This document shows positions 1 to 64,000 of a stretch of 64,000 nucleotides of DNA, piece by piece. A model generated the notes under the pieces. It did no database searches, was not told the origin of the DNA, and saw only the letters and a program-made list of their open reading frames with translations. The translations under genes were made by a program, and so were the position numbers. Where the stretch lies: contig CAWIIP010000004.1 in the NCBI GenBank assembly GCA_963836235.1, forward strand, positions 224,001-288,000, written 5' to 3'. This stretch comes from an uncultured Pseudomonadota bacterium (GTDB lineage Bacteria; Oederibacteriota; Muellerivitia; Muellerivitales; Muellerivitaceae). Numbering within the stretch: the stretch's first letter is position 1; each line of letters begins with the position of its first letter.

Positions 1-237
1 GAATTAACTTATAACAACAAAGGTGTCTATTTTGAATCCGGTTTTGCCCGAGGTTTAGGTATGCCAGTTTTTCATTTAATTCGCGATACACATATAGACG
101 GGAATGATAATGAAGGGAAAAAGATTCATTTTGATATTCAACAAGTAATGTATCGTAAATGGAATGACCCACAGGAATTAGAAACGGAACTGGATTCTTG
201 GATCTTCGGTACTATTGGCCCTTTTGAAAAATCCTAA
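1..237 (+). CDS. C-terminal part of a nucleoside 2-deoxyribosyltransferase/TIR-like domain protein (5' end outside window)
   Basis: Frame +1 is open to TAA at 235-237: ELTYNNKGVYFESGFARGLGMPVFHL...IHFDIQ, matching the NxGVYxExGxAxGLGxPV motif of NDT-like proteins. Confidence 0.7.
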   Translation, partial: ELTYNNKGVYFESGFARGLGMPVFHLIRDTHIDGNDNEGKKIHFDIQQVMYRKWNDPQELETELDSWIFGTIGPFEKS

Positions 238-265
238 AAGAAAAACGAAAGGGGCTCAATAAAGC

Positions 266-448
266 TTATTCCCTGGATTTCGCCTCGAAAGAATGATCCC
301 TAATCCTTTTCTTGATTGATTTGGTTAGTTGGATTTCCCAATACCGAAACCAAGTTTTTTGACCTTTTTTGGATTTATGGTGGGGAAAGGTAGGGGCTAT
401 CAGGTATCCAGCAAGGTCAATGGCTAAGTCTTCAACCGGTTTTTCCAC
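266..448 (-). CDS. small hypothetical protein
   Basis: 60-aa ORF divergent from the XRE gene; no recognised motif. Confidence 0.3.
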   Translation of the reverse strand: MEKPVEDLAIDLAGYLIAPTFPHHKSKKGQKTWFRYWEIQLTKSIKKRIRDHSFEAKSRE

Positions 449-666
449 TTTGAAACCTCAGTCGTTTTCTGGCCCAAATAAACAATACCGCATGGAACTA
501 GGAACTCGGTCTTTACCTTCGTAAACAATATGTCCTATCCGCCAGCGTGTCACCCGAAGGCATTTCAAAAGGGCAAAATCGGAATTAAGGGCAAAGGTTG
601 GGTAAATAGCCCCAAGTCGGCCATTCCTAAAGAAATATAGAAAATCAGACTCCAAAGTGTCCTCTT

Positions 667-697
667 TTATAACAATATCTATAGATATTTCTTATAA
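667..697. promoter_or_regulatory. palindromic operator upstream of XRE gene
   Basis: Perfect palindrome AATATCTATAGATATT (674-689) flanked by TTATAA on both sides, ~30 bp before ATG 726. Confidence 0.5.
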
Positions 698-725
698 TAA
701 CCTCCTCCCACATATCTTGTAAAGC

Positions 726-950
726 ATGAAAAAGTCCAAATACGTTGAAGTCCTAAAGTTTGGAGATAATGTCAGGCGTTTACGGATAAAAAAAGGTTTT
801 ACCCAGGAAGATTTGGCCGAATTAACGGGATTACAAGCCGCTTATATCGGTTTTGTTGAAAGGGGAATAAGGTCTCCATCAACTCGGACCACCGCCAAGC
901 TTTACAAGGCTTTGGGTTGCAAGCCCAACGACTTGTTCAAGGGAGTTTAG
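726..950 (+). CDS. XRE-family HTH regulator (R-M controller C-protein-like)
   Basis: FGDNVRRLRIKKGFTQEDLAELTGLQAAYIGFVERG HTH_3 signature, 74 aa. Confidence 0.85.
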   Translation: MKKSKYVEVLKFGDNVRRLRIKKGFTQEDLAELTGLQAAYIGFVERGIRSPSTRTTAKLYKALGCKPNDLFKGV

Positions 951-1088
951 TTGTCCGCGAACGGTCAGTCCTGTCAAAAAGGAGGCTGATTTTAAAAAAC
1001 AACTCTTTTAAATTTCTGCTCTTGCCCAGAAGGTTTGAAAGTTTTATTATTTTATTAAGGAAGGTTTAACCTGTGTAGGCGGCAGATA

Positions 1089-1559
1089 ATGAAACTTTTA
1101 GGCGATCTTTTTTCCAACATATTTCTTATTGGCCTTGTAGTTTTCCTTGGCGTCTTTTGCTTGATGATGGTCTTGGGCGGTATTGCTTTTATCGGCAGGA
1201 TTTTGTTTTACGTTTTTTATCCCCTCTATTTCCTAACATTAAAACCGGCCATTTGGGCATTTAGTTCAATTTTTCAAAGTCGTTGCCCTCAATGCAAAGG
1301 GTTCTTCAAAAGAAAGTTAATCGATTTTGAAGTCGCCAGCGAAGAGGAAATTAGAAAGACAGTAAACCGCATTGATCGGGGAACCATCTATTCCAACAGG
1401 CTTTTTGTTCCAAACATGGGTTATGAAGCCAACCGTAAGGAACAGGTAACCGTAATTCAAAAGACGATTCAAAACCATTGGGAATGTAAAAATCCTACTT
1501 GCGGTCATAAGTGGCTTTCCGAAGAATTCATGGAATACGAAGGTTCCTTGGAAAATTAA
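1089..1559 (+). CDS. membrane protein with C-terminal zinc ribbon
   Basis: Hydrophobic N-terminus, CPQC...CKNPTCGH. Confidence 0.65.
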   Translation: MKLLGDLFSNIFLIGLVVFLGVFCLMMVLGGIAFIGRILFYVFYPLYFLTLKPAIWAFSSIFQSRCPQCKGFFKRKLIDFEVASEEEIRKTVNRIDRGTIYSNRLFVPNMGYEANRKEQVTVIQKTIQNHWECKNPTCGHKWLSEEFMEYEGSLEN

Positions 1560-1687
1560 TAGTTAGTCCCTCGTCCTCTACAATCCCGGTCTAATTAAGT
1601 TAAATACCCAAAATGTCTTTTGGTTGATTGCGCCGAAAAGGTTAGAATCGTTTGGCGTTTGAAACCTAGAGGGTTGGGGGTTCTTGA

Positions 1688-3307
1688 ATGGGTTCAATAT
1701 ATTTAAACGGGTTGAATGTCGAGCAAAGGAAAGCTTTGGTCGAAAAGTTATTTAAAACACAAAATGGTAAGTGTTTTATTTGTGAAAAGGAAATTGACCT
1801 AACTCTTCATTCTGATTCGGTTGACATAGACCATGTAGAACCACAAAAAGTTGGGGGAAAAGATGATCCGAGTAATTTTGCTTTAACCCATGATTCCTGT
1901 AACAGATCGAAGCAAGCAAGTGATCTGCGAGTTGCAAGAGTTCTTTCTCGTTTCGAAAAGATTAAAGAAGAAGTAGAAGCGGCAGTAAATCGTGGCCCGA
2001 ATTTAAGTGATGTTCTGCAAAGGTACCAAGGGGCAAGGTACGACCTCCCAATGAAAATTGAAGACGGTTACATTTCTTTTTCTTTTCCAGATTTAAAGAT
2101 TAATCAAATTGTTAAAGTTCCCTTATATAAGGATGAATTAAGCGGCCTTCAATATTTTTTTGCAAAATTACCAATTGAATATTTGTTCCATGATGATCGT
2201 GTTAATCCGAGATCAGTAGGAGGAAGTCTTCATGGATTGGTGGAGGAGTTTCATAGGAAACGACCCCAACTTCAAATTGGATTGGCTTGGTCCGAATTAA
2301 AGGGAAGCGACGTTCGAGGAAAAATTCAAGTTTTCGATGGACAGCATAAAGCAACCGCCCAAGTGTTGCTTGGGACCAGGGAAATTCCATTACGAGTTTT
2401 TTTAAACCCCAATTTAGATATTTTATTAACGACAAATACGAATGCAGGTACTACGTTACGCCAAGTGGCTTTTGACAAATCAGTCCAAAGACACTTGGGG
2501 AGCGCATTGTTTGCGGATCGAATTCAAAGGTATCGAAAAGACCGTGGTTTGAAAGATGACGATGAGAATTTTTCTGAAAAAGATCTTGTCAATCACTTCA
2601 GGGGTGAATGGCGAGAAATGAGAAAATACATTCTTGATGCGGTAAGAGATTACATTACTCATAACGTAGAAAATAAATTAAAAGATTATGTGGATTTCGC
2701 CGGCAAAGGTAAGGAGAAGCCTTTGTCATATAGCACAATGGAAAAAACATTTTATTCTTTTTTTATTTTACAAGAAGCTTTGGAAACTCCTTTAAATTAT
2801 CGTTTAGATGAGAATGAAAACCCTCGGGAGTTAGAGAAACAACAAATATTGCAATTGATGAATTTAATTGCTGAAAAAATTTATATCGGTCGTTTTGACC
2901 CTGCATTAGGTACAGCTAGAATAGAAAACAAAATTCAAAAAGGCGAGGATGTTCCCGAACCACATTTGATAGCTTATCGGTTGAGTCGTGAAGAAATAAT
3001 TTATACTTGGTTAAAGATTGTGAGAAACATTGCGCATAATTATTTCATCATGACCGGAAAATCAATCCATGAAGAAAAACTCTTTCAATACAAGTTTCCT
3101 GAACCTTTATGGGACAATATTGAGAATTTCCTTGTGAATTTAACCAAGATGCCATTATGGATTAACCGGGATCTTTCTTTATCAGTGTTTGGCGGTAAAC
3201 AAAATAATGAATATTGGCAAACGATTTTCGAGACTGGAAAGACACCATCCGGACAAGCGGTTTTACCGGCGGGTGTAAATTTCATTAAAATGATTCAACA
3301 AAGTTAA
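1688..3307 (+). CDS. HNH endonuclease fused to a ParB/Srx-like DGQH(R) domain (putative defence nuclease)
   Basis: N-terminal CFIC..DIDHVEP..GG.DD.SN...TH.SCNRSK (HNH); central VFDGQHK motif. Confidence 0.75.
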   Translation: MGSIYLNGLNVEQRKALVEKLFKTQNGKCFICEKEIDLTLHSDSVDIDHVEPQKVGGKDDPSNFALTHDSCNRSKQASDLRVARVLSRFEKIKEEVEAAVNRGPNLSDVLQRYQGARYDLPMKIEDGYISFSFPDLKINQIVKVPLYKDELSGLQYFFAKLPIEYLFHDDRVNPRSVGGSLHGLVEEFHRKRPQLQIGLAWSELKGSDVRGKIQVFDGQHKATAQVLLGTREIPLRVFLNPNLDILLTTNTNAGTTLRQVAFDKSVQRHLGSALFADRIQRYRKDRGLKDDDENFSEKDLVNHFRGEWREMRKYILDAVRDYITHNVENKLKDYVDFAGKGKEKPLSYSTMEKTFYSFFILQEALETPLNYRLDENENPRELEKQQILQLMNLIAEKIYIGRFDPALGTARIENKIQKGEDVPEPHLIAYRLSREEIIYTWLKIVRNIAHNYFIMTGKSIHEEKLFQYKFPEPLWDNIENFLVNLTKMPLWINRDLSLSVFGGKQNNEYWQTIFETGKTPSGQAVLPAGVNFIKMIQQS

Positions 3308-3366
3308 TCGAGATTTAAAACTTAAATTTCCAATTTAGATAAATTAGGAAAAATGGGAGTGTTTTT

Positions 3367-6300
3367 TTGTCTATAAAGAGGTTGGACAAAGCCTTAACAA
3401 ATATTTTTAAATCCTATTTACGGGATGTTAAAAGTCTCTTAAATGAGTCTGCGAAAACCCACCGTTTTGTTGCTTTGGTATCCGAACTCTTTCCAGGAAA
3501 CCCCGTAATTAGTGATCTTGCATCGAGCATAGAAAAGAACACTTTGCGAATTGATGAAAATAAGAAGCTTGCAAAGGGACGTATCGATTCTTATTACGGA
3601 AACGCAGTTATTGAATTCGAAAATTCTTTAAAGGTCACAGGCGCTCATGCTGAGGAACAACTAAAAGGGTATGTTGCTGGTATTTGGATTAAAGAACATC
3701 CAAAGCCCGGAAAGGAATTTCGACCTTTAATTGCAGTGGCTTCTGATGGAATTGTTTGGCGAATTTATCGACCGGTATTTGTTTCCTTGGATAATGGAAT
3801 CCCGAATGTCAGACTTGATAAACTTCAGGATTTCATTCTTACAGAAGATAACCTGGATGAATTTTGGGTTTGGCTTACGAGTTTTTTATTTAGGCCACAG
3901 CAAATTGAACCTACCGCGGAACAATTTAGAAGAGATTTTGGAGCTTCAAGTCTGGCCTTCAACGAGGGGAAAGAGGCGTTAAGACAAGCATGGAAAGAAG
4001 CTCAAAAAAACAAAGAAATACTTTTAGCTTTTGAAACTTGGAAAAAGTACCTGACCTTCACTTATGGTCGGCTATCCTCCGAAGACGATTCTCAACTTAA
4101 CAATGAACTTGTTGAATTGTTTTTAAAACATACTTACTTAGCTTGTTTGGCAAGGCTACTAATTTGGGCTTCGCAGTCGAAAGGGAAAGTCGGAGAAGAT
4201 ATAAGAGGAATGATTCATCAGATCATTTCCGGGGTTTATTTTGTTTCAAGAGGATTAGCCAACTTAGTAGAGAATGATTTCTTTCAATGGACTCGTGGTG
4301 AACAAGCCGACATTATCCTGTATCCCATTTGGGAAAGGATACTTGTTCAATTACTAACTTATGATTTGCGGTCAATGAAGGAGGATGTATTTAAAAGTAT
4401 CTACCAAGAATTAGTTGACCCAAAAGACAGGCATGATTTAGGGGAATATTACACACCGGATTGGTTATGCGAACGATTAGTCGAGGAATTATTGCCTAAA
4501 AGGGGGTTCGTATCTGTTTTGGACCCAAGTTGTGGGTCTGGTTCATTTTTAAGAGCGTCAATTTCTCATCTCCTAAAAAATAACCCTGGATTATCCAAAG
4601 AAGAAAAGCTTAACCAAATTCTCCAAAATGTTGCCGGTATTGATATTCACCCTTTGGCTGTCACGATTGCGAGAGCAACATATGTTTTGGCACTTGGGGA
4701 CCTTATGGCGACAGTAAAAAGACCTATTAGGATTCCTGTTTATATGGCGGATTCACTTTTCTTACCAGCGGATGTTACTCAAACAAGCATTTTTGAAGAT
4801 GAAAGTATTGGGATAGAACTTAGTTTCGGCGGGGAAAAGGTAATTATCCCGGATGAATTAGTTAAAAATCCTGATCTGTTTGACAAAGCAATTTCCTCCT
4901 CCACAAAAGTAGCTGTCGATCACGCCATTTCCGGGAAAGAGAACTTAAATAGTTTGAAAAGCTTCTTAGAAAAAGAAGCTCCGGCAATTGGTAAATTTAA
5001 AAACAAAAAGAGTGTTTATACTTCTTTGTGGTCTTACGTTGAAAAACTTACCAGGTTAATAACTTTAAAGCAAAATTCAATTTGGGATTTCATCATAAGA
5101 AATGCTTATAGGCCTGCCATGATAAGAAACCATTTTGATGTAATTTTAGGAAACCCCCCTTGGTTGTCGTATCGTTACATTGAGAACCCCGAATACCAAA
5201 AAGAAATTAAACGACTGGCAGTTGATGAATATAAAATCGCGCCGAAATCACAAAAACTTATTACCCAAATGGAATTGGGTACTGTTTTTTTGGCACATAG
5301 CTTAACGGCGTTTGGAAAAGAAAAGGCAAAGCTTGGTTTTGTTCTCCCGAGAAGTGTTTTAGGGGCTGACCAGCATTCAAATTTAAGATTAAGAAAATAT
5401 TTTGCCCCTATTCGTTTGACTGGGTATTGGGATTTAAAAGGTGTACACCCGTTATTTCGGACTTTATCTTGTGTCCTTTTTGCAGAACACAATGAAAAAA
5501 AGGGGAGTATTGGGGATAGTCTTGATGTCTTGGAATGGGAAGGTGCTCTCGAGGAAAAAGATGTTCGATGGGAAAAAGCCAAAAAATCCCTGAAAGTTGT
5601 AAAGGCTCTTGGACGAGTCAGATTTCACGGCAATAGCAATGCTTTCACTACAAAGGAAGGAAGTTTAGAAGAACAAAAGGTAAGTACGTATTCTGCCCGG
5701 TTTAAACAAGGGGCAACACTTGTTCCCAGAAATTTTTATTTTGTTAACGTTAAAGATTTAGGGAAAAAGGTCGAACCGAATAAACTTTATTGGGCAGAAA
5801 CAGATCCTGAGCAAGCAAAGCAATCAAAGCCAACTTATAAAGAAGTAAGAATGAGCGGTCATGTCGAAGGACGATTCATATTTTCTACGGCTTTGGCAAA
5901 ACACTTACTCCCGTTCGTTTTATTGGACACCCCAAAGGTCGTATTGCCTTCAGAATACAAAAATGGATATTTTAATGTTGTTACTTCAGAAGAATTGAGA
6001 CAAAACGGTTTTAGAGAAATGGCAGAATGGATGTCGAAAGCGGAGAAGATTTGGAACAAAAAGAGGGAAGACAAGGCTATAAACCAAACGGCTTATGAAA
6101 GAATTGATTATCAAAAAGGAATTTCTGCCCAAAGTTTAAATCAAAGATACCTTGTACTTTATAATGCGGCAGGGAAAAACATTTCTGCTGCTTACTTTGA
6201 TAGGAGCACCTCTCCATTGCCTTTTATTGTAGAGAGCAAACTTTATTGGATGGACTGCGCTTCAGTTGAAGAATGTGATTATGTCAGCGCCATCTTAAAT

Positions 6301-6588
6301 TCTGAGATAGTGAACGAAAGTATGAAACCATTTCAATCCGCAGGATTACTTGGCGAAAGAGATATTCACAAAAAAGCTCTTGGATTACCAATACCCGCAT
6401 TCGACCCAAAAAATATTTTGCATAAGGAAATTGCTGATCTTGGTAAAGCTTCTAGAATTAAAGCGGCGACTTTGGTAAATCCGAAATTTCTCGAATCATC
6501 TTTAGCGAAACAAAGAGGAAATATTAGGGAAGGTGTAAAAGAAATTCTTGATAAAATTAATCCTTTAGTTAAAGGCCTTATTACTTAG
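3367..6588 (+). CDS. type IIG/IIL-like fused restriction endonuclease-N6 adenine methyltransferase
   Basis: GEYYTP, DPSCGSG (motif I), NPPW (motif IV); N-terminal GRID..(x)IEFE nuclease-like motif; C-terminal TRD-like region; 1073 aa. Confidence 0.85.
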   Translation: MSIKRLDKALTNIFKSYLRDVKSLLNESAKTHRFVALVSELFPGNPVISDLASSIEKNTLRIDENKKLAKGRIDSYYGNAVIEFENSLKVTGAHAEEQLKGYVAGIWIKEHPKPGKEFRPLIAVASDGIVWRIYRPVFVSLDNGIPNVRLDKLQDFILTEDNLDEFWVWLTSFLFRPQQIEPTAEQFRRDFGASSLAFNEGKEALRQAWKEAQKNKEILLAFETWKKYLTFTYGRLSSEDDSQLNNELVELFLKHTYLACLARLLIWASQSKGKVGEDIRGMIHQIISGVYFVSRGLANLVENDFFQWTRGEQADIILYPIWERILVQLLTYDLRSMKEDVFKSIYQELVDPKDRHDLGEYYTPDWLCERLVEELLPKRGFVSVLDPSCGSGSFLRASISHLLKNNPGLSKEEKLNQILQNVAGIDIHPLAVTIARATYVLALGDLMATVKRPIRIPVYMADSLFLPADVTQTSIFEDESIGIELSFGGEKVIIPDELVKNPDLFDKAISSSTKVAVDHAISGKENLNSLKSFLEKEAPAIGKFKNKKSVYTSLWSYVEKLTRLITLKQNSIWDFIIRNAYRPAMIRNHFDVILGNPPWLSYRYIENPEYQKEIKRLAVDEYKIAPKSQKLITQMELGTVFLAHSLTAFGKEKAKLGFVLPRSVLGADQHSNLRLRKYFAPIRLTGYWDLKGVHPLFRTLSCVLFAEHNEKKGSIGDSLDVLEWEGALEEKDVRWEKAKKSLKVVKALGRVRFHGNSNAFTTKEGSLEEQKVSTYSARFKQGATLVPRNFYFVNVKDLGKKVEPNKLYWAETDPEQAKQSKPTYKEVRMSGHVEGRFIFSTALAKHLLPFVLLDTPKVVLPSEYKNGYFNVVTSEELRQNGFREMAEWMSKAEKIWNKKREDKAINQTAYERIDYQKGISAQSLNQRYLVLYNAAGKNISAAYFDRSTSPLPFIVESKLYWMDCASVEECDYVSAILNSEIVNESMKPFQSAGLLGERDIHKKALGLPIPAFDPKNILHKEIADLGKASRIKAATLVNPKFLESSLAKQRGNIREGVKEILDKINPLVKGLIT

Positions 6589-6655
6589 TATTAAGATTAT
6601 TCTGAGCTTGACCGAGACTTAATTTGGTAGTTCGGCACCAAATAAATAAATGGTT

Positions 6656-7141
6656 TTATTTTAAAAATTCTTTAGCCAATTCCTTTGCGTTGTAAACCAA
6701 ACAAGGCCATGTCCCTCCATCTTTTGGGGGTATTTGAAAAACCCAAAACATGAGTTTCGCATTATCATCGGGTAAAATAAGTAATCGAAGTTGTTCCTTT
6801 GTAAAACCCCGGACTACATAATTTCTTTTATCTTGTTCTGAACGGGTGGAACGAAAAATTTCTGCATCTGTTTCTCTGAAAAAAATAGGCATTGCCATTT
6901 TGAAAGGCGTTGGTCCCACAAGCAATACATAATAGTTCCCAGTTATTCTCCCCTTGGACAATTCCATCAATCCCCAAAATGGCTGACCTTCCACGTTTTC
7001 ATCAGGTAATAGTTTTTTTATTCGTTCACGAAAATCACTTAAAAATTCCTTTTTTTCTGTTTCCGACAAAACCCTATGGGGTGAAAAATTCCATTTAAAT
7101 TGTTTTGCAAAAAACTTTAGGTATTGCATTAAAGCTTTCAT
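6656..7141 (-). CDS. hypothetical protein, coupled to XRE repressor
   Basis: 161-aa ORF overlapping the stop of the upstream XRE gene by 4 nt. Confidence 0.6.
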   Translation of the reverse strand: MKALMQYLKFFAKQFKWNFSPHRVLSETEKKEFLSDFRERIKKLLPDENVEGQPFWGLMELSKGRITGNYYVLLVGPTPFKMAMPIFFRETDAEIFRSTRSEQDKRNYVVRGFTKEQLRLLILPDDNAKLMFWVFQIPPKDGGTWPCLVYNAKELAKEFLK

Positions 7142-7404
7142 TTTGGGTCTTTGTCCCTTTTGGGATTCGAATCATTGGGGAAAAAATCATGTATTGAACA
7201 ACACAAAGCTTTCGCAAGCCTGTACAAGACCCAAGTTGGAATTTGGATTACTTTTTTACGTTCCCAACGTTGAACCGTCCTGGGCGCCACTTCCACCTTT
7301 CCAGCAAGATCCTCCTGAGTGATCCCTTTTTTGATCCTCATTTCGGCTATCCGATGTTGGATTTCTTTTAAAAATGAATTTTCAGAAGGGCTTAAATTGG
7401 ACAT
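7138..7404 (-). CDS. XRE-family repressor divergent from the T4SS operon
   Basis: RIKKGITQEDLAGKVEVAPRTVQRWE HTH; likely start ATG 7404, preceded closely by TACTAT (possibly leaderless). Confidence 0.8.
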   Translation of the reverse strand: MSNLSPSENSFLKEIQHRIAEMRIKKGITQEDLAGKVEVAPRTVQRWERKKVIQIPTWVLYRLAKALCCSIHDFFPNDSNPKRDKDPK

Positions 7405-7436
7405 TTTTGAATAGTATTTCACGCAAAATACTCTTT

Positions 7437-7457
7437 CCACGACCTCTGGGGTCGTGG
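7437..7457. promoter_or_regulatory. inverted-repeat operator in divergent promoter
   Basis: CCACGACC-N5-GGTCGTGG between the XRE gene and the operon start. Confidence 0.45.
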
Positions 7458-7576
7458 TAAAAATTTTTGAATAATTGAGAATTACCTCCAAGTCATTCGG
7501 GCAAAAACCATTAGAAAGCTCAAATAAAGCTTTCGGTTTAACGGGGGAGGCCCGCCCTGGACTTATGGAGGGTTAT

Positions 7577-8665
7577 ATGAAAAAGAATTCCGCTATCATT
7601 TTGGGAATATCGCTGGTCGTAATTTCCGCTTTTATTTGCTCAATAGGCTGTAAAAACAGCGGCCCTTCAACCCCTTACGATATTGGATTTACCCCAACCC
7701 CTGTCCGTATTTATGGGCCAGTTAATGCCTTTGTTGAGGATAAAGGGATTGCTGTCCCCAACCTGTTGGTTCAGGCGATACCCCCTTCCGGTGTGACAAT
7801 CTTCAGCCAATCCACCACGGCAAGCGGGATTGCAACCTTTAACCCGCCTTATCTTGAATTGGGGAATTGGACTTTTGTGGTTCCGGCCCAAACCCCGTTC
7901 CCCTATGCCCCTAGCACCATCACCATGCCCGTGTCAGTCGTCAATGAAACGGCCAACTTCAACACGGCGGGGGCTACAATTTATTTGACCCCGACTGTGC
8001 CGGAATCTTTCACTTCAACCAACCCCGGCTCCCCCTATACCTACAGCATGATTTACAGCCAGCCCGGAAATTTGTTCATTCCGGGAAAAATCGCCTTTTC
8101 CGGATTTCCAACAAATTGGAGCGCGTCTTACGGACCAGCGACGATTGGATATGGGAATTCCGACACCGGCTCCGTTACTGTTGTTGGTGTCAATTGTGTG
8201 GACAGGCAACCCAGTTTCGCAGTGACCGCTCTCGATTTGGAACCAACGCCTTATCCCCGCGCCAACAGTTCACCACAGACCATCACCAAAAGTTTCACAT
8301 CGACGGTCACCGTTACTTGGAACACGACTGGGTTGAATTCCGATTTCTGCAACAACGGAACTGCAATTGGAATCGTATATGGAACCCTTACTGTTTCAAC
8401 TTCCAATGCTTGTTCTTACGATGCCGTTGTTTCAGTTTCAATGAACGCGGGGAATTGTTGTTACAGCCAATTCCAGACACCCAATGGAAACGTCTCAGCC
8501 GCGAATTGTGGCGGGGGTGGAGTTAATTTTGGACCGGGGTCCTATAACTGCACTGTCCTGAGTGGTGCCACTTGGGGAGCCCTTAATTGTTCCTTCAACG
8601 GTGTCTCACATACCGTGAACGTTCCGACATCGGGTTCTGTCCAGCTTTTAAGCACAAGTTACTAA
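7577..8665 (+). CDS. Cys/Thr/Ser-rich surface lipoprotein (adhesin-like, Ig-like folds)
   Basis: GGAGG RBS, signal peptide with lipobox-like SIGC, beta-rich composition, paired Cys in C-terminal domain. Confidence 0.7.
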   Translation: MKKNSAIILGISLVVISAFICSIGCKNSGPSTPYDIGFTPTPVRIYGPVNAFVEDKGIAVPNLLVQAIPPSGVTIFSQSTTASGIATFNPPYLELGNWTFVVPAQTPFPYAPSTITMPVSVVNETANFNTAGATIYLTPTVPESFTSTNPGSPYTYSMIYSQPGNLFIPGKIAFSGFPTNWSASYGPATIGYGNSDTGSVTVVGVNCVDRQPSFAVTALDLEPTPYPRANSSPQTITKSFTSTVTVTWNTTGLNSDFCNNGTAIGIVYGTLTVSTSNACSYDAVVSVSMNAGNCCYSQFQTPNGNVSAANCGGGGVNFGPGSYNCTVLSGATWGALNCSFNGVSHTVNVPTSGSVQLLSTSY

Positions 8666-8677
8666 GGGGCCTGGATT

Positions 8678-9433
8678 ATGAAATATCTACCGGCACTTTT
8701 ATTGATTTGTTTGATTTATGGATGCGGAAAAGGCCCTTCTGGACCGACCGGGCCTCAAGGTTCCCCTGGTACGGGTATCCCTTCATTTCAATTGGAATTC
8801 GAGCAAGGGATATTTCCCGACGCCGGATATTCCGGAGTTGACACCCACTGGCTGGATGGAAGCAATCCCAATACAGCGCCGGGTACGGGGGAGATTGAAG
8901 TAGCCACCGGAACAACCACCTCGAATGTGGCTTTGGGGTTAGTGAGGTTCGACCTTTCTTATGGCATTCCATCAAACGCCACAATCACCGGCGCAAGTCT
9001 GGAATTAACAACCGAAACCGGTTCGATCCTTTCAGGCGGGACTTATGTTTTTGGCATCCATCAAGTCATCCAGCCACCTGCCGGGCAGGTGCCTTGGAAC
9101 GACTCAAGTACATGGAATGTTTTGGTAACCCCATATGGTTGGGACGGGGGGACCAGTTCTCCCGTTACGGCGGGGGCCGATTACAACTCGACCCCGATGG
9201 ACGCTGTGACTGTTACCGCCTCGCAGGTCAACGCAACCCAAATTCTCCTAGCTTGGAATATCACGCCTGCCCTTGCCCAGGTTTGGGTGAACAAAGCCAA
9301 TAACAATTACGGAGTTTTGATTTCGCCGGAACCAGAAATAAGCGGGTCGGTTTCAGGCTTTATTTCGTTTTGGGATAACACGGGGAACTCCCAACAAAAA
9401 CCAAAGATGATTGTTTCTTACACCATTCCTTGA
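8678..9433 (+). CDS. lipoprotein with short collagen-like repeat and DNRLRE-like domain
   Basis: IYGC lipobox, GPSGPTGPQGSPG, LVRFDLS..IPSNATITGASLEL, NNYGVLI, KPKMIVSY. Confidence 0.75.
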   Translation: MKYLPALLLICLIYGCGKGPSGPTGPQGSPGTGIPSFQLEFEQGIFPDAGYSGVDTHWLDGSNPNTAPGTGEIEVATGTTTSNVALGLVRFDLSYGIPSNATITGASLELTTETGSILSGGTYVFGIHQVIQPPAGQVPWNDSSTWNVLVTPYGWDGGTSSPVTAGADYNSTPMDAVTVTASQVNATQILLAWNITPALAQVWVNKANNNYGVLISPEPEISGSVSGFISFWDNTGNSQQKPKMIVSYTIP

Positions 9434-9442
9434 GGTGGATAT

Positions 9443-10660
9443 ATGAAAAAGAGAATATCTATTTTTGTGGTCCTGATTTTATTTCATTCGGTGATGGCTT
9501 ATGCCAAGACAAAACCGAAAACCACCCCTACCCCAAGCCCAACTTCAACCCCGGAACCTAAGCCCCGGTGGGTCCCGCCACCCTATGTTGGCAACGACTC
9601 CAAAGTCCTCAATGCGACTGTTGCGGCCCATTACGAGAGTGCCGCTTCCGGGAACCTTGGCTATTCCTTATTCGACCTTTCTGGTATCCGAAAACTCGAC
9701 GAGAACGACGTTTCGGCCCAAGGGACCGTCCGGTTCATGAAATATTTTTCCAGTTCGGATGATGTAGGGGAACTCCAATTGAGGGAAGCCAATCTTTCCC
9801 TTTCCGAGCCCTGGATTGAAGTAAGGTTGGGCCGGATGGATTTGTCCGATATCGCAAGTACCACCCACTTTTTTGGGCGTTATCCCTTGATGGGTTTGAG
9901 GCGATTGGACGGGATCAAGGTTTATATCCCTTTCAAGTTTTTCTTCGGAGTTGAGGATTACAAGAGCGTTTCAAGCCCGCCGACATCGTTAAGCTTTTTT
10001 TATTTTCCAACCCTTCTTTCGGCCCAGGACGCTGTCATTGACGGTTCCCAAGGTTATTTCATGGGACAGGCCCGCATGAAACTCAATTTCGGGGATATTC
10101 GGACAGTCCTTCTTTTCAACATGGGGGCCAGCTCGTCGGATGATTTTGAATACTCCTCCATGAGTGGGAATCCTGCCTACTCCATTTGTGGGGAGGCCAA
10201 CTTCAGCAGGGATTACACCCTTTACTTCGAATACGGGGTTCAGGATTCCGCCAGGTCGGGCGATACGAGCGCATTCACATTTGGGGGAAAAGCCGAGCAT
10301 CTATTTACCTTCGACTTCCTCTCCCTCGACCAAGTCATTCTGGAAGTCCAAGTTCCGATTGCCAACAATCCCAATAATCCATTTACAGGCGGGAACGGCA
10401 TTGATCCGGCATCCGCAGTACTCCCTCAGACCGCTTTGTATGGGAAGGCGCGGATTCGAATTCGGTCTATTTTCATTGATTTCAACATCACTGATTCTTT
10501 GGGCGATTTCACCTTCGCTCGGTTGAATCCCAACAACATCAACACACCTTTACCCATGCCGGTGGGTGGGGGGAATGAGACGGACGGCCTGGAAATCCCG
10601 CTTCTCTCATCCGGTTACAACAACTACGCCTTCAGCGTGGATACGGGGGTTCAGTTTTGA
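9443..10660 (+). CDS. secreted protein, probable outer-membrane beta-barrel
   Basis: Signal peptide, PT linker, LREANL..EVRLGR porin-like motif, amphipathic strands, terminal Phe (GVQF). Confidence 0.6.
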   Translation: MKKRISIFVVLILFHSVMAYAKTKPKTTPTPSPTSTPEPKPRWVPPPYVGNDSKVLNATVAAHYESAASGNLGYSLFDLSGIRKLDENDVSAQGTVRFMKYFSSSDDVGELQLREANLSLSEPWIEVRLGRMDLSDIASTTHFFGRYPLMGLRRLDGIKVYIPFKFFFGVEDYKSVSSPPTSLSFFYFPTLLSAQDAVIDGSQGYFMGQARMKLNFGDIRTVLLFNMGASSSDDFEYSSMSGNPAYSICGEANFSRDYTLYFEYGVQDSARSGDTSAFTFGGKAEHLFTFDFLSLDQVILEVQVPIANNPNNPFTGGNGIDPASAVLPQTALYGKARIRIRSIFIDFNITDSLGDFTFARLNPNNINTPLPMPVGGGNETDGLEIPLLSSGYNNYAFSVDTGVQF

Positions 10661-11163
10661 AAGGGGCATTTCTTTTCATCATTTTTTGGTTTGTTTCCAG
10701 GGCCTTGGCCCAGGACGGCAACCCATTCACGGACGTCCGGGACAGGGACCAATGGTCTATAGAACAGGTTATGGAGCATAAAGCCCCCGTGGATTCATGG
10801 GATGGAAGTTCAAATGAAGGAGGCACCCACCGGGGAAAAAGACCTGCTCCAATTGCTCCCCCAACCGCGACTCCTTTTCAAACTAAATCTTACAACTTCC
10901 AAACCGAAACAGACGAGGCCAAGGTCGGCGCATCCATTACGGATAACGGTTCCAATTTCACCATAGATATTTCCTGTGACCAAACGATCCAGGGTTGGCT
11001 TTTGAAATTCCAATCAACCAAGCAGGTTTTCCTGAAAGGGGGGGCGCCCACGGATAACCCTTACAAATGCCGGATCGCGGTGGACCGGCCCTATATCAGG
11101 GACTTTGGACTGACCGTTTATGTCACCCAAGACAGTGATCCGGCTTTTATCCAACTCTTTTAG
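10657..11163 (+). CDS. secreted hypothetical protein
   Basis: Signal peptide (ALA-Q); coupled to neighbours. Confidence 0.6.
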   Translation: MKGAFLFIIFWFVSRALAQDGNPFTDVRDRDQWSIEQVMEHKAPVDSWDGSSNEGGTHRGKRPAPIAPPTATPFQTKSYNFQTETDEAKVGASITDNGSNFTIDISCDQTIQGWLLKFQSTKQVFLKGGAPTDNPYKCRIAVDRPYIRDFGLTVYVTQDSDPAFIQLF

Positions 11164-11172
11164 GCGGTAAAG

Positions 11173-11622
11173 ATGGAAAACCAAATACAGAAGTCGGAAA
11201 ACTTAAAGACTTTTCATCCTTCATTTTATCAATGTACGCCCGTGCTTTTTCTCCCCTTTCCGTTGTTTCTTTTTGTCCTCTTGGGAGTCCGGCTTTATTA
11301 CATCCTAATGCTGTTTTGGTTCATGGAAATGTCGTTTCTTTTATTTATCTGGGTTTACCTCACAACCACTCTCTACGTCATCAGGCCCGACCGAATTGAA
11401 ATCAAAACCGGGATATTCGTTAAGCGGTCAAGAACCGTCCCTTTCGACCAAATCATAAATATCACCTGCAAACAGAGCATTGCCCAAAGGCTTTTTAGGA
11501 TTGGGGACATTTTCATAGACACTCCCGGAGGGAAACCTTTTGAGTTGGCTTTGGCGGGGGTCGAGAGACATGAAGAGATGGCGGAATTTCTATTTGCCTT
11601 GAAAAAAAGAGGCAATCCATGA
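11173..11622 (+). CDS. membrane protein with bacterial PH domain (bPH_2/YdbS-like)
   Basis: Two TM helices, then Y.I.PDRIEIKTGIF.K.SRTVPFDQI.NIT.KQSI.QRLFRIGDI. Confidence 0.8.
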   Translation: MENQIQKSENLKTFHPSFYQCTPVLFLPFPLFLFVLLGVRLYYILMLFWFMEMSFLLFIWVYLTTTLYVIRPDRIEIKTGIFVKRSRTVPFDQIINITCKQSIAQRLFRIGDIFIDTPGGKPFELALAGVERHEEMAEFLFALKKRGNP

Positions 11623-12485
11623 AGGTCATACTTCTTTGTTTTTTGATGTTTAGTGGGGCTTGCCAACTGGTTTTGGCCGACACAACTTCCGACGATCCTA
11701 AAACGGAAGAGGCGTTGAGGAACAATGTCATCGACTTTAGGGATTGGTTGATGAAACAACTTTCCCAATTTCCCAAAGCCGACCCGCATAAAACAGGGAT
11801 GATCCTAAGAAATTATGCATCTCTTCCAAGAAAGAACCGGGTCATCAATGCCAACCAATACAACCAAGCGGCCAAATCAGATTGGGTGAAAGGCCAAGTT
11901 TTGCAGGGCCTTTCCACCTTGAGCCAACAGCTTGCCAATACCGCAGGGACGGCTTTAGCTCCTCAAAGCGCAAGCCAGCTTCAACAATACTCGACTCAAT
12001 TGGGTCAAAGTAACGATCCCCAATTCCAACAGGTTGGAACTCTTTACTCCCAGGAAGCCCAGGCCTTACAAGCAGGGAACACCCAGGGGGCCAACCAAGC
12101 GGCCAGCCAGGTCGCCGCCGTTCCCCAGCCCAATGTCCCGCCAGGATACCAACCCACCCAAAACGAAACATCACTGGCCGCGACCCTTAACCAGATCACC
12201 GGAAGCCTTATCGGTGCGGTCGTTGAGGCAGTTATCGCCATTTATGGCGGACCGGTTGCGGCCTCCCTGTTTTCACCGGCAATTATGTCGATTTTTGGGG
12301 GTGGGCAGAATACCGGAAGTGCCCTAGCAACAGCGCCGAACCCCGCAACGGCGCTTAACACGGGGGGAGTCAATGTCGCACAAACGGGAGGGGGAGCGTT
12401 GATGCAACAGTTGGGTAGTGTGAATGTCAAACCGCTTCAACCCCAAAATTCCGCAAATGCCGGTGCCGCACCACCGGCCCAATAA
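11619..12485 (+). CDS. secreted Gln/Ala-rich protein, possible VirB5/TrbJ-like minor pilin
   Basis: Signal peptide, Q-rich helical core, position just before pilin and VirB6. Confidence 0.45.
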   Translation: MKVILLCFLMFSGACQLVLADTTSDDPKTEEALRNNVIDFRDWLMKQLSQFPKADPHKTGMILRNYASLPRKNRVINANQYNQAAKSDWVKGQVLQGLSTLSQQLANTAGTALAPQSASQLQQYSTQLGQSNDPQFQQVGTLYSQEAQALQAGNTQGANQAASQVAAVPQPNVPPGYQPTQNETSLAATLNQITGSLIGAVVEAVIAIYGGPVAASLFSPAIMSIFGGGQNTGSALATAPNPATALNTGGVNVAQTGGGALMQQLGSVNVKPLQPQNSANAGAAPPAQ

Positions 12486-12508
12486 ATATCAATGATCGGA
12501 GAAATTAA

Positions 12509-12871
12509 ATGAAAAAAAGAAACTTTATCAATTCTATAAAGCAGGTAGGGATGACGGGCTATCTCCTCATTCTTGCGGATAAGGCCAATGCACAAGCGAT
12601 TACCAGTATGCCGGAACTTTCCCCGATAAAACTGATGATCCTTTTTGTACTGGATGCTTATGGGGTTTGGAAACTATTGCAATGCGTTAAGAACGTCTTG
12701 GATCACCTCGCCGATTCAAGTAAGGGTGATCCGGCGGCTAAAGATCGGATTTGGGGAAGCGTTCTGGCTTTCATCGGGATACTTATGGTGGGGGTAATGG
12801 TCAATGTTTTAATTCTCAAAGCGGGAGAATTTGGGGCGAGGCCGGTTAGTTCTGTCCTGTCCGGGAATTGA
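12509..12871 (+). CDS. VirB2/TrbC-like pilin
   Basis: Long signal ending ANA-Q, two hydrophobic helices separated by a KGDPAAKDR loop, 120 aa. Confidence 0.6.
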   Translation: MKKRNFINSIKQVGMTGYLLILADKANAQAITSMPELSPIKLMILFVLDAYGVWKLLQCVKNVLDHLADSSKGDPAAKDRIWGSVLAFIGILMVGVMVNVLILKAGEFGARPVSSVLSGN

Positions 12872-12878
12872 TCCATTC

Positions 12879-14792
12879 ATGAAAAGAGTTCTTCAACTCC
12901 CACCCCTAATTTGTTTTTGCCTTTTGACCTCGACTTCCTGGGGGGTCTCGGTGTTATCGACCGATAGCGGCCCCACTTCACAGACAATCGAGCAGGGAGT
13001 TTCGGCAGGGATTTTCGATTCCATGACGCAACACGCGGGGGATTGGGTCGCCAATGGGATGAACAAAATCGGGAATTGGGCTTTGCAAACTTTATTTGCG
13101 ATTTACGATAAATATATTGGAACTTTCCTGATTATGATCCCCGATTTGGCATCTCCCCAAACCTATACCGCATTAACCAATGGCTCCCTTAATACATCCG
13201 CCAATGCAGTCCAAGTCGTTCTAAATATTCTAAAAATTACCAGTGGGACAGGACTTTTCATCCTGATAGTAGGGTTTGTTATAGATACGGGCCAAAGGTC
13301 ATCCGGTTTGTGGGATAGGTTTGTCGATGGATCAACCGTGATTGGGTTCGTTGCGGCTTTCCTTTTTCTTTTCGCTTGGCCGACCGTTCATTCCTACCTG
13401 ACCAATGGGATAACGGCGATGGGTTATTACATTTATAACCAGAATACTTTGCGCACTTCCGGCGTTTTGGAGGGCATCCAGAATATTGACCTAAATTCTG
13501 ATGGTGTAGCGACTTCCGTTCAATTGGCCCAATTTGATTTCCGGGGAAATTTCATCACGATTCAGGGAATCATTTGGAATCTTATTTATCTCATTTCCAT
13601 TTCCTTGGTCGTCTTGGGTTTCTACAACTGTTATTCGGCGGTATCCGCGGGGGATTCCCAGAAAGGCAGTTATAAATTTTTTCAGGCCGTTGCCGGAATC
13701 ATCCTGATTCTCGGTGTTCCCACAATCATCCATGTTTTTATCGACAAAGGAGCCGACGCTTTGGGGACCCAACAAGCCATTCCGGGGCAATCCCTTACTC
13801 CTTTTTCCATGCAAGGATTGGTTCAGGATAACGGCGTTCAGTATCCCCAACAACAGGGGCAAGCCCCGCCCAACATTGGAACAGCAGGCAATAGTACCCA
13901 AGTTCCTGGAACAAGCCGTTTAGCGATATTTTCTGCTGGCCTTGTGAAATGCGGAGTTTCTATTTGGGGACTCATCGTCTGCTTTTCGGTGGTCTTCGCA
14001 AAGTTTTTCCAAATTTTGAATCTTTGGGTCATGTTCATCCTCGGTCCCGTTTTCATCGGGTGCCTTGGGCACCCGGCCACTTCCTCTATTTTTTGGGGCG
14101 CGGCCCGGTACTTTTTAAAACTCATCCTTTATTCCGTAATTTGGGCAATCACCCTTGTCGGCCTCTATTTGATTCCAAACATCAATTGGGGTGTGGAGAC
14201 AATTGGTGTGAACAGTCTCTTGACGGCAGTCGCCGTACTTGCCGGTCTTCAAATGATCGCCAACGTCCAAGAATTCGCATCCCTTTTCACAACCTTTTCA
14301 GGCGCAAACCTGAGAGGCGAAGGTTACAAGGAATCCTACCGGGATACCAAGGCAGCCCTTGGGTCGGCCAATTCATTACGCCTGGGAACATTTGGAGCCC
14401 TTCAAGGCGCATCGGGTGAGACAAGTCAAGGGTTGGCCGCCGCCACGGGTGCGGCATTCGGGTCAATTATTCCCGGTGTGGGGACGGCTAGTGGTGCCCT
14501 GGCAGGGCAAAAGACGATGAAAGGTTTTAACTCTTTAGCCAAATTGGGGTCTATGGGTGGCAGGGGAAAGGGTGAGGAAGAATCGGACAATCCGATTTCA
14601 AAAGCCCTTAAAAAGTTTTCCGGCAATGTAATTTCCAAGAATCTTTCTAAGGAAGACCAACAAAACAAGTCCTACTCGGTGGATGAAAGAAAAAAACGCC
14701 AATTGGTCAGTGAATACGCAAAAAAACTCCAAGGCAAGAAACCAAATCCGAATTCAGGGTATCAGGGACCAAAAGGGAAGAGGAGTGTCTAA
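12879..14792 (+). CDS. VirB6/TrbL-like polytopic membrane protein
   Basis: Multiple TM helices, LWVMFILGPVFIGC...TSSIFWG VirB6-like motif, Gly/Ala-rich then basic C-tail; likely start ATG 12879. Confidence 0.7.
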   Translation: MKRVLQLPPLICFCLLTSTSWGVSVLSTDSGPTSQTIEQGVSAGIFDSMTQHAGDWVANGMNKIGNWALQTLFAIYDKYIGTFLIMIPDLASPQTYTALTNGSLNTSANAVQVVLNILKITSGTGLFILIVGFVIDTGQRSSGLWDRFVDGSTVIGFVAAFLFLFAWPTVHSYLTNGITAMGYYIYNQNTLRTSGVLEGIQNIDLNSDGVATSVQLAQFDFRGNFITIQGIIWNLIYLISISLVVLGFYNCYSAVSAGDSQKGSYKFFQAVAGIILILGVPTIIHVFIDKGADALGTQQAIPGQSLTPFSMQGLVQDNGVQYPQQQGQAPPNIGTAGNSTQVPGTSRLAIFSAGLVKCGVSIWGLIVCFSVVFAKFFQILNLWVMFILGPVFIGCLGHPATSSIFWGAARYFLKLILYSVIWAITLVGLYLIPNINWGVETIGVNSLLTAVAVLAGLQMIANVQEFASLFTTFSGANLRGEGYKESYRDTKAALGSANSLRLGTFGALQGASGETSQGLAAATGAAFGSIIPGVGTASGALAGQKTMKGFNSLAKLGSMGGRGKGEEESDNPISKALKKFSGNVISKNLSKEDQQNKSYSVDERKKRQLVSEYAKKLQGKKPNPNSGYQGPKGKRSV

Positions 14793-15083
14793 ATGGCTAT
14801 TCCTTTAGAAAAAGAATCCAAAATGTGGGGTCTCTTTTATACCTCCGATTTTAACAAATTGATGTTTGCCATTATCGGCAACGCCCTTGCCTTCATGGTG
14901 TTTTTCATTTTTTGGGGCCTTGAAGGCGCATTAGTCCTTTTCTTCGCAACCATGATCCTCGTGACCACTTACTACGTCATGAAGAGTTTTTGGCCCGAAA
15001 AATACTTTGAAAACATCATCCGTTACCACAACGAACCAAAACAATATTTTCCCGGCGGGGAAGCAAGCGAGTTTGAGAAATGA
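14793..15083 (+). CDS. VirB3/PrgI-like membrane protein
   Basis: 96 aa, two TM helices, ...PKQYF tail, directly before VirB4. Confidence 0.6.
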   Translation: MAIPLEKESKMWGLFYTSDFNKLMFAIIGNALAFMVFFIFWGLEGALVLFFATMILVTTYYVMKSFWPEKYFENIIRYHNEPKQYFPGGEASEFEK

Positions 15084-17647
15084 GAAATTTCTTCATACCA
15101 AAAAAGAAGCCAGATTCAGTAGCGGGACTACTCAGGATAAAAGCAGTCGGACCGGGTTACATCGTTTTAAGGAATCCTGAGCAATATGTCTCAATATTTA
15201 GGATTGCGGGAGGGTTGAATCCTTGGATGGAAGACCCGGATGTTTTGGGGGAGAAAATCCGAAAGCTTGATTCAATCCTATCGGATTTGAGAAGAGGCGA
15301 GGAAGTCCAATTCCTGACTAAAAGAATTAAGGCTGATGCTGAATCCGCGATTGAAAAATTTGACGAAAGGATTCACGACAATGCCCCAGAGGTTTTCAGG
15401 AACCAATACCCAGAGTTTTTTCGGAATTGGCTAAGACAGTTTTATGACCAACAGAAAATATGTCATTACCGGTCCTATGTCCTATTTACCATCCCGCCAC
15501 CCCGATCTTCAAAACCCACCAAGGATTTTTTGAAGATTGAGGAAGTGCTTCGAAGGGGGAAATCCTGGGCATCCCAACTCAATATGGTCGGAATGGATGT
15601 TCAGGAACCAACGGAAGAGGAGATTTACTCACTTCTTTTTGAGGAATTATCCCAACAACCTTTTTATGGGAATCCCCAAAGATTCAAGAATGCCGTTGGA
15701 GTTTCTGGGGGGGACTATGGTTTACAAACATTAAGAGAAATGTTGACCACCTATCCGTGGGATTTTAGGGAACCAACTTACTTCAAGGTTGGGGATGTCT
15801 TTGGCAAAACCCTTTATGTGACTGAATTCCCATCTTTCAACGAAGAAAACCTTTTCTTCCAGGAGCTTTACGAACAAACCGATGATTTCAAAATCTCTCT
15901 TTTTGTGAAGGGAGTAGACATCTTCCGGGCTCAATCAATCGTGGAAAAACAAATTCAAGCCGACCAAGGGGCTATTTGGAAAAGAAAGAACGTGATGAAT
16001 TTCGATGCGAAAGCGGCTTTGGATTATCGCCAAAGCGTTCTCGAGCTTGTATCGGAAAGAAGAACATCCCTCGCAAAGTTTTCCCTCTACGTGACCCTCT
16101 TTTCCGACAATTCCAAAAAACTTATGACCAGTTTCGAGAGTTTGACCAGGATGTTCAAGAACGTCCATCCCTTATCAGGTTACGGCGAACAGAAGAGGCT
16201 TTTTCTTTCGACTATCCCGCAGGCAACCGATGAAGCTGGACATGAACACCTTCAAGCCACGGCTGTCATCGCAAACGCGATCCCCTGTCTTTATGACCCC
16301 ATTGCAGATACGGACGGTGTCCCAATCGGGAAAACACTTTCCGGCGAAATGGTTCAATTAAATTTGTGGGGGAGGGAAACGGAAAACTGGAACGTCCTGG
16401 TAGTTGGGTCTTCCGGCACGGGAAAGTCTTTCAGCATCAACCAACTGCTTATAAAAAACCTGCCCATGAACCCCTACGTCATGATTATCGATAAATCCCA
16501 ATCTTATAAAACCCTGTGCAGGCTGGCTGGTGGTCGCTATTTGAATTATGACTTGGATAGCTCCCATCACTTGAACATCTTCGACTATCCCCTTGATGAG
16601 GTTAAGGCGCTAGACGGTGAAATCGATCCCGATCATATCGCCAACATCATCATGTATTTGGGAGTAGTCCTTGCGAATATCAAGGATAACCGGATTGAGG
16701 AAGCCGAGGAGTTGGACAAAGCCCTTCTCCAAGAAGCCGTAAAACAAACCTATAAGAACACCATCGGGGAGAACAGAGTTCCTCTCTTGAGGGATTTAAG
16801 GGAAACACTTTTCAAAATGGCCGATGACAAGAAAGTACCGGCCCAATTCCAATACATTTGCCGGAAACAATCGGAAGTTTTGAAACTCTTCACCGGAAAG
16901 GGAATGTACGCCAACCTAACCGACCGGGAATCGACCGTCAACGCGGACAATTCATTCATCGTTTTCGATACATCCGGGATAAGTGATAACGACAAAAAGG
17001 CCGTAGGATTGGCGGTCTTTGTTATCTCCAATTACTGCCTTAATAAGGCAAAGCAGAACAAAGAATTAAACCGCCTTTCCCAATTGGCGATGGATGAATG
17101 CTGGTATTTAGCTCAGTATCCCGCAGGCCTAGCCTTCCTATTAAGAATCGCAAAGACCGCCCGGCATTTACGGCTCCAACCCATTTTCGCCACCCAAGAA
17201 ATTGGAGAGTTTTTCGGGGTGAAGGGTGTTGAAGCAATCCTCAAGAACACTTCCACAAAAATACTCTTAAAGCTGGTCGGGGACGACATCGACCACGCAA
17301 AAGGACTCCTTCAGTTAAATCCAACCCAAGTTGAGAAGGTGATGAACCTCCATTTGGTTAAGGGTGTCTATTCCCAAGCCTTGATCCACCAAACTCTTCG
17401 GCAGGGAATCGTGAACATTTTTCCCGATGAATTGGCTTATCACATCGCAACGACTTATGGCCCGGAAGCGGCAGTCCGTGACCATTACCTTGAAACCTAT
17501 TCGAGCGAGGAAGACCCATTAACGACTTTGGGAGCAATCAGCAAATGGATTGAGGACAAGGAAAACAACTGTGTTTTGAAACCAATCGTTAGGGAACAGG
17601 ACAAATTGCCCATAGTCAAAAAGGCGGAAGAGGTAGTGATGAAATGA
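15080..17647 (+). CDS. virB4: VirB4/TraC-family T4SS ATPase
   Basis: Walker A GSSGTGKS, IIDK..SY..LC..AGG, Walker B MDECW, ARH...ATQ; 855 aa. Confidence 0.9.
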   Translation: MRNFFIPKKKPDSVAGLLRIKAVGPGYIVLRNPEQYVSIFRIAGGLNPWMEDPDVLGEKIRKLDSILSDLRRGEEVQFLTKRIKADAESAIEKFDERIHDNAPEVFRNQYPEFFRNWLRQFYDQQKICHYRSYVLFTIPPPRSSKPTKDFLKIEEVLRRGKSWASQLNMVGMDVQEPTEEEIYSLLFEELSQQPFYGNPQRFKNAVGVSGGDYGLQTLREMLTTYPWDFREPTYFKVGDVFGKTLYVTEFPSFNEENLFFQELYEQTDDFKISLFVKGVDIFRAQSIVEKQIQADQGAIWKRKNVMNFDAKAALDYRQSVLELVSERRTSLAKFSLYVTLFSDNSKKLMTSFESLTRMFKNVHPLSGYGEQKRLFLSTIPQATDEAGHEHLQATAVIANAIPCLYDPIADTDGVPIGKTLSGEMVQLNLWGRETENWNVLVVGSSGTGKSFSINQLLIKNLPMNPYVMIIDKSQSYKTLCRLAGGRYLNYDLDSSHHLNIFDYPLDEVKALDGEIDPDHIANIIMYLGVVLANIKDNRIEEAEELDKALLQEAVKQTYKNTIGENRVPLLRDLRETLFKMADDKKVPAQFQYICRKQSEVLKLFTGKGMYANLTDRESTVNADNSFIVFDTSGISDNDKKAVGLAVFVISNYCLNKAKQNKELNRLSQLAMDECWYLAQYPAGLAFLLRIAKTARHLRLQPIFATQEIGEFFGVKGVEAILKNTSTKILLKLVGDDIDHAKGLLQLNPTQVEKVMNLHLVKGVYSQALIHQTLRQGIVNIFPDELAYHIATTYGPEAAVRDHYLETYSSEEDPLTTLGAISKWIEDKENNCVLKPIVREQDKLPIVKKAEEVVMK

Positions 17648-18243
17648 CGGAACCGAACGAAAAAGATGATTTGAAATTCTTGGAAAAGTTGGATGAGGAA
17701 CCGAAGAAATCTGGTTACACCCCCGCGATTCTTGTCGCTATTGCGTTTGTTGGGCTTGGAATCGCGACGACTCTTTTATGGGGAAGAACGAAGATTTTGA
17801 ATTCCCCTAAAACCGACGTATCGAACACAACGGATCAACAAGCGGTAAGCCAGGAGGCTCAATATTCCGACATCATAAACTTCGCCGAAAAATTCACAAT
17901 CATGGTTTTCAACGTGAACTATACCGATATCAACCACCAGGAAGACAAAGTGGCAAACCTTATGAGCGACAACATGATGTCTTACTACCAGGATGCTTTT
18001 CTTGACCCTAAATGGATTGCCTTCATTACAGACAATAAGGCCTATGTGACCTACCAGGGAATTGAACGGTCAACGGTCGAGAACACCGATGGAACCCACT
18101 ATTGGGTCCGGGTGATTGGTAAATGCCTCTACAACTCCGATACCAGAGGGTTTGGCTCCCAGATTGAATTGCCGTTTCACCTGGTAGTTGTCGTCAAGAA
18201 GGACAACGGAAAACTAATCATTACGGATTTTCAAAGGTTATAG
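17644..18243 (+). CDS. VirB8/TcpC-like (NTF2-like) bitopic protein
   Basis: Single TM helix then FAEKFT..FNVNY..., NTF2-like C-terminal strand GKLIITDF. Confidence 0.6.
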   Translation: MTEPNEKDDLKFLEKLDEEPKKSGYTPAILVAIAFVGLGIATTLLWGRTKILNSPKTDVSNTTDQQAVSQEAQYSDIINFAEKFTIMVFNVNYTDINHQEDKVANLMSDNMMSYYQDAFLDPKWIAFITDNKAYVTYQGIERSTVENTDGTHYWVRVIGKCLYNSDTRGFGSQIELPFHLVVVVKKDNGKLIITDFQRL

Positions 18244-18887
18244 CGATGGAAGATCTTATTTTACGGATTAATCCTCAAATTGCTCGGCGCTACCTGCAAG
18301 CGGCCAATTTTTACTTTGTGACCGATAGTTATCTTGATGCTTTGAAAAAATTTGAAGGCCTTTTGGTTGGACACGAAAAGGAAGGGTATTCCGAAACGCC
18401 TTGGATATATGCCAAGTTCAAAAAGCCTAACCTCGTTTTAAAAACCATAAATCGAATCAACGAATTCTTTCCAACCTTCACAAAAAGAATTGCCTTTGTC
18501 GCTAGAGCCCAATTTTTACTTGGGATTTACCTGTTTTATGTCAAAGACGACCACGGAAAGTTAATCATCACGGATTTTAAAAGGCTTTGATCGATGGAAG
18601 ATAACGTATTGCAGATAAACCCGGAATTAGCCCGAAGATGCCTTCAATCTGCCCATCTATATATGGAAACAAACCGTTACCGTGAGGCCTTGAAGCTTTT
18701 TGATGACGTTATTGGCAAATACCAACCCCAAAACATTGAAGCCCATCTGGAATCGGCAAAGATTTATGCCAAGTTCAAAAAGCCTAATTCCATATTAAAG
18801 GTAATAACCCGTCTCCATAATTTCGCTGAAAAAACTCCCGAAAGTCTTGTCTTGCTTGGTAGAGCCCAATTTTTTCTTGAGCTTTAT
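18193..18887 (+). repeat. diverged tandem duplication (~345-bp unit: ~18193-18530 and ~18540-18887)
   Basis: Both copies contain the virB8-like 3' end, stop, CGATGGAAGAT and the TPR start; identical 23-mer TATGCCAAGTTCAAAAAGCCTAA in both. Confidence 0.85.
18246..18590 (+). CDS. chimeric ORF: TPR N-terminus of the DGC plus C-terminal strand of the VirB8-like protein
   Basis: MEDLILRINPQIARR ~ MEDNVLQINPELARR; ends VKDDHGKLIITDFKRL ~ VKKDNGKLIITDFQRL. Confidence 0.7.
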   Translation: MEDLILRINPQIARRYLQAANFYFVTDSYLDALKKFEGLLVGHEKEGYSETPWIYAKFKKPNLVLKTINRINEFFPTFTKRIAFVARAQFLLGIYLFYVKDDHGKLIITDFKRL

Positions 18888-20066
18888 AGCGATTGCGAAG
18901 AAACGCTTAAAGAAATCTTTTTCAAGACGAGAGACTTTCCCGAAGCAGTCGCCTTGGAAGGGGAATTGTGTATCCATACCGGGAAATACGAAGCCGCGAT
19001 CGAAAAGTTTGAAAGTTTAAGCACTAGATATCCCAAGAATTACAACTATCTAGCCCTTTTGGCCCTTGCCCAATATGTAGGCGGACGATACCACCGAACA
19101 ATTACCAATTGCACCACGATCATGAAAACCGGGTTTGCCGATCCCAAAGTCACGAAATTGTACGAAATGGCGAGAAAAAAGAAACGCCGCGAGGCTTTGG
19201 GAAAGTTGAGGAAGGTTAAACCCCTCAAGTGGCTTTTTGCCCAATTGTTTGACCCGTTTTTGGAAAGCGAAATGCGGGCTGAATCTCAAAGCCAAACAAC
19301 ACATGAAGATCTTGTTCAAGAAACATTGGTGGACCATAGAACGGGCCTTTTTAATGACCGGGCCGCTACACAACAAATACCCGCCCTTGCCGCCCGGAGG
19401 AAGTCCCAATTCTTCTTGACCATGGCCGATATCGACTTTTTCAAATCTTTCAACGACGTCCATTACAACCATCAGGTCGGAAACGCTGTTTTAAAAGCCC
19501 TCGCAAAGGCGGGACAGAAAATATTCTCAAAAAACAATATTTGGCGATATGGCGGGGAAGAGATTGTTTGGGCCTTGGACACATCCGAAGACCAAGCAAT
19601 CGAAAAAGCGGAACAATTCAGGAAGTATTGCGAAGAAAGCGTGGTTGAAGAAGCAAATGAGATTATCAAGAAAGAAGGAATTAAACATTTTGCGGACGGC
19701 CTAGATCATAAAAAAGATGAGGTCTTCTATATCTACTATCCCGTAACCATCAGCCAAGCCATTGTTCAATGGGGTGAAGACGGGACAAACCTGGAAAGCG
19801 TACTAACGGCGGCGGATAAGGGCCTCTATACCGCAAAGGAAAGCGGTCGAAATGCGGTGGTCTATAGGGGAGCCCTAAAGAGTAGCGGGAAACGCCCTAT
19901 TAAGTACACTCCTGAAATCCTCGGAATTCTCCATGAACAATCCATCAAAAAAGGTTCGCCCCATTGGTGGGCTCACATTAAAGGTCTTTCCGAGAAGGCA
20001 CGGGAAGAAGCCCTTGAATACGCAAGGAACACTTTAAGCAACAAGGAGGTACCCTCCAAAAAATAA
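18594..20066 (+). CDS. TPR-repeat diguanylate cyclase (GGEEI)
   Basis: TPRs, DHRTGLFN, DIDFFKSFND..HQVGN, RYGGEEI, ADKGLYTAKESGRN. Confidence 0.9.
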   Translation: MEDNVLQINPELARRCLQSAHLYMETNRYREALKLFDDVIGKYQPQNIEAHLESAKIYAKFKKPNSILKVITRLHNFAEKTPESLVLLGRAQFFLELYSDCEETLKEIFFKTRDFPEAVALEGELCIHTGKYEAAIEKFESLSTRYPKNYNYLALLALAQYVGGRYHRTITNCTTIMKTGFADPKVTKLYEMARKKKRREALGKLRKVKPLKWLFAQLFDPFLESEMRAESQSQTTHEDLVQETLVDHRTGLFNDRAATQQIPALAARRKSQFFLTMADIDFFKSFNDVHYNHQVGNAVLKALAKAGQKIFSKNNIWRYGGEEIVWALDTSEDQAIEKAEQFRKYCEESVVEEANEIIKKEGIKHFADGLDHKKDEVFYIYYPVTISQAIVQWGEDGTNLESVLTAADKGLYTAKESGRNAVVYRGALKSSGKRPIKYTPEILGILHEQSIKKGSPHWWAHIKGLSEKAREEALEYARNTLSNKEVPSKK

Positions 20067-20105
20067 TTTATGGCGTTGGTCTAAAACAAAAAAAGGAGAA
20101 AGAAC

Positions 20106-20408
20106 ATGGGCTTAAAAGTCAGGATTACCAGGATGTATCCGTATGACGGGGAACACACGAAGGCTTTTGTGGGGGCCAAGGTCCTAATATCCGGGCGTGT
20201 CTTTGGTTACAACGAATTGACACTTGTGAAAAAGAAGGAAGGCAATGGTTTGTTTCTTGGTCTTCCCTCAAGACCCGGAAGACAGGAGGGGGAATACCAC
20301 GACATTTGTTATATGGACCCGAACACTCGGAAGGAAATTGAAAAAATCGCCATTTTGGAATACGAAAAAAAGGTAAAGGAAAACAAAACCTCGGAAAAAC
20401 AGGATTAA
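20106..20408 (+). CDS. spoVG: SpoVG-family nucleic-acid-binding protein
   Basis: KAFV...GLFLGLPSR..EGEYHDICY...RKEIE...EY. Confidence 0.75.
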   Translation: MGLKVRITRMYPYDGEHTKAFVGAKVLISGRVFGYNELTLVKKKEGNGLFLGLPSRPGRQEGEYHDICYMDPNTRKEIEKIAILEYEKKVKENKTSEKQD

Positions 20409-20466
20409 GTGAGAAGCAATTCTTTCCATTTCAAAAACCGTTTTAAGGGTCTGGCGGAGGGAAATC

Positions 20467-20742
20467 ATGTCCGAACGTAGAAGTGGAGACAGGCGGAATA
20501 AGATTCAAAATCGCCTTTTGAGCGACAAACAGGTCGCTGAATTGGCAGGGGTTCCGGTCAATACCGTTCGTAAGTGGAGACAGATTGGAACCCTACCCTT
20601 TGTCAAAGTCGGTCGTCATCCGAGGGTTTGGATGTCGGAATTCGAAAAAACTTTCCATCAGCCAAAACCAAATGGCCCTTGGGAACAAATCCCTGATGAT
20701 GGTAAAATGCCAGGTGCTGGGAACATTAGGAGGAAGTTATGA
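20467..20742 (+). CDS. excisionase-like HTH_17 protein
   Basis: LLSDKQVAELAGVPVNTVRKWRQIGTLPFVKVGR; overlaps the integrase start. Confidence 0.8.
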   Translation: MSERRSGDRRNKIQNRLLSDKQVAELAGVPVNTVRKWRQIGTLPFVKVGRHPRVWMSEFEKTFHQPKPNGPWEQIPDDGKMPGAGNIRRKL

Positions 20743-21848
20743 GCAAGCCTAATGTTCATGGATTGCCTTCGCATCTTCGTAAGGATGCGGAGGGTTATTT
20801 TTTGGACTACTTTATCCAGGAAGGCGGTTTGAAAAAAAGGAAAAGAGTCCGGTTGGGCCACGTACCTTTGGCCCAGGCCAAAAAGATCCTCGCTCAAAAC
20901 ATGACGGATATGTTGGAGCAAAGGTTTTTGGAGGTTGACCGGAAAAAGGTGACTTTTAACGAAGCCGCCGATTCCTTCTTGGCTTATTCCCAGGGCAGGA
21001 AAAAGAGCCACCGAAACGACATTCCAATTGTCGCGAGGTTCAAGGCTTTTTTTGGAAACCGGTACCTGGAAAGTTTGACCCTGGACCATTTGGAGTCGTA
21101 CATTCTCCGAAGGCAAAGGGAAGGCCAAGTGAACCACAAGGGGAAACCCTTGTCGGGAACCACCTTGAACAAGGAAATCGCCTGCCTCAAGACGATTATC
21201 CATAGGGCTATTCGAAACGGCCAAATAGACCGTGATCCGATAGTCGGTATTAAAAAGTTCAAGGAAATTCCGCGGGATAGGACTCTTTCGCCAGAGGAGT
21301 GTCAGGGACTTCTCGTGGCTTGTTCCAACCACCTGCGGCCCATCGTCCAATTGGGTTATTCAACTGGAATGAGGTGCGGGGAAATACTAGGTTTGAGGTG
21401 GGAGCAAGTGGACTTTAAGAATAAAGTGATATTCTTAGAGGCTTTGGACACAAAGACCCAGGAAAAGAGGGAAGTACCGCTGAGCGAGGCTTTAGTAAGG
21501 CTTCTTCAGAATGTTCCCAAGACTCTTGGTAGTCCTTATGTGTTCACCTATAGAGGGAAGCGAATGGTCAGCGTGAAGACAGCTTTCAAAATAGCGTGCC
21601 GAAGGGCTGGGGTTGAGAATTTCAGGTTCCATGACCTCAGGCATTGTTCGGTCACGAATATGAGGAAAGCGGGGGTTAGTGACAACGTCACCATGTCGAT
21701 TCACGGTCATAAGTCAGGCGCAGTATTTAGGAGATATGACCGGGTAGACAGGGAAGACCGCCACAAGGCCCTTGGAAAAGTTGAAAGTTTGATTGACACG
21801 CATATGACACTCGTGGAAAATCAGTCTCCCCTTGAAGGGAGTAAGTAA
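20739..21848 (+). CDS. tyrosine recombinase/integrase
   Basis: TGMRCGE, K(T), FHDLRH, GHKS, RY catalytic residues. Confidence 0.95.
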   Translation: MSKPNVHGLPSHLRKDAEGYFLDYFIQEGGLKKRKRVRLGHVPLAQAKKILAQNMTDMLEQRFLEVDRKKVTFNEAADSFLAYSQGRKKSHRNDIPIVARFKAFFGNRYLESLTLDHLESYILRRQREGQVNHKGKPLSGTTLNKEIACLKTIIHRAIRNGQIDRDPIVGIKKFKEIPRDRTLSPEECQGLLVACSNHLRPIVQLGYSTGMRCGEILGLRWEQVDFKNKVIFLEALDTKTQEKREVPLSEALVRLLQNVPKTLGSPYVFTYRGKRMVSVKTAFKIACRRAGVENFRFHDLRHCSVTNMRKAGVSDNVTMSIHGHKSGAVFRRYDRVDREDRHKALGKVESLIDTHMTLVENQSPLEGSK

Positions 21849-21879
21849 TGCAAAACCCTTTTGTGGAAAGGGTTTTGCA
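21849..21879 (+). terminator. hairpin after integrase
   Basis: TGCAAAACCCTTT-N5-AAAGGGTTTTGCA perfect inverted repeat. Confidence 0.6.
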
Positions 21880-21905
21880 AGATGGAACGTAGATTGTAAA
21901 AAGTT

Positions 21906-21961
21906 GAGCTAGCCGCCTTGTAAGCGGCAGGTCACCGGTCCGATTCCGGTCGCCAGCTCCA
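21906..21961 (+). mobile_element. att site: 3' fragment of tRNA-Thr(TGT) marking the right end of the integrative element
   Basis: Anticodon arm GCCGC-CTTGTAA-GCGGC, T arm ACCGG-TCCGATT-CCGGT, 3' CGCCAGCTCCA; the complementary 5' acceptor strand (GCTGGCG) is absent. Confidence 0.85.
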
Positions 21962-21991
21962 TTTTTCAAATTCATGTTGTTAATAGAAATT

Positions 21992-22043
21992 AAAAGCCTT
22001 TGTTTGCAATGACTTTAACCAGTTTTGCAGACAAGGGCTTTTT
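21992..22043. terminator. long hairpin downstream of the tRNA fragment
   Basis: AAAAGCCTTTGTTTGCAA...TTGCAGACAAGGGCTTTT. Confidence 0.5.
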
Positions 22044-22163
22044 CATGTAACGGCAACAAAGCCACTCAAAGAATAACAAGAAGCCCATGACAACCGGTGA
22101 AGAAAAGCCCAATGAATAGGTTTCCGGAAGCGGAATTTGCGTCCGGAAACCATGGCCAATGGC

Positions 22164-23240
22164 CTAAGCCTTAAGGATGACTTTCAAGGCATTTTCTTTC
22201 GCCGCGTTGCCGAAAGTGTCATAGGCCTTCATGACGTCGGAGAGGGCGAACTTATGGGTTCCCATCCTCTTGGCGTCCAGCTTCCCGGACTGCAACACCT
22301 TCAACAGCATGGGCGTGGTCACCGTGTCCACCAGGCGGGTGGTGATGGCCATGTTGCGGTCCCAAAGCTTTTCCAGGTGCAACTCGGCGGATTTGCCGTG
22401 AACCCCGATGTTGGCGATCCTTCCGCCGGGCGCGATGATGTTTTGGCAGGTCTCGAAGGAAGAAGGGACTCCGACGGCCTCAATGGCCACATCCACCCCA
22501 TCGCCATGGGTCAGCAACCTCACTCGCTCCTCCACGTTCTCGTCCTTGAAATTAATGGTATGGGTCGCCCCGAAAGTGCGGGCCACCTGGAGCCGGTTAT
22601 CATCCTGGTCGATCAGGATGAGCTGGGCGGGGGAATAGAACTGGGCGGTTAAGAGCGCGGCCAAGCCGATGGGGCCGGAGCCGACGATGGCTACCGTATC
22701 CCCTGGTTTCACCTGGCCATTGATCACACCGCACTCGAAGCCGGTAGGGAAGATATCCGACAGCATGACGATGGCTTCTTCGTCGATCCCCTCGGGCGCG
22801 TGGTAAAGGCTGTTATCCGCGTGGGGAACGCGGACATATTGGGCTTGGGTTCCGTCAATCATGTTTCCTAATATCCAACCACCGTTGCGGCAATGGGAAT
22901 ACATCCCCTTTTTGCAATAATCGCATTTGCCACAGGACGTGATGCAGGAGACCAGAACCTTATCCCCTTTTTTGAATTGGGTGACGCCAGCACCGATTTC
23001 CTCCACGACCCCGACGCCCTCATGGCCCAGGATACGACCATCGGTCACGGTGGGTACGTCACCCTTCATGATGTGGAGGTCGGTTCCGCAAATGGTAGAA
23101 GTGGTGATACGGACAATGGCGTCGGTGGTTTCCTTGATGGCTGGTTTTGGCTTTTCCTCCCAAGCCCTTTGACCGGGTCCGTGATAAACCAGTGCCTTCA
23201 TGGTGGTCGTGGTTTTTTCTTCCTTGATCATCGTCTTCAT
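22164..23240 (-). CDS. zinc-dependent alcohol dehydrogenase (MDR family)
   Basis: ICGTDLH, GHEGVG, CGKCDYC, GSGPIG. Confidence 0.95.
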   Translation of the reverse strand: MKTMIKEEKTTTTMKALVYHGPGQRAWEEKPKPAIKETTDAIVRITTSTICGTDLHIMKGDVPTVTDGRILGHEGVGVVEEIGAGVTQFKKGDKVLVSCITSCGKCDYCKKGMYSHCRNGGWILGNMIDGTQAQYVRVPHADNSLYHAPEGIDEEAIVMLSDIFPTGFECGVINGQVKPGDTVAIVGSGPIGLAALLTAQFYSPAQLILIDQDDNRLQVARTFGATHTINFKDENVEERVRLLTHGDGVDVAIEAVGVPSSFETCQNIIAPGGRIANIGVHGKSAELHLEKLWDRNMAITTRLVDTVTTPMLLKVLQSGKLDAKRMGTHKFALSDVMKAYDTFGNAAKENALKVILKA

Positions 23241-23306
23241 GGCTACTCCTCCTCTGAACGAATCATTAACTTCAACATTAACCTATTCCTAAAAACCTCG
23301 GCTTCA

Positions 23307-23322
23307 TATGACTGAGGTCATA
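23307..23322. promoter_or_regulatory. Crp/Fnr-type box 1 (bidirectional adh/ppsA)
   Basis: TATGACTGAGGTCATA; -10-like TATCAT (+, 23344) and TAGGTT (-, 23285), each 21 bp from the box edge; second box CTTGATCCCTATCATG at 23335-23350. Confidence 0.8.
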
Positions 23323-23374
23323 CCTTGAGGTGGCCTTGATCCCTATCATGAAATCGAAAGCCTAAAAGAGGAGG

Positions 23375-25793
23375 ATGGTCATGGCGGATTCAAGCGAATG
23401 GGTGAAAAGATTCGAGGAAGTGGGTATGCGGGACATCCCGTTGGTGGGCGGCAAGAATGCCTCCCTGGGTGAAATGACACAAAATCTCGCGAAAGCGGGA
23501 GTGAAGGTGCCCGAAGGTTTTGCAATCACCTCCAAGGCCTATTGGGATATTTTGGAGCAAAACCGTTTAGAGGGCGCGCTGGATCACCTGGCCGCAGAAG
23601 CGGAAAAGAGCCCGAAAAAACTCAAGACCGTGGGAAAGGCCGCGCGGGGTCTCATGCTTCACGCCCAATTTCCCATGGAACTCACATTAGAAATTCGCCG
23701 TGCCTATCGGGACCTTTGCGAGAAAGCAGGGGACGGGAATTTGGCGGTGGCGGTGCGTTCGTCCGCTACCGCGGAGGATTTGCCGGACGCTAGCTTCGCG
23801 GGACAGCAAGAAACCTTCCTAAATGTCAGGGGGGAAAAGGCGTTGTTGGACGCCTGCCGAAAATGTTACGCCTCTCTCTTCACCGACAGGGCCATCAGTT
23901 ACCGCATCGAGAAGGGTTATTCTCACACGAAGGTGGCCCTGTCCATCGGCATCCAGCGGATGGTGCGCTCCGATATCGGAAGTTCAGGGGTCATGTTTTC
24001 CATCGATACTGACAGTGGCTTTCCCAAGGTCGTCCTCATCAACGCGGACTATGGACTGGGGGAAACAGTGGTACAGGGCGAGGTGGATCCGGACGAATAC
24101 ATGGTCTTCAAACCCCTTTTGGAAAATCCCGGATCTGATTCCTATTCTGGAAAAAAAGCGCGGGGGCAAGAAAGTCAAAATGGTTTACCGCCCGGGGGGA
24201 GAGGGCACCCAACTTAAAAAAACCAGTTCGAAAGAGCAAACGAGCACCGTATTGACCAATACGGAAATACTCCAATTGGCCAAGTGGGCCGTTCTGGTGG
24301 AAAAGCATTATGGCAAGCCCATGGATATGGAATGGGCCAAGGACGGGAAGACGGGGGAACTTTACATGGTTCAGGCCCGGCCTGAGACCGTCCAATCCCG
24401 CAAAAAGGCCGGGGTATTAAAGAAGTATAGTTTGAAGGAAAAAGGCCAAGTTCTTCTGACTGGAATGGCGGTCGGGGACGGCATCGCCTCGGGCCAAGTG
24501 TGCCGGGTGAAGAGCGCCAAGGAGATCGCCAAATTCAAGGAAGGTTCCATCCTCGTGGCCGAGATGACCGATCCGGACTGGGTGCCCATCATGAAAAAGG
24601 CCAAGGGCATCATCACGGACCATGGAGGCCGCACTTGCCACGCCGCCATCGTGAGCCGGGAGCTGGGCATCCCCGCGGTCGTGGGCACGGCCCGGGCGAC
24701 CCATATCCTCAAAAGCGGGCAACCGGTCACCCTTTCCTGTGCCGAAGGGCTGCAGGGCGAGGTGTATCAGGGTGAACTAGCCTTCGAGGAAAAGGAGATC
24801 CGGCTGGATCAAATGGCGGACACTCGGACGCAGATATTGATGAACATCGCCAGCCCCGACGCGGCTTTCCAGTGGTGGCACCTTCCGGTCAAGGGAATCG
24901 GCCTGGCCCGGATGGAATTCCTGGTAAGCGACACTATCAAAGTTCATCCCATGGCCCTAGTGAATTTCCAAAAGTTAAAGGACAAGAAAGCTAAACGGCA
25001 AATCGCCGAAATCACCCAAGGCTATAAAGATAAAACCGAATATTTCGTGGATAAGCTTGCCCGGGGACTTTGCCAAATCGCGGCTACCCAGTATCCCTAC
25101 CCGGTTATCGTGCGCTTGAGCGACTTCAAGACCAATGAATACGCCAACCTCATCGGCGGGGCGCCCTTCGAGCCAAAGGAGGAAAACCCCATGATCGGCT
25201 GGCGGGGCGCGTCCCGCTATTACAGCCCTGGCTACCAGCCGGGTTTCGAGCTGGAATGCAAGGCCTTGAAGCGGGCGAGGGAAGTGATCGGGCTGGACAA
25301 TATCGTTGTCATGGTGCCCTTCTGCCGGACCACGGGGGAAGCGGATAAGGTGTTGGCGGTCATGGAAAGCCAGGGGTTGAAGCGGGGGGAGAAGGGTTTG
25401 AAAGTTTACGTGATGTGCGAGATACCCGCCAACGTCATCATGGCCGAGGAATTCGCCAAGCGCTTTGACGGCTTTTCCATCGGTTCCAACGACCTGACCC
25501 AATTGACCCTGGGGGTGGACCGGGACTCGGGGGTCCTTAGCAAGCTTTTTGACGAGCAGGACGAGGCGGTCAAGCGTTCCATCGCGGAAGTCATCCGCCG
25601 CTGCAGGGCCACCGGCACCAAAATCGGCATCTGTGGCCAAGCCCCTAGCGATCATCCCGATTTCGCGGCTTTTTTGGTGGAATGTGGAATCGATTCCATT
25701 TCGCTCAATCCCGATTCGGTGGCGGCGGCTTTGAAAAGTGTGGCGGAACAGGAAGCGAAACAAGAGAAAGGCCGGGGGAAGGGGGCGGCATGA
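23375..25793 (+). CDS. ppsA: phosphoenolpyruvate synthase, split by a +1 frameshift at CCC 24128-24130 (probably sequencing error)
   Basis: VGGKNASLGE, RSSATAEDLPDASFAGQQET, GGRTCHAAI, FSIGSNDLTQL across two ORFs. Confidence 0.9.
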
Positions 25794-25936
25794 ATCGAGA
25801 TTGGCACTCGCGCCATAAAATGCCGAAAAAGCCGACTGTTGAGCAACGGAAACGATGGCATTTAGGTCACGCCGAACATTGCGGGTGCCGGCCCATTCCA
25901 CCGGGTTTGTTAAGGAAAGTTGGAAAGATGAAATAA
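25790..25936 (+). CDS. small His/Cys protein (WH...WH.HA.HC.CRPIP)
   Basis: ATG overlaps the ppsA stop; MNRDWHSRHKMPKKPTVEQRKRWHLGHAEHCGCRPIPP. Confidence 0.65.
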   Translation: MNRDWHSRHKMPKKPTVEQRKRWHLGHAEHCGCRPIPPGLLRKVGKMK

Positions 25937-25985
25937 CCGAGTCTGAGCCTTTGTGGTTCTTTTTGAAAAGTAAGAGGAGGCGGCT

Positions 25986-26792
25986 ATGAAAACTAAAATG
26001 GGAAGCCGATTCGGAAAGAAAATCGAGGACTGGATCGGAGAAGCTTGTTTTGGTTGCTTGGAAAATACCTATATTCCAAAAGCTTTGCAAAAGCAGGTAT
26101 CGAAACTTTTTAAAAGAAACAGAACTCAGTCCACCCCGAAACCCACCCCTTTAAAGGTTACGACCCGCCCGTTGAAAAACAAAGGGTTACTGGGAATAGG
26201 CTTGTTCATTTTTGGGGCGGCTTTAATCCCGTTCCGGTTATTGGCCCAGGAACTGGCGCCCAATCAAAAGTGGATTGAACAGGCCGACGCCGGTTTTGTC
26301 TTTCCCGTCAGTACCAATGTTTCATCGGTGTTCAATGTGGGCTTGGGGGGAGACATTCTGGTGGGCTATCGATTCGACCGCAATTTCAGCCTTTCCACGG
26401 ATTTGGGTTATTACGATTGTGACCAGAAGGGGCCTTCCGGCGCGGCGGCCGGGGAATGGATTTACGTGCCCTTAATGGAAGTGGCACGGTACAACTTCGG
26501 TTCCGGCAGGATCCGGCCATATGTCCTTTTGGGGACGGGCGTGGCTTTCAATAATTACCATGAAACCCTCATCAACCTGGGCCAAAGCCTGGACCTCAGC
26601 CGAGTGGGAACCGATTTTTTATTGTCTCCCGGCGCCGGGGTCTTGTTTGTGGTTTACAGCGACGCGGCCGTTTATCTCCAGGCGAGGATGGACATGAATT
26701 TCACGCCGAATAGAAGCTTAAGCAGCCCCGTGGTGGACAATCCGTCAATTTTTATTCCCGTCAAGGCGGGATTGAGCTTTTTCGTGCTCTGA
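25986..26792 (+). CDS. outer-membrane beta-barrel (OmpA-TM/OmpW-like)
   Basis: VGYRF, RPYVLLGTG, GAGV strands, internal signal-like segment. Confidence 0.7.
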   Translation: MKTKMGSRFGKKIEDWIGEACFGCLENTYIPKALQKQVSKLFKRNRTQSTPKPTPLKVTTRPLKNKGLLGIGLFIFGAALIPFRLLAQELAPNQKWIEQADAGFVFPVSTNVSSVFNVGLGGDILVGYRFDRNFSLSTDLGYYDCDQKGPSGAAAGEWIYVPLMEVARYNFGSGRIRPYVLLGTGVAFNNYHETLINLGQSLDLSRVGTDFLLSPGAGVLFVVYSDAAVYLQARMDMNFTPNRSLSSPVVDNPSIFIPVKAGLSFFVL

Positions 26793-26802
26793 TCCGGAAA
26801 CT

Positions 26803-26818
26803 TATGACTGCGGTCATA
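26803..26818. promoter_or_regulatory. Crp/Fnr-type box
   Basis: TATGACTGCGGTCATA; TAGGAT at 26840. Confidence 0.8.
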
Positions 26819-26871
26819 AAGGTTTTAGCCAAGCCGTCCTAGGATGAGGTTAAGGGAAGAAGAGGTGTTCC

Positions 26872-27213
26872 ATGGCGGATGAAAGAAACTCTTCGGAAAA
26901 AAGTCAAACCGGTTTTTTTCAGACGGCGGGGAAAGCCTTCGATTTTTTGGCCGCTATCCGGATTTTTTTCACCGAAATCAAGGAGTCGATCCTACAGCAT
27001 TGGGATTGGTTCCTTCGCCGGGTGGAGTATCTTTTTGTCGTTTATTTGTGGATTTCGGTCGGCATTCTTTTGATGGTCCTTGGAATATTCGACCTCTTAA
27101 TCGACTTCTGCCGGATCTCACGGGGAGTGGTATTTTCTCTCGGCGGATTGTTGATTTTACTGGTCGCGGTCATTTTTTTACAGGCGGCCAAGATGAAAAG
27201 ACGCGGAAAATAA
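26872..27213 (+). CDS. two-TM membrane protein (YqjE/holin-like)
   Basis: Two TM helices; next to a DUF883-like gene. Confidence 0.55.
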   Translation: MADERNSSEKSQTGFFQTAGKAFDFLAAIRIFFTEIKESILQHWDWFLRRVEYLFVVYLWISVGILLMVLGIFDLLIDFCRISRGVVFSLGGLLILLVAVIFLQAAKMKRRGK

Positions 27214-27230
27214 AATAAGAAGGGGGAATT

Positions 27231-27581
27231 ATGGCACTCAAGGAAAAGGCTTCGGCCGCGTGGAGCGAACTGAAGCAGAAATTGCAGGATAAGGAAAACC
27301 GGCGCAGGGTGAAAGAGGAGATTGAGAGGCGGTTGAAGCAGGGACGGGAGGCTTTTGACCGCGTCGAAAAGGAACTCAGGGATCCCGAGAATGAGGCGCG
27401 GTTGGAAAATAAATTATTTGACGCCCAGCGGAAATTGAAAAAAGCGAAGGCCGAATTCGCGAAGAAGAAGGCTGAAGCCGTCAATTACACCAAGGACAAT
27501 CCCGAAAAGGCGCTAGTGATCGCGGCGGCGGCGGGGGCCTTGGCGGGGGCTCTTTGGACAGTTTTAAAGCGAAAAAAATAG
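27231..27581 (+). CDS. ElaB/YqjD/DUF883-like tail-anchored protein
   Basis: Coiled coil then YTKDNPEKALVIAAAAGALAG.L. Confidence 0.7.
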   Translation: MALKEKASAAWSELKQKLQDKENRRRVKEEIERRLKQGREAFDRVEKELRDPENEARLENKLFDAQRKLKKAKAEFAKKKAEAVNYTKDNPEKALVIAAAAGALAGALWTVLKRKK

Positions 27582-27593
27582 GACGGTGGAACC

Positions 27594-27788
27594 ATGATGA
27601 AAAACGCGCATAAAAAGGAACCCCGATTCTCCGATGCGGATATTTTAAAGCCTGCGCATCATCAGTTGAGGGAAGCGGCTTATTACCGCTGGTTAGACCG
27701 GGGGATGCCTGAGGGGGAAGGACTGGAAGACTGGTACGAGGTGGAGAATAAGTGGAGGGACAATATCGTTCCTTCCCGAAATGATTAA
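27594..27788 (+). CDS. DUF2934 protein
   Basis: LREAAYYRWLDRGMPEG..LEDWYEVE. Confidence 0.85.
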   Translation: MMKNAHKKEPRFSDADILKPAHHQLREAAYYRWLDRGMPEGEGLEDWYEVENKWRDNIVPSRND

Positions 27789-27811
27789 AACAACTTTCAA
27801 AAAGGATCGGA

Positions 27812-28057
27812 GTGAATAACGTAGTAAGAAGCAAGGAGGATGTCATGACGATGATTAAAGAAAGAAAAACGGTGTCAAAGCATTTGGAGACGGGGAAGCC
27901 TGTGGAAAAGATGACCAAGGAAGATCTGGAAATGGCGGCTTATTTCCATTGGCTGGGCCGGGGATGCCCCAGCGACGACGCGCTTACCGATTGGATCGCC
28001 GTCGAAAAAAAATGGGGGCAGGAAGCTATTTCCGACAAAATGGACGTGCAGGCCTGA
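27812..28057 (+). CDS. DUF2934 protein
   Basis: AAYFHWLGRGCPSDDALTDWIAVE. Confidence 0.8.
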   Translation: MNNVVRSKEDVMTMIKERKTVSKHLETGKPVEKMTKEDLEMAAYFHWLGRGCPSDDALTDWIAVEKKWGQEAISDKMDVQA

Positions 28058-28077
28058 AAGCCGGTTAAGGAGGAGCC

Positions 28078-28416
28078 ATGAAAACGGAATTGATGGAAAA
28101 ATTCAAATGGCGCATGGCCAAGTGGCTTTGGGCGCCGCCAGGAGAGATGCCCGTCTCCGATAAAAAATACGCCGAGTGGATCAAGCCCGAGGGAAAGCCC
28201 GTCAAAAACAAAAGACAGCGCCAACCATTGGCGGGGCGCGGAACTCCCCTGGGTGGAACCAGGCCCATCGAGGAATTTTACCATCGGGGCCCTTATTCCC
28301 GGCATGAAGCGCGGGCCCGCCATACTCCCAAAGCGGCATTGCCCTTTAGGGGTAAAGGTTTCAAAGTGGAGAGGCGCTCCAATCGGAGCAAAACCCGCAG
28401 GGCGGAAGGGAACTAA
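28078..28416 (+). CDS. basic hypothetical protein
   Basis: Strong AAGGAGG RBS, operon position. Confidence 0.55.
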   Translation: MKTELMEKFKWRMAKWLWAPPGEMPVSDKKYAEWIKPEGKPVKNKRQRQPLAGRGTPLGGTRPIEEFYHRGPYSRHEARARHTPKAALPFRGKGFKVERRSNRSKTRRAEGN

Positions 28417-28419
28417 GTC

Positions 28420-29028
28420 ATGCATCACATCATGGCGAAATTCTGGTGGATATTAGCCGTCCGGGGGATTTTAGGGATTCTCTTGGGTCTGGTTTCCATT
28501 GGGTGGATTATCGCCTTGAACGGATATTATCCGGATGGTTTTGGTTTGTCCCTTTTCGCGAAGTGGGCGACGATCGTCGCGACGTTGGTTTTGCTCTTGG
28601 GGCTTTACGCTTTTCTGGACGGTTTTTTTGCCGTTCTTTTGGGGGCTCAGGATTATGGGGACGGCCGCCGTTGGTGGACCCTTATAGTGGAGGGCATCTT
28701 GAGCATCGGTTTGGGGGTTTTAACTTGGCTCAAACCGGATTCGGTTTTGTTAATGCTCCTCTATTGGGTGGCGGGTTGGGCTTTTCTCACGGGTTTTCTG
28801 GAAATTTTCCAGGCTTTTGACTTGAACGAATATAAGGAAAGAAGGCGTCCCCTATTCTTCGCCGGGCTTTGTTCCGTAGTATTCGCGGTGTTGATCCTCG
28901 CTTTCCGGGAGGGTGGAATAACGCTCGTCTGGCTGATGGGAACCTATGCCTTCGCTTTCGGAATCCCCCTGCTTGTTTTTGCCTTCCGTTTACGCAGTTT
29001 TACCCCTGTTTCCCATCGGACCCGATAA
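28420..29028 (+). CDS. HdeD/DUF308 membrane protein
   Basis: WWILAVRG, GLYAFLDG, WAFLTG.LEI. Confidence 0.85.
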   Translation: MHHIMAKFWWILAVRGILGILLGLVSIGWIIALNGYYPDGFGLSLFAKWATIVATLVLLLGLYAFLDGFFAVLLGAQDYGDGRRWWTLIVEGILSIGLGVLTWLKPDSVLLMLLYWVAGWAFLTGFLEIFQAFDLNEYKERRRPLFFAGLCSVVFAVLILAFREGGITLVWLMGTYAFAFGIPLLVFAFRLRSFTPVSHRTR

Positions 29029-29161
29029 CCGCCGGTTCTTTAACTTTCCTAAAAAACCAAAATTTACGCCTTTTTTCTTCAACTTTCCCTTGTGACTTGG
29101 CGAAGTAAAACAGTAAAATTTTTCATTCTGTTTTTACCTTCTATCCGGGAAAGTCCTGCCA

Positions 29162-30370
29162 TTGAAGAAACAAAAGAAGGTCAAAAAACCAGTCGTTAAA
29201 GGACGAGCAAAACCCAAGTCCCTTTCAGGATTCAAGGAACTTCGTAAGGCCGGAGACCAGGTGGACCGGTTCAAAGGGGTCTTGGAAGCCGCGCCCGACG
29301 CCATGGTTATTGTGGGAAAGGATGGAAAGATCATCCTGGTGAACGCCCAGACCGAAATCCTTTTTGGTTACAACCGGGAGGAATTACTGGGCCAACGTAT
29401 CGAGATCCTCATCCCAGAGCGTTTTCGAGCCCATCATCCGGGCCAACGCGGCGGCTATTTTGTTTCCCCCAATGTAAGGCCCATGGGTCCGGGACTCGAT
29501 CTTTACGCCCTTCGGAAGGACGGGACTGAATTTCCGGCGGAAATCAGCCTGAGCCCGGTAGAGACACCGGATGGCATTTTTGCCACCGCCGCCATCCGGG
29601 ACATTACCGAGCGCAAAAGGCAAATGGAGGAAGAGAACCGGCGCATGCAGGAAGCCAGCCGCCTCAAGAGCGAGTTCCTGGCTAATATGTCCCATGAGCT
29701 CCGAACTCCCCTGAACGCCATCATCGGTTTTTCCGAACTGATGTACCATGAAAAGGTCGGCCCGGTTTCGGAAGAACACAAGGAATACCTGGGCGACATC
29801 CTCACCAGCGCCCGGCATCTTCTCCAGCTCATCAACGACGTGTTGGACCTGACCAAAGTGGAAGCAGGCAAGATGGAGTTCCGCCCTGAAGTCTTAGATT
29901 TAGTCAAAGTTGTCCGGGAAGTGAGGGACATCTTGAGGGGTCTGGCCAGCCCGAAAGGCATCCAAGTGGAAGTTCAAATCGACCCCCTCCTCACGAAAGT
30001 GGTCCTGGATGGTTCGAAATTCAAGCAAGTGCTTTATAACTACCTGTCCAATGCCCTCAAATTCACTCCTGATCAAGGGCGGGTAACCATTCACCTGAAC
30101 CCCCTCAACCAAACTATGTTTCGCCTCGAGGTAGAAGACACGGGCGTTGGCATCAAACCGGAAGATATCCACAAACTTTTCATCGAATTCCAGCAATTGG
30201 ACGCGGGTTCGGCCAAGAAATATGCCGGGACAGGCCTGGGGCTGGCCCTGACCAAACGAATCGTGGAGGCCCAGGGCGGGAAGGTGGGAGTTCGGAGCGA
30301 GTTTGGGAAAGGAAGCGTATTTTTCGCCGAATTCCCGATCGAAATGAAGGGGGTGTCCGGTGGCCGGTGA
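29162..30370 (+). CDS. PAS-domain sensor histidine kinase
   Basis: [36 protein letters not shown]. Confidence 0.95.
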
Positions 30371-30743
30371 AACCATCCTGATCGTGGATGACAGTCCTAT
30401 CAATTTGAAGCTGGTAAAGGTGTTATTGATCAAGGAAGGATACCAGGTGCAAACCGCTATTGACGCGGAGGAGGGCTTAAAATCCATCCAGGTTTCCAAG
30501 CCCCGATTGATCCTCACGGACATCCAGTTACCCGGCATGGATGGACTGGAAATGACAAGAAGGCTCAAAGCCTCTCCTGAAACCGCGGATATTAAGGTGG
30601 TTGCCTTGACGGCTTACGCCATGAAGGGTGACGAAGAAAAGGCCCGGGCGGCGGGCTGCGACGGTTATATTACCAAGCCAATCGATACCCAGGCCCTGCC
30701 GGGTTTGATAGCGAAGCAACTCCAAAATGGAAACGGAAAATAA
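30360..30743 (+). CDS. single-domain response regulator (DivK-like)
   Basis: [24 protein letters not shown]. Confidence 0.9.
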
Positions 30744-32142
30744 AGTGAGCAAAATCCTCGTCGTGGACGATGACGCGATTGAACGCCGGCTCTTGACCAC
30801 CCTTCTGGGCAAGGTGGGAGGTTACGAGGTGGTGACGGCCGAAACAGGCCGGTTGGGCTTGGAGCGGGCCGTCGAATCGGTGGAAGCGGTTCTTTTGGAC
30901 CTTCAACTTCCCGACATGAGCGGCATGGAGGTTCTCCAGAAACTCAAAGCATCACGCCCGCAGCTTCCGGTGCTCATGCTGACCGGGGTGACCGACATTC
31001 AAAAGGCCGTGGAAGCCACCCGGTTGGGGGCCTACAACTATCTCACCAAACCTTTTGAGAATGATCACTTGCTCCTCAACGTTAGGCACGCGCTTGAGAA
31101 AAACGAGCTTCTGGCCCAAATGGAGGAACTCCGCCAGAGGGCGGGCAAGGGCCCGGCCCTCAGCCGTATCTTGGGAAAAAGCCGTGGCATCGAAGAAGTA
31201 CTTAGCCAGATCAAAAAGGTGGCCGGTTCCACCCTCACGGTGCTAATTCAGGGAGAAACGGGAACAGGCAAGGAACTGGCGGCCCGGGCACTGCACGAGG
31301 AAAGTCCAAGGCGCAATAAGCCCTTTGTGGCCATTGATTGCGGGGCCTTGGCGGAAAATCTTCTGGAATCGGAACTTTTTGGCCATGAAAAGGGAGCCTT
31401 TACCAGCGCGGACCGCCGGAAAGAGGGGCAATTGGTTCTTGCCCAGGGAGGAACCCTTTTCCTGGATGAGGTGGGAAATCTCCCGGTCGGCCTACAGGCC
31501 AAATTGCTGAGGGTTTTGCAGGAACGTCAGGTGAAACCAGTGGGCGCTGAAAAATCCATTGCCATCGATGTCCGTTTCATCGCGGCGACCAACGTGCCGC
31601 TAGAAGAAGAGGCCAAGGCGGGAAAATTCCGACAGGACCTTTATTACCGCTTGGCCGAGTTTACCCTCAAATTGCCACCATTAAGGGAGCGGCGGGAAGA
31701 CATCTTGCCCTTATCCCAAAAGTTTCTGGAAGAAGCCTCCTTGGAACTCAGGCGTACCGTCGGATCTTTTTCGGGAGATGCCGAAAAGCTTCTTTTGGCT
31801 CATGTTTGGCCCGGCAACATTCGAGAACTTCGCAATGTCGTCCGCCAGTCGGTTTTGTTGGCTTCGGGCCCGATTGTTCAAGTAGAACAAATCAAAGATC
31901 TTTTAAAGGGAACCTCCGCCTCCCTGGAATCGCCTGGGCCGGTGGAGGTGCCCATCCTGCCGGGACAATCGCTCAAGCAAATCGCTGAGAACGCCGTGGA
32001 AGAGGCAGAAAAACAAGCTATTCGGAGCGTTCTTAAGTCCACCAAGGGAAATAAGAGCCAAGCCTCCAAAATCCTCAAAACGGACTATAAGACTCTTCAT
32101 GTCAAGATCAAGAAATACGGTCTGAAAGCCTCCGAAGAATAA
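30727..32142 (+). CDS. sigma54-dependent NtrC-family response regulator
   Basis: Receiver, GETGTGKE, ESELFGHEKGAFTSA, WPGNIREL, Fis HTH. Confidence 0.95.
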   Translation: METENKVSKILVVDDDAIERRLLTTLLGKVGGYEVVTAETGRLGLERAVESVEAVLLDLQLPDMSGMEVLQKLKASRPQLPVLMLTGVTDIQKAVEATRLGAYNYLTKPFENDHLLLNVRHALEKNELLAQMEELRQRAGKGPALSRILGKSRGIEEVLSQIKKVAGSTLTVLIQGETGTGKELAARALHEESPRRNKPFVAIDCGALAENLLESELFGHEKGAFTSADRRKEGQLVLAQGGTLFLDEVGNLPVGLQAKLLRVLQERQVKPVGAEKSIAIDVRFIAATNVPLEEEAKAGKFRQDLYYRLAEFTLKLPPLRERREDILPLSQKFLEEASLELRRTVGSFSGDAEKLLLAHVWPGNIRELRNVVRQSVLLASGPIVQVEQIKDLLKGTSASLESPGPVEVPILPGQSLKQIAENAVEEAEKQAIRSVLKSTKGNKSQASKILKTDYKTLHVKIKKYGLKASEE

Positions 32143-32198
32143 AAGCGTCAAATTAAACACGAATGATCCTTCCGGACGTCGCTGCCTATGGCATGGCC

Positions 32199-32220
32199 AC
32201 TATGGCGTTAACGCCATAGT
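32199..32220. promoter_or_regulatory. putative enhancer (bEBP-binding palindrome)
   Basis: Perfect 22-bp palindrome ACTATGGCGTTAACGCCATAGT plus half-site CTATGGC at 32186. Confidence 0.55.
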
Positions 32221-32277
32221 TCCCGCTTTTTCCCCAAGTCCCTCTTCCAAAACACCCTGTTTTTAACCATTTTTCAG

Positions 32278-32294
32278 CGGCATTGTCTTTGCTT
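32278..32294 (+). promoter_or_regulatory. sigma54 -24/-12 promoter
   Basis: CGGCATTGTCTTTGCTT = GG-N10-GC, ~50 bp before ATG 32344. Confidence 0.65.
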
Positions 32295-32343
32295 TATACC
32301 CAATAGAAGTTATCCAGTTTTCCAGAAAGCAAGGACCTTCAAC

Positions 32344-32748
32344 ATGCTGAACGAACCCATTCTTATCGTGGACGATAATTTGATGAACCTGAAACTCGAG
32401 AAAAGACTCCTAGAAGCGGAGAAATATCAGGTGCTCACGGCGCAAAACGCTGAAGAGACCATAAAGCTCCTGGAGTTTTTCCACCCTCGGCTGATCCTGA
32501 TGGATTTTCAATTGCCGGGTTTGGATGGCGTGGAACTTACCAAAAAAATAAGGTCAAATCCCGAATACCGGAAAATGGTCATCTTGATGGTGACCTCTAA
32601 CGACCAGCAGGGAGACGAAGCCAAGGCAAAAGCCGCGGGATGCGATGGTTACCTGCTCAAGCCCATCGATACCCAGGCTTTGCCGGCCATTATCGCAGGT
32701 TATTTGAGGGATGGGCATGGCACCGGCCAATCCGGGAACAAAAAATAA
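32344..32748 (+). CDS. single-domain response regulator (paralog of 30360)
   Basis: [29 protein letters not shown]. Confidence 0.9.
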   Translation: MLNEPILIVDDNLMNLKLEKRLLEAEKYQVLTAQNAEETIKLLEFFHPRLILMDFQLPGLDGVELTKKIRSNPEYRKMVILMVTSNDQQGDEAKAKAAGCDGYLLKPIDTQALPAIIAGYLRDGHGTGQSGNKK

Positions 32749-32790
32749 TCAATCGAAAGCAGCCTGGAATATTTTGGCAAGGAGGACAAT

Positions 32791-33489
32791 ATGCTGACTA
32801 TCAACAAGAACCGGACGACCTCATTTTCGGCAACGCCCCGCAGTTTTCTCGCCACGACGAATATCTTTAAAGCCGTTCCCGTTGAGGCTTTGAGGGAAAT
32901 TGAGCGCCGAGTGGTTGAGAAAAAATTCCTCAAGGGCGCGTCTCTTTTTCTGGAAGGCGATCCGGCCCAATATGTGTGGTTTGTCAAGGAAGGACATGTG
33001 AAGGCGGTCATCAACGCCCCCAATGGGCGCTGCCAGACCCTTTGCATGGTGGGCCCCCAAAATATGTTTGGCTCCTGCTGTTCTTTAAACGGGAACGCCT
33101 ACACTTGCAATGGGGTTGCCGAAACCGATGTCACCGTTGTTTCTTTCCCCCTGTCCGATTTCCTCGCTTTGATGGGGCGCTATCCCCAAATTTCCCTGGC
33201 CGTGGTGGCGCATGTTTCCAAGCGCCTACGTCATTCCAAGGACATGCAAGCCTTCGAACAGGAAAGCGTCGAAAAGCGAATCCTGCATGTTTTGGTGGAT
33301 ATGGTGGGGGAATTCGGGAACACCATACCTTTGACCCGCCGGGAGATCGCGGAAATGGCCGGCACGACCGTGGAAACTTCCATACGCACCTTTTCCAGGC
33401 TGGAGGGGGAGGGGCTGGTTTCCACCGTTCGCGGGAAAATCACCGTTAAAAGCCTTCAAGTCTTGAACGACTATTTGGAAAAGGAGTGA
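32791..33489 (+). CDS. Crp/Fnr-family transcriptional regulator
   Basis: cNMP-like barrel containing 5 Cys; HTH LTRREIAEMAGTTVETSIRTFSRL. Confidence 0.9.
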   Translation: MLTINKNRTTSFSATPRSFLATTNIFKAVPVEALREIERRVVEKKFLKGASLFLEGDPAQYVWFVKEGHVKAVINAPNGRCQTLCMVGPQNMFGSCCSLNGNAYTCNGVAETDVTVVSFPLSDFLALMGRYPQISLAVVAHVSKRLRHSKDMQAFEQESVEKRILHVLVDMVGEFGNTIPLTRREIAEMAGTTVETSIRTFSRLEGEGLVSTVRGKITVKSLQVLNDYLEKE

Positions 33490-33683
33490 TGATGGGCTCT
33501 TGGAACCGGAAAGCAAAAACCGACCGTCAGGGCAAAAAACGTTCCGCATTGAAAGGTCTCCTGCGATTCGAGAAAACCGTGCCGGTTTATTCGCCTAAAC
33601 CGGAGGCCGTAAACCCGCTCTTCTATATCGCCTATTCGGCCGAATTTCCGAAACCGGCCTTCAAGCACGCATAAGAGGGACCC

Positions 33684-33992
33684 ATGACTGAACCTCAGAG
33701 CGGTTTGTGGGACAGGATGATCCAGCACCTGCGGGATTATGACCACCGAAGCCTTTCCTTCCACGGTTTAGTTTATCACCTGAAAAAAACGGTCGAAGTC
33801 GTGGAACTCGAGGAAGGGGAATTCTTGCGGGGTTGGCGCGGGGTTTGGAACCCTCTCGCGGAAATCGTCCGTCAAAATCCCGCGGCGGATGTCGACCCCA
33901 TGGAAGTCCAGCCCCGGGTCGAACATCTGCGGACCTTTTTAATTTTCGGAAAAAGTAAATACTCCCCCAAGAACCCTTTCGCGCAACCCTAG
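33684..33992 (+). CDS. hypothetical protein
   Basis: RBS GAGGG, 102 aa. Confidence 0.55.
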   Translation: MTEPQSGLWDRMIQHLRDYDHRSLSFHGLVYHLKKTVEVVELEEGEFLRGWRGVWNPLAEIVRQNPAADVDPMEVQPRVEHLRTFLIFGKSKYSPKNPFAQP

Positions 33993-34048
33993 AAGGCCGC
34001 GGGAAAAACGAAAATCCAAAAAACCTACCCTAAATTGAATCTTGAGTT

Positions 34049-34064
34049 TATGACAGGGATCATG
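34049..34064. promoter_or_regulatory. Crp/Fnr-type box
   Basis: TATGACAGGGATCATG; TAGGTT at 34086. Confidence 0.75.
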
Positions 34065-34120
34065 GCGGCCTTTTTCAAAGGGCGATAGGTTAAAGCCGTG
34101 AGATCCTAAAGGAGAGACCC

Positions 34121-34420
34121 ATGAAGCCAAGTCTAACGGGTAAAAAAACCGATTGGGTCCAAACGCTGAAACCGGGCGATGAAATCACCTTGGATATGAC
34201 GGCGCTGGTCGAAAATGGGCTTGAACCCATGTCGGCTGTTTTGGAGACGGTGGAGGACATGAGGCCTTGCCAATGCCTCCATGTGGTTTTCTGCCATGAA
34301 CCGCTTGTTCTTTGCAAGGCGTTGGAGGAAAGGGGTTTTGAACATTACGCCCAATGCAGGAAGGGTGTTTGGGACATCTACTTTAGGCAAAAGGATTGCC
34401 CCTGCCCCGGACACTTTTAA
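34121..34420 (+). CDS. DUF2249/TusA-like protein
   Basis: LD......EPMSAVL......LHVV..HEP..L...LEERGF...W.IYF. Confidence 0.75.
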   Translation: MKPSLTGKKTDWVQTLKPGDEITLDMTALVENGLEPMSAVLETVEDMRPCQCLHVVFCHEPLVLCKALEERGFEHYAQCRKGVWDIYFRQKDCPCPGHF

Positions 34421-34467
34421 TAAAAATGTTTTTGCCTTAAGTGAAGGTTTTTTTAAGGAGGTCAGTC

Positions 34468-34986
34468 ATGAAAAAGTTATTTTTTCTTTTGGCTTTAATT
34501 CTGGCGGTGGGACCCGTCTTGGCGGATGATTTGCATCCGGTGGCGCAGGACCAAGCCATCCAGCAATACCAAGATTTCTGGAAAACCGAGACGCCTGATC
34601 CGATGAATCATATCGTTTGGAAGCTTTATGTTTACCGGGCAATTCCGCCAGCCGCAAATCCCAAAAGCGCTTTGGAGTTCCTCGTTGGCGGATTGTCTCC
34701 CTACCACAATTATTATGTCCGGCTTAATATCAACCAATTGTACAACTTCCTGCATCCCCTTCCGCAAAGGGGGGATGTCATTGTGGTGAGCGGCCGAGTC
34801 CGCGACCACCGGGATTACCACGCGACTCTCCCGAAGAAGGAAGTGATTTTAAAGAGCCTTACCCTGGATTTGGACGACGCGAACGCCGTGCCTAACGAAC
34901 ATTTTGACCCTTCGGTGTGGCCCAGCCCCACGCCTGGGGCCGCCCCAGCAGTTTCACCCGCGGTCGGCAATCCAACCTCGCGTTGA
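34468..34986 (+). CDS. secreted hypothetical protein (OB-fold-like) with Pro-rich tail
   Basis: AAGGAGG RBS, signal peptide MKKLFFLLAL. Confidence 0.7.
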   Translation: MKKLFFLLALILAVGPVLADDLHPVAQDQAIQQYQDFWKTETPDPMNHIVWKLYVYRAIPPAANPKSALEFLVGGLSPYHNYYVRLNINQLYNFLHPLPQRGDVIVVSGRVRDHRDYHATLPKKEVILKSLTLDLDDANAVPNEHFDPSVWPSPTPGAAPAVSPAVGNPTSR

Positions 34987-35086
34987 ATCTGTTATGGATC
35001 GTAAACGAAAATAAGACTTTTCTTTAGCATGAATCTTAAAAGGGGAGGCGTTCGCCTCCCCTAAAAATAAAACCATGGAGGAAGAA

Positions 35087-35212
35087 ATGAAAAAAGTTAA
35101 AGCGAGAGCTAAAAAAGTTTATAAAGCCTGCGCTGGATGCGGTGGAAAAATATTGAAAAGCAAGGGAATGATGTCGCGTGGCAAGTTTTATTGCTGTGCG
35201 GGTTGCAAATAA
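35087..35212 (+). CDS. 41-aa metal-binding peptide (CxxC...YCCxGC, TRASH/metallothionein-like); not on ORF track
   Basis: GGAGG RBS; MKKVKARAKKVYKACAGCGGKILKSKGMMSRGKFYCCAGCK. Confidence 0.65.
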   Translation: MKKVKARAKKVYKACAGCGGKILKSKGMMSRGKFYCCAGCK

Positions 35213-35263
35213 CCTGCGAGTGAAATTTTGAGGGGAGAGGTCCCTTGGCCGAAGGAAGAGTTA

Positions 35264-35623
35264 ATGAACACTATTTTATGGATTTTACAATTTTTGTTAG
35301 CTGGAATCTTTCTGTGGGACGGTTACCTTAAGTATTACAAGCCTGAAACGATGAAAGCGCAGGGCTTGGAGGATATGGGACTTCTCCTCTTCATCGGTTT
35401 ATGCGAGATGTTCGGGGCGGGGGGTTTACTTCTTCCCGCCCTCATGCGTGGGATTTCCTGGCTAATACCTTTGGCCGCATTGGGGATCGCCATGATCATG
35501 ATTCTTGCCGCCCGTTTCCGCCTAAAACGCCATGAAGCCAAGGCCGCCGGGCTCACCTTCCTCCTGCTGTTCCTGTCGGTTTTCGTGGCCTGTGGACGGT
35601 TCTTTCTTTCTCCGCTGGACTGA
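35264..35623 (+). CDS. DoxX-family membrane protein
   Basis: LWILQFLLA..F...G.LK, FIGLCEMFGA.GLLLP. Confidence 0.85.
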   Translation: MNTILWILQFLLAGIFLWDGYLKYYKPETMKAQGLEDMGLLLFIGLCEMFGAGGLLLPALMRGISWLIPLAALGIAMIMILAARFRLKRHEAKAAGLTFLLLFLSVFVACGRFFLSPLD

Positions 35624-35668
35624 AGAGGGCTGATAACGGGTATGATGATCCCCAATCGTCCTTGAGTT

Positions 35669-36328
35669 TTGGGGGCGGCTTCAGATCAACACGGGGTTTC
35701 TGTTTTGCTCGACTACTTGCAGTCCTTACTTACGCACTACGGTTATTCGGCCCTTTTCTTCGTGCTTTTCCTGAACAACCTCGGCATTCCCGCTCCCGGG
35801 ACTTCGATCCTTTTGGGGGCCGGTCTTTTCGTGGGGAAAGGGATTCTTTCTTTTTGGATGACGGTCGTCACCGCCACGGCAGCCTGTTTCCTGGGAAGCA
35901 ATTGCGGTTATTGGCTGGGCCTGAGGTTTGGACTCCCTCTTTTGGGCAAGATCCATTGGCTCCACCTCACCCATCAACGGATCAAGCATATGGAACGGTT
36001 TTTCAAAAGGTACGGACCAAAAGGTGTCTTCTTTGCCCGGTTCGTGGCCTTTCTTCATCCGCTCATCGGCCTTATGGCAGGCGTCGGAAAAACGCCGAAA
36101 GGTCCTTTCCTCATTTACAACCTTGCCGGTGCGGCGGTCTATAGCCTGCTTTATACCCTGGCGGGGAATTGGTTCGGGTCCAAATGGGGGCTCCATAATG
36201 TCTGGATGGTTCATATGAGCTCTTACATCCTTTTATTGGTGGTCGTCCTCATTCTCTTGAGTCTCTTTTGGCGCTATTCCATTCATAGTTTTTTGGGTTA
36301 TATATATTTCAAAAAAAGGCGCCGGTAG
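35669..36328 (+). CDS. DedA-family protein (true start probably ~35705)
   Basis: LTHYGY, GIPAPG, FFKRYG..GVFFARFV, AG. Confidence 0.85.
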   Translation: MGAASDQHGVSVLLDYLQSLLTHYGYSALFFVLFLNNLGIPAPGTSILLGAGLFVGKGILSFWMTVVTATAACFLGSNCGYWLGLRFGLPLLGKIHWLHLTHQRIKHMERFFKRYGPKGVFFARFVAFLHPLIGLMAGVGKTPKGPFLIYNLAGAAVYSLLYTLAGNWFGSKWGLHNVWMVHMSSYILLLVVVLILLSLFWRYSIHSFLGYIYFKKRRR

Positions 36329-36399
36329 TATCGGCCAGGTACCCCTTAGCATCCTACCGGGCATCCAAAGGGCTAAATAGGTTAAACTGTCGCTTCAAC

Positions 36400-36633
36400 C
36401 TATGGATCGTATTGGCTTTGGTTTTTTTTATTTCTTGAACCTTCTTTTTCCTCGTGGACTTCCAGGATGGGCTCGATCCTGGCAAACTCCTCAAGGGATA
36501 TCTGGTGGGGCTGGCCGCCGGAAACCTCAATCAAGCAGATGGGTTCTTCCGCCGAACTGGAGATGGCTGAAACCTGGTCGAGATTCAGCCATAAATTCTT
36601 ATTGTCGATCGTCTTGACGTGAATGAAGGGCAT
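36400..36633 (-). CDS. small hypothetical protein
   Basis: GAGGAG RBS, follows SDR. Confidence 0.6.
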   Translation of the reverse strand: MPFIHVKTIDNKNLWLNLDQVSAISSSAEEPICLIEVSGGQPHQISLEEFARIEPILEVHEEKEGSRNKKNQSQYDP

Positions 36634-36645
36634 GCTTTCTCCTCC

Positions 36646-37437
36646 TCAAGAAAGCAGCATTCCGCCGTCCACGACCACCAATGCGCCGGTCATGTAATTG
36701 GCGGCGCCGGAGGCCAGGAACAGCACCACTTTGGCGATGTCATCGGGAACCCCCATGCGCTTGAGGGGGATCCGGCTCATGAAACCGTCCATCATTTCCT
36801 TCATTTGGGCCGGCGTCATACCGCTTCCCGCCAGGGGTTGGGCGGTGCCTTCGGTGTTGATCCCGCCGGGCGCGATGGCGTTGACCAGGATGCCATGGGG
36901 GGCCACTTCCACCGCGAAGTTCTTGGTGAAACTCAGGACTCCGCCTTTGGAAGCGTCATAGGCCGCCAAGCCCACCATGGAAGGGTGGACGCTGTCGATC
37001 GAGGCGATGTTGATGATCCGGCCCCGGCTTTCCTGCTTCATCATTTGGAGCGCCGCTGCCTTGGACAGGAAGGCCATACCCCGAAGGTTGATGGCGTAAA
37101 CCTTGTCGAAGAGGGCGGAGTCCATTTTCAGCATCGGAACTTGGGGGTAAATACCAGCGTTGTTGACCAGAATATCCAGTTTCCCGAAATCACTCACGCA
37201 GGCCTTTACTGCCTTTTCCCAACTCTCGTCCTTGGATATATCCAGAGCCAGGGTCCGCACCTTTCCCTTTTTTAAGCGGTTTGGCACGTTCTCCAGGGCT
37301 TTTGGATTCACGTCAACCACCATCACTTCGGCACCCGCTTCCACCAACCGTTCGGTGATTCCGAATCCGATACCCAAGGCCCCGCCAGTGACAATGGCGG
37401 CTTTTCCTGTTATGTCAAAAGGATTTGTGTTTTCCAT
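36646..37437 (-). CDS. SDR-family oxidoreductase
   Basis: TGGALGIG, NNAG, YDASK. Confidence 0.95.
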   Translation of the reverse strand: MENTNPFDITGKAAIVTGGALGIGFGITERLVEAGAEVMVVDVNPKALENVPNRLKKGKVRTLALDISKDESWEKAVKACVSDFGKLDILVNNAGIYPQVPMLKMDSALFDKVYAINLRGMAFLSKAAALQMMKQESRGRIINIASIDSVHPSMVGLAAYDASKGGVLSFTKNFAVEVAPHGILVNAIAPGGINTEGTAQPLAGSGMTPAQMKEMMDGFMSRIPLKRMGVPDDIAKVVLFLASGAANYMTGALVVVDGGMLLS

Positions 37438-37502
37438 GACCGACCTCCAAACAATATGCTTTCAACTTATTTATTAGGATGCACCCAGAATAATTTTGCC
37501 GC

Positions 37503-37567
37503 TATGACAGGGGTCATGTTGCGGACTACCGAATCCCGAACTTTGAAATTATATGAGCCCTGTCATG
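37503..37567. promoter_or_regulatory. two Crp/Fnr-type boxes in the SDR/ric divergent promoter
   Basis: TATGACAGGGGTCATG (37503) and TATGAGCCCTGTCATG (37552); CATCCT (-) and GATAAT (+) at the same spacing. Confidence 0.75.
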
Positions 37568-37642
37568 CGTGAAATCTCAAGGAATAAAGATAATGATTAA
37601 TCAATAGGGGAAAGAGGGGCCTTGGGTTGAAGGAGGAGTGAA

Positions 37643-38377
37643 ATGAAAGTCGATCCAGCCCAGGCGGTGGGGCAAATCGCCGTCGAATTCAAGGAAGCCA
37701 TTCCTGTTTTCGAAAAATTCAACATCAATTATTATAGCGAAGGCAATAGGACTTTGCGGGAAGCCTGCTATATCGCGGGTGTGCCGATGGAGAACATCGC
37801 GGCGGCCTTGGAAGAAGTCCAGCACCGCCACCAGGAATGGTACAAGCAGGAACCGGACTGGTGGAATGAGTCCATGGCGGATTTGATCGTCTATATCGTG
37901 GGCGTCCACCACGTTTATACCCGTGGGCAACTGAACCGAATCGAGGAAATGCTGGATGCCCTGACGGCGAAGAAGGGCAAGTCGAACCCCGAGCTGATCG
38001 CCGTCCGGCGTCTTTTCCTGAAGATGGCCGAGGACTTGCGGGTCCACCTGTTGCGGGAGGAGGAAACGGTGTTCCCCTACTTGATCCAAGCCGAAAGGGC
38101 GGTACAGCGCAATGAGCCCATCCCCCGCCCCTTCACGGGTTACAACAGTTTTACCCATCCCATCCGCGCCCTGCTCTTTGAGCACGGTATGATGGACCGG
38201 GAATGGAGGGACATCGTGCAATTGACCCATCATTTCGAGCCGCCCGCCTCCCAGCGTAAAATGCTGCGCCCCCTCTATGAGGCCATGAAGGAACTGGAAA
38301 AGGACGACGAAAAGCACATCCACCTGGAAAATAATATCTTGCTCAAGAAGGCCACCCAAATGGGCCTGTTGGATTAG
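37643..38377 (+). CDS. ric: Ric/YtfE/ScdA-like hemerythrin di-iron protein
   Basis: HH.YTR, HL.REE..FP, EH, HIHLENNIL; N-terminal DUF542 with DYCCGG degenerated to NYYSEG. Confidence 0.85.
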   Translation: MKVDPAQAVGQIAVEFKEAIPVFEKFNINYYSEGNRTLREACYIAGVPMENIAAALEEVQHRHQEWYKQEPDWWNESMADLIVYIVGVHHVYTRGQLNRIEEMLDALTAKKGKSNPELIAVRRLFLKMAEDLRVHLLREEETVFPYLIQAERAVQRNEPIPRPFTGYNSFTHPIRALLFEHGMMDREWRDIVQLTHHFEPPASQRKMLRPLYEAMKELEKDDEKHIHLENNILLKKATQMGLLD

Positions 38378-38562
38378 TGCGTACCGCTACCAGCCAGCAC
38401 GTTGTTAAAGGATTTTCCACTTGCAGGATTTGGTAATAGATTTTCCCATTTCTTTCGATCGAGGGCCCGACTTTTAGCATGATCCATAAAGGACGCTGGG
38501 TTGTGGAGGCCCTTTTTCCATGGTTCCCCGGCGCACCCGGTCCTCCGGTTCCCGAAGGGAAA

Positions 38563-38817
38563 TCACTTAAACTTTTCTGCAAAGAGGTTATAAAGCCAGG
38601 CGAAGAGAACTCCGCCGATTCCCCCGTCCACCAGGGCGTAAACCAGACCGATCAGGCTTCCCATGGGGCTTATGTTGTAACCCCGGTAAATATGCCCAAT
38701 TCCAAAGAGGCCGTGGGTCGGCCCCTCAAAAAGAATGACCCACCAAGTCAGGAAGAAAAGCCCTACCCCCCATATTAAACTAAAAGTTAAACCGAATGCT
38801 TTGATGTTTAGCCTCAT
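38563..38817 (-). CDS. small two-TM membrane protein (often annotated 'bacteriophage holin')
   Basis: KAFGL..WG...Y.GY..S..GSLIG..YALVDG.IGG..FAWLYN. Confidence 0.75.
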   Translation of the reverse strand: MRLNIKAFGLTFSLIWGVGLFFLTWWVILFEGPTHGLFGIGHIYRGYNISPMGSLIGLVYALVDGGIGGVLFAWLYNLFAEKFK

Positions 38818-38902
38818 CGCATACTCCTTGAAACGAAAATTACGGACCCAGTTTGTTCCAACGGCTTCTCCGCTAAAGGTACTTTAATAATTACGAGGAG
38901 AT

Positions 38903-38918
38903 TATGATCGCTGTCACA
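38903..38918. promoter_or_regulatory. Crp/Fnr-type box (bidirectional)
   Basis: TATGATCGCTGTCACA; TATCCT (+, 38940) and TACCTT (-, 38881). Confidence 0.75.
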
Positions 38919-38955
38919 TCCATGGCATGGCATGGGAATTATCCTGGGACGGTAG

Positions 38956-40744
<1,789 letters not shown>

Positions 40745-40748
<4 letters not shown>

Positions 40749-41032
40749 CGCCCCCCAAGGACGTGGAAAAACTCCAGACCCAAGTCCGCAAGGATGTTTC
40801 CCGGATCAAGGGGGCCGAAAAGAACCGGCCCACCTTGCTGGCCCAAACCGCCTACCTGGGAACCTTAGGGATCGTCATCGCCCTGCCCATCGTGGCGGGG
40901 GCCTATCTAGGACATTGGCTAGATGAGAAACTTTCCGGGTTTTCCTTCAGTTGGACGGTCTGCCTGATCGTCCTGGGGGTCTTTATCGGCGCGACCAACG
41001 CCTATTTCTTCATCCGGAGGGGGGAATCATGA
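40745..41032 (+). CDS. atpQ: AtpZ/AtpQ-like protein
   Basis: LGTLGIVIALPIVAGAYLGHWLD. Confidence 0.85.
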
Positions 41033-41724
41033 TGTCCACCGGCCTCTTTCAAGGTGTTCTCATTCATATTGGGGTTTTTCAAATCACCGGAAGCCTGGTG
41101 GTGACTTGGCTGATTATGGCCGTCCTCGCGGTGGCCGCTTGGGCCATGACCCGCCGGTTGAAGGACAGCCCCGGAAGCCTCCAGGCCGCCCTTGAGGCCG
41201 TGGTGACCTTGATCGAGGACGCGATCGAGGAGGTTTTGCCCGGCAAATCCAAGCTGGTTTTTCCCTTTGTGGCCACCTTGTGGATCTTCATCGGCCTGGC
41301 CAACCTGATCGGCCTGTTGCCGGGCTTCAGTTCCCCCACCGGCGACCTTTCGGTGACCGCAAGCCTCGCCTGCCTGGTTTTCCTCTCGGTCCATTGGTTC
41401 GGCATCCGGTCGGAGGGCTGGCTGGGGTACCTGAAACACTATACGAGCCCCAGCCCCGTCCTGATTCCCTTCGAGTTGATCAGCGAGTTTTCCAGGACCT
41501 TAGCCCTGGCGGTCAGGCTTTTCGGCAACGTGATGAGCCTGCAGATGGCGGCGGCCTTGGTGCTGATGGTGGCGGGGTTCCTGGTTCCCATACCGCTCTT
41601 AATGCTTCACATCATCGAGGCTGTGATTCAAGCATACCTCTTCGGGATGCTTGCCTTGATTTACATCGCCGGGGGTATTCAATCGCAGGAACTCCGGCAT
41701 CAAAAAGAAGGAGGAAAATCATGA
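41029..41724 (+). CDS. atpB: ATPase subunit a
   Basis: SRTLALAVRLFGN, IQAYLF..L...YI. Confidence 0.95.
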   Translation: MMSTGLFQGVLIHIGVFQITGSLVVTWLIMAVLAVAAWAMTRRLKDSPGSLQAALEAVVTLIEDAIEEVLPGKSKLVFPFVATLWIFIGLANLIGLLPGFSSPTGDLSVTASLACLVFLSVHWFGIRSEGWLGYLKHYTSPSPVLIPFELISEFSRTLALAVRLFGNVMSLQMAAALVLMVAGFLVPIPLLMLHIIEAVIQAYLFGMLALIYIAGGIQSQELRHQKEGGKS

Positions 41725-41990
41725 ATGGAATGACATGGGTTGTCGTCGTCTCAACGGTGGTGGCGGGGTTTGGAATCGCCCTGGGGGCGATGTTTCCGGC
41801 CCTGGCCATGGGAAAAGCCATCAGCCAGGCGCTGGACGCCCTCTCAAGGCAGCCGGAAGCGGAAAAGTCGATCACCCGAACTTTGTTCGTGGGATTGGCC
41901 ATGATCGAGTCGCTGACCATCTATTGCCTGGTGGTGGTGCTCATCATCCTTTTCCGCAACCCCCTGCTCCAGTACCTGCTGAAGCCGTAG
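41721..41990 (+). CDS. atpE: ATPase subunit c
   Basis: RQPEA, LAMIESLTIY. Confidence 0.95.
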   Translation: MNGMTWVVVVSTVVAGFGIALGAMFPALAMGKAISQALDALSRQPEAEKSITRTLFVGLAMIESLTIYCLVVVLIILFRNPLLQYLLKP

Positions 41991-42007
41991 GAAAAGCGAG
42001 GCCCTTC

Positions 42008-42754
42008 ATGGAATTTAATTGGACGACCTTTCTCTTGGAAACGGTCAATTTCCTGGTCCTGGTTTGGATCCTGGAGCGGTTTTTTTACGCCCCGGTGAAG
42101 CGCATCATCGCCGAAAGGCGGGGCGCGATCGAGAAAAAAATCGAGGACGCCGAAAAAACCCGGACCGACGCCGATGAACTGCGCTTGAAGTACGAAAACC
42201 GCCTGAAGGACTGGGAACAGGAAAAGGCCCGTCAAAGGGAAGACTTCCAAAAGGTAATGGATGAGGAGAAGAACCGGCAAATGAAACTGTTGAAGGATTC
42301 CCTTGGAAAGGAAAAAGAAAGGGTGGAAGCCAGGGAACAAAAGCGACTTTCCGAAATTCTGGAAAAAAATGAAAGGGAAGCCGTCCGGCAGTCCTTGAAA
42401 TTCCTCTCCCGCATTTTGGAGGCTTTGGCGTGCCCGGAAATCGAGTTAAAAATGATCGAGTTCACCCTGAGAGCCATTTCCGATAAGGACTCCAAGGAAG
42501 CCGGGTTGATTCGTTCGGGTTTCGCAGGCACCGGAACCGAAGTGGCGGTCAAATCCGCTTTTGTTTTGAACGAGGATTGGAGGAACCGGCTGGCGCAAGC
42601 CTTGAAGGCGGCCTTGGGGAGGGAAGTGAAAGTGCTTTTCGCGACGGCGCCGGAGCTTCTCGCCGGGCTCGAAGTGACTTGCGGTTCGGTGGTTTTACAG
42701 GCCAACCTGCGGGACGAATTGCGGGCTTTCGAGGGGGAGAGCGGCCATGAATGA
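42008..42754 (+). CDS. atpF: ATPase subunit b with delta-like C-terminus
   Basis: [20 protein letters not shown], coiled coil, PELLAGLEV. Confidence 0.9.
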
Positions 42755-44225
42755 CCTTGCCACGTCACCCTTATCCCGCCGTTCGGAGTGGATCGAAAGG
42801 TACCGTTTCGCGCCCAGGGCCAGGGAGGTCGGAAAGGTGGTTTCGGTGGGGGACGGCATCGTTTGGATCGAAGGGCTTCCCTCGGCGGCCATTGACGAGG
42901 TGCTGGACTTGGAAACCGGCGGTCATGGTCTGGTATTCCACCTGACTGAAAAACTGGTGGGGGCTATCCTGTTCAAACAAACCGAGAATCTTACGGCTGG
43001 GACGGGGGCCCGGCACGCGGCCCAGCGGCTGAAAATCCCGGTCGGGGACGCCCTTTTGGGGCGGGTGATCGATCCTTTGGGGATGCCCTTGGACGGGAAG
43101 GCTCCTCCCCTCTGTGAAGACGAAAATGAGATCGACGTCGCGTCGCCCCCCATCACCGCGAGGGATTTCGTGAACCGGCCTCTCCTGACGGGAAACAAGA
43201 TCATCGACGCCCTCATTCCCATCGGGAAGGGCCAACGCCAGCTTTTGATCGGCGACAACGGCTTGGGAAAAAGCTCCCTCGCCATTGATGCCGTGGCCAA
43301 CCAGAAGGGCAAGAACGTCTTGTGCGTTTACGTGCTGACCGGCCAAAAGCGCTCCAGCATCTTGAATACGATCCAAATGCTCAAGGACGCGGGAGCCTTG
43401 GACAACACGGTGCTGGTCGTCGGCGAAGCCACCGCCCTCCCGGGACTGCAATATATCGCGCCCTTCGCCGGATGCGCGGTGGCCGAATATTGGATGAGGC
43501 GGGGACGCGATACCTTGATCGTTTACGACGACTTGACGGCCCATGCCGACAGCTACCGGGAACTCTCCCTCCTTTTGCGAAGGCCGCCGGGGCGGGAGGC
43601 CTATCCCGCCGATATTTTTTTCCTGCATTCGAGGCTCTTGGAGCGGTCCACCTGCCTGTCCCCGGAATTAGGCGGGGGGAGCATGACCGCCCTGCCCATC
43701 ATCGAAACCAAGGAAGGGGAAATGGCTTCTTATATTCCCACCAACCTGGTTTCCATCACGGACGGCCAGATTTATTTTGACGCTGCCCTTTTTTCAGCCG
43801 GATTTTTGCCGGCCATTGACGTCACCAAGTCCGTTTCCCGGGTGGGCGGGGCGGCCCAGCCGAATGAAATCAAACTGGAAGCCGGGCGCATGAAGCTGGA
43901 TTACCTTCAATTCCTGGAACTGGAGGTTTTCACCCGTTTTGGCGCCAAGCTGGAGGCGGGTATGCAGAAAAAAATTAACCGGGGCCGCGTGCTGAGGGAA
44001 ATCCTCAAGCAAAGCCGCCTTACCCCGGTTTCGGTGGAATGCCAGATGGGCTGGCTTGTGGCATTCAACAACGGATTGTTGGATGGTGTCAGCCCGGAGG
44101 AAATCGGGGTTCAACTGGACCGTTTATTCCAATGGGTCGGCTCCCGGGAGTTGAAGCTTTCCGACTCCCGCGAAAGGTGGAGCGAGGTCCTGGCGGGTTG
44201 GAGAGGGGAAAAGGCGCCGCCATGA
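42747..44225 (+). CDS. atpA: N-type ATPase alpha subunit
   Basis: [29 protein letters not shown]. Confidence 0.95.
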
Positions 44226-45043
44226 GCAAACTTTCCGATCTCAAGGCCCAGCTCCATACCTTGGGGGAAATCAATAGCATCTTGAACGCGATGAAAAACC
44301 TTTCCATCGTGGAAATGACCAAAATTTCACGCCTCTTGGCTACCCAAAGGAAGGTGGCGGAAAGCATCCAGGAAGCCTTGGCGGATTTTGAGTCTTTTTA
44401 CGGAACATTAGGGTCAAACCCGCCTGGGGAAGGGTTGCTTTGCGTCCTGATCGGGTCCGAGCGGGGTTTTTGCGGCGGGTTCAATGAGAAGATCGCGGCC
44501 CATTTGGAAAAGGTGGGAGCCGGTTATCTGGCCGTGCGGATTTTGACGGTGGGCCGGAAACTCGCGCTGAAGTTTGAGGGGGACCCCCGGCTGGCGGGGA
44601 CGATGGAGGGGCCCAGCGCCGCTGAGGAAATTCCCGCGACCATCTCCACCCTTTGCGACCGGTTGAAGGACTTCCCCGGCTTCCGTTGGATGATCATTCA
44701 TAATGACGGGGGTGAGGCCAATCTGAAGACCCTGGAAACCTGTCCTTTGGAAGTCAGGGGCCAGGAACCCAAGGCCCTCTTTCCTTTTCCGCCGCTTTTG
44801 AACCTGCCTTCAAATGAACTGTACCCTTTATTGCTGGAACAGCACCTTTTCGCGGTGCTCTACAGCCTCTTTTACCTTTCTTTCATGGTCGAAAACCGGG
44901 AAAGGCTTCGCCACATGGAAGGCGCGCTGGGGAAAATCGAGAAGGATTGGAATCGGATGAAATTGCGGGCGAACGCCCTCAGGCAGGAAGGCATCACCGA
45001 GGAGTTGGAGATTATCCTCTTGAGCGCGGGAGACGGGCGGTGA
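44222..45043 (+). CDS. atpG: ATPase gamma subunit
   Basis: [29 protein letters not shown]. Confidence 0.9.
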
Positions 45044-45087
45044 GTTTGTTTTCAAGGCGGTATTTTTAAGAACTCTTTTCATAAATC

Positions 45088-45103
45088 TATGATGAGAGTC
45101 ATA
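45088..45103. promoter_or_regulatory. Crp/Fnr-type box
   Basis: TATGATGAGAGTCATA; TAGACT at 45125. Confidence 0.75.
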
Positions 45104-45146
45104 AGGTTCTTTGTTCTGTCCTCTTAGACTTAATTTTAGGAGGGCG

Positions 45147-47120
45147 ATGATGAGCCTGATCGAAGCCAAGGACCTTTTCAAAATCTATCACCTGGGCACG
45201 AATGAGGTGCGGGCGCTGGATGGGGTTTCCCTGACGGTGGAAGAGGGTGAATTCCTCGCCATCATGGGTCCTTCCGGGTCCGGCAAGTCCACCATGCTCC
45301 AAATATTGGGCCTCCTGGACACGCCTGATTCGGGTTCCTATAAGCTGTTGGGAAAGGAAGTTTCCACCCTTACTGAGGATGAACTGGCGGTCATCCGAAG
45401 CCAGACCCTTGGCTTCGTGTTCCAGACTTTCAACCTCTTATCCCGCACCAACGCCCTTGAAAACGCCGCCTTGCCCCTGCTTTATGCCGATCCCCATGAT
45501 CCCCACGACGATCCTAAAATGCTTTTGGAAGAAGTGGGCTTGTCTAAAAGGGAAGACCACCGGCCCAACGAGCTTTCGGGAGGACAACAACAGAGGGTGG
45601 CCCTGGCGAGGGCCCTGGTCAACCGGCCCAAACTGATCATGGCGGACGAGCCGACGGGCAACCTGGATACCAAAAGCTCCCTTGAAATTATCGGGCTCCT
45701 GGAAAAACTGAACTCGGAAGGCATCACCGTCATCATGGTCACCCATGAGGAGGATATCGCCCGGCACGCCCACCGTATTATTCATATGCGGGATGGGAAA
45801 ATCGTCGAGGACCTCAAAGGTTCCGGTTCCACCCTCAAAACCGCGGAAGGGCGGACGCCGAAAGTTTCGGTTGAAACAAAGGCCTTTACCGCCTTCAACC
45901 CTAAAAGGGTGGAGGAGTATTTTCACCAGGCTTTCCGGGCTCTGATGGCCAACAAGGTCCGGGCGGCCCTTTCGTTCCTGGGCATCCTCATTGGGGTGGG
46001 GGCGGTTATCACCATGCTGGCCATCGGGACGGGTGCCCAAAAATCCATGCAGGAGCAAATGGCCTCCCTAGGAACTAATTTAATCGTCCTGGTTCCGGGG
46101 TCCATCCAGGTGGGGGGAATCCAGCAGGGGACCGGCTCCTGGAGCCGCATCCTGCCGCAATACGCCCTGGCCATGGCCGAGGTTCCCATGGTCAAGGCGG
46201 TAGCCCCCGAAGTCACGGGGCGGGTCCAAACGACTTACGCGGACCAGAACTGGAACACCCTCTTGAGCGGCACCGCGCCCAGTTACGCCGAGATGAGGGA
46301 TGCCGAACCGATCTACGGGCGTTTTATCAATAACGACGACGTGGCCCGGCGCAAGAGGGTATGCCTGCTGGGCATGACGGTCATTAAACAACTTTTCGGC
46401 AAGGCCAATCCCATTGGAGAAGAGATAAAAATAAACCGGGTGAGTTTCCAGGTGATCGGGATATTACCGGTCAAAGGCTCCAACGGCTTCCAGGACCGGG
46501 ACGACCTGATCCTGGTGCCCTATACCACCGCTATGCACCGCCTTTTCGGAAAGCTTTACGTCAACCAGGTGGATATCGAGGTGGACAAACTGGAAGATAC
46601 GGACGCCTGCGGGGACGCCGCTAAGGCGTATATGATGAAACTCACGAACATCCCCAACCTGCCGGGCAACGAGAACGCCTACATGGTCCGCAATATGGCG
46701 GACATCCAAGCCATGTTCACCAACATGACCAAGATTATGACCCTGCTTTTATCCTGTGTGGCGGCCATCTCGCTGTTAGTCGGGGGCATCGGCATCATGA
46801 ACATCATGCTGGTTTCGGTCACCGAGCGCACGAAGGAAATCGGCCTTCGCAAGGCCATCGGCGCACGCCGCCTGGACATTCTCTCCCAGTTCCTGATCGA
46901 GGCCATGACCATCAGCCTCATGGGAGGAGTGGCGGGAATCCTGGTGGGATGGGGTTCTTCCATCGCCATTTCCCTCTTCGCGGGATGGCAAACCATTATT
47001 ACGCCCTTCTCCGTCATCATCTCCACCCTTTTTTCGGCGGTGGTGGGAATCGCGTTCGGCCTTTGGCCCGCCTATAAGGCATCACGCCTGAGCCCCATCC
47101 TGGCTCTTCGTTACGAGTAG
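45147..47120 (+). CDS. macB: MacB-like ABC transporter (ATPase-permease fusion)
   Basis: GPSGSGKS, LSGGQQQR, GGIGIMNIMLVSVTERTKEIG. Confidence 0.9.
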   Translation: MMSLIEAKDLFKIYHLGTNEVRALDGVSLTVEEGEFLAIMGPSGSGKSTMLQILGLLDTPDSGSYKLLGKEVSTLTEDELAVIRSQTLGFVFQTFNLLSRTNALENAALPLLYADPHDPHDDPKMLLEEVGLSKREDHRPNELSGGQQQRVALARALVNRPKLIMADEPTGNLDTKSSLEIIGLLEKLNSEGITVIMVTHEEDIARHAHRIIHMRDGKIVEDLKGSGSTLKTAEGRTPKVSVETKAFTAFNPKRVEEYFHQAFRALMANKVRAALSFLGILIGVGAVITMLAIGTGAQKSMQEQMASLGTNLIVLVPGSIQVGGIQQGTGSWSRILPQYALAMAEVPMVKAVAPEVTGRVQTTYADQNWNTLLSGTAPSYAEMRDAEPIYGRFINNDDVARRKRVCLLGMTVIKQLFGKANPIGEEIKINRVSFQVIGILPVKGSNGFQDRDDLILVPYTTAMHRLFGKLYVNQVDIEVDKLEDTDACGDAAKAYMMKLTNIPNLPGNENAYMVRNMADIQAMFTNMTKIMTLLLSCVAAISLLVGGIGIMNIMLVSVTERTKEIGLRKAIGARRLDILSQFLIEAMTISLMGGVAGILVGWGSSIAISLFAGWQTIITPFSVIISTLFSAVVGIAFGLWPAYKASRLSPILALRYE

Positions 47121-47179
47121 GCTCGAGGCAAGAGCCGACTGGTGATTTAATCGCGGATTTTAAAAACCAATTTTTTGAA

Positions 47180-47195
47180 TGTGATTCCCATCATA
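47180..47195. promoter_or_regulatory. Crp/Fnr-type box upstream of the ncRNA
   Basis: TGTGATTCCCATCATA; TATCAA(T) at 47217. Confidence 0.65.
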
Positions 47196-47228
47196 GTTCT
47201 ATTTCCGGTACTGTTGTATCAATAGAAC

Positions 47229-47638
47229 TGTAGAAGGTGTTCCAAGGTGAGGCACCCCTTGGGTGCGGCGGGGACTGAGGTCCCAAACCGAAAAGGAGCA
47301 CCGCCGTCGAAAGCTGGTGGAACTGGTAAGGGTTCCGGTTTTAAGCGCCTTATAGGCCGCTGCGGGGACTGAGGTCCCAAACCGTGAAGGAACCCGGCCT
47401 GGCGAAGCCGGTGAGATCCGCGGGATTTGGATGTCAACGGTTATGGCTTCTTGGTTGAGGTCCTGAAGCTGGGACTTTACGAAGTATTTTTTGGAGGTAT
47501 GTCGGAACAATCGTCGGAAAGGTTCACGGGTTGCGTTTCAATGACGCGGGGCAAAGGCCCAAAACTAACAAAGAACCTTGCTGAAGATGTCGCTGATGGT
47601 GGTTGAAGCCCCGGGGTACAGGGTCCCGGGGCTTTTTT
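47229..47638 (+). ncRNA. putative structured ncRNA with two tandem domains (family not recognised)
   Basis: Exact 23-nt repeat GCGGGGACTGAGGTCCCAAACCG at 47268 and 47362, covarying closing stems, own promoter and terminator, no convincing ORF. Confidence 0.6.
47606..47638 (+). terminator. intrinsic terminator
   Basis: AAGCCCCGGG...CCCGGGGCTTTTTT. Confidence 0.85.
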
Positions 47639-47683
47639 ATTTATGGGCAACGACTCCAGGGTTCTTGCCTATAAAACCTCGAA

Positions 47684-47699
47684 TGTGACCCCGGTCATG
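47684..47699. promoter_or_regulatory. Crp/Fnr-type box
   Basis: TGTGACCCCGGTCATG; GAAAAT at 47721. Confidence 0.65.
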
Positions 47700-47785
47700 T
47701 CCCATGTGGAAGATGAGAGAGAAAATTACATAGAGAAGTGAGAAAGAATTTATATTTCACGGGCTTTTTGGATTGAGAGGGAGCC

Positions 47786-48502
47786 ATGAAAATCGGAAGA
47801 AAAAACTGGGGCGCAAAGCCTATATTCAAGAACCGGGAAGAAGCGGCCTATCTCCTGGCTCGGAAACTATCGCCCTACCGGAAATGGAATCCCCTGGTCT
47901 TGGCGGTGCCCCGGGGCGGCGTCCCCATGGGAAAGATCATCGCCGACGAACTTCATGGGGAATTGGACGTGGTTTTGGTCCATAAACTTCGCGCCCCAGG
48001 TGACCCGGAATACGCCATTGGAGCCGTATCCGAGGGAGGAACCCTTTACCGTCCGCCCTTTCCCCAGCATCATTGGATCCCCAAGGATTACCTGGAACGG
48101 GAAATCCAAAATGAGCTTCACGCCTTGGAACAGAGACGAAAACTTTATACACCGCATCATATGGCCCATAGTCCCGCCAACCGGATCGTCATTCTGGTGG
48201 ATGACGGCATCGCCACGGGTTCCACCTTATTGGCGGCTATGGGGGAATTGGATACTCATAAGCCGGCCAAAGTGGTGGTAGCGGCCGCGGTGGCCCCTCC
48301 AGAGGCCGTTGAGAAATTAAAGACGGAAGCGGATGAAGTGTTGATTTTGACCGTGCGTCCTGATTTTCAAACGATCGGTGAGTTTTTCAACGACTTTTCC
48401 GAGGTTCCTGACACCGAGGTCATCCGGATATTGGCGGAGGAGTCGCGTCCAAAACCGGTTTTTTCGGTGGACGCCATTCCTTTGCGAGGGAGAATTCGAT
48501 GA
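47786..48502 (+). CDS. phosphoribosyltransferase (Rv0571c/Rv2030c-like)
   Basis: LAVPRGGVP, VILVDDGIATGST. Confidence 0.9.
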   Translation: MKIGRKNWGAKPIFKNREEAAYLLARKLSPYRKWNPLVLAVPRGGVPMGKIIADELHGELDVVLVHKLRAPGDPEYAIGAVSEGGTLYRPPFPQHHWIPKDYLEREIQNELHALEQRRKLYTPHHMAHSPANRIVILVDDGIATGSTLLAAMGELDTHKPAKVVVAAAVAPPEAVEKLKTEADEVLILTVRPDFQTIGEFFNDFSEVPDTEVIRILAEESRPKPVFSVDAIPLRGRIR

Positions 48503-49170
48503 GCGAGCATTACGCCTGGGAAAAACCTTTCTTCAAAAACCGGGAGGAAGCGGCCGAGCTTCTATCCGGAAGGCTGGTGGATTACAAAGGGCAAAATCCC
48601 TTAGTATTGGCCATTCCCCGGGGAGCGGTACCGATGGGTCGGATTATTGCCGATAGCTTGGGCGGGGAATTGGACTTGGTCCTCGTTCACAAGGTGGGGT
48701 CGCCCGAAAATCCGGAATCGGCCTTGGGGGCGGTGGGGGAAAACGGGGAATTTTACGAGGCGCCCTTTGCCCGGTCCTTGGGCTTTTCGGAAGAATCGCT
48801 TCAAAAAGAAATTCGGATTCAAACCGAAGCCTTAAAACAAAAACGAAAGTTTTATCTTCCCGGCAAGCCCATTTACAAAGCGGAAGGGAGGGTGGTCATC
48901 CTGATGGATGATGGAATCGCCACGGCTTCCACCGTCATGGCCGCCATCCGGGATATTCGCCACAAAGGGCCCTTAAAGGTGGTGGTGGCCTCGCCCGTAG
49001 CGCCCCCGGAAGCCGTGAATATCATCCGCCAGGAGGCCGATGAGTTGGTGATATTGACCGTCCAAACCGATTTCGCGATGGTCAGTGAATTTTTCGAGGA
49101 CTTCCGGCAGGTAAGCGACGAGGAAGTGTTAAAAAACCTAAAAAGCGTGGCGTCCTCTATCGGAAAATAA
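48499..49170 (+). CDS. phosphoribosyltransferase paralog
   Basis: LAIPRGAVP, VILMDDGIATAST. Confidence 0.9.
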   Translation: MSEHYAWEKPFFKNREEAAELLSGRLVDYKGQNPLVLAIPRGAVPMGRIIADSLGGELDLVLVHKVGSPENPESALGAVGENGEFYEAPFARSLGFSEESLQKEIRIQTEALKQKRKFYLPGKPIYKAEGRVVILMDDGIATASTVMAAIRDIRHKGPLKVVVASPVAPPEAVNIIRQEADELVILTVQTDFAMVSEFFEDFRQVSDEEVLKNLKSVASSIGK

Positions 49171-49207
49171 AAATTTATCAACAAAACCCACTTGTTGAAA
49201 AGACCCG

Positions 49208-50332
49208 TCAATTATTCACCGATTCCCTGGCCGCGAGGATTTCAGCGGGAACATAAGAACAAAAGGGGTCGGCGCCCATCACATCCCCGGTCAAGGCGTA
49301 GGCCCTGGCTCTGGAGCCGCCGCAAAGGCGGCGGTATTCACATCTTCCGCATTTGCCATTGAGGGAGTCCGTGTCCCGCAGTTTTTGAAAGAGGGGGCTT
49401 TCCCGGTAAATCTCGTTCAGGGGCTGGTCCTTCACGTTGCCGGCGGAAAGGGGCAGGAAACCGCTGGGGCAAACATCCCCCTTGTGGGAAATAAAAACGA
49501 ACCCCCGGCCATCACCCACCCCACGGGCGGTCCTCAAGAGAACCGGATCGGGTTGAAACTTCAGGGCTTCGGGAAGCTCCCGGGGCGTTATTCCATAATT
49601 CTGGAGGATCACCCTGCGAAAATGGTGGGCCTCGGTGGTTTTGATGTCGAACCAATTCATCTTCAAGATGTCATAAAGTTGGTTCAACACCTTTTCGGTT
49701 TCCTTGGCGTTCAAGGCTTGGCTTTTTTGCGCGCGGCCCGTTGGGACCAAGAAAAAAACAGACCATAGGGCGATGGAGAAGGGAACGATGGCCCTCGAGA
49801 TATCCCAAACCTGGCCCTGGTTGTGACGGCTAATGGTGGTGTTGATTTGAAGCTGGATGCCCAGTTCCCGGATTTGGCGGGAGGCTTCCAAAAACCGGTC
49901 AAAAGTCCCGGGGACGCCCCGGAAAGCGTCAAAGGTGGCGGCGTCGGCTCCATCCAGGGAAAGGGAAATGCGGCTCAAGCCCGCGTCCCGTAATTCCTTG
50001 AGACGGTCATAAGTTAAAAGCGGAGTGATGGAGGGGGCCAAGGCGAAGTTCATCCCGCGTTTAGCGCATTCCTTGACCAGCCGGGTCAAGTCCGGCCGTT
50101 TTAAGGGGTCCCCGCCGGTCATGACGAAAAGGGGGACACCCCAGTCGGCCAACTGGCGGATCAAATCGAGGGCCTGCTTGGTATCGAGTTCACCGGGATA
50201 GATTTGGGATTGGGCTTCGGCCCGACAATGCACGCAGGCCAAATCGCAGGCCCTCGTCGCTTCCCAAATGGCGATATAGGGGCGGTCGGCGTAACGGGCG
50301 GAAGGTTTTTGTAAGGTGGAGGATTTTTCCAT
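49208..50332 (-). CDS. radical SAM/SPASM protein (AhbC/D-NirJ-like)
   Basis: WEATRACDLACVHCRA, TGGDPL, CGRCEY..CGGSRARAY..DP.C. Confidence 0.9.
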   Translation of the reverse strand: MEKSSTLQKPSARYADRPYIAIWEATRACDLACVHCRAEAQSQIYPGELDTKQALDLIRQLADWGVPLFVMTGGDPLKRPDLTRLVKECAKRGMNFALAPSITPLLTYDRLKELRDAGLSRISLSLDGADAATFDAFRGVPGTFDRFLEASRQIRELGIQLQINTTISRHNQGQVWDISRAIVPFSIALWSVFFLVPTGRAQKSQALNAKETEKVLNQLYDILKMNWFDIKTTEAHHFRRVILQNYGITPRELPEALKFQPDPVLLRTARGVGDGRGFVFISHKGDVCPSGFLPLSAGNVKDQPLNEIYRESPLFQKLRDTDSLNGKCGRCEYRRLCGGSRARAYALTGDVMGADPFCSYVPAEILAARESVNN

Positions 50333-50402
50333 TTTGAGCTCCTATGTGTTGAAGGGTTATCAACAGGTTTCAATTAATTTAAGGGACTAAAGGAGCCGCC
50401 AG

Positions 50403-50418
50403 TATGATGCCCGTCATA
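50403..50418. promoter_or_regulatory. Crp/Fnr-type box
   Basis: TATGATGCCCGTCATA; TAAATT (-, 50381). Confidence 0.75.
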
Positions 50419-50478
50419 ATCCGAGTTCCGAAGCGGTGTTGAGATGATCATGGAATGTAAATAAAAAGGCGGGAAAAC

Positions 50479-51414
50479 ATGCGAAAAAGTAAGGGCGATT
50501 CGTGGGTTCCGTCCGATGTTTTACGGGAAGTTCGGGGCGTCCTCCTCCTTGTCTTGGGCCTTAACCTGACGATTTGCGTCGGCAAGTTGATAGTAGGTTG
50601 GTCCGTGGCCTCCCTTTCTATGGTGGCCGATGGTTTTCATTCCCTGATGGATGCCATGGCCAATGGGTTGGGTTTGGCCAGCGTATGGATCGCCGCAAAA
50701 CCCGCCGACAAAGACCACCCTTATGGTCATCAAAAGTTTGAGGTTTTGGCGGCCCTGGGAACGGCGGTTTTGATGGGGGTGGCCTGCGTTGAGATTTTGG
50801 CGGACGCCTTGAGGCATCTTGGAACAGCTGCGGCCTTGCCCCACCCTAGTCCGCTTTCTTTTTTCGTTATGGGAGGAACGATGGTCATCAATGGCTGGAT
50901 CTCCTGGTACGAGTCCCGGAAGGGCCAGAAACTCCAAAGCCCCCTTCTGGCGGCAGATAGCGCCCACAACGGAAGCGACTTGCTTTCATCGGCTTCGGTC
51001 TTGGCCGCTTTGGCGGGAGCAAAACTGGGTTGGGGTTGGGCCGATTTGGGAGCGGCTGTCCTAGTGGTGGCAGTGGTAGGGAGGGCTGCTTGGGGAATAT
51101 TAAACCAGGCCCAGCAGGTTTTGGCCGACCACATCATGGTGGACCCCGCTCGGGTTATTCGGGCCGTCAAGGCCGTACGGGGAATCCTTTCCTGCAACAA
51201 GGTGAGGAGCCGTGGAATGCCGGGAAATGTTTTCGTGGATCTGCATGTCCAGGTATCGCCCCGATTAACCACCTTGAAGGCCCACGGCCTCACCCATCAG
51301 GCGATGGAAGCGGTCAAAAGGGCCGTTCCGGGAGTTAAAGAGGTTTTCGTCCATACCGAACCTCCCGAACTGCCTTCGAAATTAAGGAAATCCGCGGGGA
51401 TACCTCATCTATGA
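50479..51414 (+). CDS. cation diffusion facilitator (FieF-like)
   Basis: ADGFHSLMD, PADKDHPYGHQKFE, DLHVQV, VHTEP. Confidence 0.92.
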   Translation: MRKSKGDSWVPSDVLREVRGVLLLVLGLNLTICVGKLIVGWSVASLSMVADGFHSLMDAMANGLGLASVWIAAKPADKDHPYGHQKFEVLAALGTAVLMGVACVEILADALRHLGTAAALPHPSPLSFFVMGGTMVINGWISWYESRKGQKLQSPLLAADSAHNGSDLLSSASVLAALAGAKLGWGWADLGAAVLVVAVVGRAAWGILNQAQQVLADHIMVDPARVIRAVKAVRGILSCNKVRSRGMPGNVFVDLHVQVSPRLTTLKAHGLTHQAMEAVKRAVPGVKEVFVHTEPPELPSKLRKSAGIPHL

Positions 51415-51425
51415 TTCGCGTCATA
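51410..51425. promoter_or_regulatory. Crp/Fnr-type box
   Basis: TATGATTCGCGTCATA; TTTAAT at 51448. Confidence 0.7.
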
Positions 51426-51534
51426 AAGGGTTTAACGGGAATGACTGTTTAATGGGTCTTTGTTTAGGCATGGTATTTTTTGAAGGACGGCTTCCAAATG
51501 CGCATGTTCTTTTTTGAATTTCAAAGGAGTTTTA

Positions 51535-52985
51535 ATGACAGAACCAATGATCATCCAAGGCGGCATGGGAGTGGCAGTCTCCAATTGGAGACTGGCCCAG
51601 GCCGTGTCCCGAACGGGACAATTAGGCGTGGTCTCGGGGACGGCCCTCGAAAATGTCCTGGCCCGCCGGCTTCAATTGGGGGACCCGGATGATTCTCTTC
51701 GCCGTGCCCTGAGACATTTTCCAAACCCCGCCATCGCCCAAAGGATATTAGACCGTTACTTCATTCCCGGCGGAAAGGCCGAGGGGGTTGCTTTCAAGAA
51801 CTCGCCCATGTTTTCCCTGAACTCACCCCGGGAGTTGGTTGAGCTGACGGTCGCGGCCAATTTCGTCGAGGTATTCTTGGCGAAAGAAGGGCACCGGGGG
51901 CCGGTCGGTGTCAACTATCTGGAGAAAATCCAGCTTCCCACCCTGCCCTCGCTTTATGGCTCGCTTTTGGCGGGTGTGGATTATGTGCTGATGGGGGCGG
52001 GAATACCCCGATCCATTCCCGGCATTCTGGATCAGCTGGTTTTGCACCAGAAAGTATCCTTGAAGATCAATGTCCATGGCGCCGCCGCGGAGGACGATTA
52101 TCAGGCGACCTTCGATCCGAAAGACATCATTGAATCGCCCGGCGCGGTCTTGAAAAGACCCAAATTTATCGCCATCGTCTCCTCCGAAGTATTGGCCATC
52201 AACTTGGCCCGAAAATCATCCGGAAAGGTAGACGGGTTTGTCATTGAGGACCCCAGCGCTGGGGGACACAACGCTCCCCCAAGAGGGCCCCTCCATTTAA
52301 GCGACAAGGGCGAACCGCTTTACGGGCCCAAGGATAAGGTGGATTTGGAAGCCTTCCGAAAACTGGGCTTGCCTTTCTGGCTGGCCGGATCCTGCGCCGA
52401 TCCCAAAAAACTCAAGGACGCCATTTCCCAAGGCGCCACCGGTATCCAGGTAGGAACCGTATTCGCCTATTGCGAGGAATCGGGGCTTATGGACCGGATC
52501 AAACACAGAGTTTTGGCGAAAACCTTGAGGGGAAGGGAGGAAGTTTTCACCGATCCCCAGGCTTCTCCCACGGGCTTTCCCTTTAAGATTGTGCAGTTTG
52601 GAAGGAACCCTATCCGAGGAGAAAGAATATAAGGCCCGGCCAAGGGCCTGTGACCTGGGTTACCTTCGGACCGCCTTCAAGCGCAAAGACGGGACGGTGG
52701 GTTACCGCTGTCCGGGGGAACCGAAGGGAAGTTTACCTCCAAAAAGAGGGCAAGGAAGAGGATATGGATGGCCGCAAGTGCATCTGCAACGGCTTGATGG
52801 CCGGCGTCGGGCTAGGCCAAAAACAAAAGGGCGGATACCAGGAAAAGCCTTTAGTGACCTCGGGGGACGACCTTGCCCGCATCGTCACCTTCCTCAAGGG
52901 AGACAAACTTTCCTACAGCGCCCAGGATGTCATCCAATACCTATTGGGGGCTTTTACGGTGGGGTTAGGACCCGTCACCGCTTAA
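51535..52985 (+). CDS. nitronate monooxygenase-family flavoprotein, two +1 frameshifts (TTT 52597, GGG 52726; probably errors)
   Basis: IIQGGMGVAVS, AGGHNAPPRG, SPTGFPFK, then CDLGYLR..CP.EP and RKCICNGL in successive frames. Confidence 0.85.
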
Positions 52986-53015
52986 GTGTTTTCGGCTTCT
53001 CCCGCAGACCCCTAT

Positions 53016-53493
53016 CGGCCAGCCGGGAGGTACGATACTCGAAATACCTCAAATTCCCTTATTTGAATTGTTAGCGTCGCTAACAATTACCCCCCCTATT
53101 CTTCCAATTTCCACCCTGTCCTCCGGCTTAGGCCAAATTCCCTTATTTTAATTGTCCGAGTGTCGGACAATTAAAACCCTAGCTCCGGGGTTTAAGAGGG
53201 GAGGGAACCCCGCTACCCGGGTTACCTCACCTCAGAGCGGCCAGCCGGGAGGCTCAATCCCCGTAATACCGAAAATTCCCTTATTTTGAGAATTGCAAAT
53301 TGCAAGAACTGCCACCCCTATCCTTCCAATAAATGGCAACCAGACTTTAAAAAGTTCCCGCGGGGAACTTTTGGCTCCCGAAAGTTCCAATTTCTTATTC
53401 CGGTGGAACATAGCTACCCAGCCACCCTATCCTCACCCGTCTATCGGACACTATCGGACAACGTGGCCGATAGTGTCCGATACTGTCCGATAG
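53016..53493. repeat. mosaic repeat/palindrome array
   Basis: AAATTCCCTTATTT x3, CGGCCAGCCGGGAGG x2, three 23-bp palindromes, TATCGGACA/TGTCCGATA cluster. Confidence 0.7.
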
Positions 53494-54269
53494 AAATGCC
53501 CCCTTTTTAAGGGTTTCATAAAGGCCATAATTCTAACGACCATAATTGCCGTGACTCGGATAGGATTATGGCCGTTATGGGAATGATTTGGCCGATAGAC
53601 GGACAGGGCTTGGCCCCTGTGCCGAAACCACCAGTTGAGGCACTAGCTTTGGGTGCGCCAGGCCATAGGTAAAAAAGGCACGGTGCTGTTCCGGTTGAGA
53701 ATGCGAGGGCTTTGTCTGACACTCCGTAGGCCAAGGCATTCTGTATAGCCCCCAAAGGGGATAGAATCAGATCGTTTCAAGAGGGCTTGGAACGAAATGG
53801 AAAATGGAAGCCAGGCACCTTTTTTTTACAACATGCAACGATTTACGTACTTAATGGGACGAACGCGTCCAGAGGCAGTGAACGCATAGATTTCAAGGAC
53901 TTTGGGGGCCAAGGAAAGGTTCTGGGAATAGCCAAGGGGAGATTCCGGGCCATAAATTTCCACGAATTCCCTTGGTGGAGTGTTGCAAACTGGTTTGAGG
54001 TGACCGTAAAGCCTTCAAAAAGGAATTTTTAGAGGTGCCCTTAATAGATAATTTTAAAAAAAAGATAAGAGATGCGTTGCATAAAGGCGAATAAAAAAGC
54101 TCTGCTCCTTTCTGGAGTCAAGGGGGCCAGACATATAGATTGTACTTTAGAAATTGCCCTCTCCCCCATGCGGTCCGATCTCGTTTTTCTTAGTTATTCT
54201 GGGCGTGTCATCTTGTTCATTCGGTAGGATAATCATCCAATTTTGAATCATCTTTAAAGCGATCTATAT

Positions 54270-55656
54270 ATGAGCCCTCAAGAAAAATCTAAAGCCGAAA
54301 ATGGAATTTTTGCCTCTTCGGAAAAATCCAAACGAACCATGAAATTTATACCTTTTATTTTTCTAGGGTATTTAGCATTTGCGAGTTGGGGAGTGTGGGT
54401 GATCTATGAAAGAGTTGGCGCCACCCCCAGGGTTATATTTCTTGTTTCCTTGAACGTTTTAATGTTTTTTTATTTATTCATAAGTATTTATGGTTTTAAG
54501 AATCGTCAAAGACGTTTTGAACTATCTTCTGACGGACTTACTTGTGTTGAGGGAAACGGGGAAAGAATAGTGGCTCCATGGGATCAGATTGGGCAGTTAA
54601 AGGAACCCATGGACGGAGGGGGCTTTAACTCTGTTTGACAAGGCTGGCAAGAAGATTTTCACCATTTCCACGATGCTAGTGGAGGGGTTTGAACAACTTA
54701 AAAATCGGGTTTATGACGAATTCGACAAAAGGAATCCCAAGTCTAATGCAAATGTTTTGGTTTATCCCATGGCTTCATCCGCTCGGACAATTTTCATGTT
54801 CGGCGGAGTCTTTTTTCTCCTTTTCTTTATTTTCACGGTTGCGGATGTTGTTTATGAGACCTTCCATCCATCATCCCATATTGCTCATCCATGGGTGATG
54901 CTGGGGATACTTTACGTTGGATGCCCTTTTTGGGCAGGGTGTGCTTATTACTGCCTCATTCATGGATTGAAAGTCAGCAAAAGTAAGATTGAACTGAGCG
55001 ACGCGGGGATTGCCCGTTTAGAAAAGGATGGCAGTAAGGTTTTTATCCGGTGGGATGATGTGGCGAGGCTGACGAAAAGGGAAAGGATGAAACAGATCGG
55101 GGTTTACGGCCTTTCTGACAACAAGAAAGTCATGGTCGACTTTCAATTTGAAAGGTTTGAACAAATTAGAGACAGGATTTTGAACGAGTTCGAGAAAAGA
55201 TTCAGACTTCCCTCCATGCCGGTGACTTATGGGTCCCTCCCGGTGTTTCCCAACTCTCTGCCTTTTTTATTCATCGCTACCTTCGTTGGCTTAATTATAT
55301 TGGCTTGGGTGAACGACACCCGGCACCAGACTTGGGCCTTTGTGTTCATTGAACTCATGCTTATAATTTTTTACGCGTTGATTCTTTACGGGGAATCCCG
55401 TCTTGTAAAAACTATCAGCTTGGACGGGCAAGGTTTGACGCTTTATAAGGTGTTCGGAAAAATATTCATTCCTTGGGACAAGTTGGTTGGAATCGATCAA
55501 GAATCTAAAATGGTTCAACATGGCCGGTACTTTCTAGTTAAATTAACTGCGATGGATGGGAAATCCTATCCCTTTGACGACCCCTTGGCCCGCCGACTTG
55601 AAATTTTTATTACCCTGAAAAAACTATTGGAAACGAAGAAAGCCAAGTCTGGTTAG
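54270..55656 (+). CDS. membrane protein with three TM+PH-like repeats; +1 frameshift at G-run 54618-54622
   Basis: Repeated (I/F)ELS.DG(L/I).......I.WD modules across two ORFs. Confidence 0.65.
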
Positions 55657-55818
55657 AAAATTCCACAAGGGTAAAAAAAGTTATAAAATGCTTTTCCGGC
55701 GGTTTGCCAAAACACTTCGCGTGATGTACTCCATGAGGATGGCGTACAGAATTTACTTATATTGGAAGTACTTCTTTGAGTTTTTCCCCGAAAACAACCC
55801 TGGGGTATACCGGATTAG

Positions 55819-56103
55819 TTACGAATGGTGGGAAATTCTTCCGTCGGCGACCTTATGAAGCACGCTGGAAATAAAGGTTTGGTAGGGAACGCCTTCCTCC
55901 ATCGCCTTGAGCTGGATGGCCTTTAGGTCGTATTCGGAAATCCGGATGTTGATACGCTGGTTTTTCTTGAGCGTCTCCCGGGCATAAGCCTCGTATTTCC
56001 TTTTTTCCCCGGAAAGGTTTTTAACGCTCTTCAGCTCGCCGGCCTCGTAGGCCCGGAGGATTTCCTGTTCGTCCTTGGTTAACTTATCTTTCATCTTGTC
56101 CAC
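55819..56103 (-). CDS. BrnA-like/CopG antitoxin (orphaned)
   Basis: EQEIL..YE.GELKSV...RINIRIS..DL..I..KA.EEGVPYQT.ISS.LHK. Confidence 0.85.
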   Translation of the reverse strand: MDKMKDKLTKDEQEILRAYEAGELKSVKNLSGEKRKYEAYARETLKKNQRINIRISEYDLKAIQLKAMEEGVPYQTFISSVLHKVADGRISHHS

Positions 56104-56158
56104 CCCTTTTCAGGTAACGTTGTAAGGCCTTTCGGCTTGGAATGATGGTGATGAGCCT
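56083..56158 (-). pseudogene. C-terminal remnant of a BrnT-like toxin
   Basis: Translates RLITIIPSRKALQRYL, the typical toxin C-terminus; the rest is replaced by relE. Confidence 0.6.
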
Positions 56159-56165
56159 TTGGTTT

Positions 56166-56426
56166 TCACCGGTAAACTTCCCGCCGGTTGCCGATCTTAA
56201 CCACCATCACCGATTTTTCCTCATCGTTTATCGAATAGATCATCCGCCAATCGCCCTGTCGGAGCCGGTATCTTTCCTGGCCTTCCAGTTTTTCACAGCC
56301 GTGGGGCCTGGGCTGATGGGCCAAACTTTTCAGCTTTTCCACGATCTTTTGAATGTCCCGGGCCGGAATGGACCGGAGTTCTTTCTCGGCGCTTTTTTTA
56401 AGCGATACCTTATAGGAGTCCGTCAC
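56166..56426 (-). CDS. relE: RelE/ParE toxin
   Basis: AEKELRSIP, PRPHGCEKLEG..YRLRQGDWRMIY, GNRREVYR. Confidence 0.92.
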   Translation of the reverse strand: MTDSYKVSLKKSAEKELRSIPARDIQKIVEKLKSLAHQPRPHGCEKLEGQERYRLRQGDWRMIYSINDEEKSVMVVKIGNRREVYR

Positions 56427-56634
56427 GCTTAAGGTCTTTCAGGACGGATTCCAGGCTGCGGGAGGGTTCTTTGGAGCGTTTCTCAAAGGCCTCGTAGTCA
56501 GCCGCGTCTTCCCGCAGGGAAAATTTCAAAGCCTCATTCACCAGGTAAGAAAGGGTTTTTTCGGAATGGGCGGCCTTAATCTTCGCGGCCTTGAGAATTT
56601 TAGGATCCAAATAAAGGGTTGCTCTGGTATTCAT
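56410..56634 (-). CDS. RHH/CopG antitoxin
   Basis: RATLYLDP...KAA....S.LVNEAL..EDAAD; overlaps relE. Confidence 0.85.
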   Translation of the reverse strand: MNTRATLYLDPKILKAAKIKAAHSEKTLSYLVNEALKFSLREDAADYEAFEKRSKEPSRSLESVLKDLKRDGLL

Positions 56635-56816
56635 GGAATCACCTCCAAAATCAAATTATCATCATGGTGTTATGACGTCAAGGCGTCATTTCCTGAAAAA
56701 TCAGATTTCTCCCGAGCATCGTCAGCCCGAATCAAAATCCCCATTTGCTCTTCAAAGCCATAATGAAAAAGTTATAAAATACGTCCTGCCAAATAGGATT
56801 CAATAAGGGATGAAAC

Positions 56817-58517
56817 ATGAGGATGGCGTACAAAGTTTACTTATATTGGAAGTACTTCTTTGAGTTTTTCCCCGAAAACAATCCGGGGGTATACCGGAAA
56901 AGTTTTACCTGCATGAGATGGGGCTTGGGGCTGTTTCTTCTTTTCGTTGCCACTTTTATTTGGCCAACGCCCAACTGGCTTTCCTTTGGTTTGCTTTGGG
57001 CCGCGAGGGTGGGGTTGGCTTGGCTGGCTTTTGGCATTGGCTATTTGGCCTTTCATTTCGGGAAGGCCTTGATAGAGGACATCCGGCAATATTACTCGCG
57101 GAAACGCCATAAAAAGTTGGATAAGACCCGCTTTTACGCCTCGCCGATGAAAAGCCACATCCGCCTTCCGGCGGCGGTGGAAGTTCCCATCGCCCGCATC
57201 CAGTTGGGTGAGCCGATTCGAAGATATATCAACCCCGATTCGGTCCAAAGGATGGCTCGTTCCTTGAGCCGGGAGGGGCTTCTCAAACCCATCAAGGTGC
57301 GGCCCCTGACGCCCGCGGAAAAGGCCAATGACCCGGAACACGACCACAAGCTGGTCGGCGGGCAGATAAGGGTTCTGGCGGCGCTTCAAATCGGATGGAC
57401 CCAAATCCGCGCCCATATCCTGGATCTGGGCCCGGATGATGAAGCCTACGAGGCTATATCCGATAACCGGCACCCCCTCACCATTTGGATCAATCAATAC
57501 GAGGAACTTTGGGAGGACATGAAGAAACATCCCACCCTGACGGCAAGGCGGGCGGCTGAGGCCAACGACATAGACCCGAGCGAGGTTGAGGCTTTGCTGG
57601 AGGCGCTGGACCTTTTGACGCCCAGGGCCCGCAAGAGAGTTCGGGAAAGCATCCTGAGCGAGGAGGAGGATTTTATGGAACTGCGCATGGAGCCGATTGA
57701 TAAACACGAGGCCATCGCCCTAGCGGGTTTGACCGGGCTTTGCCATGACCTGGACCTGACCCGGGAGCTGGTGGAAAGGGCCATCGAGGTGAGCATCAAG
57801 GAGGGGATGCAGGCGTTCCATATTTATAAATTAGTGGAATGGATCAAGCAGGGCTATTACCCGGAGGATTACGACAAAGAGAACAATGGCAAACCCCTGC
57901 AAAGTTGGAAGGAGCGGGACAGCGCTGAAGCCGAATGGATCAAACCCGCGGACGGTACGACGCTGACCGTGGCCCCCATCGTTGTCAGCCGGAAGCCCGC
58001 CGGGGAAGGCGAAGGGTCCGTGGGCGAGAGCGGGGGACGGGAGGAGCGAATACCCACGGAAAATATCCGTGAGTCACCCTACGACCAAAGGGTCGTCCAA
58101 GAAGGCGGGTTAAAATCTTACGTCCAATTCATCCACCGGTGCCTGAGGCTCAAGGGCTTGGGGACTTCCCGGAAGAACAATTATGAATGGGGCGCCAGGT
58201 CCGTCATGGCCTGGTACGACCCGGCTCAAAACCACCGGTTTCCTCTGTTTGACCCGGGGCCCGGAAGGATCGAGGAGCCGGTTTATGTTTTTTACATCAC
58301 GAAGGTCGGGGGAAAACCCCTGCGCTGGATCGCCGCGGCGGAGGTAGAGGATATTCTGCGGGGAAACCACATTCGAAGTGAGCCGTTTTGGAAGAAGGAT
58401 TACACCGAATATGTTCAGGCAGGCATCTTGGACCGGCTGGACAAACCGGAGGGCGTCTGGGCCGGGGGCTCCTGCGGTTTCGTGAAGGTTGTTTATGAGG
58501 ATGAAAAAAAACCATGA
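56817..58517 (+). CDS. ParB/Srx-domain protein with N-terminal TM helices
   Basis: Two TM helices; RRYINPDSVQRMARSL..EGLLKPIKVR..LVGGQIRVLAA. Confidence 0.7.
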   Translation: MRMAYKVYLYWKYFFEFFPENNPGVYRKSFTCMRWGLGLFLLFVATFIWPTPNWLSFGLLWAARVGLAWLAFGIGYLAFHFGKALIEDIRQYYSRKRHKKLDKTRFYASPMKSHIRLPAAVEVPIARIQLGEPIRRYINPDSVQRMARSLSREGLLKPIKVRPLTPAEKANDPEHDHKLVGGQIRVLAALQIGWTQIRAHILDLGPDDEAYEAISDNRHPLTIWINQYEELWEDMKKHPTLTARRAAEANDIDPSEVEALLEALDLLTPRARKRVRESILSEEEDFMELRMEPIDKHEAIALAGLTGLCHDLDLTRELVERAIEVSIKEGMQAFHIYKLVEWIKQGYYPEDYDKENNGKPLQSWKERDSAEAEWIKPADGTTLTVAPIVVSRKPAGEGEGSVGESGGREERIPTENIRESPYDQRVVQEGGLKSYVQFIHRCLRLKGLGTSRKNNYEWGARSVMAWYDPAQNHRFPLFDPGPGRIEEPVYVFYITKVGGKPLRWIAAAEVEDILRGNHIRSEPFWKKDYTEYVQAGILDRLDKPEGVWAGGSCGFVKVVYEDEKKP

Positions 58518-58542
58518 GGCGTCTTCGATCAGGCAATAGCTT

Positions 58543-59033
58543 AAACAAAAAAGGCCGGACCCCCAAAGGAGACCGGCTTTTTGTTCCTAAACTTTAGTAC
58601 ATCAGCCGGCGCGGGTCGCGCCGTTGGAACTGGCGGAATATTGATTATTTGCCGTTTCTACGGCAATATCGCAAAAAGGAGGCAACCATGAACGCTTCAC
58701 TGAAGACCACCTTGCGCCTGGACGGGGAACTGTTAAGGCGGGCGAAAAAGTACGCCATCGAGAGGGACGAGTCGCTGGGAGAAGTGATTGAACAGTCCTT
58801 ACAACTTTTTTTAAAGCAAAAGGGGGTCATGGCAAGGCCGGGAGACTCCCATTTTTACCGCTGGGCGGAAACCTTGGCCAAGAAGAAAGGTTTTTCACAC
58901 CTTAAGGAAGCCGATGTCGTCAGGCTCGTTAGGGAAAGCCGCGAAGGGGTCAGGTAACATCTTGAGGCAAACAAAAAAGGCCGGACCCCCAACAGGGCCC
59001 GGCCTTTTCTTCTTAAACTTTAGTACATCAGCC
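58543..59033. repeat. 65-bp direct repeats (58543-58607 and 58969-59033): terminator plus last codons of cyc2
   Basis: AAACAAAAAAGGCCGGACCCCCAA....CCGGC.TTT...TAAACTTTAGTACATCAGCC in both. Confidence 0.9.
58688..58957 (+). CDS. orphan RHH antitoxin-like protein
   Basis: AGGAGG RBS; KTTLRLDGELLRRAKKYAIERDESLGEVIE. Confidence 0.75.
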   Translation: MNASLKTTLRLDGELLRRAKKYAIERDESLGEVIEQSLQLFLKQKGVMARPGDSHFYRWAETLAKKKGFSHLKEADVVRLVRESREGVR

Positions 59034-60393
59034 AAGCCACGACCGACAGGGTATTGTTGTCGGTGGCTTGATCGCCCGCCGCGTCGTAAACACCCGTCGA
59101 GCCGGAGAATTTAGTGAAGTAAATGTATTGAAGGCCCAATTTAGTGTTGTACCAGGGGACGAAATTAAGCTCGGTAATGAAACCCTGGGTATCGGGGGTG
59201 TTGGTGAGATTGCCCGCGTAAGTCATCGCGTCCGCCGAGCCGGTGGTGGAGAAATAACCCAAGCTCAGGCCGATCTTGCGGTCGTAATAATAAGTCGCGT
59301 CCAACTTGACCGCTGTCAGGGTATCGGTGGGGTTGGCGGTGGCTTGAAGGTATCCGTTGGTGTAATCCAAGGTCTGGTTCTCCCAAATGGCTGACCCCTT
59401 CAAGGTGAAGCAATTTTGCTGGCTCACGTACTGGTATTGGGCATCGATTCCAAGGTCGTTAAAGTGGTCCTGGGGCCCCACGATCGGGTTGCCATCGGGA
59501 ATGGAGTGCTCATCCAGGCCGAAAAGGCCGACTTCCACCGAGTTTTTATCAAAATCCTTGGTCAAGGCCACCCGGTAATAGGGAGTAAATCCCTGGATGG
59601 CGTTATAGCTGTTCACCGCGGCTCCGCTAAAACCCTGGGGTGCCGAACGGTAGGCGCAAATTTCAGCGTAAAGAAGCTGGTTCCAGAAAACATAGCCTCC
59701 CAAGCCGCCGACGTTGGTGCCAAGACTTTCCACCTGGGTGCTGGCAAGCGGGGTTTGGGCCGAGTGCCCGGTGAAATAGGGGAAGGACCAGGCCGGGACG
59801 GTATTGAAGACGTCTTGGACGGTCGGATTATTATTGGCGGTCAATCCGTAAACCAAGTCCGTGTTGGCCACCTGGATTCGGTCCGCGAACCTGATGTCGG
59901 TGTTATCCGCGCCCAGGGTCCCTGAGGCGGAATCGTAAGTGACCTGGACGAAGGCTCCCATTTGGGGGGAAATCCTACCCGCGTAAAAGAGGCTGAATTG
60001 GGAAGGAAATTCCAAACTGCCGCTCTTGTCCGAGGCCATATCGGCGGTCCCGGGACCACCGGCGGAAGCGGAACCGGCTAAAGCCGGATTCTTCACGAAG
60101 ACATCGGCGACCTGGAGCATGGCGGCCAGGGGCGGGGTGTTGTTGATCTCCAGACGGGTCCCGTCGGCATCCGAGGCGTCCTTCAATTCGTCGGTGTTCG
60201 TGGTGGTATAGCCGTTGAGCTTGAAGGTTCTCCCGTAGGTCGTCAATTCCGGGAAAATGGTATGGCAAGCCGAGCAGGACATTCCTGTCTGCCGGGCGAA
60301 GCTGGGAAGGGCTTGGGCTGTTGGGGCCAGTCCCGCCATACACAGGGCCATCAGGGCGGCTCCAGTCCAAATTTTTACCGATGTGATACGCAT
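59020..60393 (-). CDS. cyc2: Cyc2-type monoheme cytochrome c-porin fusion
   Basis: ALPSFARQTGMSCSACH..FPELT..GR.FKLNGY N-terminal signature followed by a beta-barrel ending in Tyr. Confidence 0.85.
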   Translation of the reverse strand: MRITSVKIWTGAALMALCMAGLAPTAQALPSFARQTGMSCSACHTIFPELTTYGRTFKLNGYTTTNTDELKDASDADGTRLEINNTPPLAAMLQVADVFVKNPALAGSASAGGPGTADMASDKSGSLEFPSQFSLFYAGRISPQMGAFVQVTYDSASGTLGADNTDIRFADRIQVANTDLVYGLTANNNPTVQDVFNTVPAWSFPYFTGHSAQTPLASTQVESLGTNVGGLGGYVFWNQLLYAEICAYRSAPQGFSGAAVNSYNAIQGFTPYYRVALTKDFDKNSVEVGLFGLDEHSIPDGNPIVGPQDHFNDLGIDAQYQYVSQQNCFTLKGSAIWENQTLDYTNGYLQATANPTDTLTAVKLDATYYYDRKIGLSLGYFSTTGSADAMTYAGNLTNTPDTQGFITELNFVPWYNTKLGLQYIYFTKFSGSTGVYDAAGDQATDNNTLSVVAWLMY

Positions 60394-60476
60394 GTCACCA
60401 CCTCCAAGGTTTTTATTCAACCGACTTTTCCGAATTACTTGTTCATTGACGCGCCACCCGCGCCCGGTCCCTGCTT

Positions 60477-61448
60477 TTAATTTCCCCAGCCCGTATGTTC
60501 CTCGAACTTCTGCTGGGAGATTAAATAAGCGATGATGGAATTCATTTGATCGAGGTCCAGGTTATCCCTCCAACTGGGCATGAAGAGCGGAGGTTCGGGC
60601 CCGTTGGGATCGGCTTTCAAGGGAGGGCTTCCGCCTTGGATGGTCTTTACGACTGATTTATAACTGGCTATTACGAGAGTGGGGTCGGATATACCTTCCG
60701 CGGTTTTAATCTGGTCTGGGTCCTGGTTTTTCTCCAACACTTTCGTGAAGGCCTCCACTTCATCCTTGTTTTGAAGATTTATTTTCGAGGCCAGGGTGTT
60801 CAAGGCCGGGACCGTGCCCCGGGCATAGTTGAAATTGGGGACCCCGCCTGCCCCTTCCACTCCGTGGCAGGTGACGCAACCACGGGTTTGAAAGAGGAAA
60901 TGGCCCTTTTGGGTGATGTCCACGAAAGAAGGCAGGGGGGAGGTCATGGACCCCATCATGCAAAGGGGCTCGTTAATAATGGGGGCGGTTTTGGTGTCGA
61001 TGTCCTTCCCGACGGCCACCAAGCCTCTCATATTCAGCATGTGGAAATGGCAGTCTCCGCAAACGGCGGTGCAGTAATAGGGATAAACCCCCTCGTTTTT
61101 CGCCTGGAAGTTCACCACTTCGGTATGACCGGGAATCAACTCGATGGGGCCGATCCCCATTTCGGGCATATAAAAGCGGTGGACGACGTCGGCGCTGCGA
61201 AGGATAAGGTGGACTTGCTCGCCCGCCTTGAGCCGGATTTCGGCGGGTTTGAAATCACCCATCCAATAGTTGAATCCCGTGACATCATCCTCGGTCCAAA
61301 TGCCTTTCGTCGCGATTCCGGTTAATACGATGGTCTTGGCGTTTTTTTGGCTCTCCATCCTTTGTTTTTGATAACCAAAGGGGATGGCGAAGGCGCCCAC
61401 CACGGCTGCCACGGCAAGGACGCTGGAGATTATTTCCCTGATTTTCAT
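60477..61448 (-). CDS. CuA-type cupredoxin-cytochrome c fusion
   Basis: DVVHRF..CTAVCGDCH (CuA-like), CVTCHG heme, MP.W axial Met. Confidence 0.85.
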   Translation of the reverse strand: MKIREIISSVLAVAAVVGAFAIPFGYQKQRMESQKNAKTIVLTGIATKGIWTEDDVTGFNYWMGDFKPAEIRLKAGEQVHLILRSADVVHRFYMPEMGIGPIELIPGHTEVVNFQAKNEGVYPYYCTAVCGDCHFHMLNMRGLVAVGKDIDTKTAPIINEPLCMMGSMTSPLPSFVDITQKGHFLFQTRGCVTCHGVEGAGGVPNFNYARGTVPALNTLASKINLQNKDEVEAFTKVLEKNQDPDQIKTAEGISDPTLVIASYKSVVKTIQGGSPPLKADPNGPEPPLFMPSWRDNLDLDQMNSIIAYLISQQKFEEHTGWGN

Positions 61449-61463
61449 TACGATCCTCCTGGT

Positions 61464-62984
61464 TCAGTTCACGTAAAGTTGGATGAATAACAAAACAATG
61501 GCGGTGTAGAAAATGGCCATGGGGGCGGCGAACCGCACCTTGGCTTTGGCGTCCTCATAAACCTTACCGGCTTGTTTGAAGGTGGATTTCAAGGTCAAAA
61601 TCAGTCCCAAGGCCATGATGGCCACCTGAATCGTGGGCATCAATTGGGGAACGATGGGGGACCAGGGAGTATGGGCCGTGTGGAAAAGATCCCAACCCCA
61701 GCCAAAGGGATCGGACATGGTGACCAGGATATAGCTGCCGTTGATGAAGATGAGCGGCAGGCTGAAGGCGATCCAGGCCAAGAGTCCCAGGGGCACCAGG
61801 GGATAGGCCATGAGAAGGAAGGATTCCTTCCAGGGCTTGGGAGGAGCCCCCGCCACCCGGCGGGCCAACCAATGGAAAGCCGAAAAGATGGTGGGGATGA
61901 TCACCATGGGAAGGGCCCATAAGCAAAGGGCATAGCCGATGAAATAGGGAAGGCCCTTGCCGCTTTCGGTGAAATTGGCCACGTCCTTGAAGAATCCCCA
62001 GGGGCCCAGGTAAATGACGCTGTAAGCCAGGGCCAGGGCCAGCATGATGAAGGCCTTCCAGGCTTCGTCGTAGCCTTTCAGTTTGGTGTCGGTGGCGAAG
62101 GGGCGCAGACGCACCGTCATGTTGTCGTGGGGACAAGACTTGATGCATTCCATGCACATGCCGCAGTAGTTGTTTCGCTCCATTTTGCTGGGGAAGTTGA
62201 ACCAGGGGCAGCCCCAGCCCCGCTCGCTGCCCACCAGACAGCTCTTGTCATGGCATTTCAGGCAAACATCCGCGTCCTTGGACCGGACCTCGACCGTTGA
62301 GGTCATGGCATAGAGGCTTAGAAAACCCGAGACCGGACAGACGTAATTGCAAAAGGCCCTCTGCCGGAAGACCACGTGCAGGATGGTGGCGACCACGATG
62401 AGGGTGCCCAATACCACCACGCTGACGATGGGCCGGGTGAGGTAAAAGGCGCTGAAGGTGCAAAGAAGCAGGAAGCTGATGTTTTGCATCCAGATGTTGG
62501 AAAGGGCTTTGGGCCAGCGCAGGTTCCAGCCGAAATAACGGTTGATGCCCACCTTGGTGCCTCGGGCGCCAGGGGTGGCCATCTTAGGGGTGGTGAGTGA
62601 CCCCCGTTGAATCCATTCCCCGAAAAAAGGAAAGGGACAGACGGTGCACCATATGCGCGAAAGGAAAGGGACCAGCGCGCTGATGAGAAGGAACCACCAG
62701 AAGATCCACACGAAAACGATGAGGATATTCCGGTTGCCGACAGGCGTGCCCCAAATCCCCGCCGCCAAAAAGACGAGGAACAAAAACAGGTTGGGCAGGA
62801 TGAGGGCGAATTGGAACCAACGTTGTTTGACCAGCCACTTGAGCGGGGGAAAGGCTTTTAACAGGTCAAATCGCCAGCCCTCCGGGGGGGGTGGAGGAGT
62901 TAAAGGCGTTGGAAGGGATCGGGAGACCTGAACAGGATTTGGGACCGGCTGGGAAATTGGATTGGGATTTATCGCTTCGCTCAT
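61464..62984 (-). CDS. NapH/MauN/NosR-like polyferredoxin membrane protein
   Basis: RIWCTVCP, FCNYVCP, CLKC...C, CGMCMECIKSCP; about 10 TM helices. Confidence 0.85.
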   Translation of the reverse strand: MSEAINPNPISQPVPNPVQVSRSLPTPLTPPPPPEGWRFDLLKAFPPLKWLVKQRWFQFALILPNLFLFLVFLAAGIWGTPVGNRNILIVFVWIFWWFLLISALVPFLSRIWCTVCPFPFFGEWIQRGSLTTPKMATPGARGTKVGINRYFGWNLRWPKALSNIWMQNISFLLLCTFSAFYLTRPIVSVVVLGTLIVVATILHVVFRQRAFCNYVCPVSGFLSLYAMTSTVEVRSKDADVCLKCHDKSCLVGSERGWGCPWFNFPSKMERNNYCGMCMECIKSCPHDNMTVRLRPFATDTKLKGYDEAWKAFIMLALALAYSVIYLGPWGFFKDVANFTESGKGLPYFIGYALCLWALPMVIIPTIFSAFHWLARRVAGAPPKPWKESFLLMAYPLVPLGLLAWIAFSLPLIFINGSYILVTMSDPFGWGWDLFHTAHTPWSPIVPQLMPTIQVAIMALGLILTLKSTFKQAGKVYEDAKAKVRFAAPMAIFYTAIVLLFIQLYVN

Positions 62985-62994
62985 GTTCTCTCTC

Positions 62995-63462
62995 CTACTT
63001 TATTTTCTTTTCCAACCAAGAAGCGTGATCGCCTTCCAAAGCGGCTAGATCCTTGAAAAGAGAGGCCAGTTCCTTGTCGTTCACGGTTTTCATCGCCTTT
63101 TCGTAAAAACTCTTCGCTCTTTTTTCCGCCTCGTAAGCCAACTGGTAAACCTGTTTGGCTTTCAAACTATCGAAAATCAGGTGCTCGGAGTCGTCCATGT
63201 CAAAGGCCTCAACCACTTCTTCCACGTCGAAATTATCGACCTCGGGAACGGGGCCCTTGAACAGCTTCTGGAATTTGGACTGGAGGAGTTCCTCGTGGCT
63301 GCTTTCTTCCTGCGACATTTCCTCGAAGTTCCGGGAAACCTCATCGTCATAACCGTCGAACATCTCCGAGAAGTTGTGCAAGGCTTTTTGGTTGGACCTT
63401 TCGATGGAGATGGCCAGGGCCAACACTTCCTTCGGGGAAAGGTCCTGTAGTTTCCTTTTCAT
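62995..63462 (-). CDS. ferritin/rubrerythrin-like protein
   Basis: ALAISIE, EESSH, AYEAE..A..FY, LEGDH. Confidence 0.85.
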   Translation of the reverse strand: MKRKLQDLSPKEVLALAISIERSNQKALHNFSEMFDGYDDEVSRNFEEMSQEESSHEELLQSKFQKLFKGPVPEVDNFDVEEVVEAFDMDDSEHLIFDSLKAKQVYQLAYEAEKRAKSFYEKAMKTVNDKELASLFKDLAALEGDHASWLEKKIK

Positions 63463-63992
63463 GGTTGGGCTCCTTGCGGAATTTGGGGCTTGGCGGAAGG
63501 CCAAACCAGGATGAACCCGGCCAACAGCAGACCCGTCATGAGCCCCAGGGCCTGGCCGAAGAGGGAATTGGGTTCCACCAGCATCACGCCCATCATGAAA
63601 GGATGCATATAGCCGCAGGTCATGGAACAGCGGTACCGGAACTTCCCACGCTTGTCGGCGGTAAAGACGATCTCGTCCGCGGGGGCAAAGGCCCAGGCTT
63701 GGGAAGGGTGACGCAATTGGATTCCGGATTTTCCGGCTTCCGCGATGGCGTCAATATCGTAACCCTCCATGTAAAAGCCGTGGGTCACGTCCCTGGAGGA
63801 AAATTTAATGTGAACCTCATCCCCCTGGTTGACCTTGATGATCGATGGATCGTAGGCGTACTTGTGGGCCAGGATGTTGAAATCACGCCTTTGGGGCTTG
63901 GGGGCTTCCGGGGTGGTGAAGGCTGGCAGGACGAATCCCGCCGCCACGACCAGCACCGCCAAAGTCCATTTACCGTTGTTTCTTGAAGCCAT
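63459..63992 (-). CDS. CuA cupredoxin (CoxB/NosZ-C-like) with two TM helices
   Basis: DVTHGF..CSMTCGYMHPFM. Confidence 0.85.
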   Translation of the reverse strand: MASRNNGKWTLAVLVVAAGFVLPAFTTPEAPKPQRRDFNILAHKYAYDPSIIKVNQGDEVHIKFSSRDVTHGFYMEGYDIDAIAEAGKSGIQLRHPSQAWAFAPADEIVFTADKRGKFRYRCSMTCGYMHPFMMGVMLVEPNSLFGQALGLMTGLLLAGFILVWPSAKPQIPQGAQP

Positions 63993-64000
63993 TTTTTCTC

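Follow-up and report, generated by a model that had tools for sequence, protein, structure and literature searches.

How might a conjugation machine of the monoderm type serve a bacterium with two membranes? The question is raised by an operon in a 64,000-nt stretch of DNA (the window; coordinates without prefix are window positions) on contig C4 of an uncultured soil bacterium, whose diderm nature, assumed in the first-pass annotation, is supported by an Omp85/BamA match in the genome (199 bits). The host genome is a MAG, 99.4% complete, and the element that carries the operon is known from MAG sequence alone. The reduced VirB2-like, VirB6, VirB3-like, VirB4 and VirB8 set in Gram-positive order that had been described there stands. 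As judged from its genes, the element is quite likely an ICE with a distinct mating-pair-formation (MPF) module lacking VirB9 and VirB10.

Positions 7138-21961 form the right end, with the regulation, mating-pair-formation and integration genes, of ICE B (C4:197258-245961, 48.7 kb), the second of two tandem paralogous elements at tRNA-Thr(UGU); the 65-kb ICE A lies directly before it. The 3´ part of the tRNA-Thr is found in three copies (C4:131.8, 197.2 and 245.9 kb), namely within the intact gene at C4:131762-131837, as a 40-nt copy at C4:197218-197257 that marks the boundary between ICE A and ICE B, and as a 50-nt copy at the right end. ICE B encodes an integrase and sits between direct repeats at a tRNA gene. 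The entire ICE B backbone is common to ICE A (by blastp, 83% identity for the T4CP, 57% for a 270-aa protein, 80% for ArdC and 62-96% for the operon). Left of the window, ICE B also carries ArdC, UmuDC (UmuC by Pfam) and SRAP genes, and on the element an addiction-module antidote-type gene (Pfam dnstrm_HI1420) adjoins a small partner ORF without a family match. The cargo region 1-7137 has 37-40% GC, as against 52-58% for the chromosomal DNA right of ICE B. The host genome holds four further tRNA-linked elements, each with MobC-like, xis and int genes and all bounded by tRNA-derived repeats; the T4CP gene is full-length in two, truncated in one and missing from one. The features of ICE B are:

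C4:197527-199371, VirD4-type T4CP (Pfam TraG-D_C, 4.6e-12; TrwB_AAD_bind, 8.8e-12)
1-7137, in-window ICE B cargo/backbone (Pfam), comprising the next four lines
1089-1559, conserved 156-aa gene, counterpart in ICE A at 50% identity
1688-3307, HNH protein (Pfam)
3367-6588, 1073-aa N6-methyltransferase/restriction-type gene (Pfam)
6656-7141, - strand, 161-aa ORF
7138-7491, - strand, HTH regulator of the Cro/C1 type, oriented divergently to the transfer operon (Pfam HTH_3, 4.4e-9)
7577-8665, + strand, putative lipoprotein, 362 aa, Ser/Thr-rich, first gene of the operon (N-terminal hydrophobic segment ending ...SIGC)
8678-9433, + strand, putative lipoprotein, 251 aa, DNRLRE domain (NCBIfam DNRLRE_dom, 8.3e-15; leader ending ...IYGC)
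9443-10660, + strand, predicted porin-fold outer-membrane beta-barrel, 405 aa (AF2 model, Foldseek)
10657-11163, + strand, secreted protein, 168 aa (signal-like leader; start overlaps the porin gene end by 4 nt)
11173-11622, + strand, membrane protein with bacterial PH domain, 149 aa (Pfam bPH_2, 5e-17)
11619-12485, + strand, secreted Gln/Ala-rich protein, 288 aa, a possible VirB5 in the first-pass annotation (alignment of homologs)
12509-12871, + strand, VirB2-like pilin candidate, 120 aa (leader ending ...ANAQA; hydrophobic segments 42-60 and 85-103)
12879-14792, + strand, VirB6/TrbL-like polytopic membrane protein with hydrophilic C-terminal tail (Pfam TrbL, 3e-7)
14793-15083, + strand, VirB3/PrgI-like two-helix hairpin protein, 96 aa (hydrophobic segments 23-41 and 46-64)
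15080-17647, + strand, VirB4-family ATPase, 855 aa (Pfam P-loop_TraG, 2.9e-25; AAA_10, 1.7e-10)
17644-18243, + strand, VirB8-fold bitopic protein, 199 aa (one TM at 28-46; AF2 C-terminal domain pLDDT 88-96)
18246-18590, + strand, 114-aa chimeric duplicate (three translations compared directly)
18594-20066, + strand, TPR-GGDEF protein, 490 aa (Pfam GGDEF, 5.2e-19, plus TPR)
20106-20408, + strand, SpoVG-like protein, 100 aa (Pfam SpoVG, 2.7e-6, 27.9 bits, just below the 29.6 cut-off)
20467-20742, + strand, excisionase-type HTH_17 protein, xis (Pfam HTH_17, 3.1e-8)
20739-21848, + strand, tyrosine integrase, int (Pfam Phage_integrase, 2.5e-28)
21912-21961, + strand, attR, 50-nt copy of the tRNA-Thr(UGU) 3´ part, spanning the anticodon stem through the CCA-side end (exact match to C4:131788-131837)

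The transfer operon comprises 13 intact, tightly packed genes and one chimeric duplicate ORF, and is followed by the SpoVG-like gene, xis, int and the tRNA-Thr fragment. All ORFs from 7577 to 21848 lie on the + strand. From the first lipoprotein gene through the GGDEF gene, neighbouring ORFs are spaced by -4 to +23 nt; the spacers before the SpoVG-like gene and before xis measure 39 and 58 nt, and the last 4 nt of xis are shared with int. This spacing, the Pfam matches and the 50-nt tRNA-Thr match bear out the claim of a tightly coupled operon bounded by a repressor and xis-int-att. Comparison of homologous loci, which had been proposed as a check, gave the same answer: because 15 further loci from other MAGs (L006-L020) show the same gene order, the operon is not a chance string of ORFs. 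Wherever the contig is long enough these loci keep the full order, with protein identities of 50-95%; in related loci the HTH regulator gene has an equivalent position and the SpoVG-like gene is kept.

For the inner-membrane proteins, the earlier VirB assignments hold by Pfam for VirB6 and VirB4 and by fold for VirB8. The VirB6-like protein scores 30.8 bits with TrbL (cut-off 25.9) and has eight hydrophobic segments, and VirB4 matches the VirB4 C-terminal domain of PDB 4AG5 (2.9e-20). The 199-aa protein combines an N-terminal TM with an NTF2-like periplasmic domain, as in the VirB8 family (AF2, Foldseek), and its Foldseek matches are IcmL-like 5cnl (3.8e-5), PrgL 7aed (9.7e-5), DotI 3wz4, TrwG, CagV and VirB8 2cc3; Pfam VirB8 gives no match, and the likeness is therefore one of fold, not of sequence. 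Family searches gave no match for the 96-aa protein, whose gene overlaps the virB4 start by 4 nt at its 3´ end, or for the 120-aa protein. The putative VirB3-like and VirB2-like calls are thus made by size, position and hydrophobic-segment pattern only, for the latter by topology and position. The VirB6, VirB3-like and VirB8-fold genes follow the Gram-positive order.

Between 7577 and 21961 there was no match to VirB9, VirB10, VirB11, transglycosylase, VirD4 or relaxase families, and the operon proteins matched no VirB9/VirB10-type family at E<=5. The reported lack of VirB9 and VirB10 extends to the whole 99.4%-complete genome, in which VirB9 (CagX, PF03524) and VirB10 (TrbI, PF03743) had no match at E<=1. 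Among the scanned ORFs of ICE B we found neither VirB11 nor a lytic transglycosylase, nor a PrgK/TrsG-type cell-wall hydrolase family.

The VirB4 phylogeny, likewise proposed as a check, placed the ICE B family in a clade of its own (support 99/99), outside the T, F, B, C, FA and I references and beside MPF_FATA. The clade joins the MPF_FATA side at 87/82 (95 in a larger quick tree) and lies beside, outside, the clade of three FATA references; with these three, and no Actinobacteria or Tenericutes among them, a position as sister to FATA and one deep inside FATA in the broad sense are inseparable. VirB4 does not group with the R388, pMAR2, IncC, Tenacibaculum, Nostoc or R64 references. MPF_G, of which the tree holds no reference, was compared by NCBIfam TIGR03744 only (46 bits; cut-off 520). 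The protein scores under every NCBIfam cut-off, including that of the CD1110 model (132.7 bits; cut-off 325). We read the VirB4 module as a new, phylum-restricted MPF variant.

How, then, might the outer membrane be dealt with? The first-pass annotation had seen no outer-membrane part. This is correct only at the level of homology: the first four genes of the operon encode two putative lipoproteins, a porin-fold barrel and a secreted protein. The 362-aa lipoprotein matched no family at E<=5 and is kept in close loci and weakly in L022. The AF2 model of the 405-aa protein (pLDDT 80.6, pTM 0.77), which has a Pro/Thr-rich N-terminal tail, is a barrel of 16 strands, and its best Foldseek matches are general porins (OmpT 6ehf, 7.6e-10; Omp32; OmpM1; OmpF). 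Its predicted strand number and C-terminal aromatic residue fit the general (16-strand) porins; the C-terminal residue is Phe here and in 17 of the 18 family members examined. A family search with the 168-aa secreted protein returned no match. The bPH protein has one hydrophobic segment, scored right at the threshold used. The 288-aa protein, with a hydrophobic Gly-rich C-terminal part, has homologs in four of seven distant loci and no relatives found in PDB, Pfam or Atlas.

What is new here is that the porin-fold barrel gene and the TPR-GGDEF gene accompany VirB4 in nearly all related loci. The porin is linked to VirB4 in five of seven distant loci and occurs in 20/21 VirB4-positive versus 11/78 VirB4-negative genomes of the phylum. 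By hand comparison of two place tables, a porin match lies 4-8 kb away on the same contig at 33 of 43 VirB4 places (outside G000), down to 26% VirB4 identity; of the ten places without one, eight lie on short contigs or at the end of a contig. Since 68 of the 99 phylum genomes lack the family, it is not the housekeeping porin of the phylum.

The same data bear on a possible, though rather doubtful, reading in which the porin-lipoprotein module is accessory ICE cargo and no part of the channel, with the outer membrane crossed by some other route and the module acting in surface exclusion, recipient recognition or adhesion, or nutrient uptake. The barrel fold is that of ordinary diffusion porins, and the family is not exclusive to these elements: beyond the 11 VirB4-negative genomes, a paralogous module on contig C2 (porin, secreted-protein-like TPR fusion and DNRLRE-lipoprotein-like gene) adjoins the complex I genes nuoL/M/N without VirB4, and on the long contig G043:C30 (locus L023) a VirB4 operon is present without the porin. 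Against such a role as mere cargo, the porin gene is translationally coupled within the operon and stays close to virB4 even at the greatest divergence, its scarcity in the phylum is as given above, and the porin tree mirrors the VirB4 tiers, with the chromosomal copy nested among the ICE-linked ones, where it groups weakly (84/85) with the tier-2 ICE copy. There is also no other conserved outer-membrane candidate. That the porin belongs to the transfer machine is a credible if tentative proposal, and it could then serve as an outer-membrane conduit.

An improbable alternative is a family of ICEs in decay, which would have lost both the outer-membrane core and self-transmissibility and would persist vertically or through mobilisation by other systems. 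The missing VirB7/9/10/11 and cell-wall hydrolase genes would fit such decay, as would the stops or frameshifts in some related loci and the chimeric 114-aa ORF, whose N-terminus resembles the TPR-GGDEF protein (40% identity to the ICE A GGDEF protein by blastp) and whose last 11 residues resemble the end of the VirB8-like protein. However, the operon genes are all intact in both ICE B and ICE A, most broken copies are in noisy assemblies (G054 and L019, for example), and the reduced gene set is kept across three VirB4 divergence tiers as well as in full order in L006-L020. Copies occur at several places within a genome, and related T4CP-relaxase-int elements sit at four other tRNA genes.

The statement that a coupling protein and relaxase are lacking is true of the window and fails for the element. 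ICE B begins 26 kb left of the window, and the T4CP gene is the first one inside its left att site; both Pfam scores exceed their cut-offs (TraG-D_C 46.4 bits, TrwB_AAD_bind 45 bits), and the protein has two N-terminal hydrophobic segments. Directly after it lies the gene for the 270-aa protein, a remote relative of MOB_C (replication-relaxation) relaxases. It scores 1.8e-4 (20.9 bits) with the NCBIfam MobC replication-relaxation family and has no match to Pfam Replic_Relax. Among 37 aligned relatives, the NCBIfam model matches 14 at E<=0.01 and Replic_Relax matches four (best 7.9e-6), all NCBIfam scores in the family being far under the 200-bit cut-off. H104, D105, P169, D170 and E187 are invariant in the 37 sequences. 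Against the replication-relaxation protein of pTEF1, hhalign gave no significant alignment (0.64% probability, E 0.089), and the family profile found nothing in PDB. The six VirB4-positive genomes without a match to the family are the six in which VirB4 belongs to the tier at 26-31% identity. The host genome yielded no MOB_P/Q, F, T, V or H relaxase (five Pfam families). Relaxase activity of the 270-aa protein is somewhat probable.

Because the T4CP and the adjoining MOB_C-like protein are encoded left of the window, we regard ICE B as a conjugative element and not as an uptake or adhesion machine. It is very improbable that the island merely bears a T4SS-like machine of a non-conjugative kind, serving DNA uptake, release or adhesion (cf. 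Ced/Ted and Patescibacteria), for although the relaxase assignment in ICE B is weak and the VirB4 clade adjoins MPF_FATA, where the available part of PMC12102498 places the mostly relaxase-less Patescibacteria systems, T4CP, MOB_C-like, ArdC, xis, int and att sequences are found on ICE B, which also has UmuDC, and on its tandem paralog, VirB4 is matched up to nine times in one related genome, pieces of broken genes included, and in distant locus L028 a T4CP-MobC pair lies 6-9 kb from virB4.

The suggested link to c-di-GMP holds insofar as the TPR-GGDEF gene is a conserved operon member, present in six of seven distant loci. The protein is likely a diguanylate cyclase: its active-site motif is RYGGEEI, ending in Ile and not Phe, and RxGG(D/E)E(F/I/L) occurs in seven of eight homologs checked. 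Any role of c-di-GMP in transfer is our conjecture.

For ICE B as a conjugative element, we propose that a cycle would start when the divergent HTH repressor is relieved and Xis and Int excise ICE B at the tRNA-derived att repeats. The MOB_C-like nuclease encoded beside the T4CP at the far left end may then process oriT, and the two-TM T4CP would pass the DNA on to the VirB4, VirB6-like, VirB3-like and VirB8-fold proteins, which would form a translocon of monoderm (MPF_FATA-like) type in the inner membrane, with the small VirB2-like protein as a possible pilin. Since VirB7/9/10/11 genes are absent, we infer that the route across the outer membrane, or the contact with it, is provided by the operon's own envelope module, that is, the porin-fold barrel, the two lipoproteins, the secreted protein and the Gln-rich secreted protein. 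Through the TPR-GGDEF enzyme, transfer is probably tied to surface behaviour that depends on c-di-GMP. In its strongest form, which we consider speculative and on balance unlikely, the proposal is of a ninth, phylum-restricted MPF class: a monoderm-type T4SS (VirB4/B6/B3/B8 plus T4CP) in a true diderm, with a 16-strand porin and lipoproteins as an outer-membrane gate replacing VirB7/9/10, a MOB_C-type nuclease and a dedicated diguanylate cyclase.

Among known systems, MPF_C of Cyanobacteria and MPF_B of Bacteroidota likewise have a phylum-confined VirB4 clade and many class-specific proteins of unknown function. According to the accessible part of PMC4027160, profile comparison identifies components resembling VirB9 and VirB10 in both, whereas none are detectable in the host genome of ICE B, and the Nostoc and Tenacibaculum VirB4 branch elsewhere. 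The T4SS of Patescibacteria shares with ICE B an uncultured phylum, a lineage-specific VirB4 clade related to MPF_FATA, and VirB2-like, VirB3 and VirB6 components close to virB4; as far as the available text of PMC12102498 goes, its VirB4 clade is nested within FATA, most clusters are without a relaxase and the hosts are thought to have no outer membrane, unlike ICE B with its diderm host and with a T4CP and relaxase candidate on the element. MOB_C relaxases are described, in the part of PMC12857230 available, as PD-(D/E)XK-type enzymes in ICEs and mobilisable elements. In MOB_C modules a replication-relaxation protein of ~260-270 aa is encoded right after the T4CP, and ICE B has a candidate of this kind in the same place, the similarity being remote; in pTEF1 (pAD1/pTEF1 TraX) the gene for the 261-aa protein follows that of the T4CP at ~0.9 kb. 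In CloDF13, mobB presumably adjoins mobC; in the CloDF13 database record both are unannotated and appear broken.

The closest likeness in layout is to MPF_FATA (pCF10 Prg/Pcf, pIP501/pGO1 Tra/Trs and archaeal plasmids), with which ICE B shares the order VirB6-like, VirB3/PrgI-like, VirB4 and VirB8-fold. The pCF10 annotation runs from a PrgI-family gene through a CD1110-family VirB4 and a lysozyme gene to further genes. The VirB4 branches are neighbours, the fold of the 199-aa protein has one of its best matches in the VirB8 domain of PrgL, and VirB7/9/10/11 are absent from both. In contrast to the monoderm MPF_FATA systems, no PrgK/TrsG-type hydrolase was found among the scanned ORFs of ICE B, its BamA-bearing host has an outer membrane, and its operon includes a porin, two lipoproteins, a bPH protein and a GGDEF enzyme.

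An intact tRNA-Thr(UGU) lies at C4:131762-131837 (C4 being contig CAWIIP010000004.1) in the source genome (five contigs, 3.97 Mb, 99.4% complete), of which the window covers C4:224001-288000, and copies of its 3´ end were found at C4:197218-197257 (last 40 nt) and C4:245912-245961 (last 50 nt); ARAGORN detected no whole tRNA in the window. The internal copies of the tRNA 3´ end thus delimit two elements in tandem:

C4:131838-197257, ICE A, 65.4 kb, between the intact tRNA-Thr and ICE B (tandem accretion)
C4:197258-245961, ICE B, 48.7 kb, with the operon studied as its right third

A single 114-kb island bounded by the intact tRNA was ruled out by the internal 40-nt att copy and the duplicated backbones. 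The ICE A backbone is that of ICE B (83% identity for the coupling protein, T4CP, 57% for a 270-aa relaxase candidate and 80% for ArdC), and every operon gene recurs in ICE A at 62-96% identity; the GGDEF, SpoVG-like, xis and int genes are there as well. These two elements hold the only VirB4 genes of the genome. The GC content of the islands is 37-50%, compared to 52-58% to their right. We also noted that the left operon genes of the two ICEs (lipoprotein 94%, porin 96%) are far more alike than the right ones (VirB8-like 62%), a difference that suggests recent recombination between the copies.

Within the window, 7577-21848 is an uninterrupted series of + strand ORFs, with gaps of -4 to +23 nt up to the GGDEF gene, then of 39 and 58 nt, and a 4 nt overlap of xis and int. 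The series is flanked by the following:

7138-7491, - strand, Cro/C1-type HTH gene, divergent, preceding the operon
operon end, HTH_17 excisionase-type gene (xis), then tyrosine integrase (int)
21912-21961, 50-nt tRNA-Thr(UGU) piece, anticodon stem to 3´ end

Together, these features confirm the tightly coupled operon bounded by a repressor and by xis-int-att that was proposed in the first-pass annotation. A scan of 7000-22200 for sigma-70 promoters and terminators returned fewer sites than in shuffled sequences and was uninformative. One 114-aa ORF (18246-18590) is chimeric, joining the TPR-GGDEF N-terminus to the final 11 residues of the VirB8-like protein, and is a scar left where a short stretch spanning the junction of the two genes was duplicated in tandem. 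L006 and L019, two of 15 closely related loci in other MAGs, have it as a separate ORF too, whereas most other loci do not.

Pfam searches identified TrbL/VirB6 (3e-7) and the VirB4 ATPase in the operon. The 199-aa protein encoded 3´ of VirB4 has one TM segment and a predicted C-terminal domain (pLDDT 88-96) whose best PDB matches were an IcmL-like protein, the PrgL VirB8 domain (pCF10), DotI, TrwG, CagV and A. tumefaciens VirB8; from these matches, its model is that of a VirB8-fold protein. By topology and position only, a 96-aa hairpin of two helices, its gene overlapping the start of virB4, fits VirB3, and a 120-aa protein encoded 5´ of VirB6, in which two hydrophobic helices follow a leader that looks cleavable, fits VirB2; neither gave a model match at E<=5. 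The possible VirB5 of the first-pass annotation presumably refers to the Gln-rich secreted protein of 288 aa, for which there was no usable Atlas match and nothing significant in a PDB profile search with its alignment. Models for VirB9 and VirB10 had no match at E<=1 in the whole genome, and the scanned ICE B ORFs gave no match to a VirB11-type ATPase or to any cell-wall hydrolase, lytic transglycosylases included. Given that Omp85/BamA is encoded in the genome (199 bits), the host is diderm, and the suggestion of a diderm system without an outer-membrane core was borne out at the level of detectable homology. The mating-pair-formation (MPF) module is a distinct variant restricted to this phylum: its inner-membrane set is of monoderm style although the host is diderm, VirB7/9/10/11 are not detectable, and a porin and a likely diguanylate cyclase are conserved.

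The absence of a coupling protein or relaxase, also put forward from the sequence of the window, is true of the window itself; a T4CP and the relaxase candidate are encoded further left on ICE B:

first gene after the left att of ICE B, 614-aa T4CP (TraG-D_C 4.6e-12, TrwB_AAD_bind 8.8e-12, both above cut-offs)
directly after the T4CP gene, gene for the 270-aa protein
other ICE B genes, SRAP, JAB/ThiF pair, CoiA_N-like, UmuD/UmuC-like, ArdC, SMC-like ATPase, TPR protein
also on ICE B, addiction-module antidote-type gene, neighbouring small ORF without family match
inside the window at 1688-6588, HNH protein and large (1073-aa) methyltransferase/restriction-type gene, ICE B cargo, GC 37-38%

The T4CP has two hydrophobic segments at its N-terminus. 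The element is an ICE and hence of a known kind.

Across the whole genome, we detected no Pfam match to Relaxase (MOB_P/Q), TrwC (MOB_F), Rep_trans (MOB_T), Mob_Pre (MOB_V) or TraI_2 (MOB_H), and no direct match to Replic_Relax. The sole relaxase candidate from this search is the 270-aa protein, with a single family signal, NCBIfam ‘MobC family replication-relaxation protein’ (E 1.8e-4, 20.9 bits vs a cut-off of 200). We found 77 homologs and aligned 37 sequences (query and ICE A copy included); 14 of the 37 matched the NCBIfam MobC model at E<=0.01 and four matched Pfam Replic_Relax (best 7.9e-6), with no other family recurring. H104, D105, R167-T168-P169-D170 and E187 are invariant in this alignment, a pattern that would fit a PD-(D/E)XK-type site, and MOB_C relaxases are assigned a PD-(D/E)XK fold in a nomenclature review (PMC12857230). 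The gene arrangement agrees with that of pTEF1 (typed MOB_C), where the T4CP gene is followed by one annotated as a replication-relaxation gene (261 aa). pTEF1 served as the MOB_C reference; the CloDF13 record has no mobB/mobC annotation, and both genes are apparently fragmented there. Additionally, a T4CP gene and a homolog of the 270-aa protein lie 6-9 kb from virB4 in L028, a distant locus, and the MobC-like genes on four smaller tRNA-linked elements of this genome (listed below) agree as context. Alignment of the family with the pTEF1 replication-relaxation protein by hhalign was insignificant (E 0.089), a PDB profile search with the family and tblastn of the protein against plasmids gave no match, and the family had no match in the six phylum genomes whose VirB4 belongs to the most distant tier. 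Weighing this evidence, we lean towards the 270-aa protein functioning as a relaxase.

All NCBIfam VirB4 models scored far under their cut-offs for the operon’s VirB4 (bits/cut-off: TraC-F-type 186/567, Mycoplasma-ICE VirB4 170/590, CD1110 133/325, VirB4_CagE 101/643, Bacteroides TraG 54/262 and ICE-G TraC 46/521), and its nearest plasmid relatives are F-type TraC proteins at 23% identity. A profile of 12 family members, run against 1.84 billion representatives, retrieved 11 proteins at >600 bits and another two at 458-497, after which scores formed a continuum from ~400 bits down. Tree references were R388 (MPF_T), pMAR2 and IncC (F), Tenacibaculum (B), Nostoc pCC7120alpha (C; found with TIGR00929, while an AAA_10 search of the same plasmid gave no match), pCW3 (FA), R64 (I) and, for the monoderm class FATA, pCF10, a Lactococcus plasmid and a haloarchaeal plasmid. 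The mixture-model tree (38 rows, 730 columns) recovered the family as one clade (99/99), joined to an unlabelled clade (78/79) and with it to the FATA side (87/82), inside no reference class; a quick tree of 66 rows agreed (FATA grouping 95). These placements come from trees with long branches and an arbitrary root, without MPF_G and without actinobacterial or Tenericutes FATA references. The phylogenetic check called for by the first-pass annotation, which had asked whether VirB4 nests in a known MPF class, thus placed it in none of the classes sampled. Two metagenome scans for the genomic context of P0157, the outermost family member, and of the unlabelled sister clade returned nothing, and the plasmid matches to the proteins P0164 and P0172 (tblastn) were all at 20-27% identity and from mixed phyla.

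The VirB4 family is present in 21 of the 99 genomes of the phylum (FCPU426; 14 of 60 when only high-quality genomes are counted), in identity tiers of 58-93%, 33-41% and 26-31%. Four related genomes (G051, G052, G054 and G070) each contain six to nine VirB4 matches, some of them fragments of broken genes, and among these, two different tiers occur within the same genome. These ICEs make up a large share of this bacterial family’s mobilome. The operon order recurs in the 15 close loci (L006-L020), running from the repressor gene through to int as far as the contigs reach. Cross-phylum spread, as implied by the MAG of L019 (‘uncultured proteobacterium’), was rejected; its int, xis, SpoVG-like gene and 114-aa ORF match the window at 99-100% identity and its larger genes are in pieces and frameshift-ridden, and the locus reads as this element, or one very close to it, in a noisy assembly. 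Among seven distant loci, phmmer detected TPR-GGDEF in six, the porin in five, and the Gln-rich, VirB6-like, VirB3-like and VirB8-like proteins in four each, with the contig of L028 beginning inside the operon, so that upstream genes are out of its reach. The TPR-GGDEF gene is directly 3´ of the VirB8-like gene in the close loci, with the short duplicate ORF between them in ICE B, L006 and L019, and the RxGG(D/E)E(F/I/L) motif is kept in seven of eight homologs. Judged from gene neighborhoods in the close loci and in six of the seven distant ones, the association behind the possible c-di-GMP link noted earlier is real.

The 405-aa porin was modelled as a 16-strand barrel (pLDDT 80.6, pTM 0.77), with general porins as the best PDB matches (Foldseek E 1e-9 to 1e-7) and porin families among its Atlas neighbours. 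Its family occurs in 31 of the 99 genomes: all but one of the 21 that have VirB4 (20), and 11 of the 78 that lack it. These are related genomes and not independent observations. By hand comparison of place tables, 33 of the 43 VirB4 places outside G000 have a porin match on the same contig, 4-8 kb off; eight of the other ten are at contig edges or on short contigs, and two are without the porin (G043:C30 and G070:C81). The VirB4 tiers are mirrored in the porin tree. Porins of this family also occur outside the ICEs, as a paralogous module without VirB4 is found on contig C2 beside nuoL/M/N and an IS:

C2:1664857-1670468, envelope module with porin, a fusion of a 168-aa-like protein with TPR/BamD-like repeats and a DNRLRE-lipoprotein-like gene, near an IS30-like transposase
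same module, further 366-aa and 380-aa ORFs, no match to operon proteins and no Pfam family

The C2 porin copy falls inside the ICE-linked diversity of the porin tree, joined to a tier-2 ICE copy (84/85). The porin-VirB4 linkage is old and strong; that the porin has a structural role in transfer is a tentative idea to which we give slightly less than even weight.

The same genome contains four further tRNA-linked elements of 8.7-37 kb, each ending in MobC-like, xis and int genes next to a tRNA gene and each delimited by a partial tRNA repeat:

C2:1162415-1186838, about 24 kb, tRNA-Ser
C5:236069-273522, about 37 kb, tRNA-Arg
C2:1355092-1375080, about 20 kb, tRNA-Ser
C2:500995-509751, 8.7 kb, tRNA-Asp

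They have related integrase and MOB_C-like genes, and the T4CP gene is full in two, truncated in one and absent in one. No VirB4 was found in any of the four, so they are probably mobilisable, using the ICE machinery. One genome with two ICEs and four small elements offers a way to study how genes move within an uncultured soil/peat phylum.

Among the titles listed, we found no report on conjugation or T4SSs in FCPU426; relatives of the clade may sit in supplementary profile lists and VirB4 sets (PMC12102498, PMC4027160). Guglielmini et al. describe VirB9/VirB10 homologs in MPF_C and core-component relatives in MPF_B, and expected few new classes from uncultivated clades (PMC4027160, PMC3548315). 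The current view is that diderm conjugative T4SSs all have VirB9/VirB10-type cores, MPF_C and MPF_B included (PMC4027160, PMC3548315), and the 2025 nomenclature review gives every structurally analysed system a complete core set (PMC12857230). For Patescibacteria, a FATA-nested VirB4 clade in presumed monoderms is reported (PMC12102498). The ICE family described here, common and multi-copy in FCPU426, is a counter-example to universal VirB9/VirB10 cores at the level of detectable homology: a diderm system with its VirB4 beside the monoderm class and a porin as the only conserved outer-membrane candidate. Should the porin belong to the transfer machine, the family would represent a second way for T4SSs to get across the outer membrane and would bear on how they moved between monoderm and diderm envelopes.

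Follow-up and report, generated by a model that had tools for sequence, protein, structure and literature searches.

In the 64,000-nucleotide stretch of DNA analysed here (the window), a recurring palindrome, TATGAY-N4-RTCATA, is probably bound by Crp/Fnr activators of a lineage-specific clade, which would place a low- or no-oxygen programme under two-tier control. The palindrome is real and occurs far above chance, and within the family the box is conserved along with the regulator and the target genes. The boxes have the position of an FNR-type activator site and precede genes for fermentation, alternative respiration and survival of stress. We regard the system as an FNR-like low-oxygen regulon of a known kind, in which the box and the sensor protein are unusual and a further layer of control is added.

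The palindrome and its promoters

In the window there are 7 matches to the strict form TRTGAY-N4-RTCAYA versus 0.02 expected, and none of 100 shuffles reached that count. The 3.97-Mb genome contains 20 strict matches versus 0 for the pattern read backwards, and spacer lengths of 0-10 other than 4 yielded 0-3 matches each. The core, TGA-N6-TCA, is that of Crp/Fnr sites. ATGAY-N4-RTCAT is intergenic in 20 of 44 genomic cases, compared with 6 of 42 for the classical TTGAY-N4-RTCAA.

An earlier note had listed 12 intergenic palindromes, 10 of which hold. Seven match TRTGAYNNNNRTCAYA exactly (23307, 26803, 38903, 45088, 47180, 50403 and 51410). A scoring matrix built from the 20 genome-wide strict matches, whose scores are thus partly circular, was applied to the 12 listed sites and gave these seven 17.2-24.0 bits. 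The sites at 34049, 37503 and 47684, where a terminal G replaces A, scored 13.5-14.0 bits, and 37552 is weak (8.9 bits). The listed CTTGATCCCTATCATG (23335..23350) is no site: it scores 0.1 bits and overlaps the -10 element of the ppsA promoter served by the 23307 box. Genome-wide, 59 matches reach at least 12 bits, and 36 of them lie outside crude ORFs (longest-ORF calls, covering ~90% of the DNA); among matches of at least 18 bits, 17 lie outside and 4 inside. The boxes and their neighbouring genes are as follows.

22164..23240, minus strand: Zn-dependent alcohol dehydrogenase, adh (Pfam ADH_N, ADH_zinc_N)
23307..23322: box TATGACTGAGGTCATA, common to the divergent adh and ppsA promoters; strict, 20.8 bits; TATCAT at 23344-23349 (plus) and TAGGTT at 23280-23285 (minus), each 21 nt away
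23375..25793, plus strand: PEP synthase, ppsA (NCBIfam PEP synthase), split between two frames by a 1-nt shift near 24128 (N-terminal part in ORF 23375-24217, remainder in ORF 23823-25793)
26803..26818: box TATGACTGCGGTCATA; strict, 24.0 bits; TAGGAT at 26840-26845
26872..28057, plus strand: small-protein operon: one membrane protein, one coiled-coil protein anchored at its C-terminus, and two DUF2934 proteins (27594-27788, 33.9 bits, above cut-off; 27812-28057, weak, 18.5 bits, below cut-off); DUF883_C matches only faintly, at 27231-27581
34049..34064: box TATGACAGGGATCATG, before the DUF2249 gene 34121-34420 (Pfam); 13.5 bits; TAGGTT 21 nt off on either side
37503..37518: box TATGACAGGGGTCATG, before the short-chain dehydrogenase gene 36646-37437 (minus strand; Pfam adh_short); 13.9 bits; poor -10, CATCCT
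37552..37567: weak box TATGAGCCCTGTCATG, before the Ric gene; 8.9 bits; TGAG half-site, variants of which recur in relatives; GATAAT at 37589-37594
37643-38377: Ric gene, whose product we take to be a di-iron Fe-S repair protein (NCBIfam FeS_repair_RIC, 154.7 bits, below the cut-off of 204.7; Pfam ScdA_N and Hemerythrin)
38903..38918: box TATGATCGCTGTCACA, before the alternate (N-type) F-ATPase operon; strict, 17.2 bits; TATCCT at 38940-38945
38977..45043, plus strand: N-type ATPase operon, with beta, epsilon, ATPase_gene1, a, b, alpha and gamma subunits (Pfam); top NCBIfam model alt_F1F0_F1_bet, 582 bits, below the cut-off of 752
45088..45103: box TATGATGAGAGTCATA, before a MacB-type ABC transporter gene (ATG at 45147, end at 47120); strict, 20.0 bits; TAGACT at 45125-45130
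47180..47195: box TGTGATTCCCATCATA, without a clear downstream gene; strict, 18.8 bits; TATCAA at 47217-47222; plus-strand ORFs after it are all at most 59 aa, and an Rfam match is absent there
47684..47699: box TGTGACCCCGGTCATG, before two tandem phosphoribosyltransferase-domain genes, 47786-49170 (Pfam Pribosyltran twice); 14.0 bits; poor -10, GAAAAT
50403..50418: box TATGATGCCCGTCATA, between a radical SAM/SPASM gene (49208-50332, minus strand; TIGR04053, 444 bits, above cut-off) and a cation-efflux gene (50479-51414, plus strand); strict, 22.5 bits; TAAATT on the minus side, poor TGAGAT on the plus side
51410..51425: box TATGATTCGCGTCATA, before the NMO-family flavoprotein gene 51514-52632; strict, 23.4 bits; TTTAAT at offset 22

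Of 58 oriented box-gene instances, 21 have a TAnnnT hexamer starting at offset 21 from the box; no other offset between 10 and 34 has more than 3. Offset 21 corresponds to class II (-41.5) geometry, as the earlier note had proposed. The window hexamers are TATCAT, TAGGTT, TAGGAT, TAGGTT, TATCCT, TAGACT, TATCAA and TAAATT. The hexamers at 37503 (minus), 37552, 47684, 50403 (plus) and 51410 are poorer; all of these except the one at 37552, like the strong 47180 box with no gene behind it, speak against the reading we favour. Of the two boxes said to work in both directions, 23307 is confirmed and 50403 is plausible only. Start codons mostly lie 56-113 nt after the box centres. With its centre 29.5 nt before a weak TAnnnT -10, the box would sit at -41.5 and leave a -35 element without room, so that a dimer bound there would recruit RNA polymerase, like FNR at class II promoters.

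The Crp/Fnr regulator and its sigma-54 promoter

The window contains a Crp/Fnr regulator gene that stands behind a conserved sigma-54 promoter and adjoins genes for a FixL-like kinase and an NtrC-type activator, an arrangement new here.

29162..30370, plus strand: histidine kinase with a FixL-like PAS (Pfam PAS, HisKA, HATPase_c)
30360-30743, plus strand: stand-alone receiver (Pfam Response_reg)
30727-32142, plus strand: NtrC-type sigma-54 activator (Pfam Sigma54_activat, AAA_lid_14, HTH_8)
32200..32219: palindrome CTATGGCGTTAACGCCATAG, candidate upstream site of the sigma-54 activator
32278..32293, plus strand: sigma-54-type promoter CGGCATTGTCTTTGCT, GG-N10-GC, 52 nt ahead of the receiver gene
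32344..32748, plus strand: stand-alone receiver (Pfam Response_reg), 43 nt ahead of the regulator gene
32791..33489, plus strand: Crp/Fnr regulator (Pfam cNMP_binding, 68 bits; HTH_Crp_2), helix TVETSIR

TGGCA-N7-TTGC lies 56-80 nt ahead of the start codon in all 11 genomes examined, and a similar TATGGCG-N4-6-CGCCATA was found by eye in the same place in 10 of the 11. The receiver-crp gene pair is kept in 10 relatives, and rpoN is located at C5:123290. The kinase PAS matches FixL haem-PAS chains (E ~1e-16), with a His aligned to the FixL His column and retained in all 8 orthologs. The FixL distal Arg is not kept, which makes haem binding and O2 sensing by the kinase uncertain. In the first tier of the mechanism we propose, the haem-PAS kinase and the NtrC-type activator would drive the sigma-54 promoter of the receiver-regulator pair. 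In the second, the regulator would turn on the box promoters, two of which belong to genes for paralogous regulators.

The regulator has the VETSIR helix and the five Cys residues described earlier (81, 85, 96, 97 and 106; C85-x10-C96C97-x8-C106), but it is one of four paralogs sharing the helix VET[SC]IR among seven Crp/Fnr-type matches in the genome, six of them above the Pfam cut-off. It reached no NCBIfam equivalog level. Among 123 homologs, C85, C96, C97 and C106 are kept in 121-122 and V-E-T-[CS]-I-R is invariant. The helix E-T-x-I-R is not clade-specific, since it occurs in 95 of 128 distant representatives, and thus the helix alone fails to explain the A in the box. Alignment to 4ev0 places the four Cys at and beside the F-G-E...R-S-A cassette, in which the regulator has Ser and Tyr at the positions of Glu and Arg. 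As judged from this alignment, the four Cys, invariant in the close family, occupy the former cAMP pocket in place of its cAMP-binding residues, a feature also new here. Through them the regulator probably senses a second input, with an Fe-S cluster or a metal as the likely ligand.

Extent of the boxes and conservation in the family

All 7 strict window sites fall within 23307-51425, a block that the earlier note had called self-contained at ~30 kb. That description does not hold: the boxes run for ~70 kb on C4, with satellites on C1 (412997-425176) and C2. Genome-wide, 12 of 20 strict and 21 of 59 matrix matches lie in C4:247307-315951 (window 23307 to ~91950 in numbering extended past its end), a stretch longer than the 30-kb block. 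The island is two-part and covers C4:246-317 kb, with its first 31 kb in the window. The strongest box of the genome (25.1 bits) precedes the Crp/Fnr paralog at C4:316000; this gene and the paralog gene at C1:414931 have their own upstream boxes, at distances of 56 nt and 73 nt. Box-carrying genes include two Ric genes, several hemerythrins, DUF2249, a nitroreductase and the NMO-family gene, and GGDEF genes are also among the targets. Ric, the hemerythrins and the nitroreductase suit NO or redox stress equally with low oxygen.

Among 24 family genomes (G001-G024), regulator and strict motif are both present in 19, neither in 2, the regulator only in 2 (G007 and G011, which have no strict TATGAY...RTCATA site) and the motif only in 1. 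The motif-only genome is 63% complete. By hand sums, 23 family genomes hold 147 strict versus 0 control sites, and 68 genomes of other families 66 versus 44. Boxes lie beside regulator homologs in G012, G022, G016, G021, G010, G024, G018 and G013. In orthologs, boxes were found for HK2 (6/7), YceI (4/4), NMO (2/2), rSAM (2/2), hemerythrin (4/7) and Rieske (2/3) but not for the operon-internal genes RR1 (0/8) and EBP (0/10); these counts are biased, because related loci were picked for regulator or motif matches, and kin are not independent. The box lies 72 nt upstream of adh and 54 nt upstream of the first gene after the 26803 box in their G023 orthologs, and in the same position at the MacB-type transporter ortholog in G001. 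A close N-type ATPase beta subunit (E<=1e-150) is missing from 29 of 30 other family genomes.

Alternative explanations and physiology

The position of the regulator gene amid the seven strict window sites would fit control of a self-contained ~30-kb block by this one protein alone. We consider this improbable: the matches reach C4:315951, with others on C1 and C2, the helix is common to four paralogs, one of which has the strongest box of the genome, and in G016, G021 and G010 the only close regulator copy found is of the box-preceded type. It is still less probable that the palindromes are sites of another type of regulator, or a dispersed repeat, with Crp/Fnr genes nearby by coincidence. 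Other dimeric regulators also bind 16-bp palindromes, the island contains TetR, GerE and response-regulator genes, and we infer Crp/Fnr binding from the boxes; against this stand the TGA-N6-TCA core with its fixed 4-base spacer, the exact class II distance and the co-location and co-occurrence of boxes and regulator across genera, and the repeat version is disfavoured because flanks and spacer bases are not conserved.

A CRP-like cyclic-nucleotide receptor, with a regulon following carbon or energy status, would agree with the cNMP_binding match, the GGDEF targets and the cAMP-type Crp proteins that are the best solved relatives of the regulator. We hold this to be very unlikely in view of the Ser and Tyr opposite the Glu and Arg of the 4ev0 cassette, the four conserved Cys in that region, a CRP equivalog score of 45 bits versus a cut-off of 266, and only three TGTGA-N6-TCACA sites in the genome. 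The same architecture could respond instead to nitric oxide, nitrosative stress or general redox or Fe-S damage, in a role like that of HcpR, DNR or NnrR, which we regard as unlikely. The boxes at the Ric, hemerythrin, DUF2249, nitroreductase and NMO-family genes speak for it; a Cys-bound cluster would react with NO, one source auto-names homologs "nitrogen oxide reductase regulator", and the closest published motif, TTGACnnnnGTCAA, is that of HcpR (PMC1274295). However, hcp was not found in the 99.4%-complete genome, the qNor-like gene (a 760-aa COX1-family ORF) adjoins a different Crp/Fnr paralog, with helix REVVSR and flanking GTGAC-N4-GTCAC boxes, and fermentation, respiration and ATPase genes make up the majority of targets. 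Stand-alone universal stress proteins are typical of known hypoxia regulons; none was found in this genome, which has a single Usp domain within a 901-aa ORF. These absences, together with the placement of the qNor-like gene, disfavour a DosR-like or NO-specific reading.

The closest published analogue of the low-oxygen regulon that we favour is the lxa locus of Burkholderia cenocepacia. According to PMC3721108, low oxygen induces this locus of 50 genes, which carries a TGA-N6-TCA motif at 17 intergenic positions; it is alike in gene content (Zn-ADHs, nitroreductase, 2-nitropropane dioxygenase, alpha-crystallin, Zn protease, cytochromes and regulators). This content, the core, the class II distance and the neighbouring Crp/Fnr genes here and in relatives support the interpretation of the earlier note in part.

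The host, an uncultivated soil bacterium, has genes for an A-family haem-copper oxidase and for cytochrome bd. Predicted targets comprise alcohol dehydrogenases, PEP synthase, ADP-forming acetyl-CoA synthetase, an ATP-driven N-type ATPase, a Rieske/cytochrome b complex with c-type cytochromes, an outer-membrane haem protein, hemerythrins, Ric proteins, Hsp20, O2-dependent di-iron enzymes, transporters and signalling proteins. Taken together, we read them as a programme that would let an otherwise aerobic respirer live with little or no oxygen.

A palindromic box at putative class II promoters

The strict form of the 16-bp palindrome TATGAY-N4-RTCATA, TRTGAYNNNNRTCAYA, occurs 7 times in the window against 0.02 expected, and none of 100 shuffles got to 7. 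The window spans C4:224001-288000 of the genome; genome-wide (3.97 Mb in five contigs, 99.4% complete) there are 20 strict matches, 12 of them on contig C4 from 247307 to 315951. Spacer controls with 0-3 or 5-10 bases between the same half-sites gave 0-3 matches, and the backwards pattern gave none. A symmetric matrix derived from the 20 strict matches returned 59 sites of at least 12 bits in the whole genome, of which 36 fell outside crude longest-ORF gene calls that occupy ~90% of the sequence. With the threshold raised to 18 bits, 17 sites lay outside ORFs and 4 inside, and at least two of these four are artefacts of crude start codons. An earlier note had placed 12 boxes in the window; seven strict sites (17.2-24.0 bits) and three with a terminal G (13.5-14.0 bits) stand, 37552 is weak (8.9 bits), and 23335 is no site (0.1 bits).

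We scanned all matrix matches with a gene start 20-350 nt away (58 oriented instances) for the hexamer TAnnnT, counting the offset past the 16-mer. The hexamer stood at offset 21 in 21 of the 58 instances, versus at most 3 at any other offset between 10 and 34. Therefore, the box centre lies 29.5 nt upstream of the hexamer's first base. If the hexamer is a -10 element spanning -12 to -7, that centre falls at -41.5, as FNR and CRP sites do at class II promoters. The box occupies the position of the -35 element, and TAGGAT, TAGGTT, TATCCT, TAGACT and similar hexamers are imperfect -10s, as expected for activator-dependent promoters. From this spacing, putative transcript starts can be placed at the box promoters; a search of sequencing runs found no RNA run for this DNA. 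Palindromes with the TGA-N6-TCA core of Crp/Fnr targets are thus found at promoters in silico, and at that level the class II reading of the earlier note is well supported.

The base outside the TGA is A (or G) here but T in FNR. In the genome, 20 of 44 ATGAY-N4-RTCAT matches are intergenic, versus 6 of 42 for the classical TTGAY-N4-RTCAA, which is near the genome's non-coding share. This intergenic enrichment of the A-form therefore indicates a real preference for A (less often G) outside TGA. The FNR-type box TTGAT-N4-ATCAA (TTGATNNNNATCAA) occurs 9 times in the genome and the CRP box TGTGA-N6-TCACA 3 times. The classical FNR box was also tried as an alternative motif, and was over-represented inside coding DNA only. 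In FNR, the Ser of the recognition helix E-T-I-S-R is held to read that T, and the order E-T-[S/C]-I-R found here may be the cause of the A-for-T change. The same E-T-x-I-R helix is frequent in distant unstudied relatives. Literature searches on the box matched only an HcpR paper and a katA paper, and those on recognition-helix strings returned surnames and nothing on the helix.

The box is kept within the family. TATGAYNNNNRTCATA was found in 27 of 31 family genomes, with a reversed control of 0 in all except one. In a phylum-wide sample (sums made by hand), 23 family genomes held 147 sites against 0 for the control, and 68 others held 66 against 44. Boxes lay 50-100 nt ahead of first-gene orthologs for HK2 (6/7), YceI (4/4), NMO (2/2), rSAM (2/2), hemerythrin (4/7) and Rieske (2/3), counts that illustrate a pattern and are no test, coming from 28 stretches of 16 related genomes picked for regulators or motif matches. 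Operon-internal genes in these relatives had no boxes ahead. The regulator itself, encoded at window 32791-33489 (+), was present in 21 of 24 family genomes (E<=1e-20), and other families of the phylum held distant relatives only (28-33% identity). A separate contig search for related loci found only 3 distant relatives (24-32% identity).

Extent and content of the island

The block at window 22164-53074, within which the earlier note placed a self-contained regulon, is only the first segment of a larger island. It is followed by a box-free stretch with small toxin-antitoxin-like genes, a cupredoxin/rubrerythrin operon and an IS30-like transposase; boxes then restart at C4:289912 and end at C4:315951, directly ahead of a second Crp/Fnr gene. 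In total, 21 matrix matches lie within 69 kb of C4, and boxes also occur on contigs C1 and C2.

Box-bearing regions beyond the first segment
C4:289912-315951, second segment: Rieske/cytochrome b complex and c-type cytochromes
Second segment: fatty-acid desaturase and AurF-like di-iron protein
Second segment: hemerythrin and GGDEF protein
Second segment: ABC-2 transporters and a YceI/porin-like pair
Second segment: histidine kinase
Second segment: further Zn-dependent alcohol dehydrogenase
Second segment: ADP-forming acetyl-CoA synthetase fused to a GNAT domain
C1:412997-425176, smaller cluster: two more paralogous regulators, Hsp20, hemerythrin, radical SAM protein, nitroreductase and third Zn-dependent alcohol dehydrogenase, with FtsH close by
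C2, single sites: ahead of a SulP transporter and a GGDEF gene, or near a second Ric gene

Several features mark the DNA in and around these regions. Touching the left edge of the island, window 15080-21848 carries a TraG-like ATPase, SpoVG-like and excisionase-like genes and a tyrosine integrase in low-GC DNA, and looks like an integrated mobile element. The island is broken by CopG/DUF6364-type small genes and an IS30-like transposase (window 55819-58957; C4:288782-289762), and Mutator-family transposases lie on both sides of the C1 cluster (C1:403480-404700 and C1:427810-429078). In ppsA, one extra base amid short homopolymers (window 24110-24141) splits the gene over two frames, and the cause may lie in the assembly, in decay to a pseudogene or in a programmed shift; a search for public contigs over 24046-24233 found none. 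Between the MacB gene and the PRTase genes, ~590 nt lack a convincing ORF (window 47180-47786); a strong box opens this stretch, with TATCAA correctly spaced from it, so that a small RNA or small protein may be encoded there; Rfam gave no match at E<=0.1 over 20000-56000.

Some gene products deserve separate mention. A box-bearing gene on the minus strand (C4:294985-296241; 6985-8241 of the fetched stretch L004) encodes a 418-aa protein with a signal peptide, one CXXCH at residue 36, a long beta-rich body and an FF end, and is followed by two cytochrome c genes and the Rieske/cytochrome b complex. The single N-terminal CXXCH is present in 47 of 48 full-length homologs, all unnamed, and we take the build to resemble that of Cyc2-type fused cytochrome-porins. 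At C4:310506-312750 (L005:3506-5750), a YceI-domain gene precedes a gene for a 478-aa secreted beta-rich protein with an F end and no family match. The genome yielded a single Usp domain, within a 901-aa ORF (C2:1959797-1962667) that has a box (17.2 bits) 166 nt upstream. At C2:1359352-1362961, a Crp/Fnr paralog with the helix REVVSR adjoins a 760-aa COX1-family ORF, qNor-like in size; a GTGACTYAAGTCAC palindrome lies on each flank of the pair, and the locus resembles an NO-type regulon of its own.

Four regulator paralogs and a proposed sigma-54 tier

The genome contains seven Crp/Fnr-type matches, six of them above the Pfam cut-off. The window's protein has both Crp/Fnr domains (PF00027, 68 bits, cut-off 27.5; PF13545, 51.7 bits, cut-off 27) and belongs to a group of four that share the helix T-V-E-T-[S/C]-I-R, the other members (C4:316000-316695, C1:402363-403106 and C1:414931-415665) being 42-63% identical to it. 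Control by one local Crp/Fnr protein, as first proposed, is thus wrong. The protein reached no NCBIfam equivalog (best 45 bits vs cut-offs of 211-300), scoring 31.3 bits with Fnr (NF008365, cut-off 228), 45 bits with CRP (NF008732, cut-off 266) and 45 bits with FixK (cut-off 300). Its nearest solved relative is a Thermus Crp-family protein (E 2e-17), and the DNA-binding domain alone matched no solved structure at E<=0.01.

We examined 123 homologs, comprising 120 database proteins (the window's own included) and the three paralogs. V-E-T-[C/S]-I-R varies little or not at all. Cys85, Cys96, Cys97 and Cys106 are conserved in 121-122 of the 123, the exceptions being the two C1 paralogs, and Cys81 in 63. 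In the cyclic-nucleotide domain family, the F-G-E...R-S-A cassette is the phosphate-binding site. Against this cassette in the structure 4ev0, Cys96 and Cys97 come after F-G, Cys106 stands opposite Ala, and Ser95 and Tyr104 stand opposite the Glu and Arg, so that the Glu/Arg-Ser signature of a CRP cassette is not preserved. The cysteines thus take the place of pocket residues.

In FNR proper, the [4Fe-4S] ligands are an N-terminal Cys cluster and one central Cys. The window's protein, in contrast, has cysteines only at 81, 85, 96, 97 and 106, with four conserved ones in the beta-roll pocket and none ahead of residue 81. We infer that these four hold a metal or an Fe-S cluster, although they may instead serve as a disulfide switch or as a structural zinc site. 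Among 1.84 billion representative proteins, only 29 clusters matched at E<=1e-30. The Cys pattern occurs in 7 of the 128 listed representatives (<=450 residues) and the E-[T/S]-x-I-R helix in 95; therefore, the Cys motif is rare but the helix is not.

The genes that precede the regulator point to a further level of control.

Genes of the proposed upstream tier (window coordinates)
29162-30370: PAS kinase
30727-32142: NtrC-type sigma-54 activator
32344-32748: stand-alone receiver
32791-33489 (+): Crp/Fnr regulator

The regulator gene begins 43 nt past the stand-alone receiver gene. Upstream of this pair come a 200-nt gap and then the sigma-54 activator, a receiver and the PAS kinase. The gap contains CGGCATTGTCTTTGCT (GG-N10-GC) 52 nt upstream of the receiver gene and, 59 nt farther upstream, the palindrome CTATGGCGTTAACGCCATAG at window 32200-32219. 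This sigma-54 promoter was conserved in 11 of 11 genomes examined, 56-80 nt from the start codon, and the palindrome in 10 of 11; rpoN is present in the genome. A scan with TGGC-N7-TTGC gave 4 window matches against 2.4 expected and missed the actual site, which starts CGGC and was found on reading the DNA. Over its full length, the kinase's PAS domain is similar to the haem-PAS chains of FixL (E ~1e-16). The second His of its R-A-H-H-P motif, retained by all 8 orthologs, falls in the FixL His column, the position of the proximal haem ligand in FixL, and the distal Arg column holds Leu.

The conserved promoter, the FixL-like kinase and the gene order therefore lead us to propose a cascade, in which the kinase would act on the sigma-54 activator, the activator would drive the receiver and the regulator, and these would in turn act on the box promoters, including those of the paralogs at C4:316000 and C1:414931. 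In three relatives (G009, G005 and G020; stretches L036, L037 and L038), a box overlaps the sigma-54 promoter (TGTGAC-TGGCATCACA-TTTGC), an arrangement absent from the source genome, which suggests negative autoregulation of the receiver-regulator pair in some genera.

Known circuits, the signal and the biology of the lineage

Escherichia coli FNR and Pseudomonas ANR act as dimers on a TGA...TCA palindrome with a 4-base spacer at -41.5 and control oxygen-related regulons. The system described here shares the palindrome, spacer and position, keeps the Glu and Arg of the helix, and would also serve an oxygen-related regulon. In the FixLJ-FixK cascade of rhizobia, a haem-PAS kinase stands above a Crp/Fnr gene in a two-tier oxygen cascade. 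Here, a kinase with a FixL-like PAS domain lies upstream of a Crp/Fnr regulator gene, whose product would act on box promoters; however, in place of FixJ with its LuxR-type HTH stands an NtrC-type activator paired with a sigma-54 promoter, the regulator has a putative Cys sensor of its own, and the distal Arg of FixL is absent. DosR of Mycobacterium tuberculosis, a LuxR-type response regulator with another motif, governs a hypoxia/NO survival programme, and PRTase-domain genes, according to the earlier note, belong to its regulon. A programme of this kind is proposed here as well, but the regulators are not homologous, the motifs differ and DosR's universal stress proteins have no stand-alone counterpart here.

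HcpR1 of delta-proteobacteria and cyanobacteria is FNR-like and was predicted by comparative genomics, with the motif wyTTGACnnnnGTCAArw (Rodionov et al. 2005; PMC1274295); it shares with our system the GAC-N4-GTC core and hemerythrin- and cytochrome-like targets. Our box has A for T ahead of TGAC, the regulon is much larger and differs in content, and hcp (PF03063), the core target of HcpR, was not found in the 99.4% complete genome.

The closest parallel in logic and much of the content is the lxa locus of Burkholderia cenocepacia, which is induced at low oxygen and required for anoxic survival (Sass et al. 2013; PMC3721108). The predicted regulon resembles that locus: in an aerobe, tens of genes lie physically together with a Crp/Fnr-type gene among them, a TGA-N6-TCA inverted repeat recurs in many of the intergenic gaps, and a few loci elsewhere would be co-regulated. 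Common content comprises Zn-dependent alcohol dehydrogenases, nitroreductase, 2-nitropropane dioxygenase (NMO), alpha-crystallin (Hsp20), an FtsH-type Zn protease (here in the C1 cluster), cytochromes, two-component systems and an ATP-yielding acetate branch. In contrast to lxa, our system belongs to another phylum, uses TATGAY-N4-RTCATA, has no stand-alone universal stress proteins, and carries an ADP-forming acetyl-CoA synthetase instead of AckA-Pta. It also has an N-type ATPase, PEP synthase, a PRTase pair, Ric, hemerythrins, the Rieske/cytochrome b complex, and four paralogous regulators with a sigma-54 tier.

The genome has A-family haem-copper oxidase and cytochrome bd genes, so the organism respires oxygen. 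Box genes encode fermentative and ATP-yielding steps, the N-type ATPase and an alternative electron chain, together with oxygen-binding and Fe-S repair proteins, oxygen-dependent di-iron enzymes and small stress proteins. A low-oxygen programme is plausible; NO or redox stress as the signal is a serious rival. Literature searches pairing N-ATPase with hypoxia returned no regulation data, and those pairing FixK with ppsA, ADH and PRTase nothing useful. The N-type ATPase presumably works as an ATP-driven pump, and 29 of 30 other family genomes lack a close relative of its beta subunit (E<=1e-150). Since N-ATPases are also described as laterally transferred (PMC2881411), this seems to be a newly acquired operon wired into the regulon.

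The cysteine pocket and the sigma-54/FixL-like tier could go beyond known kinds of circuit. Taken to its full extent, in a tentative reading that we consider less likely than not, the regulator would represent an undescribed Crp/Fnr sensor class, whose C-x10-CC-x8-C motif holds an Fe-S cluster or metal in the cyclic-nucleotide pocket and which is made only when the haem-PAS kinase and the sigma-54 activator allow. This two-input switch would govern a ~70-kb low-oxygen island, into which a Cyc2-like outer-membrane cytochrome-porin and an N-type ATPase gained by lateral transfer have been drawn. An FNR-like circuit would thereby be coupled to microoxic iron/electron exchange in a soil lineage that is uncultivated.

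For the Crp/Fnr family, the box departs from the FNR, CRP and HcpR boxes by one defined base and offers a clean case of a specificity shift; the Cys motif, should it bind a cluster in what was once the cAMP pocket, would be a new mode of signal sensing; and by setting an FNR-like regulator beneath a FixL-like kinase and sigma-54, the locus combines two textbook oxygen circuits in an unusual way. No member of this soil lineage has been cultured, and these data provide for it a testable regulatory map of co-responding genes, promoters and proteins. Should low oxygen induce the regulon, its gene content would hint at the way in which these bacteria maintain a membrane potential in wet, oxygen-poor soil, with roles for the acetate branch that yields ATP, the N-type ATPase as an ATP-driven enzyme, and the outer-membrane haem protein together with a bc complex.

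Follow-up and report, generated by a model that had tools for sequence, protein, structure and literature searches.

On the plus strand of the DNA analysed here, a stretch of 64 kb that we call the window, a stand-alone gene at 47229-47640 encodes a structured non-coding RNA some 360-410 nt long. Three homologous modules, each measuring about 65 nt and folded as a three-way junction, make up this RNA. In every module P1 is the closing helix and P1a a short one; of the two hairpins, P2 is variable and P3 (GGGAC-UGAG-GUCCC, with AAA after it) nearly invariant. Conserved connectors link the modules, and a variable G/U-rich linker precedes the third one (Table 1). The predicted transcript measures about 412 nt in the window and about 358-412 nt among the homologues. 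It is very likely that this is a real, independently transcribed RNA belonging to a new family, and what is new about it is the RNA family and the architecture, mechanism apart. As to its role, we give a probability of roughly 45% to the reading of a stress-induced RNA acting in trans, which would bind a partner through the three reiterated modules. The initial annotation had already described the locus as structured, unrecognised, covarying and of a stress type, and these parts of its interpretation stand; its alternative of a leader for a short open reading frame (ORF) falls, and the third module had been missed.

Table 1. Features of the RNA locus and its surroundings (positions in the window).
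Feature	Position	Strand	Remarks
Crp/Fnr-type box TGATTCCCATCA (TGAT-N4-ATCA)	47182..47193	+	centre 41.5 nt 5' of the first conserved RNA base
-10-like element TATCAAT	47217..47223	+	aligned with TAAAAT/TATAAG/TATAAA of homologues
Predicted structured RNA transcript	47229..47641	+	5' end inferred
Domain 1, three-way junction	47237..47301	+	P1 47237-43/47295-301
Domain 1, inner helices	P1a 47246-48/47287-89; P2 47252-57/47261-66; P3 47271-75/47280-84	+	P3 loop UGAG
Connector, domains 1-2	47302..47329	+	conserved GUCGAAAGC...CUGGUAA with GAAA-capped mini-hairpin
Domain 2, architecture as domain 1	47330..47395	+	P1 47330-36/47389-95
Domain 2, inner helices	P1a 47337-41/47379-83; P2 47345-50/47354-60; P3 47365-69/47374-78	+
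Hairpin 47399-403/47407-411, then conserved UGAG	47399..47415	+	helix 87.5% paired
Variable G/U-rich linker	47416..47501	+	17-84 nt among homologues; often a GGAGG-like run at its end
35-aa ORF of the initial annotation	47499..47606	+	not a conserved coding sequence
Domain 3, third diverged module copy with extra closing helix	47502..47596	+	P0 47502-05/47593-96
Domain 3, outer helices	P0b 47514-17/47581-84; P1 47519-25/47573-79	+
Domain 3, inner helices	P1a 47529-32/47563-66; P2 47533-38/47543-47; P3 47549-52/47557-60	+
Intrinsic terminator, G+C-rich hairpin and U-tract	47605..47641	+	13 pairs, 8 of them G-C; hairpin 47605-47635
Second box TGACCCCGGTCA	47686..47697	+	5' of the phosphoribosyltransferase gene 47786-48502; separate transcription unit

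Repeats and modular architecture

A 23-nt string at 47268-47290 is repeated exactly at 47362-47384; it lies at the heart of a longer direct repeat (55 nt, 78% identity, spacing 94 nt). The positions of the 23-nt copies, given in the initial annotation, were reproduced by direct reading, as were the pairing of the enclosing stems (GUGUUCC 47237-47243 with GGAGCAC 47295-47301; GGGUUCC 47330-47336 with GGAACCC 47389-47395) and the beginning of each 3' strand 4 nt past the repeat. The local CGG:CCG pairing that had been drawn around GGAC-UGAG-GUCC could not be sustained. In domain 1 it is possible in 12-14 of the 15 homologues, but never covaries and is broken whenever the 3' side changes; in domain 2 it is possible in only 12, 6 and 9 of the 15. 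The 3' segment more likely pairs instead with the 5' junction to form helix P1a, which closes the three-way junction and appears in single-sequence folds of 11/15 (domain 1) and 12/15 (domain 2) homologues.

P1 of domain 1 is paired in 93% of cases with four pairs changed on both sides, and its P3 in 100% with three such pairs; the corresponding values for domain 2 are 90.5% (four pairs changed on both sides) for P1 and 98.6% for P3. A helix first proposed for the connector between these domains was rejected, with only 42% of cells paired; single-sequence folds of this connector suggest two competing small hairpins.

The relationship of the third module to the others was seen in both directions. 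A model of domains 1-2 matches the domain-3 region at 8 of the 10 genome loci (E <= 2.6e-4), and the domain-3 model matches domains 1 and 2 of the window genome (E 0.029 and 0.005) as well as those of G001, G004 and G026. This copy overlies the 35-aa ORF of the initial annotation.

Homologues, covariation and distribution

Fifteen distinct homologues with the whole architecture were recovered, ten from genomes and five from metagenome contigs. Left out of this set were short BLAST matches in G008, G041, G048 and G050 (24-37 nt; terminator or fragment), a partial match of 21 bits in G077, and the pattern matches L023, L025 and L029 (3/9), which score <=20 bits with the model. Weak domain-3-model matches of 20-25 bits occur at G004:C57 and G026:C11. 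A match of this model in G015 was rejected as chance, as it sits inside an ORF when read by eye; the ORF is possibly MlaD/MCE-like.

The covariation of the tandem domains that had been reported on first reading exceeds that of the controls. Across the 46 pairs of domains 1-2, 84.6% of cells are paired compared with 78.1% in shuffled alignments (0/500 as high), and 23 pairs have changed on both sides compared with 12.5 +/- 2.0 (0/500); with slid partners, pairing reaches at most 60%. In domain 3, 94.7% of cells across 28 pairs are paired (slid partners <=51%), and 11 of the 28 show changes on both sides, where shuffles give 4.0 +/- 1.4 (0/500). Altogether about 74 base pairs are supported. Frequent G-U pairs, for example in 14 of 15 sequences at one domain-3 pair, fit the plus strand only. 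Its fold is also better than those of its own shuffles (z = -2.81; none of 100 equally good), the minus strand giving z = -2.10 in the same kind of comparison.

The RNA was found in 10 of the 99 genomes of the phylum, all within one family, where it occurs in 10 of 31 genomes. It is missing from the other 21, several of them 98-99% complete, indicating that it is dispensable. There is one locus per genome, except for a lone domain-3-like piece in G013. The 21-nt repeat core lies only at the two repeat sites in the 3.97-Mb genome (the reversed pattern, as control, gave no match), and a strict search for other copies of the P3 hairpin found the RNA locus only; a loose P3 expression gave around 170 genome matches, mostly in coding sequence, and is uninformative. 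The host phylum is a candidate phylum of soil and peat, uncultured and with no cultured member, and two homologue-bearing contigs are labelled "candidate division FCPU426". Among the listed titles and abstract openings of papers on FCPU426 and on structured RNAs, none mentions a relevant RNA.

Search for known RNA families

None of the 4227 models of Rfam 15 matched the 64-kb window at the gathering threshold, in agreement with the initial annotation, which had not recognised in it a tmRNA, RNase P RNA, SRP RNA, 6S RNA or common riboswitch. Relaxed searches (E <= 10) at the locus returned only terminator-driven matches, the best being NsiR1 (27.3 bits; threshold 39); at 11 homologous loci they gave nothing consistent on the RNA, only weak terminator look-alikes. 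ARAGORN called no tRNA or tmRNA gene in 47000-47900.

Transcription and putative regulon

Contigs from RNA libraries of four studies fall wholly within the predicted RNA (47262-47596), being silent on its ends, strand and level and open to DNA carry-over. One of 219 nt is 100% identical across 47276-47494, and another of 370 nt from a relative covers 47262-47596. None reaches the flanks, and the parts without cover (the flanks, 47229-47261 and 47597-47640) are uninformative. A G+C-rich hairpin followed by a T-run was seen by eye in all 15 aligned homologues. The RNA has its own promoter box (47177-47194) and terminator (47605-47635 plus T-run), as the initial annotation had proposed.

The 18-nt box at 47177-47194 is repeated at 47681-47698. 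In 9 of the 15 homologues a box with at most two mismatches lies 40-41 nt 5' of the model start; a good box is missing in the other six, with L033, L035, L036, L045 and L048 retaining the right half-site only and L039 having no box at the right distance. A box centred about 41.5 nt from the start is the geometry of a class II Crp/Fnr-dependent promoter, and transcription would start about 41.5 nt 3' of the centre of the TGAT-N4-ATCA box. A generic sigma-70 scan did not call the RNA promoter, and the lack of a good -35 element is expected of an activator-dependent promoter.

Genome-wide, 61 of 316 TGAY-N4-RTCA sites are intergenic compared with 6-28 intergenic sites for seven control palindromes. 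By Pfam names, the boxed genes of the window's genome include a quinol NO reductase, the di-iron repair protein RIC, Hsp20, a nitroreductase, radical-SAM enzymes, several Crp/Fnr regulators and a GGDEF cyclase, and four of the seven Crp-type HTH genes adjoin a box. Boxed genes whose proteins have no assigned function lie, for example, at 23542-23793 and 26872-27213 of the window. The box shared with NO and stress genes, together with the class II geometry, suggests probable expression of the RNA during stress by low oxygen or nitric oxide. Control by a Crp/Fnr-type stress regulator appears likely, and the earlier designation "stress-induced" fits this putative regulon.

Independence from neighbouring genes

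The genes flanking the RNA change with every genus. Nine loci have nine different downstream genes, five of which are convergent (LysR, MFS, GH67 and two with no Pfam family), indicating that the RNA is not a leader. Within the window's genus the co-directional downstream gene carries its own box, and the earlier argument against a simple riboswitch leader is borne out. Domain 3 and the terminator are separated by a spacer of variable length (about 0-35 nt), and inspection by eye showed no conserved anti-terminator. A type III toxin-antitoxin RNA (ToxI-like) was considered and rejected, as the downstream genes are mutually unrelated where a conserved toxin gene would be expected. PyrR is an RNA-binding protein of phosphoribosyltransferase fold; a phosphoribosyltransferase partner was likewise discarded, showing no tight co-occurrence with the RNA (17 of 31 family genomes, with 8/10 RNA-positive and 9/21 RNA-negative).

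Possible modes of action

In the preferred reading the RNA would act in trans, its three conserved P3/junction surfaces forming a fixed multivalent platform for a partner. A protein or protein complex is the most likely partner, a small molecule a less likely one; binding would sequester or scaffold it during the stress response. That the RNA works as a platform for proteins is put forward tentatively. Two classic partners are ruled out, since CsrA (PF02599; positive controls detected) and Hfq (PF17209) were each found in none of the 31 family genomes. A sponge of the CsrB/RsmZ type with many GGA motifs in loops was also rejected. The P3 loops read UGAG or similar, and by inspection the GGA triplets, about as numerous as a hand estimate from base composition, lie mostly in helix strands and connectors, outside hairpin loops. 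The number of repeats varies in known sponge RNAs. Here the architecture is fixed at three domains joined by conserved connectors, for which a compact tertiary fold, such as that of an aptamer or a ribozyme, is at least as good a match as a sponge.

It is unlikely that the modules are small-molecule aptamers, with second-messenger nucleotides or redox cofactors among the conceivable ligands, which would make the RNA a riboswitch-like sensor that acts in trans or gates read-through at its own terminator. Each module is a compact, aptamer-sized three-way junction with conserved RRC-G before P3, AAA after P3 and GA after P1a; tandem homologous aptamers have a precedent in the glycine riboswitch, the constant number of domains, together with the conserved connectors, suggests packing between domains, and a GGDEF cyclase gene shares the box. 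However, the spacer before the terminator shows by eye no conserved alternative pairing and no expression platform is visible, the downstream genes are often convergent or separately boxed, Rfam offers no aptamer similarity even at E <= 10, and the P3 helix rather than the junction strands is the most conserved part.

Decidedly unlikely is a base-pairing regulatory RNA, in which the modules would serve to stabilise the molecule while a conserved single-stranded stretch pairs with mRNAs or the 3' end of 16S rRNA. Candidate stretches are ACAAUCG at 47508-47514, GGUGAG at 47410-47415 and the GGAGG-like run of the linker. AAUCG is invariant in 15/15 homologues within an internal loop, the gene stands alone and has a terminator as well as a promoter of stress type, and the length is about that of the largest base-pairing small RNAs. 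The conserved nucleotides, however, are mostly paired or in junctions of the three folds, which far exceeds what a seed carrier needs, and Hfq was found in none of the family genomes surveyed.

A functionless REP/MITE-like repeat, mobile-element remnant or piece of a plasmid or phage is very improbable. The patchy occurrence in the family, the variable genomic context, the density of one regulator's boxes in the region and an integrase-like gene just past the window would accord with such an origin, but the RNA core has no dispersed copies, the full 360-410-nt architecture is kept with compensatory changes, promoter and terminator, none of 72,556 plasmid and 50,697 phage records gave a match, and pieces of the RNA are found in RNA libraries. 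That the locus is the mRNA or the leader for the 35-aa ORF (47499-47606) can hardly be credited: GGAGGT directly precedes the ATG of this 35-codon frame in the window's genome and the frame recurs in a same-genus genome, but the ATG is present in only two of 15 homologues (the window and L031) with non-start triplets in the other 13, 1-nt indels fall within the frame, ORFs across the stretch have different starts and frames and range from 17 to 101 aa, with one homologue having none, no Pfam family matches, and the stretch covaries in the base pairs of domain 3.

A bolder proposal, which we regard as improbable, sees here a large bacterial RNA of a new class, with the three modules packed into one tertiary assembly that would play a sophisticated biochemical role, as a triple aptamer acting in trans, a ribozyme or a ribonucleoprotein core. 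The module would then represent an RNA fold not described before, and a triple aptamer would sense or buffer a small molecule produced during NO or hypoxic stress. Bacterial RNAs with complex folds and a length of several hundred nucleotides are rare, and past cases proved to be ribozymes, riboswitches or ribonucleoprotein cores. The three-fold repetition, the likely Crp/Fnr-type input in common with NO-detoxification and dormancy-like genes, and the environmental RNA-library pieces make this RNA notable, and it offers a testable object both for a new RNA fold and for an RNA layer in the hypoxia/NO response.

Comparison with known RNAs

The tandem glycine riboswitch (RF00504) resembles the RNA in its homologous three-way-junction domains placed head to tail, its conserved connectors and its covarying closing helices. 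Unlike its two domains, the RNA has three, with no Rfam match even under relaxed settings, and lacks a visible expression platform or regulated downstream gene; the junction sequences, we presume, also differ. CsrB, RsmY and RsmZ (and CrcZ) are similar to it as stand-alone RNAs with a signal-dependent promoter, an intrinsic terminator, a repeated motif and multivalent binding. The repeat unit is a GGA loop in CsrB/RsmZ; in the RNA it is a three-way junction of 65 nt that contains a conserved helix, and, unlike in CsrB/RsmY/RsmZ, the repeat number is fixed at three.

OLE, raiA, ROOL, GOLLD and HEARO share with the RNA a large size, many covarying helices, restriction to one lineage and a function that is not known. 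It has no similarity to their Rfam models, and to our knowledge none of them contains a three-fold internal repetition of one module.

6S RNA, the mycobacterial Ms1 and DrrS, a DosR-dependent small RNA of Mycobacterium tuberculosis, are abundant stable RNAs of stationary phase or of dormancy under hypoxia/NO. The 6S fold, one long helix with a central bubble, is not present in the RNA, which has no Rfam 6S match. The boxed gene set, with Hsp20, nitroreductase and phosphoribosyltransferase, resembles a dormancy regulon.

Results

The RNA gene under study is conserved and covarying and consists of three modules over ~360-410 nt. All of the features listed for it in the initial annotation were found in place, namely an exact second copy of a 23-nt string, an enclosing stem of different sequence around each copy, an upstream box whose 18-nt sequence recurs downstream, and a terminator, here a G+C-rich hairpin of 13 pairs plus a T-run. 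A longer direct repeat of 55 nt (78% identical, 94-nt spacing) has the 23-nt repeat as its core. Compared with shuffles, folding gave z = -2.81 on the plus strand (0/100 shuffles as good) and z = -2.10 on the minus strand.

Coordinates of the RNA gene, its parts and associated features (window positions unless a locus L, or a genome G and contig C, is named; G000 is the window's own genome)
Feature	Position	Remark
RNA gene	47229-47640 (+)	
23-nt repeat	47268-47290; 47362-47384	
Stem, domain 1	47237/47295	GUGUUCC/GGAGCAC
Stem, domain 2	47330/47389	GGGUUCC/GGAACCC
18-nt box sequence	47177-47194; 47681-47698	
Linker	47416-47501	
3' domain (domain 3)	47502-47596	
Terminator	47605-47635	
RNA-library contig, 219 nt	47276-47494	100% identity
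Phosphoribosyltransferase-domain genes	47786-48502; 48499-49170	
Box starts	23309, 23337, 26805, 34051, 37505, 38905, 45090, 47182, 47686, 50405, 51412	
Box cluster	23309-51423, on to G000:C4:328 kb	
Crp/Fnr-type regulator genes	~33277-33471; C4:316000-316695	inside box cluster
ATP-synthase alpha/beta-family gene	38977-40347	behind a box
Small ORFs	23542-23793; 26872-27213	83 and 113 aa
Integrase-like gene	L072:283-1263 (-) = G000:C4:288782-289762	just past window
Lone domain-3-like element	L063:1501-1592 (-) = G013:C24:491053-491144	related genome G013

Of 61 related genomes searched by BLAST, 13 had matches, with the element present in eight as well as in the window's genome; the remaining matches, of only 24-37 nt, were dropped. 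A covariance model of domains 1 and 2 built on nine sequences (R1) found the RNA in 10 of 99 genomes of the phylum, all within the window's own family, where it occurs in 9 of 30 further genomes and 7 of 17 genera. A 21-bit partial match in another family was discarded. Scans of the family and of the phylum with a second model, built on the 3' domain (R2), recovered the same ten genomes. The RNA is dispensable, since several family genomes of 98-99% completeness lack it. When 185,579 species genomes were scanned with a sequence pattern, nine loci were returned, six of them RNAs already found (two from records titled "candidate division FCPU426 bacterium") and three chance matches. The pattern search of metagenome contigs gave seven loci, and the RNA was present at all of them, one being a duplicate of a genome copy and one 5'-truncated. 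Plasmid and phage collections contained no match. Genomes and metagenome contigs together provided 15 distinct full-length homologues.

These homologues can be aligned over their full length and keep a constant order of parts: box and -10 element, conserved 5' end (U/C)GUAGGAA, domain 1, a conserved connector bearing GUCGAAAGC and CUGGUAA, domain 2, a hairpin of 5 bp and then UGAG, a linker of 17-84 nt rich in G and U, the 3' domain (strongly conserved), a spacer that varies among sequences and the terminator. The linker, both in the window and in the homologous loci (L031-L050), is C-poor, often with a GGAGG-like run at its end.

Domains 1 and 2 are, on comparative sequence evidence, three-way junctions, with a P1 helix of 7 bp followed by an asymmetric internal loop (AA opposite GANNR), a P1a of 2-6 bp, a P2 of variable sequence, and a P3 of GGGAC-UGAG-GUCCC followed by AAA. 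Covariation of these tandem domains, as initially proposed, is borne out by the model-fitted alignment of the 15 sequences: over 46 pairs, pairing reached 84.6% compared with 78.1% in shuffles (0/500 as high) and fell to 60% or less when partners were slid, and 23 pairs had changed on both sides compared with 12.5 ± 2.0 (0/500). Covariation extends to P3, which occurs in the variants GGAAC:GUUCC, GAGGC:GCCUC and GGGGC:GCCCC. Fixed-column counts are weak for P1a because its register shifts among sequences; single-sequence minimum-energy folds contain it in 11/15 (domain 1) and 12/15 (domain 2), with base pairs that differ by sequence (GGU:ACC, GC:GC, UCC:GGA, AUC:GAU, CGGUUU:AAACCG, GCU:AGC, GACG:CGUC). 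The CGG:CCG pairing originally drawn within the repeat is not supported, as it has zero covariation and breaks whenever its 3' side changes.

The 3' domain is organised like domains 1 and 2, within an additional closing helix, with P0 and P0b (both UCGG:CUGA), P1 (AAGGUUC:GAACCUU), P1a (GGUU:AACU), P2, and P3 (GGGC-AAAG-GCCC, then AA). Over its 28 pairs, pairing is 94.7% (at most 51% with slid partners), and 11 had changed on both sides compared with 4.0 ± 1.4 in shuffles (0/500). R1 matches this region in 8 of the 10 genome loci (E <= 2.6e-4) and also in metagenome loci, and R2 matches domains 1 and 2 of the window's genome (E 0.029 and 0.005) and of the related genomes G001, G004 and G026; these cross-matches, which are weak and in some R1 cases run over the terminator, support, short of proof, a fold common to all three modules. 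G013 also has an additional, solitary domain-3-like element (25.5 bits with R2), 3.4 kb from the full RNA. It lies directly behind an ORF stop codon, has a terminator of its own and may represent a single-module paralogue carried in a 3' UTR.

The RNA libraries with matches belong to four studies, one of peat, two of soils and one of a freshwater sample. All fitting contigs fall inside the predicted RNA and none extends into flanking genes; one of 219 nt is identical to the window, and relatives' contigs of 293, 298 and 370 nt link domains 1-2 with domain 3 across a diverged linker. Such contigs, uninformative on ends, strand and level and possibly including DNA carry-over, offer a hint in favour of the whole RNA being a single molecule.

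The flanking genes vary among genomes. Upstream neighbours include MacB (window), Nramp and an F420-type oxidoreductase, and those downstream are phosphoribosyltransferase (window), RIC, LysR, MFS, GH67, epimerase, Ser/Thr kinase and two of unknown family. Given this variability and the convergent orientation of 5/9 downstream genes, cis-regulation of the downstream gene is excluded as a general function, which agrees with the initial annotation's argument against a simple riboswitch leader. The window's two phosphoribosyltransferase-domain genes are tandem paralogues (53% identical) behind a second box, and a same-genus genome has the same pair after the RNA with a RIC gene inserted between. 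The phosphoribosyltransferase was rejected as a partner of the RNA, their co-occurrence being loose (8/10 RNA-positive versus 9/21 RNA-negative genomes).

The box has the core TGAT-N4-ATCA, several homologues reading cTGATctagATCAt. The first conserved base has a box (<= 2 mismatches) centred 40-41 nt ahead of it in 9/15 sequences; five further homologues have the right half-site alone, and in one (L039) no box stands at the proper distance. No good -35 was seen near the RNA gene, and a generic sigma-70 scan made no promoter call. This arrangement, relative to the predicted start of the RNA, would fit a class II Crp/Fnr-dependent promoter. Of 316 TGAY-N4-RTCA sites in the genome, 61 fall within the ~10% of DNA not covered by long ORFs, compared with 6-28 intergenic sites for each of seven control palindromes. 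Around 19 of the 61 lie within 80 kb around the RNA gene (C4:247-328 kb), frequently as TATGAY-N4-RTCATAAAGG. Judged from sequence, this cluster looks like the regulon island of a Crp/Fnr-type regulator, and two genes of that type lie inside it.

Box-adjacent genes (Pfam) encode quinol NO reductase NorB, ScdA/hemerythrin RIC protein, Hsp20, nitroreductase, two radical-SAM enzymes, DUF2249, nitronate monooxygenase, two phosphoribosyltransferases, three Zn-dependent alcohol dehydrogenases, one short-chain dehydrogenase/reductase (SDR), a cation-diffusion-facilitator (CDF) transporter, SulP/STAS permease, a GGDEF protein, fumarase and histidine kinase; 4/7 Crp-type HTH genes in the genome also adjoin a box, and the RIC gene of a same-genus genome follows the box that lies downstream of the RNA there. 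This set points to a response to NO or oxygen limitation, of which the RNA, sharing the box, would be a member. The ATP-synthase alpha/beta-family gene may belong to an operon for an alternative ATPase controlled in the same way, and two box-preceded small ORFs lacking a Pfam family are putative members of the putative stress regulon. With a box on each side, an integrase-like gene (HTH_38 and a weak rve match) lies at the margin of this box-rich stretch, which, given this gene, may have been horizontally acquired.

Discussion

We tentatively favour, with a probability of about 0.35, a platform that binds a protein or complex multivalently, because the RNA reiterates a conserved P3 and AAA surface three-fold and is a stand-alone gene with a probably signal-dependent promoter. 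Its transcription would depend on stress and it would act in trans. Against the platform stand the fixed domain number and connectors, which suit a compact tertiary fold, the absence of the classic partners CsrA and Hfq (each 0/31 genomes), and the fact that no candidate partner emerged. A triple aptamer, trans-acting or self-terminating, is a rather unlikely reading, and a base-pairing regulator using the invariant AAUCG loop is somewhat less likely again. A mobile repeat is highly improbable; the 21-nt core is unique to the RNA locus within the 3.97-Mb genome (reversed-pattern control, 0). Least probable of all is the mRNA of a small ORF, the proposed 35-aa ORF, which lies over domain 3, being, to judge from the homologues, not a gene: its ATG is kept in 2/15 sequences, 1-nt indels fall inside its frame, ORFs over the stretch vary in start, frame and length and are absent in one homologue, and no Pfam match was obtained for any of the four ORFs that overlap the RNA on either strand.

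The Rfam search suggested at the outset (Rfam 15, gathering score) gave no match in the entire 64-kb window. At E <= 10, matches at the RNA locus were all driven by the terminator hairpin, the best being NsiR1 (27.3 bits versus a threshold of 39), and a relaxed scan of 11 homologous loci gave no consistent match on the RNA. ARAGORN found no gene at the locus, the RNA does not match the defining features of any known family compared, and titles and abstract listings in the literature yielded no account of it. We rate the three-module RNA as a new family with a new architecture. Its closest analogies include tandem glycine aptamers, Csr/Rsm sponges, stress RNAs of the 6S/Ms1/DrrS type and large orphan RNAs, OLE and raiA among them, the likeness in each case being functional or architectural only.
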